Program-made: the position numbers and the translations under genes
Shown: positions 1 to 44,277 of the stretch, piece after piece
How the letters are laid out: each line of letters starts with the position of its first letter
How positions within the stretch are numbered: the first letter of the stretch is position 1
Assembly (NCBI GenBank): GCA_043738155.1
Contig: JAYSZH010000032.1
Coordinates: 1-44,277, forward strand
Length of the DNA: 44,277 nt
DNA from: Polaromonas sp.
Lineage (GTDB): Bacteria; Pseudomonadota; Gammaproteobacteria; Burkholderiales; Burkholderiaceae_C
Reading direction: 5' to 3'
Notes under the pieces: generated by a model
Database searches by the model: none
Told to the model about the DNA's origin: nothing
Seen by the model: only the letters and a program-made list of their open reading frames with translations

Positions 1-505
1 GGCCGGGGTCGTTGAAGTTAGCTGCTTGAACGGAACCATTTAGCCCATTAGCCGAGGTAATCTCTGCACAGACAGCTATGATTTTTGCAGCATCTAAGCC
101 CAAAATCGCCGCCATCGCACCCTGCCCCACAGGCACGGCGTCTTGCATGGCTTGGGCACGTAAGCGCACCAGCGGCGCAGCTTGGGTGAGCGTCAAAACG
201 CCAGAAGCGACCAAAGCGGAGTATTCGCCCAATGAATGCCCTGCAACGACGGATGGTGTCAGCCCCGTCTCAGCCAGCCAAACGCGGTACGCCGCTACGG
301 CGGAAACCAGCATGACGGGCTGGGTGTTCGTCGTCAATGCCAGCGCTTCTTTCGGGCCGTTTTTGATGAGGGCAGCGACGTCTTCACCCAGAGCGTCAGA
401 CGCTTCTTGCAGCGTTTGAGCCACGATAGGGTGGTCACCCCAAGCGTCCAACATGCCGACGGATTGCGAGCCCTGACCCGGGAAGACGAATGCAAATGGT
501 TTCAT
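1..505 (-). CDS. fabD: Malonyl-CoA:ACP transacylase FabD, N-terminal part; the gene runs off the window start
   Basis: Reverse-strand translation from the ATG at 505..503 reads MKPFAFVFPGQGSQSVGMLD...VVAGHSLGEYSALVASG. It carries the GQGSQ and GHSLGEY transacylase motifs and lies directly downstream of fabH, as in the plsX-fabH-fabD cluster. It is missing from the ORF track because it is truncated. Confidence 0.9.
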   Translation of the reverse strand, partial: MKPFAFVFPGQGSQSVGMLDAWGDHPIVAQTLQEASDALGEDVAALIKNGPKEALALTTNTQPVMLVSAVAAYRVWLAETGLTPSVVAGHSLGEYSALVASGVLTLTQAAPLVRLRAQAMQDAVPVGQGAMAAILGLDAAKIIAVCAEITSANGLNGSVQAANFNDPG

Positions 506-555
506 GAAACTACCTTACTGATACGTATTAAAAATTAATTTGCCATGAATAATAT

Positions 556-630
556 AGCGGTTTTTAAACCCTAAATATGACGTTAGCCGGCGTATTTATT
601 AACTAAGTAGCTATTAAAAATATAGCAATA
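556..630 (-). repeat. Dispersed repeat copy 1 (reverse orientation), in the fabH-fabD intergenic region
   Basis: The reverse complement of 574..629 is TTGCTATATTTTTAATAGCTACTTAGTTAATAAATACGCCGGCTAACGTCATATTT. The core AATAAATACGCCGGCTA is exact (complement of 585..601). Confidence 0.9.
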
Positions 631-644
631 TTAGAAAACAATCA

Positions 645-1664
645 TCAAAACTCAAGCAGTGCAGAACCCCAAGTAAATCCGCCACCAACGGCCTCTAACA
701 TCAGCGTTTGACCTTTTTTGACTTGCCCTGAGCGCACAGCGGCGTCCAGCGCCAGTGGAATCGATGCTGCGGATGTGTTGCCATGTTGATCGACAGTGAC
801 AACCACCTTTTCCATGGGCAATTTGAGTTTTTTCGCCGTGCTGGTCATGATGCGGATATTGGCTTGGTGCGGAATCAGCCAGTCAATATCGGCTTCGGTT
901 TTACCGGCTTTGGCCAGCGTGGCGCGGGCGGTATCGGCCAAAACGCCAACGGCGAGTTTGAACACAGCTTGCCCGTCCATCTGCAAAAACGCAGAGCCTT
1001 CCACGGCGCCGCCACCCACATTGCCAGGCACGCACAAAATGCCCACGTGTTTGCCGTCGGCGTGCAAATCGGTTGCCAAAATGCCCGGTGTGTCGGACGC
1101 CTCTAAGACGACAGCGCCAGCGCCGTCGCCAAACAACACACAGGTGGTGCGGTCTTTGAAGTCCAAAATACGAGAAAAGGTCTCTGCACCAATAACGATG
1201 GCTTTGTTTGCCGCGCCAGATTGAACCATCGCGTTGGCGACCGACAGCGCATAGACAAAACCGGTGCAAACCGCCTGGATGTCAAACGCCGCGCAGCCAG
1301 CGATGCCCAGCTTGTTTTGCACAATGCAGGCGGTTGACGGGAAAACCATGTCTGGCGTGGAGGTGGCGACGATGATCAAATCAATGTCACTGGCCTGCAG
1401 ACCCGCCGCTTGCATGGCGCTTTTAGCGGCAGCAACGGCGAGTTCACTGGTCAAAACGCCTTGTTCTGAAAAATGCCGTGCGCGAATACCGGTGCGTTCA
1501 ACGATCCAGTCGTCGCTGGTTTCTACGCCTGTGGCTGCTAATTGGGTGACCAAATCAGCGTTGGTCACGCGTTTGGGCGGCAAAAAGCTACCTGTGCCAG
1601 TGATGCGAGCAAAGCGCGCTGGTTTGTTTGGCTGACTATTTGTCTGAGAGGGCTGAGTCGTCAA
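645..1664 (-). CDS. fabH: 3-oxoacyl-ACP synthase III (KAS III)
   Basis: 339-aa ORF with [10 protein letters not shown], the active-site Cys context [22 protein letters not shown] and [12 protein letters not shown]. It sits between plsX and fabD. Confidence 0.95.
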
Positions 1665-1776
1665 AAGATTCTGGGCAATAGATTTGCCAAATGTTGTCTA
1701 ATTAGCTGAGTTTAACAGCGCTTTTAGAGAGGCCTAACTAAGTCGCAGTGTAAGCAGCAGTGGGCGAGACTTAGGG

Positions 1777-2805
1777 CTAGGCTGCTGTTTGGCTACGGTT
1801 TAACAACGGGGCAGCATGCGCGATACGGGCTTTGACGCGGTCAACCAAATCATGCTTGGCCGCTTCATACGCGCGGCTGAGGGCATTTTCAAACGCCATC
1901 ACGTCCGCAGAACCATGGCTTTTGAACACCAAACCGCGTAACCCGAGCAGCGCAGCGCCATTGTGGCGTCTGTGGTCAAAGCGAAATTTAAACGCTTTTA
2001 GAACCGGATAAGCGCAGATAGCAGCCATTCTGGTAAAAATATTGCGAGAAAACTCTGCCTTTAGAAAGCTGCCAAACATAGAGGCAGCACCTTCAGTTGT
2101 CTTCAAAGCGACGTTGCCGACAAAGCCGTCGCACACCACAATATCGACCGTGCCTTTGAAAATATCGTTGCCTTCTACATTGCCGTAGAAATTTAAATCA
2201 CCAGCTGCAGCGGCGGCACGTAGCAATTCACCCGCTTGTTTGATGACTTCGCTGCCTTTGATGTCTTCTTCACCAATATTCAACAAACCAACCGTAGGGT
2301 TGTCGTTATTTCGCAAAACCGACACCAAAGCCGATCCCATGACTGCAAATTGCAGCAAATGCTCTGCTGTGCAGTCCACATTGGCCCCCAAGTCGAGCAC
2401 CATGGTGGCATCGCCTTTGGCGTTGGGCACCAAGCCTGAAATGGCGGGGCGGTCAATGCCGTCTAGTGTTTTGAGAACAAAGCGGGAAATAGCCATCAAC
2501 GCACCCGTATTTCCAGCAGAAACGGCGGCTTGCGCTGTGCCGTCTTTGACTTGGTTGATGGCGACGCGCATGGAAGAGTCTTTTTTCTTGCGCAGTGCGA
2601 TTTCCAGCGGATCGTCCATGCCGACAACCTCGCTGGCCGGCACAATCGTGGCACGCACATGCGAAAAACCCGCCAGTGCAGCGGGTAGGCCGACCATCAA
2701 GAGTTCGGCATCTTCGTGTTTATCGAGAAACTGGCGGCAGGCCGCCAAAGTAACGATGGGACCGTGGTCACCACCCATGCAGTCAACAGCTAATTTAACC
2801 ATCAC
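1777..2805 (-). CDS. plsX: Phosphate acyltransferase PlsX
   Basis: 342-aa ORF with the [15 protein letters not shown]-terminus and the GFVGNVALK motif. It follows the conserved rpmF-plsX-fabH order. Confidence 0.95.
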
Positions 2806-2872
2806 GCGAGCGTAATCATTTAAAAATTAGCTCACCCGACCGCTATTAACCAACGTCAACTGAAGCAGGAAT

Positions 2873-3064
2873 TTATTCAGCAGCCGTGTCAGACTTGTTT
2901 TTCAACACTTGGCGACCACGGTAAAAACCGTTAGGACTGATGTGGTGACGCAGGTGTGTTTCGCCAGTTGTTGGCTCGACAGCGATGCCCGGCACAACCA
3001 ATGCATTGTGTGAACGGTGCATGCCGCGCTTAGACGGTGATTTTTTGTTTTGTTGAACGGCCAT
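2873..3064 (-). CDS. rpmF: 50S ribosomal protein L32
   Basis: 63-aa basic [25 protein letters not shown]..., typical of L32. It lies downstream of the DUF177 gene. Confidence 0.95.
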
Positions 3065-3188
3065 GATGTGGCTCCTAAACTGTAAATACTAACGATGAAT
3101 ATTAAAAATGTGCCACATGGATGTGACTCTAGCTGCACACTTTAAGCACAGCGAAGCCCACGATTATAGCGCATTCCTAGCGAAATTG

Positions 3189-3812
3189 CTACTTTTTACC
3201 CCCTACCTTGCCTTTTAAAGAGGCCAATACCGCGAATGGGTTGGGTTTGCCTGCCCCGACAGCTTCGGCATCGCCTTCAAAATCAGCATCAGACGCAGAC
3301 ATTTTTGGCGTCACAGGGCAAACATCGTGCAACGGCACTTGCGGCAAGGCCATCAAAAGCTCATCCTCAATCAGCTCAGACAAGTTAAATTCACGGCTGA
3401 TGGCCAGCAAATCTTCATCGCATTCGTCATCTTCGGCTTCTGCAGTCGCCTCATCCGCCACAAATCGGTAAGAGCGATCGACTTCTAAAAGCGTGGAAAC
3501 CTCGCCCAGGCAACGCTGGCAGGTTTGTGGCAAATGCGTTTGGGCGGTCAAATGCAACCAAACCCGAGGCTTAACCTTGGCAAGTTCGCCCGCGCTTTCA
3601 ACCAGCTCACCATCCGCCCGCCAAACAACACTCTCTGACGGGGTTAAATTATCCTCTAGCCGGCACGATTCCTGCCTTAAGCGCTCATATTTTAATAGCG
3701 AATCTTGTCCTTTCAGGTAGCCATTCACCTGCGCCAAACCCGCCACATCGAGGCGGTCTGCACGGAAATTCAAGCTCAAATCTTTCTTTGATGCATTCAT
3801 ACTGTCACTCAC
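3189..3812 (-). CDS. yceD: YceD/DUF177 family protein (large-subunit ribosome maturation factor)
   Basis: 207-aa acidic ORF with a CQRCL Cys pair, immediately upstream of rpmF in the classical arrangement. The start could instead be the ATG four codons downstream (MNASKK). Confidence 0.85.
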   Translation of the reverse strand: MSDSMNASKKDLSLNFRADRLDVAGLAQVNGYLKGQDSLLKYERLRQESCRLEDNLTPSESVVWRADGELVESAGELAKVKPRVWLHLTAQTHLPQTCQRCLGEVSTLLEVDRSYRFVADEATAEAEDDECDEDLLAISREFNLSELIEDELLMALPQVPLHDVCPVTPKMSASDADFEGDAEAVGAGKPNPFAVLASLKGKVGGKK

Positions 3813-3862
3813 TTTGTTTTTATTGCTCTCAAGTGTACCAACGAGTGCGAAAATACGGTGCT

Positions 3863-4474
3863 ATGAACATTTCTGTGACAAATTCACCCGCCAGCAATCG
3901 TCAAGTCATTTTGGGGTCAACCTCAATCTACCGCCGCGAATTGATGAATCGCCTGCGTATTCCTTTTGGCGTCCAATCGCCAGACGTGGACGAAACAGCG
4001 CTCAGCGGTGAATCGCCTTTGCAACTCGCCCAGCGCCTCGCTTTGGCCAAAGCCAACGCTGTCGCCCTAAAATCCCCAGAATCTGTGGTGATTGGCTCTG
4101 ACCAAGTGGCTGATTTAGAGGGATTGGCACTCGGCAAACCCGGTAATTTTGAACGCGCCACCGTGCAATTGCGCCAAATGCGCGGCAAAACCGTGCTTTT
4201 TCACACCGCCGTGGCTGTGGTTTGCCATGCTACAGGGTTTGTTGAACAAGATTGCGCGTCTGTGCACGTGGTTTTTCGCGATTTAACGGACGATGAAATA
4301 ACAGCGTACCTTTTGGCCGAAACACCTTACGACTGCGCAGGCAGCGCCAAAAGCGAAGGTTTGGGGATTGCATTGCTGTCGTCCATTGATAGCGACGACC
4401 CGACGGCATTGGTGGGCTTGCCTTTGATTCGTACCTGTAACATGTTGCGCGCTGCTGGCGTGAAGTTGTTATGA
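3863..4474 (+). CDS. maf: Maf-like nucleoside triphosphate pyrophosphatase
   Basis: The ORF-track frame 3788..4474 has an internal ATG at 3863 giving MNISVTNSPASNRQVILGSTSIYRRELM... The 25 codons upstream are Cys-rich and overlap the yceD start region. The ILGS.S..R and GSDQV motifs are Maf-like. Confidence 0.85.
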   Translation: MNISVTNSPASNRQVILGSTSIYRRELMNRLRIPFGVQSPDVDETALSGESPLQLAQRLALAKANAVALKSPESVVIGSDQVADLEGLALGKPGNFERATVQLRQMRGKTVLFHTAVAVVCHATGFVEQDCASVHVVFRDLTDDEITAYLLAETPYDCAGSAKSEGLGIALLSSIDSDDPTALVGLPLIRTCNMLRAAGVKLL

Positions 4475-5256
4475 CTTCCTTCTCAAATAGCACCAAAGGC
4501 AAGCTGTATTTGGTGCCAGCACCGTTGGATTTTGGCTGCGACACTTTGACACCATTGAGCGACGTACTACCGCAAGGAACGCTACAAATTGCCGCCAAAC
4601 TACAGCATTGGGTCTGCGAAAACGCAAAATCAACCCGAGCCTACTTAAAACGTGTTGATGAGATTTGCCCGCTGCTTCAGCCTTTGCAAGCCATCAACAT
4701 CCAAGAACTTCCCCGTGAAGTGCATAAAAAAGGCGACCACCCAGGCAGTCTTGGCGCGAGTTTTGATGCCAAGCCGTTGCTGGCAGCGGCACTGTTAGGG
4801 TTTGACGTGGGCCTGGTCAGCGAGGCTGGCATGCCTGCGATTGCAGACCCTGGCTCGTCCGTCGTGCGTGCCGCACATGATTTGGGCGTTGTTGTTGTAC
4901 CGCTGGTAGGCCCTGTATCCTTGATGTTGGCGTTGGCGGCGAGTGGGCTTAATGGACAAAATTTTGCCTTTGTCGGCTATTTGCCGTCAGACTCCATCTT
5001 GCTCGCCAAGCGCATCAAAGAACTCGAGCAATTGGCACTGAAAACTGGGCAGACCCAACTTTTTATTGAAACACCTTACCGTAACACGGCATTGCTGCAA
5101 ACTTTAATCAACCAACTGCAGCCAAACACGCGCTTGGCGATAAGTTGTGGACTGACACTTTCAAATATGCAGACACAAAGCAACAAAGTCGTCCACTGGC
5201 GCCAAAAATCGCATACTTTGCCCATAACTTTGCCAGCAGTTTTTGGAATTGGGTAA
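4471..5256 (+). CDS. SAM-dependent methyltransferase, tetrapyrrole-methylase (RsmI-like) fold
   Basis: 261-aa ORF with LYLVPAPL and SEAGMPAIADPGS motifs. Its start overlaps the maf stop by 4 bp (ATGA), which suggests translational coupling. Confidence 0.75.
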   Translation: MTSFSNSTKGKLYLVPAPLDFGCDTLTPLSDVLPQGTLQIAAKLQHWVCENAKSTRAYLKRVDEICPLLQPLQAINIQELPREVHKKGDHPGSLGASFDAKPLLAAALLGFDVGLVSEAGMPAIADPGSSVVRAAHDLGVVVVPLVGPVSLMLALAASGLNGQNFAFVGYLPSDSILLAKRIKELEQLALKTGQTQLFIETPYRNTALLQTLINQLQPNTRLAISCGLTLSNMQTQSNKVVHWRQKSHTLPITLPAVFGIG

Positions 5257-5280
5257 TATTCCTGTTTAATTGTTTTTAGA

Positions 5281-5334
5281 TAATGTTTACTTTCTACTCA
5301 AAAGTACCCATAATGGGTAAAAAAGTAACATTAA
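5281..5334. promoter_or_regulatory. Nested inverted repeat between the methyltransferase stop and the 5449 gene
   Basis: TACCCAT-A-ATGGGTA (5305..5319, perfect 7-bp arms) is flanked by an imperfect outer inverted repeat, AATGTTTAC ... GTAACATT. It could be an operator or a terminator; the function is unknown. Confidence 0.3.
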
Positions 5335-5448
5335 ATACACTTGGATACATAGCTGAAACATAACACAGGCGACTTGTGAAGTGAATCAAATGCAATCATT
5401 TTTGCCAATCACGCCGCAAGTTTTTACGAGTAACACGGTCTAGGGAAT

Positions 5449-7176
5449 ATGCGCCACCTCAATCGTTATCTCTTCACAGCATCGCTGCTCTTCACCGCAT
5501 TGACGGTTGACGCAGTGCAACTCGGTTCTGCAAAAGGCTCTGCCGTTTTCGGTCGTCCCCTCGATTTAAGTGTGCAAGTGCGTTTAGACGCACCCGCAGA
5601 AGAAGCTAGCAATTGCTTTAGCGCTGAAGTTTTTCAAGCAGACACCAAATTTGATGTGGGACGCGTTCGCCTAGATGTGACACCAGCAGCCAATGGTTTG
5701 GACGCGACTGTGCGTGTTCGCTCTGCAACCGCTGTCAACGAGCCTTGGGCTAAAGTCATCCTGCGCAGCAATTGCGGCACAAAAGTGTCACGGCAATATG
5801 ATTTTTTGACGGATTTTGTGGCAGATACGCCCGTTGGTAGCATCCAGGCTGAAACGGCACCGGCTCTGCCAACGGCAAATACAGCAAGCTTTGCGAATGC
5901 GGCGGCTAAGCCTAGTGCGGCTATCGCACAAGCACCTGTTTCTAACTGGAGCGTGAAGCGCTCTCAAGCAAAGGCAAAAACATCACAACAAAAGCCAGAC
6001 ACGCAGATCGCACAAGCACCTTTAGCGTCAAAAAAATTAAAACCTATTGCACCTGCCACTGCTGTTTCAACGGCTGGCGCAAAGATGACAACTGACATGG
6101 TTGCCGATGCTGTGGGGCAATCAAGGCTGAAAATGGAAACATTTGAGTTGACGGACGAACATCAAGTTCTCCTCAAGCTGTCTACTGCCTTGGTCGCACC
6201 GACAGGCATGCGAACACCTGAGGAAATTCAAGCACTGGCTCAAGCAACTGCGGTTTGGCGCGCGATCAATGGCATCCCAGCTGATATCAAGGCAGTTGAA
6301 ACTTCAGCTACAGATATATTAGCCTCAGCTCAAATCAAAGCACCAGCAGTGTCAGCACCGCCAGTGACTACACCCTCGCTGATGAATCAAAAACTAGCGG
6401 GAAAAAGCGAATTCTCCAACCTGATGGTGTATGGCCTCATCGGTTTACTGGCTTTAGCGCTTGCTTGTATCGCTTGGTTGTGGCTGCGGGTTCGTAGAGC
6501 TTCGCGTGCTGGCTACGGATGGTTGAATGATTCTGTGACAGATGATGCAGCTGCTGATCATGAGCAAACTCAATTTTTGCATTCCAATTTTTACGAAACT
6601 GAAATTGCAGCTCAAGACAAGCCAGAACCAAGCTTTGAAACGGAAACCGAAGTAGATGCGGGGACCACAACAAAAGCAGCAGTTGACGAAATATTTACAG
6701 AAGTCGTTGAAGATGAAAACGTGCAAGTCGCCTCTTTGTCGTCCAGCCCTTTGGCATCACTGGTAGCGCACAACAACAGCAATGAATCTAACCCATTTGA
6801 CGGGTCGACACAAAAATCTGATTTAAAAACTGGAAAATCAGTTGCCGCAACGAACAAGCAAATTAGCAGCCGGATGCCTCCGCATTTTGATGATCCACGG
6901 TTTGACGAGCGCGTGCTGCTTGCCAAGAAAAAACCCCGCGAAGTCTCTCATGAGCAACCCATCACATCTTCGGTTGAATTGATCAACTTGGTTTTGGCTG
7001 ACACACCACCCAAGTTGAGATCAGTGACAACGCTGGTTCCAGAGTCTAAGAACAAGCAAAGCGCTACAACAAGTAAAGCTGCATCAACAAAAGACGATCC
7101 TAAAAGCAACCTGATAGATTTTGACGCATTTGCAGAGCCTGAGCCCCTGAATAAGCCGACACGCTTTGTCCGTTAA
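5449..7176 (+). CDS. Hypothetical single-pass membrane protein with a low-complexity acidic tail
   Basis: 575-aa ORF with a GGGA Shine-Dalgarno-like sequence just upstream. It has an N-terminal signal-like hydrophobic segment (LFTASLLFTALTV), an Ala/Pro/Thr/Gln-rich middle, one clear TM helix (MVYGLIGLLALALACIAWLWL) and an acidic C-terminal half. Confidence 0.7.
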   Translation: MRHLNRYLFTASLLFTALTVDAVQLGSAKGSAVFGRPLDLSVQVRLDAPAEEASNCFSAEVFQADTKFDVGRVRLDVTPAANGLDATVRVRSATAVNEPWAKVILRSNCGTKVSRQYDFLTDFVADTPVGSIQAETAPALPTANTASFANAAAKPSAAIAQAPVSNWSVKRSQAKAKTSQQKPDTQIAQAPLASKKLKPIAPATAVSTAGAKMTTDMVADAVGQSRLKMETFELTDEHQVLLKLSTALVAPTGMRTPEEIQALAQATAVWRAINGIPADIKAVETSATDILASAQIKAPAVSAPPVTTPSLMNQKLAGKSEFSNLMVYGLIGLLALALACIAWLWLRVRRASRAGYGWLNDSVTDDAAADHEQTQFLHSNFYETEIAAQDKPEPSFETETEVDAGTTTKAAVDEIFTEVVEDENVQVASLSSSPLASLVAHNNSNESNPFDGSTQKSDLKTGKSVAATNKQISSRMPPHFDDPRFDERVLLAKKKPREVSHEQPITSSVELINLVLADTPPKLRSVTTLVPESKNKQSATTSKAASTKDDPKSNLIDFDAFAEPEPLNKPTRFVR

Positions 7177-7208
7177 AGCTTGTTGCTGATGACTTTACTC
7201 ACTAAGAT

Positions 7209-8333
7209 TTAAGCAAACACGCCAGCCGTGTTTTGCATGCGGTTGGATACCTCACCCAACTGGTGCAAGGTGTCGCCAAATGTCATCTCTAGCTGCGTCA
7301 AGTGCTTGAAGTAATGGCTGACAATGTACTCGTCCGTCACACCAATACCGCCGTGTAGTTGCACAGCTTGCTGGCCCACAAAACGCATGGAATTGCCCAA
7401 TTGGTACTTAGCGCGTGCCATCGCAGCGCGGCGTTCTGCTGCGGGGGCATTGAGTTTCAGCGCTGCGTAATAGCTCATGGAGCGCGCCAATTCCAGCTGC
7501 ATCTTCACATCGGCCATGCGGTGGCGCAGCGCTTGGAAGCTGCTGATAACCACACCAAACTGCTTTCGGGTGTTCATGTACTCGGCGGTGATGGCGACGG
7601 TTTTGTCCATAGCGCCCACAGCTTCGGCACAAGTTGCGGCGATTCCGATGTCCACGCCATGCTCCAAAGCCGTTAAACCGTCCAAGGTGACCAACTGCGC
7701 TGGCGCATTTGTCAATCTCAATTCCGCAGCACGGCCACCGTTTTGTGTGCCATAGCCAGTAGTTGTGACACCGGCCGCTGTGCGCTCCACTAAAAACATC
7801 GCCATCTTGCCATCTAGCATCGCTGGAACCAAAAATGCATCTGCTTTATCACCCACAGGCACTATGCTTTTTATAGCTGATAAAGCATATTTATCGCCGG
7901 CTACAGCCATTTTTGATGCCGTAGAAGCACATAGATCCAAGTTATACCGCGCTGCACGCTCTTGGTAAGCCAGTACAACCAACGCCTCACCTGCTGCAAT
8001 TTTTGGCAACCAATCCGCTTTGATAGCTGCCGACGCATAGCCTGACAACAAGCCACTGGCAATCAATGTTTGCGCAAATGGCTCAAGCACGATGCCCCGC
8101 CCCAGTTCCTCCATCACCACCATGCCTTCTACAGGCCCCATGCCCAGACCGCCATCTTCTTCTGCGATGTACAACCCGCCAAGACCCAATTCGGCGATTT
8201 CATCGAATGCTTCTTTTGAAAAACCACCGCTATTTTCAATACTACGGCGGCGCTCAAAAGTGTAGGCTTTGTCTACCCATTTGCGGACCGCATCTCGCAA
8301 TTGTTCTTGGTCGTCTGTGAAATCGAAATTCAT
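7209..8333 (-). CDS. Acyl-CoA dehydrogenase family protein (downstream member of a tandem pair)
   Basis: 374-aa ORF with ACAD-like N-terminal (MNFDFTDDQEQLRDAVRKW), middle and C-terminal (QLHGGIGVTDEY) regions. Confidence 0.85.
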   Translation of the reverse strand: MNFDFTDDQEQLRDAVRKWVDKAYTFERRRSIENSGGFSKEAFDEIAELGLGGLYIAEEDGGLGMGPVEGMVVMEELGRGIVLEPFAQTLIASGLLSGYASAAIKADWLPKIAAGEALVVLAYQERAARYNLDLCASTASKMAVAGDKYALSAIKSIVPVGDKADAFLVPAMLDGKMAMFLVERTAAGVTTTGYGTQNGGRAAELRLTNAPAQLVTLDGLTALEHGVDIGIAATCAEAVGAMDKTVAITAEYMNTRKQFGVVISSFQALRHRMADVKMQLELARSMSYYAALKLNAPAAERRAAMARAKYQLGNSMRFVGQQAVQLHGGIGVTDEYIVSHYFKHLTQLEMTFGDTLHQLGEVSNRMQNTAGVFA

Positions 8334-8385
8334 GTTTTTTCCTAAAGAGCTTGAGTGACCTAGATAAGCAGATGTTTTACCTGAT

Positions 8386-9564
8386 TTAGCCTAAAACAGT
8401 TTGCGACACGATGTTGCGTTGCACTTCGTTAGAACCACCATAAATCGTGGTTTTCCGCATATTGAAGTAAGTGCTCGCCAACGGTGCACAGTGCGCAGCG
8501 CCAACGTGATCACCTTGCCAACCAGCTTCCATGGCCTCACGAACCAGCGGCAAGGCGAAGGGACCAGCGGCTAGCATCATCAGCTCCGTATAGCGCTGCT
8601 GAATTTCGCTGCCGCGAATTTTCAGCAAACCCGCCACATCAAGCGAGTTTTTGCCCGATTTTTCAGCGCTCAAGACCCGCAACACCATCATCTCCAGCGC
8701 CACGACATCCACTTCAAGCTTGGCGATTTCGTCGCGGAACCTGACATCGTCCCAGACGCCTTCTGCCTTGGCTATGCGCTTCAAGCGCTCCAGTTCGCGC
8801 TTTGTACGGTTCACATCGGCAATATTGGTGCGCTCATGGCTGAGCAAATGCTTGGCGTAAGTCCAACCTTTGTTTTCTTCGCCAATCAGGTTTTCAGCGG
8901 GTACTTCAACATTGTCAAACCAAACTTCATTCACCTCGGCATCACCATCCAACAAAACAATCGGCCGAACGGTAACGCCTTTGCTTTTCATATCAATCAG
9001 CAAAAAACTGATGCCAGTTTGTGGTTTACCTTCATTGCTGGTGCGTACCAAACAGAAAATCCACTCACCGTACTGACCCAGCGTTGTCCAGGTTTTTTGA
9101 CCGTTGACGATGTACTTATCACCCACTTTTTCAGCTTTGCATTTGACCGAGGCCAAATCTGAGCCCGAGCCGGGTTCACTGTAACCCTGGCTCCACCACA
9201 CCTCGCCACTGGCAATACCCGGCAAATGTTGCTTTTGCTGCTTCTCGTTGCCAAACGCCATGATGACGGGTGCCACCATGACAGGGCCAAAGGGAACAAC
9301 GCGAGGTGCACCTGCACGCGCGCATTCCTCTTCAAACAAGTGTTTTTGTACCGCGTTCCAGCCAGGGCCGCCAAATTCTTTTGGCCAGCCATGACCCAGC
9401 CAACCTTTTTTGCCCAGTATTTTTGCCCAGTTTTGCATGTCGTCACGGGTCAAGTTCAGGTCGTTATGAACTTTATGCGAGATATCTTTAGGCAAATTTG
9501 CCCCCACCCAGGAGCGGATGTCTTCGCGAAACTGTTGTTCTTCAGGGGTGAAGGCTAAATCCAT
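8386..9564 (-). CDS. Acyl-CoA dehydrogenase family protein (upstream member of a tandem pair)
   Basis: 392-aa ORF, MDLAFTPEEQQFREDIRSW..., with WSQGYSEPGSGSDLAS (FAD/substrate region) and IYGGSNEVQRNIV near the C-terminus. Confidence 0.9.
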   Translation of the reverse strand: MDLAFTPEEQQFREDIRSWVGANLPKDISHKVHNDLNLTRDDMQNWAKILGKKGWLGHGWPKEFGGPGWNAVQKHLFEEECARAGAPRVVPFGPVMVAPVIMAFGNEKQQKQHLPGIASGEVWWSQGYSEPGSGSDLASVKCKAEKVGDKYIVNGQKTWTTLGQYGEWIFCLVRTSNEGKPQTGISFLLIDMKSKGVTVRPIVLLDGDAEVNEVWFDNVEVPAENLIGEENKGWTYAKHLLSHERTNIADVNRTKRELERLKRIAKAEGVWDDVRFRDEIAKLEVDVVALEMMVLRVLSAEKSGKNSLDVAGLLKIRGSEIQQRYTELMMLAAGPFALPLVREAMEAGWQGDHVGAAHCAPLASTYFNMRKTTIYGGSNEVQRNIVSQTVLG

Positions 9565-9649
9565 GCTTACTTTCTCCAGATTAACGCTAATTGCTTAGCT
9601 GCTTTTTCAACTTACCAACGAATCTAGCACGACCGTGCTTTTACAACTG

Positions 9650-10387
9650 TCATGGCTGAGACAGACCCAACTCTTTGCTCAGGTTTTCAACAATCTGCCG
9701 CAAATGTGCGACTTCATGCTCCAAGGCGCTGATACGCTGGTGAATCACCGATCCCTCGTTCGTAGCCAACTCTTGCGCCTCATTCTCGGTCGCCAACAAC
9801 GCCAAATCGACCGGACCGCACATCAAGTGCGTCCAACGCTGCTCGCGCGTTCCTGGGGCACGGGGCAGTTTTTGCACCAGCGGCCCGCCTTTCTCCGAGG
9901 ATCGGTCTTGCAGTTCTTCTAAAAACCCCTCTACGGATGAAATATCAGCAAATTTATACCAGCGCTCTGAATTGATGCGCAGCTCGCCTGCTGTTTGCGG
10001 GCCACGCAACATCAGCAAACCCAAAATAACGGCAGATTGCTCAGGCACGCCCACAGCGCGCTGAAAATTATGCTCAAAGCGCGTACTTCTGCTGCCGCTG
10101 ACCTCCCGAACGAGGGGTTGTCCAATAGAATTTGCTATATTTTTCATAGCTGTTAAGGCATTAAATACGTCGGCTTCGGTCAATTCCATGCTAGGAAAAC
10201 GGCTGCTTTTTTGATTGCAACCTAAAAGCAAAGAATTCAGCGTCAGTGGGTAGCTGTCGGGCACAGTGCGGGCTTTTTCCATCAAGGTGCCCAAGACGCG
10301 GGCTTGAATGGTGGTTAAATCTGGTAAATTTTTGGTGACTGTGTGTATGTCTATTTGTGCACCTGTAGCGTCAATGATGTTTTCCAA
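9650..10387 (-). CDS. YceH/DUF480 family protein
   Basis: 245-aa [38 protein letters not shown] parallels the E. coli YceH N-terminus ([35 protein letters not shown]). Confidence 0.85.
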
Positions 10388-10417
10388 AGCGATAATTCCA
10401 ATAAATTAAAGAAGACC

Positions 10418-11002
10418 ATGAAGAATATCGTGATTTTGATCTCTGGCGGCGGTTCTAACATGGCCGCCATCGTTAAAACAGCCAAAACTCAGCAATGGGA
10501 GACCGTTTTGAACGCCCGTGTGGCGGCGGTGATCAGCAACCGCGCCGATGCGGCTGGTTTGTTGTGGGCGAAAAAACAGGGTATTGACACCGCCAGCATT
10601 GACCACAACACATTTAGTTCACGTGAGGCATTTGACCAAGCGCTGATGCAGCACATCGATGCGCACAACCCCACGCTGGTCGTTCTGGCAGGATTTATGC
10701 GTATTTTGACGCCAACTTTTGTAACGCACTATGCGGGCCGACTGATCAACATTCACCCGTCCTTGCTTCCCGCGTTTACAGGTTTGCACACGCACCAGCG
10801 CGCTATTGATGCAGGCTGTAAGTTTGCCGGCGCAACCGTGCACCAGGTAACGGCCGAACTCGATGTTGGCCCTATTTTGGAGCAAGCCGTGGTTCCAATT
10901 TTGAGCACCGATACAGCAGATACTTTGGCCACTAAAGTTCTCTCTCAAGAGCATTTGATATATCCGCAAACAATTGCAAAACTGATCAAATCTTGCAGCT
11001 GA
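10418..11002 (+). CDS. purN: Phosphoribosylglycinamide formyltransferase
   Basis: The ATG at 10418 gives MKNIVILISGGGSNM..., followed by the LAGFMRIL and INIHPSLLP motifs. The longer ORF-track start at 10343 would overlap the yceH start. Confidence 0.9.
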   Translation: MKNIVILISGGGSNMAAIVKTAKTQQWETVLNARVAAVISNRADAAGLLWAKKQGIDTASIDHNTFSSREAFDQALMQHIDAHNPTLVVLAGFMRILTPTFVTHYAGRLINIHPSLLPAFTGLHTHQRAIDAGCKFAGATVHQVTAELDVGPILEQAVVPILSTDTADTLATKVLSQEHLIYPQTIAKLIKSCS

Positions 11003-11058
11003 TAGCGCGTTTACGGCCCTGCGTGATTAATCCAACATGATTGACTAATTACTTGTGT

Positions 11059-11085
11059 GAATTGCTATCGTACTAATAGCAATTC
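11059..11085. other. Perfect 10-bp-stem hairpin downstream of purN
   Basis: GAATTGCTAT-cgtacta-ATAGCAATTC. There is no T-tract after it. It shares the ATAGCAA/TTGCTAT motif with the left arm of the dispersed repeat. Confidence 0.4.
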
Positions 11086-11114
11086 ATCAAGGGAGAGGAA
11101 CTTTGCACTAATTG

Positions 11115-11126
11115 GGTAATATTACC
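11115..11126. promoter_or_regulatory. Perfect 12-bp palindrome GGTAATATTACC in the AT-rich leader
   Basis: Read directly from the sequence. It is a candidate operator half-site pair upstream of the 11397 gene. Confidence 0.25.
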
Positions 11127-11396
11127 TTTCCTGCGTTTGGATGCATCTCATTTTTTGCAACTTTAGTATTCAGAGATGCCGAATATATTTAGACGCATCT
11201 GTTCATGCTTAAGCTGAACTTTAGTAAATATGCCATCTTTGCTATCGTTTTTACCAATTCTTACAATTCCGTTGCCTTTGTTGTTGTTTAGATTGACGTA
11301 CGGCTTAGGAGCTTATCGAGACCCCGTTACATAATTTATTGACGTTCATTAGATTCATTCTTTGGACACCTTTAAATTTGCAACAGGTAATTCAAA

Positions 11397-12272
11397 ATGT
11401 ATCCATCAAATGCTACCCTCGCAACATCAGCACTTGTCCAAGCGCGACCAGCCGTTTCAAGCAAAACCAAAACCGAAGAAGCACTGCCCTTCACGCTCAA
11501 AATCGTGCGCACGCAGGCTGAATTGAACAAAGCAGTATTGATTCGCCAAGCCGCCTACGACCGCCATTTGCCTGACTTTGCCAAATCTTTGGTGAAACCC
11601 GAAGCGGCAGATTTTGAAAAAGGCACGGTCGTGCTGTTGGCTGAGTCGAAAGAAGATGGCTCGCCTGTGGGCACCATGCGGATTCAAACCAATGCTTACA
11701 AACCGCTGTGCTTGGAGCAATCCATCAACTTACCCCAATGGCTGAAAGAGCTGCCGATGGCGGAAGCGACACGCTTGGGTGTGACCAATCAAGTGGGCGG
11801 CCGCTTGGTGACCACGGCCTTGTTCAAAGCTTTCTACATGTATTGCCAGCAAATTGGTGTGGAATGGATGGTGATTGCGGGTCGCGCACCGGTGGATCGC
11901 ATGTACCAGCGCATGCTGTTTGAAGATGTTGTGCCTGGCCAGGGCTTTGTGCCGCTGGCGCATGCCAACAATTTACCGCACCGCGTGATGTCGTTCAACG
12001 TGAAAACCGCGTTTGAACGCTGGTCTGCTGTGAATCACCCCCTCCTTAACTTCGCAGCACTGACGCACCACCCCGACATCACCTTGGATATGCCACGCAA
12101 ACCACTGTCCATGCCTATCGAGATGCCGTTGATGGCTGCCGCCACGTCTACGATGGTTGTTGCGCCTGCGATTTTGCCGATTCAAACCCTACAAACAGTT
12201 CAAGGCGCAGAGCGACGCTTGCCAGCGATCAATCCTGCCAGCCCAGCGGCAGCGAACCACTACGCGATGTAA
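11397..12272 (+). CDS. GNAT-fold N-acyl amino acid synthase-like protein (FeeM/NasY-like, LuxI-related), putative
   Basis: 291-aa ORF. Its pattern is LKIVRTQAELNKAVLIRQAAYDRH ... VVLLAESKEDGSPVGTMRIQ ... MAEATRLGV ... LFKAFYMYCQQIGVEWMVIAGRAPVDRMYQRMLFEDV. From memory this matches the autoinducer-synthase-like acyltransferase fold. The last ~60 aa are low-complexity Pro/Ala/Met-rich. Confidence 0.5.
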   Translation: MYPSNATLATSALVQARPAVSSKTKTEEALPFTLKIVRTQAELNKAVLIRQAAYDRHLPDFAKSLVKPEAADFEKGTVVLLAESKEDGSPVGTMRIQTNAYKPLCLEQSINLPQWLKELPMAEATRLGVTNQVGGRLVTTALFKAFYMYCQQIGVEWMVIAGRAPVDRMYQRMLFEDVVPGQGFVPLAHANNLPHRVMSFNVKTAFERWSAVNHPLLNFAALTHHPDITLDMPRKPLSMPIEMPLMAAATSTMVVAPAILPIQTLQTVQGAERRLPAINPASPAAANHYAM

Positions 12273-12301
12273 ACCACCACATTTGCATCATCGCTTAATT
12301 C

Positions 12302-12385
12302 GCTATTTTTGCTATTTTTGCTATATTTTTTATAGCTAATTAGGCAATAAATACGCCGGCTATAGGTCTATTTTCTGCCTCTAAA
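12302..12385 (+). repeat. Dispersed repeat copy 2, preceded by a GCTATTTTT x3 micro-tandem
   Basis: 12318..12373 reads TTGCTATATTTTTTATAGCTAATTAGGCAATAAATACGCCGGCTATAGGTCTATTT. The core is exact at 12346..12362. It lies between convergent gene ends. Confidence 0.9.
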
Positions 12386-12402
12386 TTGATTAGAATTTAT
12401 AA

Positions 12403-12669
12403 TCACTTCACCTCACCCAAATAAGTGAACCTTGGTTGTAAAACGCCGTCAATGACAACTGTTTCGTTGAACATGGCCGCTGGTCGCACCCACAGGCCGT
12501 GCTCGCCATACAGGGCGCGGTACAGCGTCATCGGTTGCAGGTCCTCGGAATGGCGCACTGTGTCGATAACCTCGTATTCGCCGCCCTTGTAATGGCGGTA
12601 AAGACCCGGCTTGGTCGTAATAATTGGGGGCAAATAGTCTGGTAGATGGTCAGTGTCAGCATGCGTCAT
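12403..12669 (-). CDS. DUF1653 domain protein
   Basis: 88-aa ORF with YRHYKGGEYEVI...MTLYRALYGEHGLWVRP, the characteristic DUF1653 pattern. Confidence 0.8.
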   Translation of the reverse strand: MTHADTDHLPDYLPPIITTKPGLYRHYKGGEYEVIDTVRHSEDLQPMTLYRALYGEHGLWVRPAAMFNETVVIDGVLQPRFTYLGEVK

Positions 12670-12729
12670 TTGATAACTATATAAGAGTTATCGAGCCAAT
12701 CCAGCTCCAAGCATGGGAAAATAGGGGCT

Positions 12730-14025
12730 ATGCACCCACAAATCATCCTAGAAGCCTGCACCGAACTCGTTCGGTTGACCCTCAAATTCGACCACCCCAC
12801 CGATGCCATCGTCGCCAAATTTTTCCGTGATAACCGCGGTTTTGGTCCACGCGAACGTGCCACTTTGACCGACACCGTTTACAGCGTGCTGCGTAACAAG
12901 CTGCGCTATGACCACTTTGCCCCCTCTGGCAGCGGTGGCAAAGAGCGTCGTTTGGCAATCTTGGGCTTTGCCGCGCCGCGTGCTTTCTTGGAGGGCGCAA
13001 TCAGCGAGCAGGAACTGGCTTGGATCAAAAAAATCGACGCTGTCAAAACCGACGAATTGCTAGACCGCCATCGCCACAATCTGCCCGAATGGCTGGTAGA
13101 GCCGCTCAAAGAGCAATTGGCCGATAAAAAAGGCGCTGGTTTTTGGCAATATGTTGAATCGCTCAATGTGAACCCAGGCTTGGATTTACGCGTCAACATG
13201 CTGAATGAAAAGCGTGATGATGTAGCCAAGGAACTCGCCAAAGTCGCCATCTCGTCCGAGCCGACACCTTTTTCCCCTTGGGGGCTGCGTGTGTCTGACA
13301 AAGCGCAATTGCGCAATTTGAGCGTTTACAAACGCGGTGCGATTGAGGTACAAGACGAAGGCTCGCAGCTACTGGCACTGTTGGTGGACGCAAAACGCGG
13401 CGAAATGGTTGCCGACTTTTGTGCGGGTGCAGGCGGAAAAACGCTGGCTATGGGTGCCTCTATGCGCAACACAGGGCGTTTGTATGCTTTTGACACGTCT
13501 GCGCACCGTTTGGAAGGCTTGAAGCCGCGATTGGCTCGCAGCTCGCTGTCAAACGTGCATCCAGCTGCCATTGCGCACGAGCGCGATGAGCGTATCAAGC
13601 GCTTGGCAGGCAAGATGGACCGCGTCTTGGTGGATGCACCCTGCTCAGGTTTGGGCACGCTGCGCCGCAACCCAGCCCTGAAATGGCGACAAACGCCCAA
13701 AACCATTGAAGAGATGGCGACACTGCAGGCTGCCATTTTGCAAAGCGCCGCACGCTTGGTGAAATCAGGCGGGCGCTTGGTTTATGCGACCTGCAGCTTG
13801 TTAAAGGACGAAAACGAGGCGATAGCGCAGCAGTTCTCGAACGCCAACCCAGATTTTGAGATGCTGCAAGTGGGCGATGTATTGACGCAATTGAAAGTTG
13901 AAAATGCTGCTTTTTTGTGCACAGGCACGGGTTTAGACGGCAGCACCGGGCTTGAATACCTGCGTTTGTGGCCACATATCCATCATACTGATGGCTTTTT
14001 TGCAGCGATTTGGCAGAAGAAGTAA
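12730..14025 (+). CDS. rsmB: RsmB/NOP-family 16S rRNA m5C methyltransferase
   Basis: 431-aa ORF with a NusB-like N-terminal domain and a class I SAM methyltransferase domain. It carries DFCAGAGGKT, VDAPCSGLGTLRRNP and YATCSL (catalytic Cys) motifs. Confidence 0.8.
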   Translation: MHPQIILEACTELVRLTLKFDHPTDAIVAKFFRDNRGFGPRERATLTDTVYSVLRNKLRYDHFAPSGSGGKERRLAILGFAAPRAFLEGAISEQELAWIKKIDAVKTDELLDRHRHNLPEWLVEPLKEQLADKKGAGFWQYVESLNVNPGLDLRVNMLNEKRDDVAKELAKVAISSEPTPFSPWGLRVSDKAQLRNLSVYKRGAIEVQDEGSQLLALLVDAKRGEMVADFCAGAGGKTLAMGASMRNTGRLYAFDTSAHRLEGLKPRLARSSLSNVHPAAIAHERDERIKRLAGKMDRVLVDAPCSGLGTLRRNPALKWRQTPKTIEEMATLQAAILQSAARLVKSGGRLVYATCSLLKDENEAIAQQFSNANPDFEMLQVGDVLTQLKVENAAFLCTGTGLDGSTGLEYLRLWPHIHHTDGFFAAIWQKK

Positions 14026-14036
14026 GCTTTTTCTGC
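14013..14036 (+). terminator. Weak terminator-like hairpin overlapping the rsmB stop codon
   Basis: GCAGAA-N12-TTCTGC, followed by a T/A-rich tail (ATTTTAGATAAATTT). The stem is short, so this is tentative. Confidence 0.3.
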
Positions 14037-14164
14037 ATTTTAGATAAATTTAAATGTTTTTAATGTAATTTCAAGTATTTTTAGCCTGACTTGGCATACA
14101 TTTCATTCTTGGTTATCGGTTTAAAAGTCATTACCCGTTATTGCAGCAAAATTTAGGAATTAAG

Positions 14165-15379
14165 ATGTTTTTACCCGATGGGGCAGTTTTGAATGCGGTC
14201 GTTGATTGGCTAGGTCACGGCGCGTGGAACCTAGCTTGGTGGCAAGTCGTCATTTACACTTTGGTGGTCACACACATCACTATTGCCAGTGTCACCATCT
14301 ACCTGCATCGCCACCAAGCGCACCGCGCGATGGATTTGCATGCTTCAGTCGCGCATTTTTTCCGTTTTTGGCTGTGGTTAACCACCGGACAAGTCACCAA
14401 AGAATGGGTAGCCATCCACCGCAAACACCACGCCAAGTGCGAAACCAAAGACGACCCGCACAGTCCGCACGCCCACGGTATCGAAACTGTGTTTTGGAAA
14501 GGTGCAGAGTTGTACCGCGCAGAATCCAAAAATTTAGAAACTCTGGCGAAATTTGGCCACGGCACGCCGAACGACTGGGTTGAACGCAATATTTACACCC
14601 GTTTTTCATGGCAAGGCGTGGCGTTGATGCTGATCATCAACTTGGCGCTATTTGGCGCTTTAGGTTTGACAGCTTGGGCGGTGCAGATGCTGTGGATTCC
14701 AGTGACTGCCGCCGGCATCATCAACGGCATTGGCCACTACTGGGGTTACCGTAATTTTGAAGCGCCAGACGCCAGCACCAACATCACGCCATGGGGCATT
14801 TTGATTGGTGGCGAAGAGCTGCACAACAACCATCATACCTACCCCACTTCTGCCAAGTTTTCCGTCAAAAAGTATGAATTTGACATGGGCTGGGTCTATA
14901 TCAGCGTTATGCAGGCTTTGGGTTTGGCCAAAGTTAAAAAGACACCACCAAAACTGCGACGCGGCACGTTCGAGGCGCTGGCGACTGAAAACACGCTAGA
15001 AGCTTTGATAGCCAACCGCTACGAAGTGATGGCCAACTACGCCAAACAGATGCGCCTTGCCTGTAAAGCCGAACTCGCTGTATTGAAAGCCAAACGAGCC
15101 GACATGACGACACTACTCGCTGCCAAACGCTGGCTGCACCGCGACGCCGACAAAGTGCCCGCAGCTGCCTTGCCGCACATTCAGCAAGCGCGTGCTGAGC
15201 ACCCGATTTTGGACAAAATGGTCGCCATGCGTGAAGAGTTGCGCCAGCTTTGGCTGAACACCAGCATGTCGCGTGAGCATTTGACGGCCGAATTGGCCGC
15301 GTGGTGTCACCGCGCTGAGGCCAGCGGCATTGCTGCATTGCAAGAATTTTCCATCATGCTGCGCACCGCTAAAGCTTAA
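14165..15379 (+). CDS. Membrane acyl-CoA/acyl-lipid fatty acid desaturase (Delta9-type)
   Basis: It has three histidine boxes (HRHQAH, HRKHH, HNNHH) and hydrophobic segments. The ATG at 14165 is preceded by AGGA. The ORF-track start at 14141 is a TTG eight codons upstream. Confidence 0.85.
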   Translation: MFLPDGAVLNAVVDWLGHGAWNLAWWQVVIYTLVVTHITIASVTIYLHRHQAHRAMDLHASVAHFFRFWLWLTTGQVTKEWVAIHRKHHAKCETKDDPHSPHAHGIETVFWKGAELYRAESKNLETLAKFGHGTPNDWVERNIYTRFSWQGVALMLIINLALFGALGLTAWAVQMLWIPVTAAGIINGIGHYWGYRNFEAPDASTNITPWGILIGGEELHNNHHTYPTSAKFSVKKYEFDMGWVYISVMQALGLAKVKKTPPKLRRGTFEALATENTLEALIANRYEVMANYAKQMRLACKAELAVLKAKRADMTTLLAAKRWLHRDADKVPAAALPHIQQARAEHPILDKMVAMREELRQLWLNTSMSREHLTAELAAWCHRAEASGIAALQEFSIMLRTAKA

Positions 15380-15397
15380 AGACTCAAAAAAAATACG

Positions 15398-15646
15398 ATG
15401 AGCGACTTAAGTATTGATGTTGAACTAGACACGCGCGGGCTGAACTGTCCGCTGCCGATTCTAAAAGCCAAAAAATCCCTCGCCAGCATGACCAGTGGTC
15501 AGCTGCTGCGCGTGGTTGCCACGGACACCGGCTCGCTACGAGACTTTCAAGCCTTTTGTAAACAAACCGGCAATGACTTGGTGGAGCAGCAAACTCTTGA
15601 AACCGAACAGGTTAAAGAGTTTGTGCATATTCTAAGAAGACGATAG
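15398..15646 (+). CDS. TusA/SirA-family sulfurtransferase-like protein
   Basis: 82-aa ORF with LDTRGLNCPLPILKAKK, which carries the conserved CP.P Cys motif. Confidence 0.85.
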   Translation: MSDLSIDVELDTRGLNCPLPILKAKKSLASMTSGQLLRVVATDTGSLRDFQAFCKQTGNDLVEQQTLETEQVKEFVHILRRR

Positions 15647-15659
15647 CCGATCACCATGG

Positions 15660-15679
15660 ATTCCCGCCTGCGCGGGAAT
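15660..15679. repeat. ATTCCCGC-CTGC-GCGGGAAT palindromic unit (dRS3/REP-like hairpin) between convergent genes
   Basis: Perfect 8-bp stem with a 4-nt loop, fitting the pattern ATTCCC-N8-GGGAAT. It lies between the tusA-like stop (15646) and the valS stop (15697) and is a candidate bidirectional terminator. Confidence 0.55.
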
Positions 15680-15696
15680 GACGGAAGTAATCTTGT

Positions 15697-18621
15697 TTAC
15701 GCCAATCTTGTTAATTGATCTTGTAGTTTCAGCAACGTAGCGGTATTGTCAGCAACCCGTTTGCGCTCCAACTCAATCACCGCTGGTGGCGCTTTGGCGA
15801 CGAAGGCTTCGTTGCTGAGTTTGCCGTTCACGCGGGCGATTTCGCCTTGCAGGCGCGTCACTTCTTTACCAATACGCAGTTTCTCGGCAGCAGCGTCAAT
15901 TTCCATGTGCAGGCACATGCGCAAATCACCCACCACAGACACAGGTGAAGCTTGCGCTGCAGATTGCCAAGTGGTTTCATCGTCAAACACTTTGACTTCA
16001 CTGAGTTTGGCAAGTGATTTCAACACCGGCGCAACATCGCGCATGAATGCCGCTTCAACTGCGTTAGCCGGCAGGGCAAACATCGGCAGCTTGGTCGATG
16101 GCGGCACGTTCATCTCACTGCGCAAGGTACGGCAACTATCGACCAAGCCTTTAAGTTTGGCGACGTGCGCCTCGGCAGCAGTATCTATACGATTTGGCTG
16201 GCTCACAGGGTACGCAGCAATACTGACACTTTCACCCGCTCTTCCAGCAACAGGTGCAACTTTTTGCCACAACTCTTCGGTAATGAACGGAATCACAGGG
16301 TGCGCCAAGCGTTGAATCGTCTCCAGCGTGCGAATCAAAGTACGGCGTGTGGCGCGTTGCTGTGATTCGTCACCAGTCTGGATTTGCACTTTGGCGATCT
16401 CCAAATACCAATCGCAAAACTCGTCCCATACAAACTGGTAAATGCTGTTGGCGACGTTATCCAAACGGTAATCTTCAAAACCTTTGGCAACGTCAGCCTC
16501 AACCCGCTGCAGAGCCGAGACAATCCAACGGTCGGCTTGGCTGAAGTTCAGATACCCGTGCGCAGAACCGCCCACTTCGCATTCGGCTTTGGTGTGCTCA
16601 CGCAAACCACAATCTTGTCCTTCGCAATTCATCAATACAAAGCGGGTGGCGTTCCACAGCTTGTTGCAGAAGTTGCGGTAGCCCTCGCAGCGTTTGCTGT
16701 CAAAGCTGATGTTCCGACCCAGCGATGCCAACGAGGCAAAGGTAAAACGTAACGCATCTGCGCCAAAGGCTGGAATACCATCCGGAAACTCTTTTTCAGT
16801 GTTTTTACGAACCGTAGGCGCGGTTTCGGGTTTGCGCAGACCTGTAGTGCGTTTGTCGAGTAACGGCGCCAAGGTGATACCGTCGATCAAATCGACCGGA
16901 TCCAGCACATTGCCTTCCGACTTGCTCATCTTCTTGCCCTGCGCATCACGCACCAGGCCGTGGATGTAGACATGCTTGAAAGGCACTTTGCCCGTGAAAT
17001 GCTTGGTCATCATGATCATGCGGGCAACCCAGAAGAAGATGATGTCGTAGCCGGTGACCAGCACGCTGGATGGCAGATACAAGTCCATGTCTTCGGTCTG
17101 CTCTGGCCAGCCCATGGTGCTGAATGGCACCAGCGCGGATGAATACCAGGTATCCAGCACGTCCTCATCCCGGCTGAGTGTCTTACCCGGTGCTTGCGCT
17201 TGCGCCTCGGCTTCATCTCTGGCCACATAGACTTTGCCGTCTTCGTCATACCAGGCTGGGATTTGATGACCCCACCACAATTGGCGCGAGATGCACCAAT
17301 CTTGGATATTTTTCATCCACTGGTCATAGGTGTTGACCCACTGTTCAGGGACGAATTTCACTTCGCCAGACGCTACTGCATCAATAGCACCTTGGGCAAT
17401 AGATACACCGTCTACAGCATTATTTTCAGGTGTTTTTGTCATCGCCACGAACCACTGATCCGTCAGCATCGGTTCAATCACTTGGCCAGTACGGGTGCAA
17501 ATCGGCACCATGTTTTTATGCGGCACAGCTTTTTGCAGGAAACCTTGCTCCTCCAAATCTTTTAAAACCGCTTTGCGGCAATCGTAGCGGTCTAGGCCTT
17601 GGTAGGCAACAGGGCCGTTTTCGTTGATCTTGGCATCCAGTGTGAAAATGGTGATCAGCGGCAGGTTGTGGCGCTGGCTACAGGCGTAGTCGTTAAAGTC
17701 ATGCGCACCGGTGATTTTGACGCACCCGCTGCCGAATTCACGGTCCACAAAGTCGTCAGCAATCACCGGGATTTTGCGGTCACACAAGGGCAAATCAACA
17801 AATTTACCCACCAAATGTTTGTAGCGCTCGTCTTCTGGGTGGACGCATAGCGCACCGTCGGCCAACATGGTCTCAGGTCGCGTGGTGGCGATGTGCAAGC
17901 CGCGAACGGTTGTGCCATCGCCTAAAGTTTGCGGACCGTCGCTGAACGGGTACTCGATGTGCCACATGAAGCTGTTACGCTCTTCGTTTTCAACTTCCAG
18001 GTCACTCACCGCCGATTTCAGCACCGGATCCCAGTTCACCAGGCGTTTGCCACGGTAAATCAAACCTTGCTCATACAAGCGGACAAAGGTTTCGGTCACG
18101 GTTTTGGACAACTTCGTATCCATCGTGAAGTATTCACGGCTCCAGTCCACACTCGCACCCATGCGGCGCATTTGGGTGGTGATGGTGTTGCCGCTTTGCT
18201 CTTTCCATTCCCACACTTTGGACACAAAGTTTTTGCGCGACTCAAAAGGCGTCGCGCCCATGTCGTGGCGACTGATGCCCTGCGCCTGCAGTTGACGCTC
18301 CACAACCACTTGGGTGGCAATACCCGCATGGTCCGTACCGGGAATCCAAGCGGTATTGAATCCGCTCATACGGTGGTAACGGGTCAGCGAGTCCATGATG
18401 GTCTGGTTGAAGGCATGGCCCATGTGCAGCGTGCCCGTCACATTGGGCGGCGGCAGCTGGATGGCAAAAGCGGGTGCCCCCTCTTTGGCCTGCTGTGTAC
18501 CGCGAAAACCCGCATCCGCGTAATGCCGCTTCTCCCACTCTGGCCCCCACTGAGCTTCAATAGCTGCAGGTTCGAACGATTTGGAAAGGGATTGAAGGCC
18601 AGGTTGCAAAATGTCGGTCAT
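15697..18621 (-). CDS. valS: Valine--tRNA ligase
   Basis: 974-aa ORF with [12 protein letters not shown] (HIGH motif), KMSKS, and a C-terminal coiled-coil. Confidence 0.97.
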
Positions 18622-18827
18622 GGGGAAGCTTATAAATAGAAATAGAAATAGGCAAAAAAGCTATTTTACGGGAGCGATGTGGTTCACCTAAGGCACACCA
18701 AAATGCGCATGTATACTAAAGCACTACTTAATATTCGCCTCATGTTAGCTTTCTCTTTTTTATGCAAGATTAAATAAGTTTTTACCACCTTCTAAGTTTT
18801 ATCGGTGTTAGTGTCACTTCTAGTTCC

Positions 18828-20954
18828 ATGCAAAAGTATTCAAACATCCGCCTGCGCCCCAGCATCGTTTTACTGTTCGTCATATTGGTTGTACCTATTT
18901 TCACAGCCATGCTGTGGTTTACGTACACCACAAACGACTCGATGACGCGCATCAACGCCAAAGACTTGATGGGGCGCTTCCGTTTTGAGGCCACAACCAA
19001 CATACAAAACTTGCTCAGACCCATAGAAACCATGGTGGGAACAGCGGCCACACTGGGCAGCACCCAGCAGCAGTTTTTCCGTGATGCCAATTCTTGGGAC
19101 TATTTGAAAGACATTCTTTCGCACAGTGAAACAACCAGCAGTGTCTACGTCGGTTTTGAAGATGGCACGTTTCGCATGGTGATACGCACCAGCCCAGGCA
19201 TGATCATACAAAACCAGTCCGTACCGGCAGAATCAAACCTGGCATACCGCTGGATTGATCGCGGAGATCCCAAAGTCGTTGGTAACTCTGTTTTTGATGT
19301 GTTTACGTTTAAAAACAAACAAGATCTGGCCATTGCTGCGACGCAAGTACCTGCCACTTACGACCCGCGTCAACGTGATTGGTACAGAGCAGCCTCCATC
19401 AACAAAAGAGTGACAATCACGGCACCCTATATTTTTTCAGCTTCAGGCTTGCCGGGCATCACCATTGCAGCGCCTTTTTATGCAGATGGGAAAATGATTG
19501 GTGTCGTAGCGGCAGATATCACGCTGGACAATCTATCGAAATTTCTAGCTGAACGGATCGTCAGCAAAAGTGCGATGAGTTTGATCATCGACGACCACGA
19601 CAAGGTCATTGCAAACTCCAACCTCAAAGAGCAAGCCAAGCGCGTCGCTGGAAAAATCGACCTCAAACATGTCGGCGCGCTGGACAGCGACCTACCAGCG
19701 CTGGCTATGGTGCAGCAATCTAAGGTAGCCGACAAAGACAACTTTACCTTTGTGCATCCCACCACCAAAGAAGAGTACGCAGCCAGTTTCAGCAGTTTTG
19801 CGTCTGACAGCAGCAAGCGCTGGCAAATTTTAATCGTCGCGCCGCTGGATGATTTCTCAGGCCCGCTCAAGGAAAACAACAAACGCCTGCTCGTTTTTGG
19901 TACCTTAGCCATTATTTTGCAAATCCTATTCATTTACTTTTTATCTAGACTCATTGCCAAACCGTTAGAGCGATTGGAGAAAAGGGTCAACGATGTACGC
20001 GAATTGGTTGAAGTAGCTAAGCCCGAGGTGATTGAGTCGCCTATTCGAGAAATTGCATCACTCAGTCGCGCCGTCGATACGCTGGATCATGCCGTTCGCT
20101 CATTCGCAGCTTTCGTTCCAGTGGGTCTGGTTAAGCATTTGATCGACTCAGAACAGCAATTGCAACTAGGTGGAAAAAGCCGTTTTTTGACCATCATGTT
20201 TTGCGACGTAGAAGCTTTTTCGACCTTGGCTGAAAGCAGCCCATCACAAGAATTATTAAGCCGTATCTCCGCCTATTTAGAAGTGGTCACACTGGCTGTT
20301 AACAAAGAACATGGCACGATTGATAAATTCATCGGCGATGCGGCCATGGCCTTTTGGGGTGCGCCGGTGGAGCTGAATGACCATGCTTGGCACGCCTGCG
20401 CCGCAGCCATTCGTATCAGCCAACGCATGGCAAAACTCAACGAAAAATGGGTTGCCGAAGGCTTAGCACCGCTGCAAATACGGGTGGGCATCCATTGCGA
20501 CTCCGTGATGGTGGGTAATATTGGCTCGAAACACCGCATGAGCTACACGGTGATGGGCGATGCTGTGAATTTAACCTCGCGCTTAGAGGGCATCAACAAA
20601 GACTACGGCACACAGATTTGCGTGAGCCAATCTATTTACCGCGAAGTAGGTGAGCGTTTGTCACTTCGTCCGATTGACGAAGTGACCGTCAAAGGTCGTC
20701 GCGGTGCTTTGCATATTTATGAATTGTTCGGCGTGATTGACGCTAACCAGGCAAATTCCGACTTGGAAGCCAGCGCAGAAGTCGTTGAGCAATGCAGGCT
20801 GACAAAATTAGCGCATCAGGCCTACACTGAGAAAAACTGGCAGGAAGCGGCTATTCGCTACGAAGCACTACTCGCGCACCAGCCCAAAGATCAGCTAGCA
20901 GCTCATATGCTCCTGCGCTGCAAAACTGAGCTTCAGCATGGTGTTTCAACATGA
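18828..20954 (+). CDS. Membrane sensor class III adenylate/guanylate cyclase (Cache-like periplasmic domain, HAMP, cyclase, TPR-like tail)
   Basis: 708-aa ORF. It has TM1 (IVLLFVILVVPIFTAML) and a ~320-aa periplasmic region with the ITAPYIF.ASGLPGITIAAPFY...IGVVAADITL Cache signature. TM2 (LLVFGTLAIILQILFIYFLS) and a HAMP-like linker follow. The cyclase core carries FCDVEAFSTL, FIGDAAMAFWGAP and YTVMGDAVNLTSRLEG. Confidence 0.85.
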   Translation: MQKYSNIRLRPSIVLLFVILVVPIFTAMLWFTYTTNDSMTRINAKDLMGRFRFEATTNIQNLLRPIETMVGTAATLGSTQQQFFRDANSWDYLKDILSHSETTSSVYVGFEDGTFRMVIRTSPGMIIQNQSVPAESNLAYRWIDRGDPKVVGNSVFDVFTFKNKQDLAIAATQVPATYDPRQRDWYRAASINKRVTITAPYIFSASGLPGITIAAPFYADGKMIGVVAADITLDNLSKFLAERIVSKSAMSLIIDDHDKVIANSNLKEQAKRVAGKIDLKHVGALDSDLPALAMVQQSKVADKDNFTFVHPTTKEEYAASFSSFASDSSKRWQILIVAPLDDFSGPLKENNKRLLVFGTLAIILQILFIYFLSRLIAKPLERLEKRVNDVRELVEVAKPEVIESPIREIASLSRAVDTLDHAVRSFAAFVPVGLVKHLIDSEQQLQLGGKSRFLTIMFCDVEAFSTLAESSPSQELLSRISAYLEVVTLAVNKEHGTIDKFIGDAAMAFWGAPVELNDHAWHACAAAIRISQRMAKLNEKWVAEGLAPLQIRVGIHCDSVMVGNIGSKHRMSYTVMGDAVNLTSRLEGINKDYGTQICVSQSIYREVGERLSLRPIDEVTVKGRRGALHIYELFGVIDANQANSDLEASAEVVEQCRLTKLAHQAYTEKNWQEAAIRYEALLAHQPKDQLAAHMLLRCKTELQHGVST

Positions 20955-20987
20955 TTTTCATAAAAAATTACTGATCTATTTGTAATT

Positions 20988-21050
20988 TTGCTATATTTTT
21001 AATAGCTAATTAAGCAATAAATACGCCGGCTAGATGTCGATTTTAGTCTT
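20988..21050 (+). repeat. Dispersed repeat copy 3
   Basis: 20988..21043 reads TTGCTATATTTTTAATAGCTAATTAAGCAATAAATACGCCGGCTAGATGTCGATTT. The core is exact at 21016..21032. It lies between the convergent cyclase and oxidoreductase ends. Confidence 0.9.
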
Positions 21051-21073
21051 GATAATCAGTTATTATTTATAAC

Positions 21074-24000
21074 TTAAACTTGTTTCATCAACGCATCCCA
21101 CTTCAATCGTGCTGTGGCTGCATTTTTCTCCTTCACATGGCCAAAGCCTTTGATGCTGTCCGGTATACGGGCGATATCAAGCGCTATCGGCAAGAGAGTT
21201 TGCGTATTCTCTGCGCTTAGTTTGTGTATGACGGCCTCCATGCTTTTGCGGTAATCGGCCACAAGTGCACGCTCCATACGCCGCTCTGCTGTTTTACCAA
21301 AGATATCAAAGGCAGTACCGCGCAAAACCTTTAGCTTGGCGAGCAGTTTAAAACTGGTCAGCATCCAAGGGCCAAACTGCTGCTTTTGCAGCTCACCACG
21401 GTCATTTTTCTTGGCGATTAAAGGGGGGGCGAGGTGATAATTGAGCTTGTAATCGCCTTCAAACATACCGGCTACTTTTTTCTCGAACGTGCCGTCGCTG
21501 TGTAAGCGTGCAACTTCATACTCATCTTTGTAGGCCATGAGTTTGAAGAGGTTGCGGGCAACCGCTTCGGTCAATGGTAATGTTTTGGCGATGACATCGC
21601 CGTTTAAAGCCTGCTCCTTGCTGTGAATTTTTTCAACAAAATCAACATAGTTAGCAGCGTAGCCCGCATTTTGGTAAGCGGTTAAAAATGCGACGCGTTT
21701 GGCGATGACTTCTTCTAATGGATCGCGTCTTTTGAAATCAATCACGCTCACTGCGTTGTTGCTCGCTTGCAATAACAGCTCAACTTCAGTCCAATTGTGT
21801 GCAGCGCGGCAGCCCCACTCAAAAGCAGTTTTGTTGTTATCCACCGCCACAGCGTTGAGCTCAATCGCCCGCATGAGCGATGTTTTTTGCAGCGGCACCC
21901 AGCCTTTTTGCCAAGCATAGCCCAACATGATAGGGTTGGTGTAAATGCTGTCGCCCATCATCACCGTTGCCAAAGCATCAGCATTGAAGGCGCTAACGCC
22001 GCCGATTTGACCACTATTTGAACCAACTGTCCCGACGATGGCGGTGATGCTATCAACACAGCCTTGTGACGGATTCTGCCAATTGGCATTTTTCACAAAA
22101 GCTGCCGTCGGCGTGCTGTGCGCATTCAGTGCAACGTGTGTGCGCCCTGCGCGCATACGCAGGATGGTTTCTTTGTTGGCAGAAACAATCGGGTCGCAGC
22201 CGATAATCAAATCTGCGCCCGCCATGCCCACACGGGTGGTACGAATGTCGTCTTGATGGTCGGCAATCAGCACATGGCTCCAGGTCGCGCCGCCCTTCTG
22301 CGCCAAGCCGCCAGCGTCTTGGGTGACAATCCCTTTGCCTTCCATGTGTGCTGCAAAACCCAACAATTGACCAATGGTGATAACGCCTGTTCCCCCCACG
22401 CCGTTAACGACGATGCCGTAGGCATTCGGTGTCTCCAAAATAACCGGCTTGGGTAAGGCCGTCATCGTGAATGGATTTGGCGTTGCGTTCGTAGTTTTGC
22501 TTTTCTTCTTTAGTTGCCCACCTTCCACGGTGACAAAACTCGGGCAAAAGCCTTTGACACAAGAGTAGTCTTTGTTGCAGCTGCTTTGGTTGATGGTGCG
22601 TTTGCGGCCAAAGTCAGTCTCTAGCGGTTCAACGCTCAAGCAATTGCTTTGCACACCACAATCGCCACAACCCTCACACACCAGCTCGTTGATGACGACG
22701 CGCTTGGCCACATCCACCATGGTGCCACGCTTGCGACGGCGGCGTTTTTCAGTGGCACATGTTTGGTCATAAATAATGACTGTTGTTCCCTTGATTTCCC
22801 GGAATTGCTTTTGGATCGTGTCTAGCTCATCGCGGTGATGAACTGTCACGCCCTCCACCAAGCGGACACCTTCATACTTTTCAGGCTCATCTGTCACGAC
22901 GACGATTTTTACAGCACCCTCAGCTTGCATGGATTGCGCAATTTGCACAACCGAGTGGCCTTCAGGACGCTCTCCTACTGGCTGACCACCCGTCATCGCC
23001 ACAGCATCGTTGTACAAAATTTTGTAGGTGATGTTGACACCTGCGGCGATGGACTGCCGAACGGCAAGCAACCCGCTGTGAAAGTATGTACCGTCTCCCA
23101 AATTAGCAAAAATGTGCTGATCCGTGGTGAATGGCTGCTGCCCCACCCAAGGCACGCCCTCACCGCCCATTTGGGTGAAGCCGACAGTGGACCTATCCAT
23201 CCAAATGCTCATGAAATGGCAACCAATCCCCGCCATGGCGCGAGAGCCTTCGGGCACTTTGGTTGAGGTGTTGTGCGGGCAACCCGAACAAAACCAAGGT
23301 TGACGCTCAGAATCGCTGAGCTGCTGAATGGTTTGCACCTTCATGGCGCGTTCTTTGGCTTCTAAAATCGTCAATTGCGCATCGATTCCTTTGCGAATGT
23401 CACTGCCATCGCCGCCATCCATGCCCAGTTTTTGGAGTCGTCCTGCAATCGCTTTGGCGATGATAGCGGGGGACAAATCAGCATTCGCACGCAGCAAGGT
23501 GTTCGCGCTGGGGCTAGGTGTGGACCACTCACCACCTTCCATCTCGTTGAATTTACCCAACACCGTTGGACGAACATCATCCCGCCAGTTGTACAACTCT
23601 TCTTTGAGTTGGTATTCAATGACTTGACGCTTTTCTTCGACAACTAAAATTTCTTGCAAACCCGTGGCAAATTCACGCGTCAATTGCGCTTCTAATGGCC
23701 AGACCACACCGACTTTGTGCAAGCGAATGCCAATACGACGACAAGTGGCGTCATCCAGCCCCAAGTCCAGCAGCGCTTGGCGGGTGTCGTTGTAGGCTTT
23801 GCCACTGGCGATCAAACCGAAGCGGTCGTTTTCGCCCTCAATGGCGTTGTAGTTCAAGCGGTTGGCGCGGATGTAGGCCAAAGCAGCATACCATTTGTAG
23901 TCAAACAAACGCGCCTCTTGCTCTAATGCCGCATCCGGCCAGCGAATGTGCAAACCACCTACTGGCATCTCAAAATCAGTAGGCATGATGATTTTCACGC

Positions 24001-24688
24001 GCTCGGGGTCGATCATTGCGGTGGCGCTGGATTCGACAATTTCCTGGATCGTTTTCATACCCGCCCACACGCCAGAGAAGCGGCTCATGGCAAAGGCGTG
24101 AATGCCTAAATCAAGGATTTCTTGCACATTGGCTGGAAAGAATACCGGCAAGCCGCAGGCTTTAAAAATATGGTCGCTTTGATGCGCAGCTGTTGAGCTT
24201 TTGGAGATATGGTCGTCCCCTGCGACGGCAATCACCCCTCCAAACTCGGTCGTACCCGCCATATTGGCATGTTTGAAAACATCAGAGCACCGGTCCACAC
24301 CGGGCCCTTTACCGTACCAAATGCCAAAGACGCCATCAAACTTGTTTGTCCCAGGTGGCGAAAAACCGAGTTGCTGTGTCCCCCACAGCGCAGTAGCTGC
24401 CAACTCTTCATTGACACCGGGTTGGAAGACGATGTTTTGCGCATTTAAGTACGGCGCGGCTTTCCACAAAGCTTGGTCATAGCCACCTAGCGGCGAACCG
24501 CGGTAACCACTGACAAAGCCTGCTGTATTTTTACCTTGCAATTGGTCACGCACGCGCTGCAACATGGGCAACTTCACCAAAGCTTGCACCCCGCTCATAA
24601 ACGCACTACCGTAATCTAGCGAATACTTATCGTCCAATGTGACGGTTTCTAGCGCTTTGCGAATATGTTCAGGCAGGGGTGCATTCAT
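21074..24688 (-). CDS. Indolepyruvate ferredoxin oxidoreductase family protein (fused alpha/beta)
   Basis: 1204-aa ORF with a TPP-binding region (GDGTYFHSG), a 4Fe-4S Cys cluster (CEGCGDCGVQSNC) and a C-terminal IorB-like domain. A divergent Lrp/AsnC regulator is the usual neighbour. Confidence 0.9.
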   Translation of the reverse strand: MNAPLPEHIRKALETVTLDDKYSLDYGSAFMSGVQALVKLPMLQRVRDQLQGKNTAGFVSGYRGSPLGGYDQALWKAAPYLNAQNIVFQPGVNEELAATALWGTQQLGFSPPGTNKFDGVFGIWYGKGPGVDRCSDVFKHANMAGTTEFGGVIAVAGDDHISKSSTAAHQSDHIFKACGLPVFFPANVQEILDLGIHAFAMSRFSGVWAGMKTIQEIVESSATAMIDPERVKIIMPTDFEMPVGGLHIRWPDAALEQEARLFDYKWYAALAYIRANRLNYNAIEGENDRFGLIASGKAYNDTRQALLDLGLDDATCRRIGIRLHKVGVVWPLEAQLTREFATGLQEILVVEEKRQVIEYQLKEELYNWRDDVRPTVLGKFNEMEGGEWSTPSPSANTLLRANADLSPAIIAKAIAGRLQKLGMDGGDGSDIRKGIDAQLTILEAKERAMKVQTIQQLSDSERQPWFCSGCPHNTSTKVPEGSRAMAGIGCHFMSIWMDRSTVGFTQMGGEGVPWVGQQPFTTDQHIFANLGDGTYFHSGLLAVRQSIAAGVNITYKILYNDAVAMTGGQPVGERPEGHSVVQIAQSMQAEGAVKIVVVTDEPEKYEGVRLVEGVTVHHRDELDTIQKQFREIKGTTVIIYDQTCATEKRRRRKRGTMVDVAKRVVINELVCEGCGDCGVQSNCLSVEPLETDFGRKRTINQSSCNKDYSCVKGFCPSFVTVEGGQLKKKSKTTNATPNPFTMTALPKPVILETPNAYGIVVNGVGGTGVITIGQLLGFAAHMEGKGIVTQDAGGLAQKGGATWSHVLIADHQDDIRTTRVGMAGADLIIGCDPIVSANKETILRMRAGRTHVALNAHSTPTAAFVKNANWQNPSQGCVDSITAIVGTVGSNSGQIGGVSAFNADALATVMMGDSIYTNPIMLGYAWQKGWVPLQKTSLMRAIELNAVAVDNNKTAFEWGCRAAHNWTEVELLLQASNNAVSVIDFKRRDPLEEVIAKRVAFLTAYQNAGYAANYVDFVEKIHSKEQALNGDVIAKTLPLTEAVARNLFKLMAYKDEYEVARLHSDGTFEKKVAGMFEGDYKLNYHLAPPLIAKKNDRGELQKQQFGPWMLTSFKLLAKLKVLRGTAFDIFGKTAERRMERALVADYRKSMEAVIHKLSAENTQTLLPIALDIARIPDSIKGFGHVKEKNAATARLKWDALMKQV

Positions 24689-24811
24689 GCTATCGGTCTC
24701 TCATTGTTATTTATATGACACAAAGTGTATGCTTGATGAGCGGGTAAGTGTTTGCTATTTTTGCTTGAAATTAGCTGTTACATGGATAAATCTTGCTTAA
24801 AATATAAAAAT

Positions 24812-25300
24812 ATGGAAACACTCGATAAGTTTGATGTCTTGATATTGAAAGAACTTCAAGCAGATGGCCGACTCACCAACGCTGAATTGGCGTCACGCGT
24901 AGGCCTGTCAGCAGCGCCCTGCTGGCGACGCGTGCGAGCGCTTGAAGAAAGTGGTTTCATCAAAGGCTATCGCGCAGAAATCGACCGCCACAAAATAGGT
25001 TTGGGTGTTTTAGCGTTTGTGAGGCTTGATGCCGAGCGAAATCGTGGCGATGTAACGCGTGAGCTAGAAGAAGCCATCAAAAAATTACCACAAGTGGTGA
25101 GCTGCCATTACATAAGCGGCACAGGCACATTTGAATTGCAAGTGGTGGCCCAAGATTTAGACAATTTTTCGAACTTTGCACTAAAGCAATTGATCAACCT
25201 GCCGAATGTGAAAGATCTGCACACCAGCTTCTCCTTGGGTGAGGTGAAAGCCAGCAGTGAATTACCTCTGGATCATTTAATCAAAAAATTAACGCGGTGA
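24812..25300 (+). CDS. Lrp/AsnC family transcriptional regulator
   Basis: The ATG at 24812 gives METLDKFDVLILKELQADGRLTNAELASRVGLSAAPCWRRVRALEESGFI, an HTH followed by a RAM domain. The ORF-track start at 24752 adds an implausible 20-aa leader. Confidence 0.9.
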   Translation: METLDKFDVLILKELQADGRLTNAELASRVGLSAAPCWRRVRALEESGFIKGYRAEIDRHKIGLGVLAFVRLDAERNRGDVTRELEEAIKKLPQVVSCHYISGTGTFELQVVAQDLDNFSNFALKQLINLPNVKDLHTSFSLGEVKASSELPLDHLIKKLTR

Positions 25301-26458
25301 TTTTGGCCACAGCACCCACATTTGCAATGGTTGTTTGATACGTCCTGCTGAGTCCCCTGCTTCGGCACCCCAACCCATAAAGTAGTCAGCACGCACCGCA
25401 CCCGTGATGGCGCTACCTGTGTCTTGCGCCAAAACCAATTTTTGGAAACGCTGTGCGACACCCTCCGACCCATTGCTAGATAACCATACTGGCGTACCAT
25501 AAGGAATACTGCCACGATCAACAGCGATAGAGCGACCGGGTGTGAGTGGCACACCCTGCGCACCTTTGGGCCCTGATTGCGCATCTGGCATAGCTTCTTC
25601 ACGGAAGAACACAACGCGAGGGTTGCTCCACAGCAGCTCATTCAAACGATGTGGGTTTCGTGCCAGCCAGCTTTTGATGCCAAGCCACGACACATCACGC
25701 GTGCCACCTTGGTCAAGCAGCCAACGCCCAACGCTTTTGTAGGGCTGCTCATTGGTGCTGGCATAAGCCAAGCGCACAGTTCGTTTTGAGCCATCGGCCT
25801 CCAGCATATTGACGCGACCTGAGCCTTGGATATGCAAAATCAAGGCATCAATAGGATCTGGGACATAGGCAATTTCCAAACCGCGCAATTGCGCTTTTAC
25901 TTGCGGCAGAGTATCCATCTCTTGTCGTGTATACCAAGGTGTTTTGCTATTCGTATTTACAGGTGAGCGATACAAAGGTACTGTAAAACCAGGGCGCAAT
26001 TTACGAGATGCCTCTAAAACGGGTTCGAAATATGAAGTCAGCAAGCCCTCGGTTGGACCTTGCAAACTTTCGACGCGATAGGGTTGCAAGGTCTGCATCA
26101 TCCAATATTTTTGCTCAGTACTGCTGGCAATGCTTAAGCGTCGAATTTCTGGACACAAATATGCGTTGGCTGTTGCTGCATTTTGACAACTTTTTAGCCA
26201 AGCGTTCCATGCCTCATGTTGCGTGGCATCGTTATCTTGCCAGCCTGGCAATTCTTGCCACCAAACAGGAACCCAACGGCTTTTGGCTTGCAATATCGGT
26301 GCTGGTAACACATTTGCATCCACAACAGCCCCCGTTGGCGCAACCGCGTTATGACTTGGAGTCAGGGGCGTCGCGCACGAGGCTAAGAAGCCTACAATCA
26401 AGACATAAAGAAGAATATTTTTAAACAACTTTTGCAAAATTTTCCTTGGAAAAATCAT
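25289..26458 (-). CDS. mltA: Membrane-bound lytic murein transglycosylase A (lipoprotein)
   Basis: The start at the ATG (complement of 26456..26458) gives MIFPRKILQKLFKNILLYVLIVGFLASC, a signal peptide with a lipobox. ILHIQGSGRV and YKSVGRWLLDQG are MltA-domain motifs. The 41 extra upstream codons in the ORF track are unlikely to be translated. The 3' end overlaps the lrp-like 3' end by 12 bp. Confidence 0.85.
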   Translation of the reverse strand: MIFPRKILQKLFKNILLYVLIVGFLASCATPLTPSHNAVAPTGAVVDANVLPAPILQAKSRWVPVWWQELPGWQDNDATQHEAWNAWLKSCQNAATANAYLCPEIRRLSIASSTEQKYWMMQTLQPYRVESLQGPTEGLLTSYFEPVLEASRKLRPGFTVPLYRSPVNTNSKTPWYTRQEMDTLPQVKAQLRGLEIAYVPDPIDALILHIQGSGRVNMLEADGSKRTVRLAYASTNEQPYKSVGRWLLDQGGTRDVSWLGIKSWLARNPHRLNELLWSNPRVVFFREEAMPDAQSGPKGAQGVPLTPGRSIAVDRGSIPYGTPVWLSSNGSEGVAQRFQKLVLAQDTGSAITGAVRADYFMGWGAEAGDSAGRIKQPLQMWVLWPKSPR

Positions 26459-26600
26459 GACTTTATTGATACTTGAAGCCTTGCTAGCGCTACTGATATT
26501 GATTGGTATCGTGTGGTGGACTATGTTTTCAGGGCGTTCAAAAGGCGAGATTCGAGATCGGATACAAAAACAAACGGACAAAAATGACGAGTCAGAGTGA
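26457..26600 (+). CDS. Candidate small membrane protein (47 aa), below the ORF-track length cut-off
   Basis: My own translation is MTLLILEALLALLILIGIVWWTMFSGRSKGEIRDRIQKQTDKNDESE. That is one clean TM helix followed by a charged tail. Its ATG (26457..26459) interlocks with the mltA ATG in a TCATGA. The Shine-Dalgarno sequence is weak (GGA). Confidence 0.35.
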   Translation: MTLLILEALLALLILIGIVWWTMFSGRSKGEIRDRIQKQTDKNDESE

Positions 26601-26621
26601 TCTCACGCATGTTGAAAAAAT

Positions 26622-27428
26622 TCACAATACACGGTGTTGCAACGCAGGTAGTTGCTGTCGAGTGTGCTTTAGTTTTTCAATATCCAAATCGGCCATCACG
26701 ACACCTTCACCCTCTGGCAAAACCGATAACACCGTACCCCAGGGTTCAATCACCATCGTATGCCCCCAAGTGCGCCTACCAGATGGATGCGTTCCGCCTT
26801 GAGCTGGTGCGATCACATAAGCCAAGTTTTCTATAGCTCTGGCACGTAGCAAAATCTCCCAATGTGCTTGACCGGTTGTGTAAGTAAAGGCACTGGGCAC
26901 CAGCCACGCATCAACTTCTTGCATGCGGTAAAGCTCAGGAAAACGCATGTCATAGCAAACGCTTAGACCGATGCGCCAAGTATGTCCATCTTTTGAGGGC
27001 AACTCAAAACAGGTTGGTTGATCACCGCGCTCTAAAACATGCGATTCATCGTAGCGCTCCATGCCATTATCAAAACGAAACAAATGAATTTTGTCGTACC
27101 GCGCTGCTAACCCGCCATCTGGGGAGTAAACCAAAACACTATTTCGGACATGCAAAGGATCGTCAGTAGCCATGGGTATGGTTCCGCCTACGATCCACAG
27201 ATTCAGTTCGCGCGCCATCGTAGCAAAAAAATGTTGGATTTTCCCTGCACCTGACTGCTCTGAAATAGCCAATTTATCCGTATCTTTGCTACCGATCATG
27301 CAAAAATACTCCGGCAGGGCAGCAAGTTCTGCACCTTGTCCCGCAGCATGTCTTAGCAATACGGCAGCATTCGCCAGATTAACATCCAAGTCGCTGCCAG
27401 CGACCATTTGAATTGCGGCAACTTTCAT
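26622..27428 (-). CDS. Carbon-nitrogen hydrolase (nitrilase superfamily, Nit/omega-amidase-like)
   Basis: 268-aa ORF starting MKVAAIQM, with the catalytic-triad contexts LPEYF (Glu), YDKIHLF (Lys) and GLSVCYDMRFPE (Cys). Confidence 0.88.
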   Translation of the reverse strand: MKVAAIQMVAGSDLDVNLANAAVLLRHAAGQGAELAALPEYFCMIGSKDTDKLAISEQSGAGKIQHFFATMARELNLWIVGGTIPMATDDPLHVRNSVLVYSPDGGLAARYDKIHLFRFDNGMERYDESHVLERGDQPTCFELPSKDGHTWRIGLSVCYDMRFPELYRMQEVDAWLVPSAFTYTTGQAHWEILLRARAIENLAYVIAPAQGGTHPSGRRTWGHTMVIEPWGTVLSVLPEGEGVVMADLDIEKLKHTRQQLPALQHRVL

Positions 27429-27439
27429 GAATCAGTTCC

Positions 27440-30400
27440 TTATTTTTTAACGTCTGGTCTTGGGGTTCTTTTTACTTCTGTCACCACGGGATCAGCCCAG
27501 GTTCCAGAAACTTTAAATTCCTTTGTCACAGCCTCAATCAAAGGCTGCCGAAGAAACAATTGTGCTAAAAATGTACCTAACCCAATAGCGGGGTTGATAG
27601 CGGAAGCAACCAGTATCGATGCTACGCCGGCATTCACCTCGGGCGCATAAACCACCCTTATATCTTGCGTGCCAGCTGCAATATCAGATTTTCCGTCCAT
27701 CAAGATCACCGCATTGACACCGCTGATTTGCATGTTGTTGGTCGTGGCCAGCCCCCGATCGACAGCCACATCGCCACGCAGGAAATCAAATACAAACCCC
27801 TCACTGAATACATCTCTAAAATCTAAGCTCAACCGCTTGGCAATGGATTGCATGCTCAATACGCTCAATAGTTTTGCTGCACCAGGTTCTACTTTCAAAA
27901 ATTGGCCATTCTCCACATTGATATTGAATTGACCTGCCAATGTTGGGTAATTCATCGCCAATGGCGAGCCACGCCAGGTTAACTGCCCATCCAGTTTCCC
28001 TTTGCCGTTACGTACTAGGCCTTCAAATCCGAAACGCTCAAGCAATTTCCCTGTATCAGATATATCTAGTTTAAAGTCTATGCCAGTCGTTCGTCGTTCA
28101 AGTATATTGAGTAAGCTCACATCACCTTTGCCAATGACATCAGTGCGCAAAGCCTCACGATGAGCCCAAAAGCCATTTGCTGTCAATCTCGCTTCTGGTG
28201 TTGTCACGTTCAAATGATTCAAACGCCAAACGCGTGTACCGTCAGCAGTACCGCTAGTATTTGACAAACGATTGACAGCGTCAATTTCAACTTTGCCAAA
28301 CTTTCGACCTCTCAATTCAAAATCTTCAACAACCAAATCTAGTGCAGGAATACTTACTGGTTGCTCATCCAATAATTTTTCCACATCATTAACTTGTGCG
28401 TCGCCAATCACCAATCGCGCTAATCGCGCATAAATGCGTCCGGTTGAGAGCGTTGCTGTAGGCTGCCTGTATTCCACATATCCGCTCAGTTGCTTGGCCT
28501 CCATATTTGCGCGCCAAATTGAGCCTTCCCGTGATCCGCCGATGACGACATTTTCAAATTTTCGACCCTCGACGATCAATTCCTTCGCCCGAACGGCCAT
28601 TGTTGAAGGAATTAAATCATCAAAGACATGCTGGTTTGAAGCTGCTTGCACACCTGCTTTTGATGCTGTACCAACGCTGCTGTTTTGTAAAGAAGAAAAG
28701 AACTTAGACCATTCATCAACGTCCAAGCGATCAACATTAATATTAGCCGCAACAGCGTTGCTTGGCTCCGGCGTTTCCTCACCTGCATCTAAACCCACAC
28801 TCATGGATCCGCGTATAACTTTTGGCACATTGCCGTTGATATCGCGCAAGAGTTTGAAGTTTGCTATTTTTTCAATACTCAGGCTGATGTTGTCTTTTAG
28901 CCGAACCTTGCCATCGCGCTCGGGGATGGTTGATGCTTCAACCAGGGTATTTTCAAATTTCAACGGCCAAATACTTTGCGCAGGCTTGTTGAATGGCGCA
29001 GGTAAAGTCAAAGCCAAACCTTGTAAATTGGTTTGAACAGAAACCTCAGTTTGATCGTGCGCAAAACGTAACTGTGCCGAATAAGCCGTACTGCCAGATG
29101 CGCTTTTAGCCAACTGTGGGATAAAACTTAATTCGCTAGCGCGTTGTAAACCCAGCGCACTAGCGACGCCTTGACCACGGATGACAACGCCTTTACCTGT
29201 GGGACCCAGCGCTGGATCGCTTGCATTCAAATTGCCACCTTCAAAACGAACGGCATCACCAAACATCAGCGCTTGCGCGTCTTTGATCAAAAATCCTTTT
29301 TCAGAAAAGCGCAACAACCCTTTGGCTTGACCTATCAAAGGGGTTTGAGTGGTCATCTGAACATCGTTTCCCAAGAAAACAATATCGCCTTTGACGCGCG
29401 TCTTGTTCAAGTCCCCAATTGGTAACGACATATCAATTTTAAAATCGCCCGAGCCAGTCGATGTTGCCTTGCTCAGCGATTGACTCGTGATGCCGTGCAA
29501 AGGCGACTTATTGACAAAACCCAGCATGTCAACCATGGTGCTTTTGCCCTGCGCACTCACATTGACGACTGTAAACGTCAAATCTGGAATGGCAACATTA
29601 GCCTGCACAATCGCAATCCCTGGCAAGCCTGCCACCTCAGCGCTCGTACTTTTCACACTCAAGCTGGTCCTGTCTAGCACCATTTCACCTGCTACTTTAC
29701 TGAGTTCAGGCCATGGCAAATCAGCAGGGTCTTGCAAGCGCTTGGGCACATAGGCGACGCGCGCATTGTTGAATTTTGCAGTGATTTTGAAATCACCTTG
29801 ATTTGCTTTTGCGGCTGGTATATCCCAAACCTCGCCTTTAATTTTGAAATTGACCTCACTTGCCTTGCCATCAATCAGCAAATCGCGCACATATTCACGC
29901 GCCTGTATGGGAACACCCAACGGCAAATAGCGCGAAACTTTAGCTAACTCAACATTGATCAATTTCGCATTTAAATCCAGCACACCTGGAAATTTACTTC
30001 TGTTGGTTGCTGTAGCCGGATCGCTGGTTTTCCAGCTCAATTGTGCCGTGCCTTGCGCATCTGCATTTTTAAAACTCAGATTGCTCACAGACACATCTAT
30101 TTTGGCATCAGCTTTTCCTTTTGATGTCGTCTGTGTCGTACGCCATACGATATCTGTACTTAACTGGTCAATAGGTATCATCGCATCACCCAACATACCA
30201 GGTAGATCAATCGCACCTTTGTCGATCGTAATTTTTGCCTTACCGCCCGCAGAGTTCATATCAAAATCAATACTTGCGCCGCGAAAACCGGGTCGCCCGA
30301 CTGATTCATGCTTATCAACGCCCTCGCCCACTTTTTGACCGCTGGATTTGGATGAAATTTGCATCCCCTTGACTACACCTTTAGCTTTTAGGTCTTGTGG

Positions 30401-31729
30401 CTCATCTGGATAACCCCGCCAATGTGCAGATATCGACTCAATGACACCTTGTGGCGCCAAACTGGTCAGCAACTCATGGGTTGAAGCACCCAGAGGGATT
30501 TTATTGGCGATCAAGCTGATGACTGCCAAATCCAGCTTGTCCGCCTTAAAGTCGTTGACGCTTTGTGTCGCATCAAAGGTACTTACACCAACATTTGTAG
30601 CCCCCGAGCTCTTTGGCGTCGTGGGATTTGTTTGTGAAAAGAGCATGTTGCCGCCAGGCCAGCGCAAACCGTCTTGCGTTTGAAATTGCAAATTTTGTGT
30701 GGATGCTTCAAAACCTTGTTCAAGCTTGCGCCCGATCAACCGGCCAGACATGGACTGCAAAGCCAGTGGCTCTAAGCCTTTACCCAGCGTTGCGTCCACT
30801 TGTGCCAGCGCGACATCTGCCGTGGTGCTGACCCACTCGCCTTTGGCAATAGCCGTCCAAGCTTTTAAAACGCCGACACCACGTCCCGACTGGCCATCTA
30901 GCTTGATGTAGCGGCTGATTTCTGACACATCAATTTTGGCAAAATCTGTATAAATTTGACCCGACCATGCTTTGACATTGCCTTTATCCCCGGACAACAG
31001 CGATTGCGTAAACAGCCCACGCACTGAAAACCTATCCCCCCAAACAGCTGGCGGCGTAGCATCTAACCGCAGCTCATGCTTGTTCAACGGGTTGCGCGAC
31101 ACAAAATCGACTTGACTTAGCGTCAGCGGCGGCGGCACGCCCAAAGCGCCGTTGGGCATTTCATCCACCCAATGCACCACGCCATTGCGAATAGCGAACT
31201 CTGGCTGCGAAAAAAACCAATCTGCACCGCCACCCGTGTTTCTGTCGTCTTTAGAAAAATCCAAACCTGCAATGGTTAATTTGCCCTGTGCATCGCGTCG
31301 AATGTTCAATTCTGGCGATTCGATCAAAATTTGTTCTACGTTCAATCGCAGCAAAGATGCTGGCGACACTGACGCCAAAATACGCGGCAACTTCAAGGCT
31401 TCGCGACCCGTAGAGTCCAACAAAGCAATGTCTTTGAGCTCGAACGAGGGAATAATGCCGACCGACTTGGCTGAAATTTCACCAATTTTGACGGGAACAC
31501 CCAGCACTTTGCTGGCCTCAATTTCCAGCCGCGGGCGAAGTTCGCCAATACGAGGCACAATCATCCAATGCAATGCCATCCAAGCCAGCCCGAACATCAA
31601 CCACGCAGCCACAGCCAAGCCCAGCAGCAGCTTGCTCAGCGCGGCGGAGATTTTCCAAAATTTCAGGGAAACTTGATCAGATTGATTCATACATGGCAGT
31701 CCACAATTATGACTGCTCGCTTTGGTCAT
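27440..31729 (-). CDS. yhdP: YhdP-family AsmA-like envelope protein (DUF3971 and AsmA_2 architecture)
   Basis: 1429-aa ORF with an N-terminal TM anchor (LLLGLAVAAWLMFGLAWMALHWM), a long beta-rich body and a conserved C-terminal region. It is divergent from glnE. An alternative start at the ATG at 31690 (MNQSDQ) would widen the 23-bp gap to glnE. Confidence 0.8.
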   Translation of the reverse strand: MTKASSHNCGLPCMNQSDQVSLKFWKISAALSKLLLGLAVAAWLMFGLAWMALHWMIVPRIGELRPRLEIEASKVLGVPVKIGEISAKSVGIIPSFELKDIALLDSTGREALKLPRILASVSPASLLRLNVEQILIESPELNIRRDAQGKLTIAGLDFSKDDRNTGGGADWFFSQPEFAIRNGVVHWVDEMPNGALGVPPPLTLSQVDFVSRNPLNKHELRLDATPPAVWGDRFSVRGLFTQSLLSGDKGNVKAWSGQIYTDFAKIDVSEISRYIKLDGQSGRGVGVLKAWTAIAKGEWVSTTADVALAQVDATLGKGLEPLALQSMSGRLIGRKLEQGFEASTQNLQFQTQDGLRWPGGNMLFSQTNPTTPKSSGATNVGVSTFDATQSVNDFKADKLDLAVISLIANKIPLGASTHELLTSLAPQGVIESISAHWRGYPDEPQDLKAKGVVKGMQISSKSSGQKVGEGVDKHESVGRPGFRGASIDFDMNSAGGKAKITIDKGAIDLPGMLGDAMIPIDQLSTDIVWRTTQTTSKGKADAKIDVSVSNLSFKNADAQGTAQLSWKTSDPATATNRSKFPGVLDLNAKLINVELAKVSRYLPLGVPIQAREYVRDLLIDGKASEVNFKIKGEVWDIPAAKANQGDFKITAKFNNARVAYVPKRLQDPADLPWPELSKVAGEMVLDRTSLSVKSTSAEVAGLPGIAIVQANVAIPDLTFTVVNVSAQGKSTMVDMLGFVNKSPLHGITSQSLSKATSTGSGDFKIDMSLPIGDLNKTRVKGDIVFLGNDVQMTTQTPLIGQAKGLLRFSEKGFLIKDAQALMFGDAVRFEGGNLNASDPALGPTGKGVVIRGQGVASALGLQRASELSFIPQLAKSASGSTAYSAQLRFAHDQTEVSVQTNLQGLALTLPAPFNKPAQSIWPLKFENTLVEASTIPERDGKVRLKDNISLSIEKIANFKLLRDINGNVPKVIRGSMSVGLDAGEETPEPSNAVAANINVDRLDVDEWSKFFSSLQNSSVGTASKAGVQAASNQHVFDDLIPSTMAVRAKELIVEGRKFENVVIGGSREGSIWRANMEAKQLSGYVEYRQPTATLSTGRIYARLARLVIGDAQVNDVEKLLDEQPVSIPALDLVVEDFELRGRKFGKVEIDAVNRLSNTSGTADGTRVWRLNHLNVTTPEARLTANGFWAHREALRTDVIGKGDVSLLNILERRTTGIDFKLDISDTGKLLERFGFEGLVRNGKGKLDGQLTWRGSPLAMNYPTLAGQFNINVENGQFLKVEPGAAKLLSVLSMQSIAKRLSLDFRDVFSEGFVFDFLRGDVAVDRGLATTNNMQISGVNAVILMDGKSDIAAGTQDIRVVYAPEVNAGVASILVASAINPAIGLGTFLAQLFLRQPLIEAVTKEFKVSGTWADPVVTEVKRTPRPDVKK

Positions 31730-31752
31730 AGTTCCTAATATGTTTTCTTAAT

Positions 31753-34512
31753 ATGTCGAACTTACTTAGGTTTGCCCATTATTCACGGTTCTTTCAGCGC
31801 ATTGACAGGCGTTACACGGATTATTTAGCCGAACTAGCGCCAGGTGAGCCGCAGCGCGCTGCGATGCAAAGTACCTTTGATGCCCTGCGACAGCAAGGCC
31901 TAGATACCAGCGCGGCGTTGCGCATTTTGCGGCAATTGGTCATGCACAGGCTCATCCAATTGGATTGCGAGCAGCATGCCGCCCTGCGCGTGGTTACCCA
32001 TGCGGTGACTGATTTGGCAGAATTGGCCCTTGAAATAGCTTTAAAAACCGCTTACGAAGAGCTTGATGCTTTGCACGGACAGCCAGTCAACGCGCAGATG
32101 TGGGTTGTTGGCATGGGCAAGCTGGGTGCGCGTGAGCTCAATGTTTCAAGCGATATTGACTTGATCTACGTGTACGACCAGGACGGTGAAACGATTGGCA
32201 ACACTGAGGGTCGCAACAAAATCTCGCACCATGAGTATTTTGCCAAAGCAGTCAAAATCGTCTACGACTTGGTGGGTGCAACCACAGAGCATGGCTTCGT
32301 CTTTCGGGTCGATTTAGCGCTGCGTCCGCATGGCAATTCTGGGCCTGCGGCAATTTCTTTGTCTGGGTTAGAGCAATATTTGCAAGTTCAAGGTCGTGAG
32401 TGGGAGCGTTTTGCGTGGCTAAAAAGCCGAGTTGTTGCACCGCAAAGCAGTATTCGTCACGATTCCGGCAACAGCTCCGCCAAAGCGTTACGCGATGTTG
32501 TCTTGCCATTTGTATTCAGAAAATACCTGGATTACAACGTTTTTGAGTCGTTGCGCACGCTGCACCGCCAGATTCGTCAAGAATCTGCCCGCCGCAGCGC
32601 TGGCCGGCCTGAGCGGGCGAATGATGTCAAACTCTCGCGTGGCGGTATCCGCGAGATTGAATTTACCGTGCAACTGCTGCAAGTGGTGCGCGGCGGCCAA
32701 TACCCTGAACTGCGCAGACGCCCCACGTTGGACGCCCTGCAGCGCGTTGCTCACGCCGGCTTGATGCCGCAAACCACCGCTGATGCCTTGTCCAAAGCCT
32801 ATGAATTTTTACGCCGTGTGGAGCACCGCATTCAATACCTAGACGACCAGCAAACCCACGCCATGCCCACGCAAGACGCTGATTTGCAGTGGATTGCGCA
32901 AAGCATGGGCTACAAAGAGTGCGACAGCGACAGCTGCGCGTTTTTGACCGATTTAGATGCCCACCGCGAACTGGTGGCAAATGAGTTTGACAAACTTTTA
33001 GGCGGTTTTCAGCAAACCAGCTCAAATTTAAAAGACTGCGGCACGCAGGAATGCAAGGTTTGCCCCTCCCCTTCAAGTTCATCTTCAAGTTCATCAACAC
33101 CGTCCTTAGCGTCAACCTCTGCTGAAAACCACCCAAATGCAGCCTTTGACAAACGCGTTACCGAGCTTGCCGAGCACCCGCGCGTGCTGAGTCTGCGCGA
33201 AGACGCCCGAGGTCGCCTGATGCGCCTTGTAGAACGCACCAACACCTGGCTGCAAAGCGGTCGCGTCACCGAGCTTGCCGCCCTGCGTAGTGCTGATTTT
33301 TTAGAGCCACTCCTACGTCGCGAAAGCTACCTGGCATTGCTGTGGGAGCGCCCCGTGGTGCACGAACGCCTGCTCAAACTCCTAGGCAGCGCCCGCTGGC
33401 CAGCCAAGTATTTGCTGCAACACCCCGGCGTGATGGACGAACTGGCGGGTGACGCGTGGTTGACCGAGCGTTTTAACCCGCCAGAATTTGAAGCCGAACT
33501 GGCGCTACGTATCAAATCGTTGAAATCCACGGGCGAAGACGATGTAGAAACCCTGCTAAACCTGCTGCGCCGTGCCCACCACGCAGAGCTGTTTCGCACC
33601 CTGGCACGTGATATTGAAGGTCAACTCACTGTTGAGCAAGTGGCTGATGACCTGAGCGCGCTGGCAGACACCGTGCTGCGCGTCACCGTGGCTTGGTGTT
33701 GGGAGCGGCACAAAAACAAACACTTGGATTACCCCCAAATCGCCATCATCGGCTATGGCAAATTGGGTGGCAAAGAGCTGGGCTACGGCAGCGACTTGGA
33801 CATCGTCTTCATTTACGAAGACATCGATGAAAATGCTGGTGAAATATACAGCTCATTTGTGCGCAAACTCATCACCTGGTTGGACACCAAGACCTCAGAA
33901 GGCGATTTGTTCGAAATCGACACCGCCCTGCGCCCCAACGGCAATTCCGGCCTGTTGGTGACTAGCTTTGCGGCATTCTCAGACTACCAAGAAAAGCGCG
34001 GCAGCAACACCGCATGGACTTGGGAACACCAAGCCATGACCCGCGCCCGATTCGTCGCGGGCTACGAACCCTTACGCGCCAAGTTCGACCAAGTCCGCCA
34101 AAACGTCATCTCTGCCCCGCGCGATTTACCCGCTTTGAAGCAAGAAATCATCGCCATGCGCGACAAAGTCCGCGCTGCGCATGTTGTCAAAGCTGATTTA
34201 TTCGACGTGAAACACAGCCCCGGCGGCATGCTAGACGCCGAATTCGCTGTGCAATACCTCGTTTTAGCCCACAGCGCCGTCCACCCCGAACTGCAACCCA
34301 ACCTAGGCAACATCGCCCTGATGCAACGCGCTGAAGCCGTCGGCTTGCTCCCAGCCGGCATAGGCGAAGCCGCAGCCACCGCCTACCGCAACCTGCGCCA
34401 CGCCCAACACGTAGCCCGCCTGGACGAAGCGCCTACGCAAGTGTCGGGTGCTGAAATGCAGGTGGAAATGGACGCGATGTTAGAGCTTTGGGATGCGGTT
34501 TTTGCTATATAA
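31753..34512 (+). CDS. glnE: Bifunctional glutamine synthetase adenylyltransferase/adenylyl-removing enzyme
   Basis: 919-aa ORF with two nucleotidyltransferase modules (GMGKLGARELNVSSDIDLIYVY and GYGKLGGKELGYGSDLDIVFIY), joined by a Ser-rich linker. Confidence 0.95.
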   Translation: MSNLLRFAHYSRFFQRIDRRYTDYLAELAPGEPQRAAMQSTFDALRQQGLDTSAALRILRQLVMHRLIQLDCEQHAALRVVTHAVTDLAELALEIALKTAYEELDALHGQPVNAQMWVVGMGKLGARELNVSSDIDLIYVYDQDGETIGNTEGRNKISHHEYFAKAVKIVYDLVGATTEHGFVFRVDLALRPHGNSGPAAISLSGLEQYLQVQGREWERFAWLKSRVVAPQSSIRHDSGNSSAKALRDVVLPFVFRKYLDYNVFESLRTLHRQIRQESARRSAGRPERANDVKLSRGGIREIEFTVQLLQVVRGGQYPELRRRPTLDALQRVAHAGLMPQTTADALSKAYEFLRRVEHRIQYLDDQQTHAMPTQDADLQWIAQSMGYKECDSDSCAFLTDLDAHRELVANEFDKLLGGFQQTSSNLKDCGTQECKVCPSPSSSSSSSSTPSLASTSAENHPNAAFDKRVTELAEHPRVLSLREDARGRLMRLVERTNTWLQSGRVTELAALRSADFLEPLLRRESYLALLWERPVVHERLLKLLGSARWPAKYLLQHPGVMDELAGDAWLTERFNPPEFEAELALRIKSLKSTGEDDVETLLNLLRRAHHAELFRTLARDIEGQLTVEQVADDLSALADTVLRVTVAWCWERHKNKHLDYPQIAIIGYGKLGGKELGYGSDLDIVFIYEDIDENAGEIYSSFVRKLITWLDTKTSEGDLFEIDTALRPNGNSGLLVTSFAAFSDYQEKRGSNTAWTWEHQAMTRARFVAGYEPLRAKFDQVRQNVISAPRDLPALKQEIIAMRDKVRAAHVVKADLFDVKHSPGGMLDAEFAVQYLVLAHSAVHPELQPNLGNIALMQRAEAVGLLPAGIGEAAATAYRNLRHAQHVARLDEAPTQVSGAEMQVEMDAMLELWDAVFAI

Positions 34513-34568
34513 TTTATAGCTAATAAAGCAATAAATACGCCGGCTAGAGGCATATTTACCCCTCTAAA
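34501..34568 (+). repeat. Dispersed repeat copy 4, overlapping the glnE stop codon
   Basis: 34502..34557 reads TTGCTATATAATTTATAGCTAATAAAGCAATAAATACGCCGGCTAGAGGCATATTT. The core is exact at 34530..34546. It is followed by the hairpin TAGAGG-N10-CCTCTA. Confidence 0.9.
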
Positions 34569-34577
34569 CTCAATATT

Positions 34578-35054
34578 CTACGAATTTGAACGAATTTTAG
34601 CCACCAACGCTGTCGTCGAATACCCCGCCACAAACGGCAACGCCAGCGCTTTGCCGCCGTAGCTTTCTACCAACTGCGCTTCTTTCAACTTGGCCATGTC
34701 GTAATCGCCGCCTTTGACGATGACATCTGGGCGCAGCTCGTTGATGATTTCCAGCGGGGTGTCTTCATCGAACCACGTGACGAGGCTGACGGATTCGAGG
34801 GCAGCTATCAGCGTCGCCCGGTCAGCTTCGTTGTTGAGCGGCCTGTCTGGGCCTTTGCCCAGGCGTTTGGCGGAGGCGTCGGTGTTCAATGCAACGACCA
34901 AGCTGCCACCCAAAGCCCTCGCTTGCGCGAGGTAGGTAACGTGGCCTGCGTGCAGGACATCAAACACGCCGTTGGTGAACACGACAGGCTGCGGTAGGGC
35001 TTTGACGCGGGCTTTAGCGTCTTGACGGGAAGTGATTTTGTCTAGGAACGACAA
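34578..35054 (-). CDS. rfaE2: D-glycero-beta-D-manno-heptose 1-phosphate adenylyltransferase (RfaE domain II type)
   Basis: 158-aa ORF with the cytidylyltransferase motif FTNGVFDVLHAGHVTYL, then VIVKGGDY. Confidence 0.88.
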   Translation of the reverse strand: MSFLDKITSRQDAKARVKALPQPVVFTNGVFDVLHAGHVTYLAQARALGGSLVVALNTDASAKRLGKGPDRPLNNEADRATLIAALESVSLVTWFDEDTPLEIINELRPDVIVKGGDYDMAKLKEAQLVESYGGKALALPFVAGYSTTALVAKIRSNS

Positions 35055-35061
35055 ATTTGGG

Positions 35062-35679
35062 TCAAACCGGAACAGTATCCATAAAGCTCTGCTTTTGCAT
35101 CAGCTTTTCTTGCAATTTAGCCAGATTGGGATGCGTGTCGCGCCAATCGATCTTGGGGAAGCGGAAATCAAGGTAGCCCAACGCGCTGCCAACGGCGATG
35201 TCGGACAGGGTGAGGTGGATGCCGGAACAGAAGGGCTTGTCACCCAAGCCCGTGCTCATGGCTTTCAAACTGTCGTGTATTTTGCCCATTTGGCGATCTA
35301 TCCATGCTTGGCTGCGCTGCTCTTCTGTGCGACCAGCCCAAGTGGCTTCTAGGCGTGCCAAGATGGCGGCGTCCAGCAGGCCATCGGCCAAGGCTTCCCA
35401 AGTTTTGACCTCGGCGCGCTCGCGGCCAGAGGCAGGAATCAGCTTGCCCACAGGGGACAAAATATCGAGATATTCGACGATGACGCGTGAGTCAAACAGT
35501 GCCTCGCCCGCATCCAAAATCAAGCATGGCACTTTGCCCAGCGGGTTGGCGTGGTTGATGGTCGTGTCCGCAGACCACACGTTTTCTTCTACAAACGTGT
35601 ACTCAAGTTTCTTTTCAGCCATCACGATGCGTACTTTACGCACATAGGGGCTGGTGGTTGCACCAATCAGTTTTAACAT
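35062..35679 (-). CDS. Glutathione S-transferase family protein
   Basis: 205-aa ORF with a thioredoxin-like N-terminal domain (SPYVRKVRIVM, GKVPCL, FDSRVIVEYLD) and a helical C-terminal domain. Confidence 0.85.
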   Translation of the reverse strand: MLKLIGATTSPYVRKVRIVMAEKKLEYTFVEENVWSADTTINHANPLGKVPCLILDAGEALFDSRVIVEYLDILSPVGKLIPASGRERAEVKTWEALADGLLDAAILARLEATWAGRTEEQRSQAWIDRQMGKIHDSLKAMSTGLGDKPFCSGIHLTLSDIAVGSALGYLDFRFPKIDWRDTHPNLAKLQEKLMQKQSFMDTVPV

Positions 35680-35741
35680 TCAGTTCAATATATAGTCTTT
35701 ATGGTCTTCATTCTATAGTGCGGCTCCGCATATTTTCTTGA

Positions 35742-37301
<1,560 letters not shown>

Positions 37302-37303
37302 TT

Positions 37304-37864
37304 TTGGCCATCAAATCCACCATTTTTAAGGCCAGCTTGTCGATTGCGGACATTGACCACAACTACTACGCTGACCACCAGTTCACCCTCGCCCGCCACC
37401 CCAGCGAGACGGATGAGCGCATGATGATCCGTCTCGTTGCTATGGCTTTGCAAGCACACCAGCTGCAAACTGTCTGCGGCGGCGACGGCACGCTGGCGTT
37501 TGGCGCGGGATTGTCGAACCCAGACGAGCCGGACGTCTGGCTGCGCGACTTCACCCAAGCGACCCGGTTGTGGATTGAAGTGGGTGCACCTGAAGAAAAG
37601 CCGATTTTGCGCGCCTGTGGCAAGTCGGACTCCATGATGGTCTATTGCTTCAACCACGCCGCCGAGATCTGGTGGAAAGCCATGGAAAACAAGGTCAGCC
37701 GCGCTAAAAACCTGCAGGTCTGGCGTGTGCCGACCCTGCAATCGCAAGAACTTGCCAAACTCGCCACCCGCAGCATGCAGCTGCAGGCGACGATTCAAGA
37801 AGGTGCGCTGATGATGAGCGATGGCGCGAACATGGTGGATGTGGAGTGTGTGCGCTGGTTGTAA
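37304..37864 (+). CDS. yaeQ: YaeQ family protein
   Basis: 186-aa ORF, MAIKSTIFKASLSIADIDHNYYADHQFTLARHPSETDERMM..., the canonical YaeQ N-terminus. It starts 2 bp after the purB stop. Confidence 0.88.
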   Translation: MAIKSTIFKASLSIADIDHNYYADHQFTLARHPSETDERMMIRLVAMALQAHQLQTVCGGDGTLAFGAGLSNPDEPDVWLRDFTQATRLWIEVGAPEEKPILRACGKSDSMMVYCFNHAAEIWWKAMENKVSRAKNLQVWRVPTLQSQELAKLATRSMQLQATIQEGALMMSDGANMVDVECVRWL

Positions 37865-37886
37865 ATTAATTTTAAAATAGTTAAAA

Positions 37887-37945
37887 TTACTATACTTTTA
37901 ATAGCTATTTAGGCAATAAATACGCTGGCTAGAGGCATATTTTAA
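37887..37945 (+). repeat. Dispersed repeat copy 5
   Basis: 37887..37942 reads TTACTATACTTTTAATAGCTATTTAGGCAATAAATACGCTGGCTAGAGGCATATTT. The core at 37915..37931 has one mismatch (C to T). It lies between the convergent yaeQ and sugar-binding-protein ends. Confidence 0.88.
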
Positions 37946-37953
37946 TCAGAAAA

Positions 37954-39015
37954 TTACTGGATCTGCTCCGCCCTGTAAAACCCCGAGCTAACCAGTACTT
38001 GCTTGATATTGGCAGCGTCAACCAATACGGGTTTTAGCAAGAATGATGGCACGACTTTGACCCCGTTGTTGTACGTTTTGTTGTCATTCACTGTGGGCGC
38101 TTTGCCTTGAATCAAGGCTTCTGCCATTTGGGCGGTGACGCGGGCCAGTTCGCGGGTGTCTTTGAAAATGGTGGACGACTGCTGGCCGCGCAGCACCGAT
38201 TTGGTGGCGGGTATATCTGCGTCTTGACCTGTAATCACTGGCATGGGGTTGCCAGCTTGCCCATAGCCCGCTTTGGCAAAACCAGTGATCAACTCGGCGG
38301 CAATGCCGTCATTGGGGGCCAGCACAGCATCCAAGCGCAGCTTTGAATAATACTTTGGCAGCAAAACACTCAAACGCGCTTTGGCGATGGCGCCGTTCCA
38401 GCCTTTGGTGGAGACGTTGTTCATGCCCTCTTGGCCAGATTCAATGACCAGTTGTTTTTTATCGATATACGGCTTGAGCACAGACATCGCACCGTCGTAA
38501 AAGAAAAAGGCGTTGTTATCGTCTGGCGAGCCGGCAAACAACTCAATGCGAAACGGGCCTTTGCCGGCGGCGAGCTCCAAGCGTTTCACGATGTCCGCGC
38601 CTTGTTTCACGCCGACATCAAAATTGTCAAACGTGGCGTAGTAGTCCACATTGGCACTGTCACGAATCAAGCGGTCATAGGATATGACCTTGATTTTCTT
38701 CTCGCCGGCTTTTTTCAAAACCTCGGTCAACTTTTTGCCGTCGACAGCGGCAATAACGAGCACTTTCGCGCCTTTTTTGATCATGCCTTCAATTTGCGCA
38801 ATTTGCATGTCTGCACCACCGCTGGCGTATTGCAAATCAGACGCCAGGTTGACCTTGTTCAGCTCCCGCATGATGGACAAGCCGTCGTTCACCCAGCGCA
38901 TGTTGCTGAATTCTGGCATGGACACACCGACTGCGATTTGCTCTTGCGCCAAGCTAGTGCTGCAAAAAGCAATGCAAGCGACTGAAGCCACCATTTTTAA
39001 TTTTGAAAATACCAT
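37954..39015 (-). CDS. Periplasmic sugar-binding protein (ChvE-like, multiple-monosaccharide ABC substrate-binding family), orphan
   Basis: 353-aa ORF with a signal peptide (MVASVACIAFCSTSLAQE) and a type I periplasmic-binding fold (VISYDRLI, NDGIAAELI, ITGQDAD). No permease or ATPase gene is adjacent. Confidence 0.8.
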   Translation of the reverse strand: MVFSKLKMVASVACIAFCSTSLAQEQIAVGVSMPEFSNMRWVNDGLSIMRELNKVNLASDLQYASGGADMQIAQIEGMIKKGAKVLVIAAVDGKKLTEVLKKAGEKKIKVISYDRLIRDSANVDYYATFDNFDVGVKQGADIVKRLELAAGKGPFRIELFAGSPDDNNAFFFYDGAMSVLKPYIDKKQLVIESGQEGMNNVSTKGWNGAIAKARLSVLLPKYYSKLRLDAVLAPNDGIAAELITGFAKAGYGQAGNPMPVITGQDADIPATKSVLRGQQSSTIFKDTRELARVTAQMAEALIQGKAPTVNDNKTYNNGVKVVPSFLLKPVLVDAANIKQVLVSSGFYRAEQIQ

Positions 39016-39175
39016 GTTTGCCTTTTTTTGTCGTGGTTCAATAGTTTTGCACTTTGTTCAATCAATGAACTAAGTGTTAACTAATTGTCTACAAACAAAC
39101 AAAGCAAAAAATCAGGACATACCCTTGCGTTTACAAATTAACGGGTCGGTTACGCTCTGCCGCCCGCTAATAAGT

Positions 39176-40093
39176 TCATTTTCTACCCACGCAAGGCTCA
39201 AACCCGCCTGATCCGCCACCCAGGGCGTAACCGATACCAAAACCGCCCGCTTTGGTCGAGCCTGATACGCCACCGCCAACCTTGATGGACAAGCGCTCTG
39301 TGATGCGCGTTGCCAAGCCGATGGCAAAGCCGTTCTCGCTGCCCGATTTGGCAACCCCCGCGCCTACATAAACCAAGCCGCATTCGCCTGTCGTTGGCAG
39401 CGGCATAAAGGCCGTTGCCATGGCGATAGCTGTAAGTTGAGCTGCTTTGCGGTCAACATCGGCCAGCTGTGACAAGGTGGCTGAATTCGGCGCTGAATCA
39501 CCCTTGTCTCCTTTGTCGCCCTTGTCCCCCTTCAAACCATCAGCACCATTGGTTCCGTTTGCGCCAGTGCCACCATTGGCTCCGTTTGCGCCAGTGCCAC
39601 CGTTGGCTCCGTTCACCCCAGCCACACCCTGAATTCCTTGAGCACCAGTAGCTCCGTTCGTTCCATTGGTTCCGTTCGTTCCATTGGTTCCGTTCGTTCC
39701 GCTGGTTCCGTTCGTTCCGCTGGTTCCTGCTGCACCTTGAGCGCCAGTTGCTCCCGTCGCTCCAGTTGCTCCGGTTGCACCTCGCGGCCCTGTTGCACCT
39801 GCTGGACCCATCGGCCCTGTTGCACCTGTTGGTCCTGTTGGACCCATCGGCCCTGTTGCACCTGTTGGTCCTGCAGATCCTGCAGGTCCTGTGGCTCCTG
39901 TATCACCAGTATGCCCACGTGTCCCTGGAGTGCCCGGAGGGCCGTCATCATTGCCACTGGCTGAGGCTGCTGTTGCGTGCAGCACCCCCATCACCAGCAC
40001 GGCACTAGGTGCTAGATAAGCGCCTGACAGCATCAAAGACGCCAGTAATGCGCTGTGGATACGATTTGTCGGTTTCTGAATGCGATGTGTCAT
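39176..40093 (-). CDS. Secreted collagen-like (Gly-X-Y) repeat protein with a YadA-like C-terminal anchor candidate
   Basis: The start ATG (complement of 40091..40093) is preceded by AGGAG at 7-nt spacing. The signal peptide is [45 protein letters not shown]. About 50 uninterrupted GXY triplets run from [13 protein letters not shown] to [12 protein letters not shown]. The ~100-aa tail is [70 protein letters not shown]. Confidence 0.85.
39494..39943 (-). repeat. In-frame 9-, 18- and 27-bp tandem repeat tracts encoding the Gly-X-Y region
   Basis: Examples are GGTTCCGTTCGTTCCATT / GGTTCCGTTCGTTCCGCT units (about 39655..39725), a duplicated 27-mer CCCATCGGCCCTGTTGCACCTGTTGGT (about 39800..39875), a 27-mer duplication around 39565..39620, and (GDK)x3 at 39497..39530. 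Confidence 0.85.
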
Positions 40094-40516
40094 TGCAGCT
40101 CTCCTCGGAGGTATTGAATTTGTAACATTTCTAGCTTCAAAACCGCAGAAAAAGAAGATTTGTGTACTTTTTAAGTCACATACTTCCAAAATTAATGCTG
40201 TTTGTACTTATTTTGTTGACATTTGTCACAATGAGCAATACCCATTTTTTTGAGCATTAAAAGTGTCAAATCCACCCAAAATTAGCTACAGAAAAGATAG
40301 CGAAACGGGTTTTCTCACATTGGTGAATGTGTAGCTTTGTAAGTATTTAAGTAATTTTTAAGAGATGATTGTTAGGCGGTCACCCTATATGTTTCAATTT
40401 GTATTAAATGAAACAAAAAGAAACTGAACGTTCAAAATCTGAATCCGAAACAAATGCCGCCAGGCTTCATAAAAGTACTGACACTTTGAGATCAACAAAT
40501 GATGAAAAACGATAAA

Positions 40517-40565
40517 AGCTATCAATAATATAGCAATATCTATAATGAATACTTTGGCTAGAGAT
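40517..40565 (+). repeat. Degenerate dispersed repeat copy 8
   Basis: AGCTATCAATAATATAGCAATATCTATAATGAATACTTTGGCTAGAG. The core-like AATGAATACTTTGGCTA at 40544..40560 has 4 mismatches out of 17. It sits just beyond the stop of the 40595 gene. Confidence 0.5.
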
Positions 40566-40594
40566 GACCTGACTCATCAATTCGGCATTTGCGA

Positions 40595-41020
40595 TCACTT
40601 AGGTGATGAAGCGCCTTCCGCAGCTCGCTCAGCATAGGTATTGAAACGCCAAGAGGTACTCTCCAGCGTGATGCGGTGCCAGGTGTCTCGCTTTTCTATG
40701 GGCGACATGCCTGGCCAGTGTTGCACTTCTTCAAAGGTGCGGCCACAACCTTTGCACATTTCGTCTCCTTGGCTGGTGGAGCAAATAGCAATGCAGGGTG
40801 TGTCTGGCGTGGTCTCATACCAAGCCAACCAAGCAGACATCGCTTTGGGTGGGAAACCCTCTGCTGCTGCGGTATCCTGGCGATAAAACACCATCAAGGC
40901 ATAGACCGTTGCCAGCGCCCGCAATTCGGGGCACAGCGTCACGCCATCGGGTGACGGGCTTCTGCTGCGCCAGTAGTTGATGGCGGCTTCTATGTCGGTG
41001 ATGTGCAGGACGGCTTTCAC
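40595..41020 (-). CDS. DUF3717-like N-terminal region fused to a DUF1289-type Cys motif domain
   Basis: 141-aa ORF. The N-terminus ITDIEAAINYWRSRSPSP...LCPELRALATVYALM resembles DUF3717. The centre PCIAICSTSQGDEMCKGCGRTFEEVQHW matches the DUF1289 C..C-x-C..C pattern. Confidence 0.65.
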   Translation of the reverse strand: MKAVLHITDIEAAINYWRSRSPSPDGVTLCPELRALATVYALMVFYRQDTAAAEGFPPKAMSAWLAWYETTPDTPCIAICSTSQGDEMCKGCGRTFEEVQHWPGMSPIEKRDTWHRITLESTSWRFNTYAERAAEGASSPK

Positions 41021-41142
41021 GGTTGAAACTCAAGAAAATGATGAAATTATATGTATAAATATTCAGTATACGTCATGATACCGCAAATTTTCAAAGCGTT
41101 CAATTGCCCTGAAAAGTAGTTTAAATCAAGTAACATAGCTCT

Positions 41143-41496
41143 ATGAAACTTCTACTCAGATGGCTACTTCTAGCCGTCGCTCTTCTTTTTGTGGCTTATG
41201 TGTACGACGGCGTGTCGGTGCAAAGCTTCCAGTCTGCACTGCTTGCCGCATTTGTGATTGGCTTGCTCAACACCTTTGTGAAGCCAATTTTGGTGATTTT
41301 GACGCTGCCCGTCACTGTCATCACCGTTGGTTTGTTCCTCTTCGTCATCAACGCCTTGATGTTTTGGGGCGCTGCGTACCTGTTGGATGGTTTCAACGTG
41401 ACTGGTTTTACCGCCGCGCTGGTGGGTTCGTTGATTTATTCGATATTTAGTTATTTGATCAACACAGCTGTGGACAGCTTGTTTTCCAAAAAATAG
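41143..41496 (+). CDS. Phage-holin-family-IV/DUF360 type small membrane protein
   Basis: 117-aa ORF with 3-4 hydrophobic helices. NTFVKPILVILTLPVTVITVGLFLFVINALMF is typical of this family. Confidence 0.75.
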   Translation: MKLLLRWLLLAVALLFVAYVYDGVSVQSFQSALLAAFVIGLLNTFVKPILVILTLPVTVITVGLFLFVINALMFWGAAYLLDGFNVTGFTAALVGSLIYSIFSYLINTAVDSLFSKK

Positions 41497-41566
41497 CAAT
41501 GAACCAATGCATTTATAATAGCAATAGCAAACTAATCAATAAATACGCCGGCTAGAGCCTTATTTA
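41492..41566 (+). repeat. Dispersed repeat copy 6 (left arm rearranged), spanning both convergent stop codons
   Basis: 41510..41565 reads CATTTATAATAGCAATAGCAAACTAATCAATAAATACGCCGGCTAGAGCCTTATTT. The core is exact at 41538..41554. The holin-like TAG (41494..41496) lies in an AAATAGCAAT motif, and the peptidase TAA is the complement of 41560..41562. Confidence 0.8.
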
Positions 41567-43167
41567 GCAGCATCTTTTTCGTCTTTTATCTGCTGCCGCA
41601 GCAGCTCTTGCACCTGGCGGGTGCGCACATCGATGATGGACTCTTCCACATAGTCGCGCCCCGCTGAAGCTCCCCAGCTCCTGACCACATCTTGCGCAGC
41701 TTTAAAGCGGTCTATGGCGGCGGCGTAATCCAACAAAGCCACCTGCGCTTCAGCTTCAGCCCGTACGGCGCGTAAGTTTTGGCCAGTGGCTCGGTAAGCA
41801 TTACCTAAAAGCTGCCAAGCGGGTGCGTCAGTTGGGTTTTTAGCGACCCAGGTCTGCAGGTTTTGCGTGGCTTGGCTGGCTAATTTGGCATCTTTTGCGG
41901 AAATTTGCACCTGTGACTGGGCGAACAACTCAGGCCGACTCAAACGCTGGCCTGTCGTTTGGATGGGCAGCAGCGTGAGGGCGGCTTCTGGATTGTTAGC
42001 AGCCAAATAGAGCTCAATTTCTATTAATTTTGCAGCTTTAGAAACAATGGAATCGCTGGCTATAGAACTATTTAGCCTGTCCTTTTGAACAGTTGCACGA
42101 GCAAAATCACGCAGCTTGATATTCGACAAAATAGCGGCGTACAAACTGGCGACTTGGTGCGCTTTGCTCAAGTTCAGAAACCCAGCCGCTTGCGGCTCTG
42201 CCGCCCACTGGCGCAGAACATCGATGCCTGGATCGGCCAACACACGGGCGCGGGCGGACATCATGGCGTGTTGCAGACTAGGCTCGGTTTGCGGGGCAAA
42301 TTTGGCCATATGCTGCTGAATCAGCAAGCGCTGCTGCATGTCACCCATGCGTTCCGTCGTCATGGGGTGGCTGCGCAGGTAGGGGAAGTTGCCGCTGTCG
42401 CTGAGGCGGGCTGATTGCTGCAGCTTCTCGAACATGCCCACAAAGCCCTGCGGCGCGAAACCGGCAGGCTGCATCAGCCCCAGCCCGAGGCGATCCGCCT
42501 CTCGCTCCATATCACGCGAAAAGTTGAGCTGGCCTTGGATAGCCACGGCTTGTGAGCCGGCAACGACGGCATTCAGCGCATCGGGGTTGTTACGCGCCGC
42601 CACTGCGCCCAAAATCATCGCCGCAATCATCACCGGCGTTTGCCGCCCCTGCTGGGTGATAGAGCGCGAAATGTGCCGCTGGGTGACGTGGGTGAGCTCG
42701 TGTGCTAACACAGACGCCAGCTCATCCTGATTCGCCACCAGTCCAATCAGCCCCAAATGCACGCCAAAATAACCGCCTGGCAGTGCAAACGCGTTGACCG
42801 TGCGATCCCGCGCCAGCATGACGCGCCAAGCGAAACGTTCGTCCATTTCAGGCGTCAATTCGCCTTTGGCTCGGGCGGCTTTTAAGAGCGATTGCCAAAT
42901 GCCATCCACATACTCGTTGAGCAGCGGGTCGTCCAAATAGTCGGGATCGCGATAGATTTGCTTGGCAATCGCGTCGCCCATACGCCGCTCAGCGCCTAGG
43001 GACAAGTCGCCGTCCTCGCCTACGCCCAAGAGTGGGGTCATGCCAGCGCGTTGGGCTGTGGCAGCCTGCCCTAGCGATAAACTCGGGCTAGCTAAACCTA
43101 AAAACAGCACGGTAGCAATAGCAAGGCTGTGTTTTTGAAAATAGGGTTGTTTGAATATTGATTTCAC
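41560..43167 (-). CDS. M48-family Zn metalloprotease with a TPR-like C-terminal domain (BepA/YfgC-like)
   Basis: It has the [10 protein letters not shown] (HExxH) motif, a signal-like N-terminus ([31 protein letters not shown]) and TPR-like helices in the C-terminal half. I chose the GTG start at 43167. The ORF-track TTG start at 43206 would overlap the moaC start. Confidence 0.8.
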
Positions 43168-43185
43168 AGCCTTATGATAGCGTTC

Positions 43186-43746
43186 ATGAGTATTAATTCC
43201 CCACAAAACACGTCTGGTTTCAACCCCTCTGGCAACACGTCAGGATTAACCCATTTCGACGCCCAAGGCCAGGCCCACATGGTCGATGTAGCAGCCAAAG
43301 CCGCCACCCACCGCATCGCAGTCGCCCAAGGCCGTATCACCATGCTGCCCGCCACGTTCGCCCTGATTGAAGCTGGAACGACTAAAAAAGGCGATGTGCT
43401 GGGCATCGCGCGGATTGCCGGTATTCAAGGCGCGAAGAAAACCAGCGATTTGATCCCGCTGTGTCATCCTCTGGCGTTAACCAGAGTTGCTATTGATTTT
43501 ATAGCTGATGAGGCAATAAATACGCCGGCTAATGTCAAAAATGACACTCTAAGATCGATCATCTGTACCGCCACAGTAGAAACCGTCGGTCAAACCGGTG
43601 TAGAAATGGAAGCCCTGACCGCCGTGCAGGTCGCCCTGCTCACCATCTACGACATGTGCAAAGCCGTCGACCGTGGCATGACGATGACCGATGTGCGGGT
43701 GTTGGAGAAACATGGCGGCAAGTCGGGAAGTTATGTGAATCCGTAA
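43186..43746 (+). CDS. moaC: Cyclic pyranopterin monophosphate synthase accessory protein MoaC, carrying an in-frame repeat-derived insert
   Basis: [69 protein letters not shown] and GGKSG all parallel E. coli MoaC. The start is the ATG at 43186 or at 43174, in the same frame. Confidence 0.92.
43486..43552 (+). repeat. Dispersed repeat copy 7, inside the moaC reading frame
   Basis: 43487..43542 reads TTGCTATTGATTTTATAGCTGATGAGGCAATAAATACGCCGGCTAATGTCAAAAAT. The core is exact at 43515..43531. It translates in frame as [20 protein letters not shown]. Confidence 0.88.
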
Positions 43747-43778
43747 CTGTACCCGGCCTGTTCTAGCTAATTCTGCGC

Positions 43779-44277
43779 TTACTTTCGAGCCAAAACCGCC
43801 TTCAAAGCCACCCCGGTGTGGGTTTTCAGCTTGACCACACCTTCGGGCGTCGTTGCCGCTACCACCTGACCGCCGGCTTTACCGCCGTCGGGGCCGAGGT
43901 CGATGACCCAATCGGCTTCGGCGATGACGTCCAGATCATGCTCGATCACCACCACGCTGTGGCCGCCATTGACCAGGCGGTGCAGCACATGGATGAGTTT
44001 TTCAACGTCGGCCATGTGCAAGCCCACCGTCGGCTCGTCCAGCACATACAGGGTGTGCGGGGGTTTTTGGCCACGGCGGGTGATGTCGTCGCGCACTTTG
44101 CTCAGTTCCGTCACCAGCTTGATGCGCTGCGCCTCGCCGCCGCTGAGGGTGGGTGACGGTTGGCCCAGCGTCAAATAACCCAGCCCTACGTCTTTGAGCA
44201 GCTGCAGCGGGTGGCTGATGTTGGGCATGGCGGCGAAGAAGTCCACCGCTTCGTCCACTTCCATCTGCAGTACGTCG
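43779..44277 (-). CDS. uvrA: Excinuclease ABC subunit A, C-terminal part; the gene continues beyond the window end
   Basis: The translation has [11 protein letters not shown] (ABC signature), [12 protein letters not shown] (Walker B) and [11 protein letters not shown]. The reading frame is open to the window edge. Confidence 0.9.

Follow-up and report, generated by a model that had tools for sequence, protein, structure and literature searches.

Do the short A+T-rich sequences scattered through this 44,277-nt stretch of a Polaromonas sp. genome (the window, meaning the whole of the DNA analyzed) belong to a dispersed repeat family, and what might keep them in place? The initial annotation had listed eight copies of a 56-nt element (c1 to c8), each of which we found at its coordinates. 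The 17-mer core, AATAAATACGCCGGCTA, occurred seven times in the window with at most one mismatch, compared with a mean of 0.08 in dinucleotide shuffles. Exact cores lay at 584 (minus strand), 12346, 21016, 34530, 41538, and 43515; the c5 core at 37915 had one mismatch and that of c8 had four, as first described.

An interspersed repeat of about 75 bp

A search profile built from 137 copies, with window copies called at E ≤ 2e-5, recovered 10 window copies; the weak c8 and a bepA relic come in addition. Three of the ten (7860-7931, 10128-10198, and 17370-17438) were missing from the earlier list, all on the plus strand and antisense within genes. Across 0.83 Mb the profile gave 244 matches, with none at E < 10 in the reversed-sequence control, one in codon-permuted genes, and no new match of 20 bits or more in six synonymous recodings of all genes. 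Of 114 loci, from about 27 MAGs, 110 held full copies at E < 1e-8, and the family therefore extends beyond the window. Because an exact core match was used to retrieve these loci from species-representative genomes, and E < 1e-6 was required of orthologous pairs, the sampling favors copies with intact cores; genes in the loci were called crudely, as longest ORFs. Copy density was approximately 1 per 4.4 kb (one every 4-5 kb) in the window and related bacteria, the carrying clade being cold-water and Polaromonas-like.

The approximately 75-bp interspersed DNA repeat is real and apparently was not previously described. It had no match in Rfam, either at gathering scores or at E ≤ 1, or in PLSDB plasmids and GenBank phages, and we found no match to it in the literature; that it could not be assigned to a named family had been noted before, and none of the tools used returned one. 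Variation among copies was star-like, without subfamilies, around a consensus common to the whole clade, and weak profile matches formed a continuum. The motif holds 77 bits of information, far above what specifying a site needs, which indicates descent by copying.

The unit is longer than the 56 nt first proposed, as similarity between non-orthologous pairs begins approximately 4 nt ahead of TTGCTAT and runs on for 56-80 nt. It consists of a dyad site, GCTAT-N7-ATAGC with an A/T spacer, a free 5-nt linker followed by AGGC, the invariant core, GGCATATTTA, which is an imperfect mirror of the left half of AATAAATACGCCGGCTA, and A/T tracts at +7-11, +17-23, +28-32, and +38-41 after the core. These tracts are phased at about one helical turn and should bend the DNA. 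The two dyads of the unit are unrelated to each other in sequence; GTAG occurs in only ~29% of copies, and TTAGGC with a preceding G in only 2%. Variable positions exchange TT for AA as blocks, suggesting shape readout. Direct reading confirmed the details of the left-arm hairpin and the presence of stops in each of the three frames; the dyad symmetry of this arm is conserved, but it does not form a stable structure (folding z-scores +1.4 to -1.6). For the unit as a whole, folding energies were no better than those of shuffles, no covariation or compensatory changes were found across copies, and neither terminal inverted repeats (≥ 10 bp) nor target-site duplications were found at them.

Placement between and within genes

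The proportion of spacers occupied was 48% for convergent, 23% for co-directional, and 8% for divergent gene pairs (P = 6e-10), and copies lay at median distances of 17 and 8 nt from stop codons, in line with the preference for gene 3' ends seen in the window. The bias toward the plus strand, by comparison, proved to be a local feature with no link to replication (orientation versus GC skew, Spearman rho 0.04), and the window and loci together held 106 plus and 111 minus copies. Neighboring copies were co-oriented in 66 cases versus 35. The equal frequency of both orientations in co-directional spacers (42 versus 46), together with the lack of covariation and the shuffle-like folding, suggests a DNA rather than an RNA signal.

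Gene calls and Pfam domains confirmed the reported positions of c2 to c6 between convergent genes and of c1 between fabH and fabD. Copy c1 (554..631, minus strand; full, nhmmer 58.4 bits, exact core) lies between the fabH stop (645) and the fabD start, co-directional with the operon. All other intergenic copies in the window are on the plus strand. Full copies c2 (12316..12385; 56.9 bits) and c3 (20985..21059; 54.4 bits) separate, respectively, a FeeM-like gene (11397-12272, plus) from a DUF1653 gene (12403-12669, minus) and a Cache-cyclase gene (18828-20954, plus) from an indolepyruvate oxidoreductase gene (21074-24688, minus). Between glnE (plus) and an hldE-type adenylyltransferase gene (minus), the left arm of the full copy c4 (34499..34577; 61.5 bits) forms the final glnE codons and stop, and this ending (...GTT TTT GCT ATA TAA) is kept in seven syntenic genomes. 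Copy c5 (37884..37959; full, 56.0 bits) is located 3' of yaeQ and carries promoter-like hexamers (TTGCCT-16-TATAGT) on its reverse strand. Copy c6 (41514..41581; 47.4 bits), with a rearranged left arm, lies between a holin-like gene (plus) and bepA (minus), whose stop codon falls inside it; the site is empty in five related genomes. The degenerate c8 (40515..40564) scored only 6.5 bits (E 0.3) and adjoins the 3' end of a DUF3717 gene; its left arm is well preserved, sharing 91% identity with that of c1 over 23 nt, its core matches at 13 of 17 positions, and its position supports it as a copy.

About one-quarter of copies lie inside genes, where two reading frames are used, with 24 of 32 sense copies reading ..INTPA.. 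and 18 of 25 antisense copies reading ..AGVFIA... Four lie within window genes. Copy c7 (43484..43560, plus; full, 55.5 bits) is not intergenic and is read in frame and in the sense direction within moaC as a 19-residue peptide, with a net gain of 11 aa over Escherichia coli MoaC; the insert was present in all 20 aligned MoaC homologues, sampled from the 120 best matches and 79-96% identical to the window protein. The other three are degenerate plus-strand copies antisense to minus-strand genes. The one in valS (15697-18621; copy 17370..17438) scored 27.8 bits, against a maximum of 12.4 after synonymous recoding, and compared with Thermus thermophilus ValRS its left arm coincides with a native helix, whereas its core side forms an 11-aa insertion. 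In a yceH-like gene (9650-10387; copy 10128..10198, 34.8 bits) the product gains a net 6 aa, seen as a 6-residue gap in alignment to YceH structures. The pimD-like acyl-CoA dehydrogenase gene (7209-8333; copy 7860..7931, 24.1 bits; in the recoding test 24.0 versus a maximum of 9.9 in 200 synonymous recodings) shows no change in length relative to homologues and aligns ungapped across MAVAGDKYALSAIKSIV with solved acyl-CoA dehydrogenases. A decayed relic in bepA (42016..42088, plus; 8.7 bits) agrees with the consensus at 44 of 71 positions. Its orthologous counterparts in L044, L119, and L128 are strong copies (53, 52, and 51 matches), and bepA orthologues are of one identical length (9/9).

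Across the intragenic set, footprints of 19-25 aa correspond to net gains of 0 to +13 aa, and overlays without length change fall on native segments of a SAM-methyltransferase motif, adenosine deaminase, and acyl-CoA dehydrogenase. In all 58 of the 58 cases, codon choice fitted the motif far better than did any synonymous alternative.

Orthologous copies and the favored reading

In orthologous pairs, the core and stems were 94% identical, whereas the 5-nt linker was only 44% identical, compared with 42% in random pairs. At the glnE site, eight of nine copies across seven genomes had at most one core mismatch, and all linkers differed; copies in the L129 lineage (61% G+C) were weaker, at 31-38 bits. 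A contiguous gene-conversion tract would be unable to skip the randomized linker. Orthologous sites were found both filled and empty, and the insertion at ASL/yaeQ measures 124 nt, including ~45 nt outside the unit.

Since the core is nearly constant while adjacent bases drift, the repeat is probably read, as DNA, by at least one sequence-specific protein. The reading that we favor, at a probability of only about 0.42, is a clade-specific REP/BIME-like DNA module that is recognized by one or more putative proteins and maintained by the host, for which we infer protein binding, selection, and a function. Copies would be generated by copying into transcription-unit ends, avoiding promoter-only spacers and often providing a stop codon, and once placed would be retained over the long term by position-specific constraint where the lineage still has the recognizing machinery. 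The same constraint may let the motif persist or arise within genes, encoded in one of two reading frames. Our best guess at function is that protein binding and bending at gene ends might serve topology, termination, or nucleoid organization, with recombination at or between copies possibly changing local gene content as a side effect.

REP/BIME elements of enterobacteria and pseudomonads, including the REPIN-RAYT system, comprise hundreds of short noncoding copies at gene 3' ends, chiefly convergent, without inverted ends or duplications; they are mosaics of a dyad and further conserved motifs, are retained for long periods at orthologous sites, and vary in a star-like manner around a master sequence (PMC2817692, PMC3116915, bioRxiv 10.1101/2021.07.10.451892). 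The Polaromonas repeat shares the 3'-end placement, absence of inverted ends and duplications, mosaic make-up, orthologous retention, and star-like variation. However, REP/BIME are confined to extragenic DNA and fold into stable G+C-rich hairpins, whereas the Polaromonas repeat is about one-quarter intragenic and A+T-rich, has a stem of just 5 bp, lacks a stable fold, rarely has GTAG, and occurs as single copies instead of inverted doublets. Rickettsia palindromic elements (RPE) are small repeats in frame within unrelated housekeeping genes, with a preferred frame and tolerated peptides (PMC10969869). In-frame copies, a preferred reading frame, and tolerated peptide segments are common to both, but RPE are ~150 bp and add a peptide of full element length, while the Polaromonas repeat lies partly on native conserved residues, is mostly intergenic, and belongs to a different host clade. 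The suggested likenesses to REP/BIME and RPE broadly hold. Besides the extragenic placement and stable hairpins of REP/BIME, two further observations go against the REP/BIME-like reading: co-oriented arrays around single accessory genes and a copy-cargo-copy arrangement point to a more specific recombination role, and the overlays without length change are not explained by simple insertion, a drive fitting them at least as well as selection.

Recombination, drive, and mobility as alternatives

An att-like recombination site is unlikely. Under this reading, gene modules, circular or linear, would integrate at resident copies and build co-oriented arrays separating accessory genes; a site-specific recombinase would make its crossover at GCTAT-N7-ATAGC, with the core and the bent flank serving as accessory sites. 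In its favor, copies c5 and c8 are direct copies at the left and right boundaries of a 2.6-kb segment absent by synteny from L117, L119, and L129, with genes for a ChvE-like sugar-binding protein and a collagen-repeat protein between them (37954..40189, minus strand); at this yaeQ/DUF3717 site, four genomes hold four different cargos. The glnE/hldE site has one copy in most genomes, two in tandem in L127, and a copy on each side of a TIR-domain gene in L128, both with the rare loop TTAATTT (3 of 159 scanned). In the trpC-ung interval, L079 has two copies 379 nt apart and L055 has three separated by single genes. The co-orientation of neighbors fits as well, and genes between close direct pairs are of toxin-antitoxin, AbiU2, Ymh, CAP12-TIR, and ORF6N types. 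Against this, the majority of copies are solitary and flanked by housekeeping genes, many are intragenic, cargo orientation is mixed (~14 opposite versus 9 same), three of the four genomes with cargo at the yaeQ site have a second copy that is absent or degenerate, and convergent spacers commonly hold islet variation regardless. Differences in the 7-nt spacer from copy to copy would also block tyrosine-recombinase exchange, and no recombinase gene, including intI, turned up in the window or in the ORFs checked. Integron attC sites, e.g., in Vibrio VCR arrays, are likewise species-specific repeats (60-120 bp) in co-oriented arrays between single accessory genes of toxin-antitoxin and defense types; the Polaromonas repeat differs in lacking R''/R' core sites and a long dyad, in its mixed cargo orientation, and in being mostly among core genes.

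Somewhat more doubtful is a drive of the uptake-signal type, in which DNA-uptake or biased-transmission machinery would prefer motif DNA, and near-consensus variants would spread by recombination where tolerated. USS and DUS are the uptake signals of Pasteurellaceae and Neisseriaceae, respectively. Like Haemophilus USS and Neisseria DUS, the Polaromonas repeat has an invariant core with helically phased A/T tracts, both orientations equally overall, terminator-region copies, two preferred intragenic frames, gain without length change, and a clade-wide consensus. The star-like variation, conservation in place, motif-fitting codons, and continuum of weak matches also speak for a drive. But its 77 bits extend over >56 bp, several times longer than known uptake cores (9-12 bp) and with much more information than USS or DUS, and its density falls 4-5-fold short of ~1 per kb. 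Copies are moreover strongly concentrated in spacers and co-oriented locally, true insertions of 11-13 aa and 124 nt occur, and we found no link in the literature between uptake sequences and Comamonadaceae or Polaromonas.

We consider it slightly less plausible still that the repeat is a selfish non-autonomous transposable element (a MITE or an IS200/IS605-type PATE), moved by a transposase elsewhere and decaying neutrally. High copy number, intergenic placement, filled and empty orthologous sites, and bona fide copies in four viral-type contigs are consistent with mobility, as are two differing subterminal dyads without inverted ends or duplications, which resemble IS200/IS605 derivatives. 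Yet the core is kept next to a saturated linker, intragenic copies lie over native sequence, orientation is unbiased relative to GC skew, the dyads are unrelated, and the ~45 nt within the ASL/yaeQ insertion are foreign to the unit. The 0.9 Mb searched contained no parent element, PLSDB plasmids and GenBank phages gave no match, and the annotation's view that no transposase is nearby is essentially correct, the sole trace being a desaturase ORF whose C-terminus carries a weak ISL3-like domain. Correia elements (CREE), other bacterial MITEs, and ERIC are also small, abundant, and gene-adjacent and sometimes provide stop codons or promoter-like hexamers, as in c5, but the Polaromonas repeat has no long hairpin or sequence similarity to them. 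The absence of terminal inverted repeats and of TA or other target duplications rejects a classic MITE and removes the suggested likeness to Correia.

An RNA-level element (a terminator, 3'-UTR stabilizer, or small RNA in flanking-gene transcripts) is very improbable, since the closeness of copies behind stop codons, a terminator-like hairpin on the c4 minus strand (consensus scan), and pairing of the core with positions 51-61 in 59% of cells (33-38% when shifted) are set against copies in either orientation relative to the upstream gene, AA-for-TT exchanges that break two stem pairs in 25-30% of copies without compensation, shuffle-like folding energies, and the Rfam result.

Intragenic copies, native-protein overlays, and position-specific orthologue conservation had been overlooked in the earlier reading. 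A very weak, tentative relic also lies in yceD (3636..3701, minus strand; 11.6 bits by nhmmer, with E 0.0075 when the window alone is searched).

Family size and distribution

The 17-mer core of the repeat, AATAAATACGCCGGCTA, is present in six exact copies and one with a single mismatch in the 44,277-base window, compared with an average of 0.08 matches expected by chance (dinucleotide-preserving shuffles), and repeat finding in the window recovered the same copies plus their flanks. A profile of the unit, built from 137 copies in which the core is exact and the left arm recognisable, detected 10 copies in the 44 kb at E ≤ 2e-5. These included seven of the eight copies that the initial annotation had listed (c1 to c8), as well as three unlisted ones (7860-7931, 10128-10198 and 17370-17438); the degenerate c8 scored just 6.5 bits, and a relic inside bepA scored 8.7 bits. 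Direct reading of the copies agreed with the annotation on their coordinates, on the details of the hairpin, and on the stop codons carried by the consensus.

The proposal that these copies belong to a dispersed family was borne out by searching other genomes with the exact core. An exact-core scan of one genome per species listed at least 114 loci outside the window, and full copies (E < 1e-8) were found in 110 of the 114 listed; the four exceptions were bare chance cores in a Gammaproteobacteria MAG, an uncultured proteobacterium bin, a Bacteroides MAG, and Lachnotalea. The 110 loci with full copies came from about 27 assemblies (counted by accession prefix). Most assemblies carrying the unit are named Polaromonas and originate from glacier-fed streams and similar waters, with a few labelled Variovorax, Rhodoferax, Brachymonas, Burkholderiaceae, or 'Ca. 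Aalborgiella'.

Across 0.83 Mb, in which most loci are 8-kb MAG tiles chosen for carrying an exact core, the profile gave 244 matches at E ≤ 0.01 and 294 at E ≤ 10. The same 0.83 Mb reversed gave none at E ≤ 10, codon-permuted genes (2.2 Mb) gave one (E 4.4), and recoding all 721 complete predicted genes six times with synonymous codons gave no new match at ≥ 20 bits; these nulls rule out protein-level or codon-usage coincidence as the source of the weak coding matches. Real copies were found on four IMG/VR contigs, and searches of PLSDB plasmids and GenBank phages with the unit returned no matches. Our literature search found no paper with the core sequence or such a Polaromonas repeat; the genome paper of Polaromonas JS666 (Mattes 2008), as cited in PMC10969869, reports a MITE that might conceivably be the same element.

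Anatomy and placement of the unit

Among non-orthologous copies, similarity begins about 4 nt before TTGCTAT and stops 56-80 nt later (17,548 pairwise alignments), and the conserved span exceeds 56 bp. The position matrix, with an information content of about 77 bits, resolved a dyad, (G/A)CTA(T/C) ... ATAGC, at positions 6-10 and 18-22, in which CTA (7-9) and TAGC (19-22) are 97-100% conserved; a loop of nearly all A or T (11-17); a free linker (23-27); AGGC (28-31); the core (32-48), conserved at 90-100% at each position; N-A-G-S-C (49-53); and a W tract (55-59). Past the W tract, more A/T tracts follow (+17-23, +28-32 and +38-41, counted onward from the core), spaced by about one helical turn. 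Positions 51-61 form an imperfect mirror of core positions 33-43, with pairing in 59% of cells versus 33-38% when the partner is slid, and 25-30% of copies have AA instead of TT in this region. The pairing has no compensating changes because the core never varies.

No column-pair covariation was found over the whole unit. Correlated variation was limited to neighbouring A/T-tract positions, where TT and AA are swapped as blocks, and distant positions are unlinked, so that the family has no subfamilies. Single-strand folding of the unit was no better than that of shuffled sequence (z +1.4 to -1.6), and a hairpin formed by CTAGAGGC with downstream CCTCTAAA was unsupported (mean z -0.36). Neither the pairwise alignments nor the position matrix contained terminal inverted repeats, and the two ends share just an A/T-rich pentamer (AATTT/AAATT). 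The reverse strand of the unit, both in the window (37889-37916, minus strand) and in the consensus, reads TTGCCT-16 nt-TATAG(C/T). The A at position 6 in 32% of copies turns the second hexamer into TATAGT, a 9/12 resemblance to a sigma-70 promoter directed outward from the left arm.

By mechanical longest-ORF gene calls, a crude basis for all placement figures, 177 matches were intergenic and 67 lay inside ORFs, and spacer occupancy was 47 of 98 between convergent genes, 81 of 350 between co-directional genes, and 7 of 90 between divergent genes (chi-square 42, p = 6e-10). Median gaps from copies to stop codons were 17 and 8 nt. In the window, gene calls and domains upheld the earlier placement of c2-c6 between convergent genes and of c1 in the fabH-fabD spacer. 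Stop codons may lie within the copy itself: glnE, ending ...GTT TTT GCT ATA TAA, terminates in the left arm in all seven of seven syntenic genomes, and bepA ends within c6, which supplies its stop codon.

The plus-strand bias of the window (9 of 10 copies) did not generalise. Overall, the two orientations numbered 106 and 111, they were equally common in co-directional spacers (42 versus 46), and orientation was unrelated to local GC skew (rho 0.04). A replication-linked orientation was also rejected, as about 110 loci revealed no link to GC skew or to gene-strand majority. Adjacent copies outside the window were co-oriented, by 66 to 35, because local arrays exist. One locus (L077, 6463-6668) has two strong copies head to head, 42 nt apart, the only REPIN-like doublet seen.

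Turnover at orthologous sites and copies inside genes

The first 114 listed loci yielded filled pairs only and no empty sites; syntenic contigs obtained through MoaC homologues provided both states. The ASL/yaeQ site is filled in L117, L127, L129 and L130, with spacers of 116-238 nt and a common right-hand flank, whereas the window, L119 and L128 lack a copy there and have a stop-TTT-ATG junction. In L117 the insertion measures 124 nt, and the unit accounts for only about 75 nt of it; the 238-nt spacer of L127 (5492-5729) is expanded by A/T-rich short repeats (TACTTAAAA variants) beside the copy. At the holin/bepA site, the place of c6, the window, L044 and L128 have a copy, L130 shows a rearrangement, and five other genomes are empty. 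Comparison of filled with empty alleles at the two sites revealed no target duplications. Together with the very high information content of the unit, these insertion polymorphisms show that copies descend by copying.

Orthologous copies were 94% identical in core and stems. Identity in the 5-nt linker was 44% for orthologous versus 42% for random pairs, and in the loop 64% versus 48%; this core-versus-linker comparison is biased to detectable copies, and the glnE site, an unselected sample, gave the same pattern, with at most one core mismatch in eight of nine copies and linkers that all differed. The exception was L129 (61% G+C), all three copies of which are weak; copies have their lowest scores here, where G+C is high, as though they were no longer maintained. 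G+C content of the syntenic-region genomes spans 49-61%, with L115, L127 and the window at 49-51%. A phylogeny of these genomes was based on two genes, and allele exchange may confound it. Gene conversion was rejected as the main homogenising force, since a contiguous tract cannot keep core and stems yet randomise the 5-nt linker, and neither contiguous conversion nor neutral decay can produce the core-linker contrast. These opposite trends inside a single 75-bp unit indicate position-specific constraint, or drive, acting in place, and make the family a tractable case for separating selection, drive, and selfish copying of short repeats.

Gene content also changes at copies. Most genomes have one copy at the glnE/hldE site; L127 (2436-2603) has two direct tandem copies 14 nt apart, with different loops and one differing core base apiece, and L128 has a TIR-domain gene between two copies that share a loop variant seen just 3 times in 159 copies scanned. 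At yaeQ/DUF3717, L129 has neither copy nor cargo in a 3-nt spacer, L117 and L119 have a single copy without cargo, L128 carries a sugar-binding protein gene, L127 two small genes, and L130 a PIN/antitoxin pair, while in the window c5 and the degenerate c8 enclose both the sugar-binding gene found in L128 and a collagen-repeat gene. This collagen triple-helix repeat protein gene (39176-40189, minus strand; 9- and 27-nt periodic DNA repeats at 39544-39705) is part of a 2.6-kb segment missing from related genomes. At other loci, single genes of the toxin-antitoxin, AbiU2, Ymh, CAP12-TIR and ORF6N types are set apart by successive copies in the same orientation; the unit coincides with spots of accessory and defence gene gain and loss.

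Inside real coding sequence there were 57 matches at ≥ 20 bits. Of the sense copies, 24 of 32 were in one frame, read ...NNIA.QAINTPA..., as were 18 of 25 antisense copies, read ...AGVFIA..AI..IA, and real DNA outscored all 200 synonymous recodings in 58 of 58 tested cases. RPE elements likewise sit in-frame in ORFs with a constant reading frame, but they add a peptide of full element length, whereas the unit, with a peptide footprint of 19-25 aa, changes protein length by 0 to +13 aa. The window genes moaC (c7) and valS are each 11 aa longer, with the left arm falling on the native strand after PLCHPL and on the native helix before FVPEQW, respectively. In aroA (L056; +13 aa) the left arm falls on the conserved SASYF(L/I)A.GAI motif, and a yceH-like window gene (+6 aa) has a six-residue gap relative to YceH structures. 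Length is unchanged in a SAM-methyltransferase (L023, L106), where the copy lies on the GVD.S..AIE.A motif (41-49 bits), and in an adenosine deaminase (L046) and the window acyl-CoA dehydrogenase, the alignments of which are ungapped. Such overlays, in alignments with solved homologues, rule out clean RPE-style in-frame insertion.

The moaC copy was found in all 20 homologues sampled and aligned from the best 120 MoaC matches (79-96% identical to the window protein) and therefore predates the radiation of the clade. The window moaC ORF also has an N-terminal extension of about 22 aa (43174-43240), present in some close homologues and absent in others. The bepA copy has equal length in nine orthologues, with consensus matches falling from 53 to 29 of 71; the outgroup and the G+C-rich lineages have the fewest, a pattern consistent with an old copy that has decayed, fastest where G+C is high. 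The view that this copy proves in-place gain was withdrawn for that reason; it may stem from an old insertion, the alignment of the TPR region with E. coli BepA being poor. Read-through of an intergenic copy in L055 has fused two adjacent genes: between trpC and ung, a 589-aa ORF (1512-3281) continues across the copy (..YVAKQVINTPAIAKNAPKNE..), and its halves look like sterol-desaturase-type and YhhN-type genes, judged by reading the sequence rather than by a domain search. The trpC-ung interval of L079 (6153-6674) holds only two copies, 379 nt apart, and no gene. The unit shapes proteins by setting stop codons and C-termini (glnE, bepA) and through gene fusion (L055), and it imposes its own sequence on conserved segments of MoaC, ValS, AroA and a methyltransferase.

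Relation to known systems and possible function

The unit belongs with the interspersed repeats, and the reading that we favour most, with a probability of roughly 40%, is a module at the ends of genes that the host would maintain for protein binding and DNA bending. Its independence of orientation, the lack of covariation and stable folding, the block swaps of A/T, and the phased tracts point to a putative double-stranded DNA signal read by protein rather than to RNA. If this reading is right, a clade of abundant cold-freshwater bacteria flags the ends of its transcription units, at intervals of about 4-5 kb, by means of a long protein-read signal kept since before its species diverged.

In placement and persistence the unit is nearest to REP/BIME elements, which likewise prefer 3' ends and convergent spacers. 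However, REP/BIME contain a stable, usually G+C-rich palindrome of 20-40 nt with a GTAG or CGTC tag and are strictly extragenic, whereas the unit has an A+T-rich stem of 5 bp, the base at position 49 yields a GTAG in about 29% of copies, and the 57 coding matches lie inside ORFs. The RAYT (Y1 HUH transposase) gene flanked by repeats that characterises REPIN-RAYT systems was not found among the ORFs scanned. The resemblance to REP/BIME, Correia and RPE elements suggested in the initial annotation stands for REP/BIME-like placement and persistence and for RPE-like in-frame presence; it fails for the REP palindrome, MITE ends and duplications, and full-length RPE insertion, and, less clearly, for strict extragenicity.

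No feature of the unit is explained less well than its overlays on native motifs of proteins, and it is mainly for this reason that readings based on biased transmission or recombination stay in play. These hold that the motif is the target of a sequence-specific system actively writing it into the genome, coding sequence included, which we regard as a doubtful proposition. Such a system would be either a long uptake or self-recognition signal or the att site of an integron-like cassette system without attC and IntI features, and either form would jointly explain the overlays, conservation that is specific to position, and the arrays of like-oriented copies around defence and toxin-antitoxin genes.

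An att-like recombination site is unlikely, if the best placed of the alternatives. Cargo does lie between copies, but in mixed orientation and often with the second copy missing, whereas integron arrays adjoin intI and hold uniformly oriented cassettes; no recombinase or integrase genes were found among the ORFs checked, and most copies sit among core genes. Integron attC sites end an imperfect long dyad with an inverse core (RYYYAAC) and a core (GTTRRRY); the unit has no such dyad, and a G precedes TTAGGC in 2% of copies. Less likely than this is uptake-type drive. USS and DUS have a short core (9-12 bp), occur about once per kb and are equally common in both orientations. The comparison is mixed: the unit has equal orientations and phased A/T tracts, but its conserved span exceeds 56 bp at 77 bits, and there are 10 copies in 44 kb. 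If true, it would be the first uptake or self-recognition signal outside Pasteurellaceae and Neisseriaceae.

Less probable again is an ordinary MITE or PATE. MITEs (including Correia/CREE and ERIC) have target-site duplications and inverted ends of at least about 10 bp; both are absent here, the duplications at the ASL/yaeQ and holin/bepA alleles, and 0.9 Mb of sequence contained no IS or transposase gene that shares the unit's ends and could be its parent. The only transposase-like signal in the window is in a fatty-acid desaturase ORF (14141-15379, plus strand), residues 290-409 of which weakly match the ISL3 transposase family (25 bits, cut-off 23) and may be a domesticated or fused fragment. 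An RNA element is very improbable: the Rfam check proposed at the outset gave no known RNA family at gathering scores in the window, the sole match at E ≤ 1 being an unrelated miRNA model elsewhere in it.

Whatever its function, the unit has a practical use as a marker of its clade in metagenomes. One 1,861-nt contig binned as 'Candidatus Kaiserbacteria' (L083, JAYSTK010000039.1) carries a full copy and is probably a mis-binned Polaromonas fragment.

Follow-up and report, generated by a model that had tools for sequence, protein, structure and literature searches.

A collagen-like passenger joined to a trimeric-autotransporter anchor in Polaromonas

Results

The gene and its surroundings

The window analysed here is the whole 44,277-nucleotide stretch of contig JAYSZH010000032.1 from a Polaromonas sp. 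assembly (GCA_043738155.1), and all coordinates refer to it. Its minus strand carries a gene for a protein in three parts, a signal-peptide-like region (residues 1-45), a run of Gly-X-Y triplets (residues 51-200) and a tail (residues 201-305). The features discussed below are as follows.

40200..40243, minus strand: putative promoter or operator, a block conserved upstream of the gene (TTGCTC, 17 nt, CAAAAT), by inference only
40101..40106, minus strand: ribosome-binding site GAGGAG, 7 nt upstream of the ATG, read from the sequence
39176..40093, minus strand: complete coding sequence, 305 aa plus stop (ATG at 40093, stop at 39176-39178), with intact orthologous reading frames at loci L004 and L005
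39959..40093, minus strand: signal-peptide-like N-terminus, residues 1-45, from a hydropathy scan, with A-S-A|S at residues 43-46
39494..39943, minus strand: collagen-like region, residues 51-200, 50 unbroken G-X-Y triplets, from Pfam Collagen, with tandem DNA repeats beneath
39410..39484, minus strand: predicted alpha-helix, residues 204-228, from AlphaFold2, the counterpart of the helix marked by N..QL / AIAAA in alignments with other anchors
39380..39382, minus strand: Cys238, in the turn from helix to strand 1 (TTGECG), invariant in the Polaromonas clade
39224..39373, minus strand: four amphipathic beta-strands, residues 241-290, from Pfam YadA_anchor and AlphaFold2, the fold matching Hia, AtaA and YadA
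39179..39220, minus strand: C-terminal extension, residues 292-305, including Cys301 (39191-39193), following the last strand ...GFGIGYAL and found in all seven clade members

The gene order at the locus is M48 peptidase, a holin_4_2-family membrane protein, DUF3717/DUF1289, the collagen-anchor gene, YaeQ, adenylosuccinate lyase, GST and GlnE. The same neighbourhood was found on the contig of P0001, a fragmentary relative described below, and at locus L004. A prophage or mobile-element setting was considered for the gene and ruled out by its housekeeping neighbours and by the synteny across metagenome-assembled genomes (MAGs).

Upstream of the gene, the AGGAG of the ribosome-binding site is kept in the orthologue alignment, and within the putative promoter or operator block both GGGTATTG and CAAAAT.A.TACAAA are invariant across four orthologous upstream regions. 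A consensus promoter scan did not call this block (40200..40243), and around the gene the combined promoter and terminator scan returned no more sites than shuffled controls. An Rfam scan of the same surroundings gave sub-threshold chance matches only, and hence no riboswitch, such as one for c-di-GMP, near the gene.

The N-terminus begins with a basic n-region carrying four basic residues, followed by an unusually long hydrophobic stretch of ~24 residues with Kyte-Doolittle values up to 2.1. L001, L002, L004 and L005 likewise have small residues at -3 and -1. Pfam found no match to ESPR (PF13018) in the protein, and just five residues, SGNDD, lie between the signal-peptide-like region and the first triplet.

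The collagen-like passenger

The first-pass annotation of this DNA had reported about 50 uninterrupted Gly-X-Y triplets behind a signal peptide, and the count is exactly 50, over residues 51-200. Such a run is far outside what composition produces, the longest in 2000 composition-preserving shuffles of the protein being 8, and it is the only run of at least eight triplets in all six frames of the window. Pfam assigns the region to Collagen (PF01391; E=9e-23, 80 bits, cut-off 27.2). In NCBIfam, searched with the full-length protein, all matches up to E<=10 are of collagen type, and the SclB and Lcl models match the Gly-X-Y part only and far below their cut-offs. Neither the full protein nor the tail gave a Pfam match to the YadA head and stalk domains (PF05658, PF05662).

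The triplets were also said to be rich in Thr, Asn, Ala and Pro, which agrees with our count of 27 Thr, 22 Ala, 12 Asn and 11 Pro among 99 X/Y positions. Expressed as fractions, Pro makes up 11% and charged residues 12% of these positions, and Thr, Asn, Ala and Ser together 65%. Asn at the Y position destabilises the collagen triple helix, and with Pro and charged residues so few, the rod is possibly only marginally stable, or disordered, in large part. KGD and KGE sequences are known to stabilise triple helices; KGD-type triplets adjoin the anchor and are kept in L001-L004, their place at the anchor-proximal site being taken by GPAGPAG in L005 and L006. The predicted length of the rod is ~43 nm (150 residues at 0.286 nm each). 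At the DNA level the region consists of 9-, 18-, 27- and 36-nt tandem repeats with matches of up to 96%.

The tail is a YadA-type anchor

The tail comprises 105 residues (201-305), with the anchor starting four residues past the last triplet. The strings that the first-pass annotation quoted from this tail are all present in the protein, and its proposal that they follow the YadA-anchor pattern is supported by four independent tests: Pfam, a profile search of PDB sequences, an independently built profile and the predicted fold. In Pfam the isolated tail matches YadA_anchor (PF03895) at E=1.1e-8 with 35.4 bits against a cut-off of 22.7, and the match spans positions 9-59 of the 60-position profile. 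When the full-length protein is submitted, Pfam returns Collagen only, even at E<=10, and YadA_anchor is not reported, so that routine annotation would miss the anchor.

A single-sequence search of PDB sequences with the tail gave a weak match to YadA (E=0.37), and a profile built from the tail and 41 relatives matched Hia (6e-13), YadA (7e-8) and AtaA (2e-5). So that the test would not be circular, we built an independent profile from 39 non-Polaromonas anchors only and searched the 294 six-frame ORFs of the window with it; its sole match was the present ORF (E=5e-19, 63 bits).

The AlphaFold2 model of the tail monomer consists of one helix and four strands at a mean pLDDT of 79, the helix covering tail positions 5-29 and the strands 42-51, 54-64, 69-78 and 81-90. 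A Foldseek search of the PDB with this model placed five anchor structures at the top, namely 3emo, 2gr7 and 2gr8 (Hia), 9vnj (AtaA) and 2lme (YadA), with TM scores of 0.60-0.69 and, for the best match, an rmsd of 1.7 Å over 87 columns; below these five the scores drop to noise. In the strand sequences V, I, L, F or Y alternate with Gly or Ala, the pattern expected for a barrel that faces lipid on the outside and is packed with helices in its lumen. The Polaromonas clade has in common with other anchors the N..QL motif, the AIAxA helix, the Pro that follows this helix and the glycines of the strands.

Taken together, these results identify the tail as a true anchor protomer of the trimeric-autotransporter type, and thereby place the protein, with its collagen-like passenger, in the trimeric-autotransporter family. 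From this family membership we infer trimerisation of the anchor, three chains probably contributing to one 12-stranded barrel. In bacterial collagen-like proteins an adjacent trimerisation domain sets the register, and the anchor would be that domain here and would nucleate the helix.

A C-terminal extension with a clade-specific cysteine pair

A caveat to the anchor call had been that the protein does not end on an aromatic residue. This is correct: the last strand ends ...GYAL and is followed by 14 further residues, so that the strand retains its G-x-x-Y-x-L motif in an internal position. In 37 of 39 related anchors the chain ends no more than two residues from an F or W, most commonly as ...GYTFK or ...GYSW; the two others carry extensions. 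The 14-residue extension has the consensus GGGSG(G/A)FEPCxxxK in 7/7 clade members, and AlphaFold2 models it with low pLDDT (56-59).

Clade members each have exactly two cysteines, at the positions of Cys238 and Cys301. Neither position holds a cysteine in any of the 39 other anchors, of which 37 lack cysteine in the anchor region altogether. In known anchors the helix comes in from the outside, with strands 1 and 3 directed outward and strands 2 and 4 inward, a topology which would place Cys238 and Cys301 both at the periplasmic rim. As each strand 4 pairs with strand 1 of the neighbouring chain, the geometry would plausibly allow a disulfide within a chain or between chains. The two cysteines may form a disulfide that staples the extension to the base of the barrel on its periplasmic side.

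Orthologues keep the layout and the periodicity

Relatives of the protein are few. A word-indexed search of 5.8 billion proteins gave two fragments, P0001 and P0002, as close relatives of the tail, and an exhaustive HMMER search of 1.84 billion representatives gave eight proteins at E<=1e-3, of which those other than P0002 are environmental anchors, 37-46% identical, on non-collagen repeat passengers. Three full-length clade proteins were looked for as exact entries in a collection of 15 billion sequences; none of them is there, only the fragments P0001 and P0002. Searching with the full-length protein was dominated by generic Gly-X-Y proteins, and no anchor occurred among the 120 matches listed of 5555. 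Scans of JGI metagenome contigs, with the tail alignment and with P0002, yielded no confirmed relatives.

A scan of one genome per species located five loci, all in Polaromonas or 'Burkholderiaceae' MAGs, several of which are named for glacier-fed-stream samples. Two orthologues are complete, L004 (~295 aa) and L005 (256 aa), and in both a signal-peptide-like region, a Gly-X-Y run and an anchor follow one another as in the window. At L002, L003 and L006 the contig ends inside the repeat, and at L001 a scaffold gap falls within it. The junction between collagen and anchor, GD(S/A)APNSATL(S/T)QLAD, is seen in L001-L006.

The collagen part changes faster than the tail. The tail is 92% identical to that of L004 and 78% to that of L005, almost without gaps, whereas the collagen part is 60% identical to L004 with 18 gap columns and 42% to L005 with 45 gap columns. 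L002 has a tail that is 97% identical and a rod that is much more charged and rich in GDK and GNK; across the clade, anchor identity ranges from 78 to 97%. The Gly-X-Y runs of the orthologues extend over 27-42 triplets, with one non-Gly triplet each in L004 (GANAANGAN) and L005 (GTASAAGTP). That Gly periodicity is kept despite this turnover suggests that the triplet pattern as such is under selection.

These comparisons also answer the concern that a frameshift might have put the tail in the wrong frame, as the in-frame tail, including its unusual C-terminus, is conserved in six other assemblies. A conserved anchor behind a passenger which changes fast and yet keeps Gly at every third position argues against both a frameshift and a chimera.

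Discussion

A proposed barrel-nucleated collagen fibre

We take the gene product to be an outer-membrane protein of type Vc, a trimeric autotransporter in minimal form, in which a barrel nucleates a collagen fibre with an adhesive or aggregative role, and would put the probability of this reading at about 80%. On this proposal, the chain would be exported by Sec and its signal peptide cleaved after approximately Ala45. The C-terminal ~90 residues of three chains would be assembled by way of BAM into a 12-stranded barrel, to which each chain would contribute four strands, with three helices in the lumen; the helix segment of residues 204-228 would be the part that runs through it. Passengers of trimeric autotransporters emerge with their C-terminal end first, and the Gly-X-Y region would be expected to leave in the same manner. 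Collagen folds from C to N starting at a trimerisation domain, and as the barrel and the short coiled helix would already hold the chains in register, the three chains could zip from the membrane outwards into one headless collagen-type triple helix of ~43 nm. The helix, at ~25 residues, is just long enough to cross the barrel, so the rod would start at the barrel mouth.

The sequence of the rod fits such a scheme in two respects. The KGD-rich triplets beside the anchor are a probable stable nucleation segment, and the Thr/Asn/Ala-rich, Pro-poor remainder would make a low-melting helix, suited to a cold-water organism. The repeat DNA beneath would permit quick change of fibre length and surface between strains through repeat recombination.

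Regarding function, with only SGNDD before the first triplet there would be no head, and the rod itself would be the functional surface. Most of the trimeric autotransporters that have been characterised serve as adhesins or autoagglutinins. By analogy with these, with VtaA2 and with the fibres of BclA and Scl, the most likely product is a surface fibre or 'nap' that would serve in non-specific adhesion, autoaggregation or biofilm attachment.

A bolder form of the proposal, which we offer tentatively and regard as doubtful, assigns the cysteines a part in folding. Here an inter-protomer Cys301-Cys238 disulfide ring would lock the barrel trimer on its periplasmic face, and this membrane-nucleated collagen, headless, Pro-poor and cold-labile, would thereby be able to fold outward and be itself the adhesive surface. 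Some animal collagens have a C-terminal cystine knot, and the proposed ring would play a like part.

Alternative readings

The first alternative takes the anchor barrel as genuine and the Gly-X-Y region as a 'brush' in which the three chains stay separate, flexible and intrinsically disordered, and may be glycosylated. The composition of the X/Y positions is in keeping with this (Pro 11%, charged residues 12%, Thr, Asn, Ala and Ser 65%), as is the single non-Gly triplet that L004 and L005 each tolerate, and a like case has been argued for 'collagen-like' proteins with GTS repeats in the Burkholderia cepacia complex; disorder is predicted for proteins that carry a collagen-like annotation in Burkholderia (PMC10224339). 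However, a disordered linker needs no Gly periodicity, and here it is strictly kept, through 50 triplets in this protein and 27-42 in the orthologues. It also should be considered that one end of the chains would be fixed in an obligate trimer, that KGD triplets adjoin the anchor and that a cold habitat lowers the stability required. The bacterial collagens expressed so far all form triple helices without hydroxyproline (8/8; PMC4066190), which further weighs against disorder. We consider the brush unlikely.

Somewhat less likely again is a reading that keeps the structure of a barrel-borne collagen rod and changes its main role, to a dense protective or surface-conditioning layer in glacier-fed streams, acting as a shield against phage or grazers, in hydration, or in interaction with ice or minerals. 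The BclA nap of the Bacillus exosporium would be its analogue. It would suit a protein that has no head or ligand-binding domain, whose passenger varies strongly in sequence and length among close relatives, as under diversifying pressure, and whose relatives are found in Polaromonas MAGs of glacier and stream origin. Against it, the trimeric autotransporters so far characterised are for the most part adhesins or autoagglutinins, and the collagen repeats of VtaA2 aid attachment (PMC6755704).

It is very unlikely that the tail is non-functional, whether its similarity to anchors is one of chance or composition or the ORF is an assembly chimera or pseudogene with an unrelated Gly-rich tail: the full-length Pfam scan misses the anchor, the C-terminus is atypical, related contigs often break inside the repeat and the 15-billion-protein collection holds no full-length copy, but four independent tests back the anchor, intact ORFs of the same layout exist in the independent assemblies L004 and L005 with the junction common to L001-L006, and the tail is the best-conserved part of the protein, so that the artefact or pseudogene reading is largely refuted.

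Comparison with known systems

The closest precedent for the barrel-nucleated fibre that we favour is found in the VtaA proteins of Glaesserella (Haemophilus) parasuis, in which collagen repeats stand directly before a YadA anchor (PMC6211672, PMC6755704, PMC5422950). In strain Nagasaki all 13 VtaA have this arrangement, with 2-8 Pfam Collagen domains each (PMC6211672), and deletion of the collagen repeats of VtaA2 weakens attachment to collagen (PMC6755704). The Polaromonas protein resembles them in being of type Vc, in carrying its collagen directly N-terminal to the anchor and in the repeat-driven variability of the collagen part. In contrast, VtaA proteins are large (VtaA2 has 1225 aa) and possess an ESPR, a YadA head (a left-handed beta-roll) and a coiled stalk before the collagen, whereas in the Polaromonas protein collagen is the entire passenger and no match to ESPR, head or stalk was found; it is not a VtaA family member. 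The anchors are not closely related either, as the nearest to the Polaromonas anchor among 1.84 billion representatives are the environmental sequences of 37-46% identity. The hosts differ as well, Polaromonas being a free-living cold-water betaproteobacterium and the VtaA host a host-associated Pasteurellaceae pathogen. A 'collagen triple helix repeat protein' of Pasteurella atlantica has also been found to model best on Hia (PMC8226905).

With the anchors of Hia, YadA and AtaA the Polaromonas anchor shares PF03895, a lumen helix and four strands per chain, the small residues of AIAxA and the strand glycines. It differs from them in sequence (21-27% identity), in its ~25-residue helix with essentially no coiled-coil stalk outside the barrel, in having Leu for the terminal aromatic residue and in its 14-residue extension and two clade-specific cysteines.

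Other bacterial collagens are attached to the cell by different means. Bucl8 of Burkholderia pseudomallei and B. mallei offers a parallel in concept, as a betaproteobacterial outer-membrane trimer from which a collagen-like region is predicted to project (PMC4565658). Its membrane part belongs to another family: unlike the Polaromonas protein, which would have a YadA-type 12-strand barrel and N-terminal collagen, it is an efflux duct of the TolC/OprM type (two OEP domains) with its collagen at the C-terminus. Scl1 and Scl2 of Streptococcus pyogenes and BclA of Bacillus anthracis share with the proposed Polaromonas fibre a long unbroken Gly-X-Y rod displayed at the cell or spore surface, trimerisation by an adjacent domain, globular in their case, and polymorphism of repeat number, and BclA in addition its Thr-rich triplets. 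In contrast, these proteins are anchored through LPXTG and sortase or in the basal layer of the exosporium, and their globular head or trimerisation domain sits at the distal or proximal end, whereas the Polaromonas protein has no globular domain and its membrane barrel would be the trimerisation unit. The 'collagen-like adhesins' of Burkholderia and Ralstonia (Bcc-CLPs, RcpA/B, Bucl) were considered as relatives and rejected, being lipoproteins, secreted proteins or efflux ducts without a YadA anchor.

Novelty and meaning

The first-pass annotation knew of no characterised example of this combination in the lineage. For Polaromonas that stands, in that a limited literature search found no description of such a protein, nor of a headless, collagen-only passenger in any organism; the combination as such has its precedent in VtaA. 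The joining of collagen repeats to a YadA anchor is thus already known, and what is new is the headless collagen-only passenger, the Cys-bearing C-terminal extension and the environmental, psychrophilic lineage. Both modules are known, and the general understanding of collagen-like proteins and of autotransporters is unchanged by the finding.

Within these bounds the protein has several points of interest. As the anchor is missed when Pfam is run on the full-length protein, collagen-passenger autotransporters may be under-counted in environmental genomes. The conserved pair of cysteines, predicted to lie at the periplasmic side, provides a specific hypothesis that is cheap to test. If the proposed assembly is true, the protein would be a compact system for the folding of type Vc passengers during export, a process which could be followed here because collagen folds directionally and slowly, and a natural scaffold for the display of collagen-like rods on Gram-negative cells. 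It would also be the simplest natural case of a membrane barrel that gives a collagen both its trimerisation and its register, accomplished in a mature chain of ~260 residues that lacks head, neck and stalk.

Assembly breaks within the collagen-like repeat

In four of the six related assemblies a contig break or N-gap falls exactly within the Gly-X-Y repeat of the autotransporter gene (locus L001, 3574-4436; L002, 1-762; L003, 2-655; L006, 59-631). An exact look-up of three full-length clade proteins in the 15-billion-protein collection returned none of them, and the clade was represented there only by two anchor fragments, P0001 and P0002, which we attribute to assemblies breaking inside this repeat. 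Metagenome gene catalogues probably under-represent such Gly-X-Y-repeat genes in a systematic manner. The repeat also accounts for base composition, since its Gly, Ala, Pro and Thr codons raise the G+C of the autotransporter gene (39176-40093, minus strand) to 59%, against 51% for the window, and this value need not be read as foreign origin.

Flanking genes and upstream region

Three features adjoin the autotransporter gene:

37954-39015, minus strand, Peripla_BP_4 periplasmic sugar-binding protein gene, between the autotransporter gene and yaeQ
40200-40243, minus strand, conserved upstream block, about 110-150 nt 5' of the start codon
40595-41020, minus strand, DUF3717 and DUF1289 fusion protein gene, directly upstream

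The sugar-binding protein gene occupies this position in the window and in L002 but is missing from it in L001, L004 and L005, indicating a small indel in a gene order that is conserved apart from it; in the stretch examined, the sugar-binding protein gene is not flanked by partner genes for an ABC transporter. The fusion gene, whose DUF1289 part is Cys-rich, lies directly upstream on the same strand at all orthologous loci, a linkage which may merely reflect the close kinship of these genomes.

Across the four orthologous upstream regions, which are AT-rich and otherwise little conserved, GGGTATTG and CAAAAT.A.TACAAA are invariant within the block. Its spacing, with TTGCTC as a weak -35 and CAAAAT as the -10 separated by 17 nt, suggests that it could be a promoter or regulator site of the autotransporter gene; if transcription starts here, the mRNA would carry a 5' leader about 110 nt long.

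Among the other genes of the window are the following three, which look like ordinary chromosomal genes and show no obvious tie to the autotransporter gene:

11397-12272, plus strand, FeeM-like N-acyl amino acid synthase
18828-20954, plus strand, dCache-sensor adenylate/guanylate cyclase
27440-31729, minus strand, YhdP (AsmA-like) envelope protein, 1429 aa

Related anchors outside Polaromonas

The nearest anchors outside Polaromonas belong to P0004 and P0005, trimeric autotransporters of about 330 aa encoded outside the window. Their passengers are runs of 'NATTGNVGTL'-like repeats of about 10 residues, which carry no Pfam annotation among the matches listed. This layout suggests a passenger swap on a small conserved anchor.

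Follow-up and report, generated by a model that had tools for sequence, protein, structure and literature searches.

Why does the moaC gene of this Polaromonas sp. carry, within its reading frame, a stretch of AT-rich DNA that resembles a repeat found between genes? A sequence-only reading of the window (the whole 44,277-nt stretch of DNA that was analysed) had proposed that a repeat landed in, or was recruited into, the gene and was then kept as an open frame. The gene and the parts of the copy inside it are as follows:

43174..43746, + strand: moaC CDS (cyclic pyranopterin monophosphate synthase), 190 aa, from the ORF list and Pfam MoaC
43486..43552, + strand: in-frame repeat copy in moaC; 67 nt, 22 codons; left-out profile E=8e-13, 45/56 consensus, no in-frame stop
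43487..43506, + strand: inverted heptamers TTGCTAT / ATAGCT with the 7-nt spacer TGATTTT, overlaying the native beta-strand codons V-A-I-D-F-I-A
43511..43531, + strand: 21-nt core AGGCAATAAATACGCCGGCTA, read as (E)AINTPA; nearly invariant across family copies
43516..43548 (approximate), + strand: net extra 11 codons relative to ordinary MoaC, at the beta-hairpin tip; length variable within the clade

The product matches Pfam PF01967 (E=2e-54) over profile positions 1-136 of 136, and the PDB MoaC chains 4pyd and 1ekr match it with E~1e-42. Later starts are called for MoaC of relatives, which are 155-198 aa long. The motifs PLCHP, TGVEMEA and YDMCKA are invariant in 50 of 50 clade homologues, and 88 columns outside the insert are invariant in the same set. 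As judged from these alignments, MoaC is under purifying selection and retains its conserved motifs.

The segment in moaC is a genuine member of the repeat family, as had been claimed. An nhmmer profile that excludes this copy and is built from the seven others finds it at 43485-43537 with a score of 43.7 bits and, for the 44-kb window, an E-value of 8e-13, so that the similarity passes a statistical test; 45 of 56 positions are identical to the 56-nt family consensus in a gap-free alignment. GC content is 0.37-0.40 in the copy and about 0.6 in the rest of moaC. Chance resemblance or an assembly artefact is a negligible explanation, given this E-value and the presence of the insert in more than 120 proteins (ENA, JGI, NCBI and Logan assemblies) and in 10 independent contigs; the moaC frame is intact in the independent assemblies from these sources.

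The copy is read through in frame: codon 4 is GAT and codon 9 is GAG, both of them sense codons at positions that are stops in other copies. In the same register, codon 9 is TAG or TAA in copies c0, c2, c3, c5 and c6, and codon 4 is TAA in c4. The sequence-only reading had listed such stops for c1 to c5. They are present at codon 9 of c2, c3 and c5 and at codon 4 of c4; c1 has GTT AAG at this point and no stop. It had also taken c1 for an intergenic copy, which is incorrect, as c1 lies antisense within the YceH/UPF0502 gene.

The family, here called R, is an AT-rich repeat family of about 57-67 nt that is previously undescribed; a literature search for the core string returned no papers. About 57 nt are conserved, with a GC content of about 33%. 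R is made up of the 21-nt core, an ATATTTA tail and a pair of inverted heptamers (TTGCTAT / ATAGCwA) that flank a 7-nt spacer of variable sequence. Within the family, conservation is highest in the two heptamer arms and lowest in the spacer. Across 35 intergenic and 19 in-gene copies the core hardly varies, and the boxes of the intergenic copies are likewise kept in the in-gene copies. A core variant, CGCGGGCTA in L009, is lineage-specific.

Copies between genes and at gene ends in the window are:

570..629, - strand: intergenic copy 3' of fabH
12318..12373, + strand: intergenic copy 3' of a FeeM-like gene
20987..21043, + strand: intergenic copy between convergent genes (cyclase and POR/DUF6537)
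34501..34560, + strand: copy supplying the final codons and TAA stop of glnE; position orthologous in 6 genomes
37887..37943, + strand: intergenic copy 3' of yaeQ; orthologous position in relatives, 96% identical to L169:6037
41514..41568, + strand: copy where a holin-like gene and the M48 gene converge; overlaps the stop codon of M48

R is dense, with 54 matches in 194 kb (about 1 per 3.6 kb), and 76% of its positions are intergenic, directly 3' of genes and mostly between convergent pairs. Seventeen of the 21 distinct positions are on one strand; the GC skew of this strand is negative in 9 of 9 loci. The copies in moaC, M48, glnE and yaeQ are fixed in the clade, while some copies beside accessory genes vary; a tandem pair is found in L084.

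The location of the intergenic copies and the presence of two inverted repeats would suit a structured RNA at transcript 3' ends (a terminator, stabiliser or small RNA), in which case the moaC copy would act as RNA. This is very improbable. Neither candidate hairpin shows compensatory changes or covariation across 33 copies (there is one double-change pair, no better than in shuffles), the mean z-score of the tail hairpin is -0.6, the stems are AT-rich and the U-tract is absent. There is no Rfam match in the window, and relaxed settings return only a chance-level match with E=0.42. In addition, of the five genes with an internal copy, four carry it in antisense. Because covariation and an Rfam family are both lacking, it is sequence rather than structure that is conserved in R.

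R resembles REP/BIME elements in being a short conserved element 3' of genes, often between convergent pairs. It is not one of them on anatomy: a REP is an extragenic, GC-rich, imperfect palindrome of 20-40 nt, whereas R is not one long palindrome and enters genes. The BRE repeats (Hot et al. 2011), which occur in Comamonadaceae among others, are about 90 bp long with 69% GC, are often in tandem and are not co-oriented with replication; they are mostly intergenic, with some copies wholly within a CDS (PMC3110155). R is not a BRE on composition and length, since it is about 57 nt long with about 33% GC, and it is dispersed and strand-biased. Integron attC sites are also rejected: the ends of R (TTGCTAT.../...ATATTTA) are non-complementary and do not carry RYYYAAC/GTTRRRY.

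How much does the copy add to MoaC? The sequence-only reading gave 29 residues between the flanking motifs in E. coli and 40 here. This is correct; there are 11 gap positions in the HMMER alignments to 4pyd/1ekr. The segment from PLCHP to TGVEME is 41 aa long here and 30 aa long in 121 of about 164 loci among the matches listed. Within the clade it spans 38 to about 52 aa, that is, 8 to about 22 aa above the usual length.

Native MoaC codons make up about half of the 67-nt copy, and the net addition is only 33 nt (11 codons). The native VAIDF strand forms the 5' third of the copy, and the first ten or so codons overlay the native stretch VAIDF..DEA, recoded in AT-rich codons. The VAIDF strand, and also DEA..T, are found in outgroup MoaC without the repeat family. 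That the 22-codon copy adds only 11 codons was overlooked in the sequence-only reading.

An AlphaFold model of MoaC with 50 clade sequences has a pLDDT of 48, which is too poor for fold search or interface analysis; its low-confidence secondary structure (AF2) has strands at 101-114 and 127-139 and a loop at 115-126. Because the model is poor, we can only infer that the hairpin tip is exposed on the surface.

The copy is at an identical position in every relative examined. The repeat model matches moaC in 9 of 9 relatives' genomes (E=2e-13 to 2e-4) and in the divergent L209 too, which makes 10 of 10 at the DNA level; these 9-10 genomes are phylogenetically related and cover one syntenic region. 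At the protein level, INTPA and a tail of variable length are kept in all of the best 120 MoaC homologues, from independent assemblies. Outgroup MoaC loci from scans of two large collections (at most 81% identity) serve as controls. Among the matches listed, none of 158 outgroup loci has the repeat; L009 is the sole exception for a repeat match. Outgroups without the repeat family do not share the loop. Of the three findings that the sequence-only reading had named as fatal to its proposal (the same loop in such outgroups, a disrupted frame and a failed statistical alignment), none was obtained. The moaC copy is therefore a lineage-specific, clade-wide, true family member with an open frame.

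A neighbour-joining tree built on 131 residues gives the clade a Limnohabitans-like sister group whose MoaC has the 30-aa segment, encoded in GC-rich codons. L001, L003 and L024, the closest outgroups whose hairpin is 34 aa long, have a faint similarity to the repeat in the same register, with borderline E-values of 0.1-3; they could carry the decayed remains of an earlier insertion. The 34-aa hairpins belong to Rhodoferax-like MoaC, which the tree does not place as the immediate sister group.

Copies of R are embedded in frame in moaC and four other genes. The copies in the other four genes are:

42018..42076, + strand: copy in the M48 peptidase gene (41560..43206, - strand); antisense, 0 aa added
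7862..7915, + strand: copy in an acyl-CoA dehydrogenase-like gene (7209..8333, - strand); antisense, nhmmer E=1e-6 and 2.5e-8
10131..10183, + strand: copy c1 in the YceH/UPF0502 gene (9650..10387, - strand); antisense, about +6 aa
17372..17426, + strand: copy in the valyl-tRNA synthetase gene (15697..18621, - strand); antisense, nhmmer E=8e-5 and 2e-7

In the M48 and acyl-CoA dehydrogenase genes, native codons are replaced in less conserved parts of the protein and the length is unchanged. The M48 segment matches the consensus at 24-41 of 56 positions in the clade and at 16-22 of 56 in 33 outgroups of the same length; its GC content is 0.33-0.40 in the clade compared with 0.65-0.84 in the outgroups. 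The acyl-CoA dehydrogenase copy encodes the native GDxYxLxxxK strand, with no insertion relative to PDB 6wy8. In YceH there is a 6-residue gap at the copy in the alignments to PDB 5vyv and 3bz6, and ValRS is 11 aa longer than its Thermus thermophilus counterpart, a distant reference (11-residue gap in the 1gax alignment).

The sequence-only reading compared the moaC copy to the small mobile elements known as Rickettsia palindromic elements (RPE), which lie in frame within Rickettsia protein-coding genes (PMC10969869). R is similarly dispersed and translated inside several unrelated housekeeping genes at tolerated places. However, an RPE is about 150 bp long and adds its whole length to the protein, whereas R adds 0-11 aa of its roughly 19-22 codons, and the two have no sequence relationship. 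R copies also differ from RPE in lying over native codons and in the conservation of their synonymous sites. A host protein longer by the full element was found in none of MoaC (+11 of 22 codons), M48 (+0), acyl-CoA dehydrogenase (+0) and YceH (+6). Of the two options in the original proposal, landing in the manner of an RPE does not fit an extra 33 of 67 nt in moaC and none in the M48 and acyl-CoA dehydrogenase genes; "recruited into" is closer to the evidence.

A related explanation is that a MITE-like non-autonomous element transposed in frame into the moaC hairpin in the clade ancestor and was later trimmed by deletions and substitutions. The net length that moaC has gained, 8 to about 22 aa, is centred on the core and tail, as would be expected, and the added residues in ValRS and YceH, the variable positions beside accessory genes, the tandem pair in L084 and the copies on phage contigs also suit an insertion; the in-gene copies use frames that belong to the three with the fewest stops in R. 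Transposition is nonetheless rather unlikely as the general route. The 67-nt moaC copy adds only 33 nt around a native strand, two in-gene copies add nothing, and neither terminal inverted repeats nor target-site duplications are seen in the aligned flanks of the copies. Positions are shared across genomes with substantial synonymous divergence, and the copies are conserved at synonymous sites. An insertion step may still have taken part in moaC, YceH and ValRS, because residues were added there.

Conservation at synonymous sites can be seen in codon comparisons. In moaC the same-codon fraction is 0.81 within the copy and 0.62 outside, and only 1 of 135 windows is as high; in M48 the values are 0.75 and 0.51, and 0 of 485 windows are as high. 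The ATA AAT ACG CCG codons of the moaC core are unchanged in 7-9 of 9 genomes. GC3 is 0.24-0.26 in the in-gene copies and 0.60-0.64 outside. These comparisons show that the DNA letters of the moaC copy are conserved beyond the apparent needs of the protein. The conservation of synonymous sites in the copies indicates that the DNA sequence itself is maintained. Since the DNA letters are retained across the clade, which consists of uncultured freshwater bacteria, the copy is an old maintained signal; it is neither a fresh insertion nor an assembly error. The sense codons at the stop positions agree with the earlier idea of a frame kept open under selection, but synonymous conservation is not expected of an insert that is merely tolerated.

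A few observations would suit a part for R in recombination. In L169, two direct R copies with the identical spacer TTAATTT stand on either side of a TIR-domain gene; by identity, this pair ranks 11th of 406 pairs. In L171, a ParE/DUF1016 block lies between two R copies that share the otherwise unique spacer TTATTTC. A 15-mer scan of viral contigs matched 36 loci; the full repeat is present in only 4, the remainder being chance matches. In one of these phage contigs (L176), a lambda-type integrase that has an arm-binding domain is encoded at 115-1269, and the R copy at 1468-1526 lies about 200 nt away from it.

These cases, together with the core-type architecture of 7-bp inverted arms and a 7-bp variable spacer, suggest an att-like site for tyrosine recombinases that is used by phages and gene cassettes, with the moaC copy as a bystander. 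This explanation is unlikely: it leaves both the synonymous conservation of the in-gene copies and the density of R unexplained, and it draws on two cassette cases and one integrase neighbour, while no integrase is seen beside the chromosomal copies in 194 kb.

A comparable element is dRS3 of Neisseria, which is about 20 bp long and intergenic and has short inverted arms around a variable spacer. Together with the mosaic elements built from it, dRS3 is present in hundreds of copies (about 1 per 3 kb); it serves as a phage integration site and is found at the borders of variable genes. R differs from dRS3 in its additional 21-nt core and its in-gene copies, and its link to phages and cassettes rests on very few cases.

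R might also accumulate by a molecular drive of the uptake-sequence type, in which competent cells favour R-bearing DNA and better matches spread, genes included. The high density of R, its lineage-specific core variants and its length-neutral in-gene copies, at the same positions in relatives and in less conserved parts of proteins, are in line with such a drive. Uptake sequences act this way in coding regions: the USS of Pasteurellaceae and the DUS of Neisseriaceae are found in genes at less conserved residues, with motifs that differ between lineages (PMC2817400). R shares with them its density, its maintenance at the DNA level, its length-neutral in-gene copies and its lineage variants; in contrast, USS and DUS have cores of 9-12 nt, while R is about 57 nt long, has a 17:4 strand bias and is mostly intergenic. 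Known uptake sequences occur in both orientations and are not known to have such a strand bias. Uptake drive in this form is a doubtful explanation for R.

On balance, we slightly favour the reading that the moaC segment is an old member of R, that R is a maintained DNA signal, and that the in-gene copies arose by recoding and not by clean transposition. R would then be a DNA-level signal that is read sequence-specifically and held at high density on one strand. The in-gene copies would have formed where the protein tolerates them, as existing codons were recoded or were replaced in short patches, accompanied by small indels. What then kept them would be selection acting on the signal, or biased conversion from the numerous other copies. 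The cost to MoaC would be small, as the tip of the hairpin is presumably an exposed and tolerant site. We know of no mechanism that overprints about 57 nt.

More tentatively, and with some doubt, R may be a new kind of long (about 57 nt) genomic signal, such as a recombination, 'self' or uptake mark, that a freshwater Comamonadaceae clade without cultured members, and the phages of this clade, keep on one strand genome-wide. The pressure for this signal would be strong enough to rewrite coding sequence codon for codon, including that of the essential genes moaC, valS and M48 peptidase.

AT-rich patches in these genomes call for caution from annotators and are not assembly errors, and the beta-hairpin tip of MoaC is marked as an insertion-tolerant site. 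R behaves like uptake sequences that reshape codons in place, though it is far longer at about 57 nt. If this is true genome-wide, a DNA-level signal would dictate 15-20 consecutive codons of essential proteins, and the strand-biased, conserved 57-mer would offer a clear handle on whichever protein or process reads it.

The moaC gene of the Polaromonas contig contains an in-frame copy of R, an AT-rich dispersed repeat of ~57-67 nt.

43174..43746, plus strand: moaC, product of 190 aa (Pfam MoaC, E=2e-54)
43486-43552, plus strand: R copy within moaC

The product also matches E. coli MoaC structures (E~1e-42). GC inside the gene falls from ~0.6 to 0.37-0.40 at 43460-43550, and a repeat search of the window places 43487-43564 in a seven-copy family. 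A leave-one-out profile made from seven other copies, with the moaC copy excluded, matches moaC at 43485-43537 (43.7 bits, E=8e-13); the similarity proposed from sequence alone therefore holds in a statistical alignment. The moaC copy is identical to the 56-nt R consensus at 45/56 positions, ungapped; intergenic copies match at 41-53/56. Chance and artefact are excluded as sources of this resemblance.

The moaC frame is undisrupted, also in independent assemblies from ENA, JGI, NCBI and Logan. The stop codons described in the sequence-only reading are for the most part confirmed: in this register, five other copies have TAG or TAA as codon 9, and c4 has TAA as codon 4, while the moaC copy has GAG and GAT at these positions and stays open. 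Copy c1 (10131-10183) had been listed among the intergenic, stop-bearing copies; it has no stop in this register and sits antisense within the YceH/UPF0502 gene. The count of 11 residues more than in E. coli MoaC is confirmed. Since the copy is 22 codons long, only half of it is added sequence. The longest moaC ORF shares its first 33 nt (43174-43206) with the 5' end of the longest ORF of the divergent M48 peptidase gene; one or both starts are probably over-extended, because relatives are called with later starts.

R occurs at ~1 copy per 3.6 kb in 194 kb of nine genomes, from which 54 copies were aligned. Its left part consists of TTGCTAT, a variable 7-nt spacer, ATAGC(T/A) and ~5 variable nt; the right part consists of AGGCAATAAATACGCCGGCTA, ~5 variable nt and ATATTTA. 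Compensatory change was found in neither of the two inverted repeats, the tail hairpin is inconsistent from copy to copy and R has no Rfam match; conservation therefore concerns the sequence and suggests that R is recognised as DNA. The absence of covariation argues against the alternative that R is an RNA element.

Intergenic copies directly follow the 3' ends of genes, in most cases where two genes converge, and some supply a stop codon. R provides the final five codons and TAA stop of glnE (34497-34512), an arrangement kept in six genomes; R also overlaps the M48 peptidase stop codon on the opposite strand (41560-41570). Positions common across the clade (the relatives which share the moaC copy) are glnE-3', yaeQ-3', the holin/M48 junction, M48 and moaC. 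The moaC-sense strand carries 17 of 21 distinct positions (binomial p ~0.007), and its GC skew is negative (-0.02 to -0.05) in 9/9 loci (the window, L081, L084, L086 and L168-L172). R orientation is possibly tied to replication direction.

The moaC copy is neither an artefact nor recent; it is lineage-specific. All of the best 120 MoaC homologues from ENA, JGI, NCBI and Logan assemblies (78-95% identity) have an insert at this site. INTPA, the translation of the R core ATAAATACGCCGGCT, is conserved in them; the insert tail varies in length. At the DNA level, which was compared in nine relatives and one more divergent lineage, the hairpin matches the R model in 10/10 genomes (E=2e-13 to 2e-4). 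In the clade, the PLCHP-to-TGVEME segment, which spans the MoaC beta-hairpin, has 38-48 aa or more. Among the matches listed, 158 outgroup loci from genomes and metagenomes do not share this loop: 121 have a segment of 30 aa, and 17 have one of 34 aa. In a neighbour-joining MoaC tree built with the hairpin left out, Limnohabitans-like sequences of the 30-aa type are sister to the clade.

None of these 158 loci contains R except L009, an uncultured Rhodoferax MAG. Here, a diverged variant with core CGCGGGCTA, reading AAYACGCGGGCTA where clade R has ATACGCCGGCTA, is found at 3143-3199 and 5895-5956; the moaC hairpin is ordinary and GC-rich. The R family thus extends beyond the clade, and a genome can carry R without having the moaC copy. 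Some Rhodoferax-/Polaromonas-like outgroup hairpins are 4 to 19 aa above the usual length (L001:10232-10366, L003:5998-6132, L024:7122-7301); these have GCT ATT GAT TT codons in common and faint same-register similarity to R (E=0.1-3). They could be decayed older copies, or the site could simply be indel-prone.

The first ten codons of the moaC copy (GTT GCT ATT GAT TTT ATA GCT GAT GAG GCA) align with the first hairpin strand of native MoaC. VAIDF is also found in three outgroups without R (L001, L003 and L088), and the sister sequence L002 has DEA-T at the matching place in GC-rich codons; the left arm of R in moaC is therefore native sequence recoded AT-rich. The net addition is ~33 nt, around the R core and tail. 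The proposal that a mobile repeat landed in moaC is right in that the copy is real, lineage-specific and open in frame; its native left arm does not agree with a simple insertion. In an AlphaFold model of poor confidence (pLDDT 48, with 50 clade sequences), strands 101-114 and 127-139 flank a loop at 115-126, which gives a lengthened hairpin with the loop residues at its tip; we infer that the tip is surface-exposed and distant from the active site.

The same profile finds four further in-gene copies in the window, all antisense to the host gene. They have one common reading frame, in which a single TAA has become TTA or CAA.

In-gene R copies antisense to the host gene, with length change
7862-7915: acyl-CoA dehydrogenase gene, 0 aa vs PDB 6wy8
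10131-10183: YceH/UPF0502 gene, +6 aa vs E. coli and P. syringae YceH
17372-17426: ValRS gene, +11 aa vs T. thermophilus
42018-42076: M48 peptidase gene, 0 aa

The acyl-CoA dehydrogenase copy encodes the native GDxYxLxxxK strand. M48 is the cleanest case: R there has replaced native sequence codon for codon. The segment matches the R consensus at 24-41/56 positions in nine clade genomes vs 16-22/56 in 33 outgroups of exactly equal segment length, with a GC of 0.33-0.40 vs 0.65-0.84 and a peptide shift from LVAGDAPAARLANLLAAE to AVAGDLYALKATKLIAIE. Elsewhere in the window, tandem 27-nt and 18-nt repeats (CACCATTGGTTCCGTTTGCGCCAGTGC and variants; 39544-39705) lie within a 337-aa ORF (39176..40189, minus strand) and are unrelated to R.

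The boxes conserved among in-gene copies are those conserved among intergenic copies. At codons for an amino acid common to two clade genomes, the fraction of identical codons is 0.81 inside the moaC copy vs 0.62 outside (1/135 equal-size windows reaches the inside value), and 0.75 vs 0.51 for M48 (0/485 windows). GC3 is 0.24 inside vs 0.64 outside in moaC, and 0.26 vs 0.60 in M48. A merely tolerated insert would drift toward genome codon usage; the moaC and M48 copies have not. Insertion in the manner of Rickettsia palindromic elements, followed by trimming, fits the net additions to moaC, ValRS and YceH, but not the M48 and acyl-CoA dehydrogenase copies, the overlay on native codons or the conserved synonymous sites. 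A drive like that of uptake sequences is consistent with copies without length change (compare PMC2817400), but not with the 57-nt length and strand bias of R.

In relatives, variable genes are flanked by direct R copies with an identical 7-nt spacer, which looks like cassette insertion at R. In L169 (1349-2658), the copies at 1349 and 2601 enclose a TIR-domain gene and have TTAATTT as their common spacer; of 406 pairs, they are the 11th most identical. In L171 (10640-12538), a ParE toxin/antitoxin and DUF1016 block is enclosed by copies at 10640 and 12491, whose shared spacer TTATTTC is found in no other copy; at 4517-7447, three copies alternate with two unknown ORFs. An 'empty' tandem pair is found at L084:2438-2579. 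R is also present in full in four IMG/VR phage contigs, which encode, among other proteins, a terminase, RecT/YqaJ, a CI-like repressor and DNA polymerase A.

R copies in phage contigs
L173: 1299-1349 and 7385-7436
L174: 1543-1589 and 4977-5026
L175: 3275-3330
L176: 1468-1526

The L176 copy may be attP; a tyrosine integrase of the lambda type, which has an arm-binding domain, is encoded ~200 nt away (115-1269, minus strand). With 7-bp inverted arms on either side of a 7-bp spacer, R is laid out like a core site of tyrosine recombinases. The cassette and phage cases, few as they are, suggest a role for R as an att-like recombination site, a reading compatible with the best-supported explanation below; they leave the conservation of in-gene copies unexplained.

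The best-supported explanation is that moaC carries an old R copy, maintained in its nucleotide sequence, which lies over the native strand and lengthens the tip of the hairpin. In-gene copies would arise largely via recoding or short-patch replacement, with small indels, and would then be retained through selection for the signal or through biased conversion. By layout and context, Neisseria dRS3-type repeats are closest to R. The closest functional analogues include USS/DUS, which overprint in place like R but are short, and Rickettsia palindromic elements, which are in-frame like R but are full insertions (PMC10969869). The GC-rich, 90-bp BRE of Betaproteobacteria (PMC3110155) is a different element, and the R core string was not found in a literature search. 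R is a long, strand-biased, clade-conserved repeat that also lies within coding sequence, where its DNA letters are maintained.
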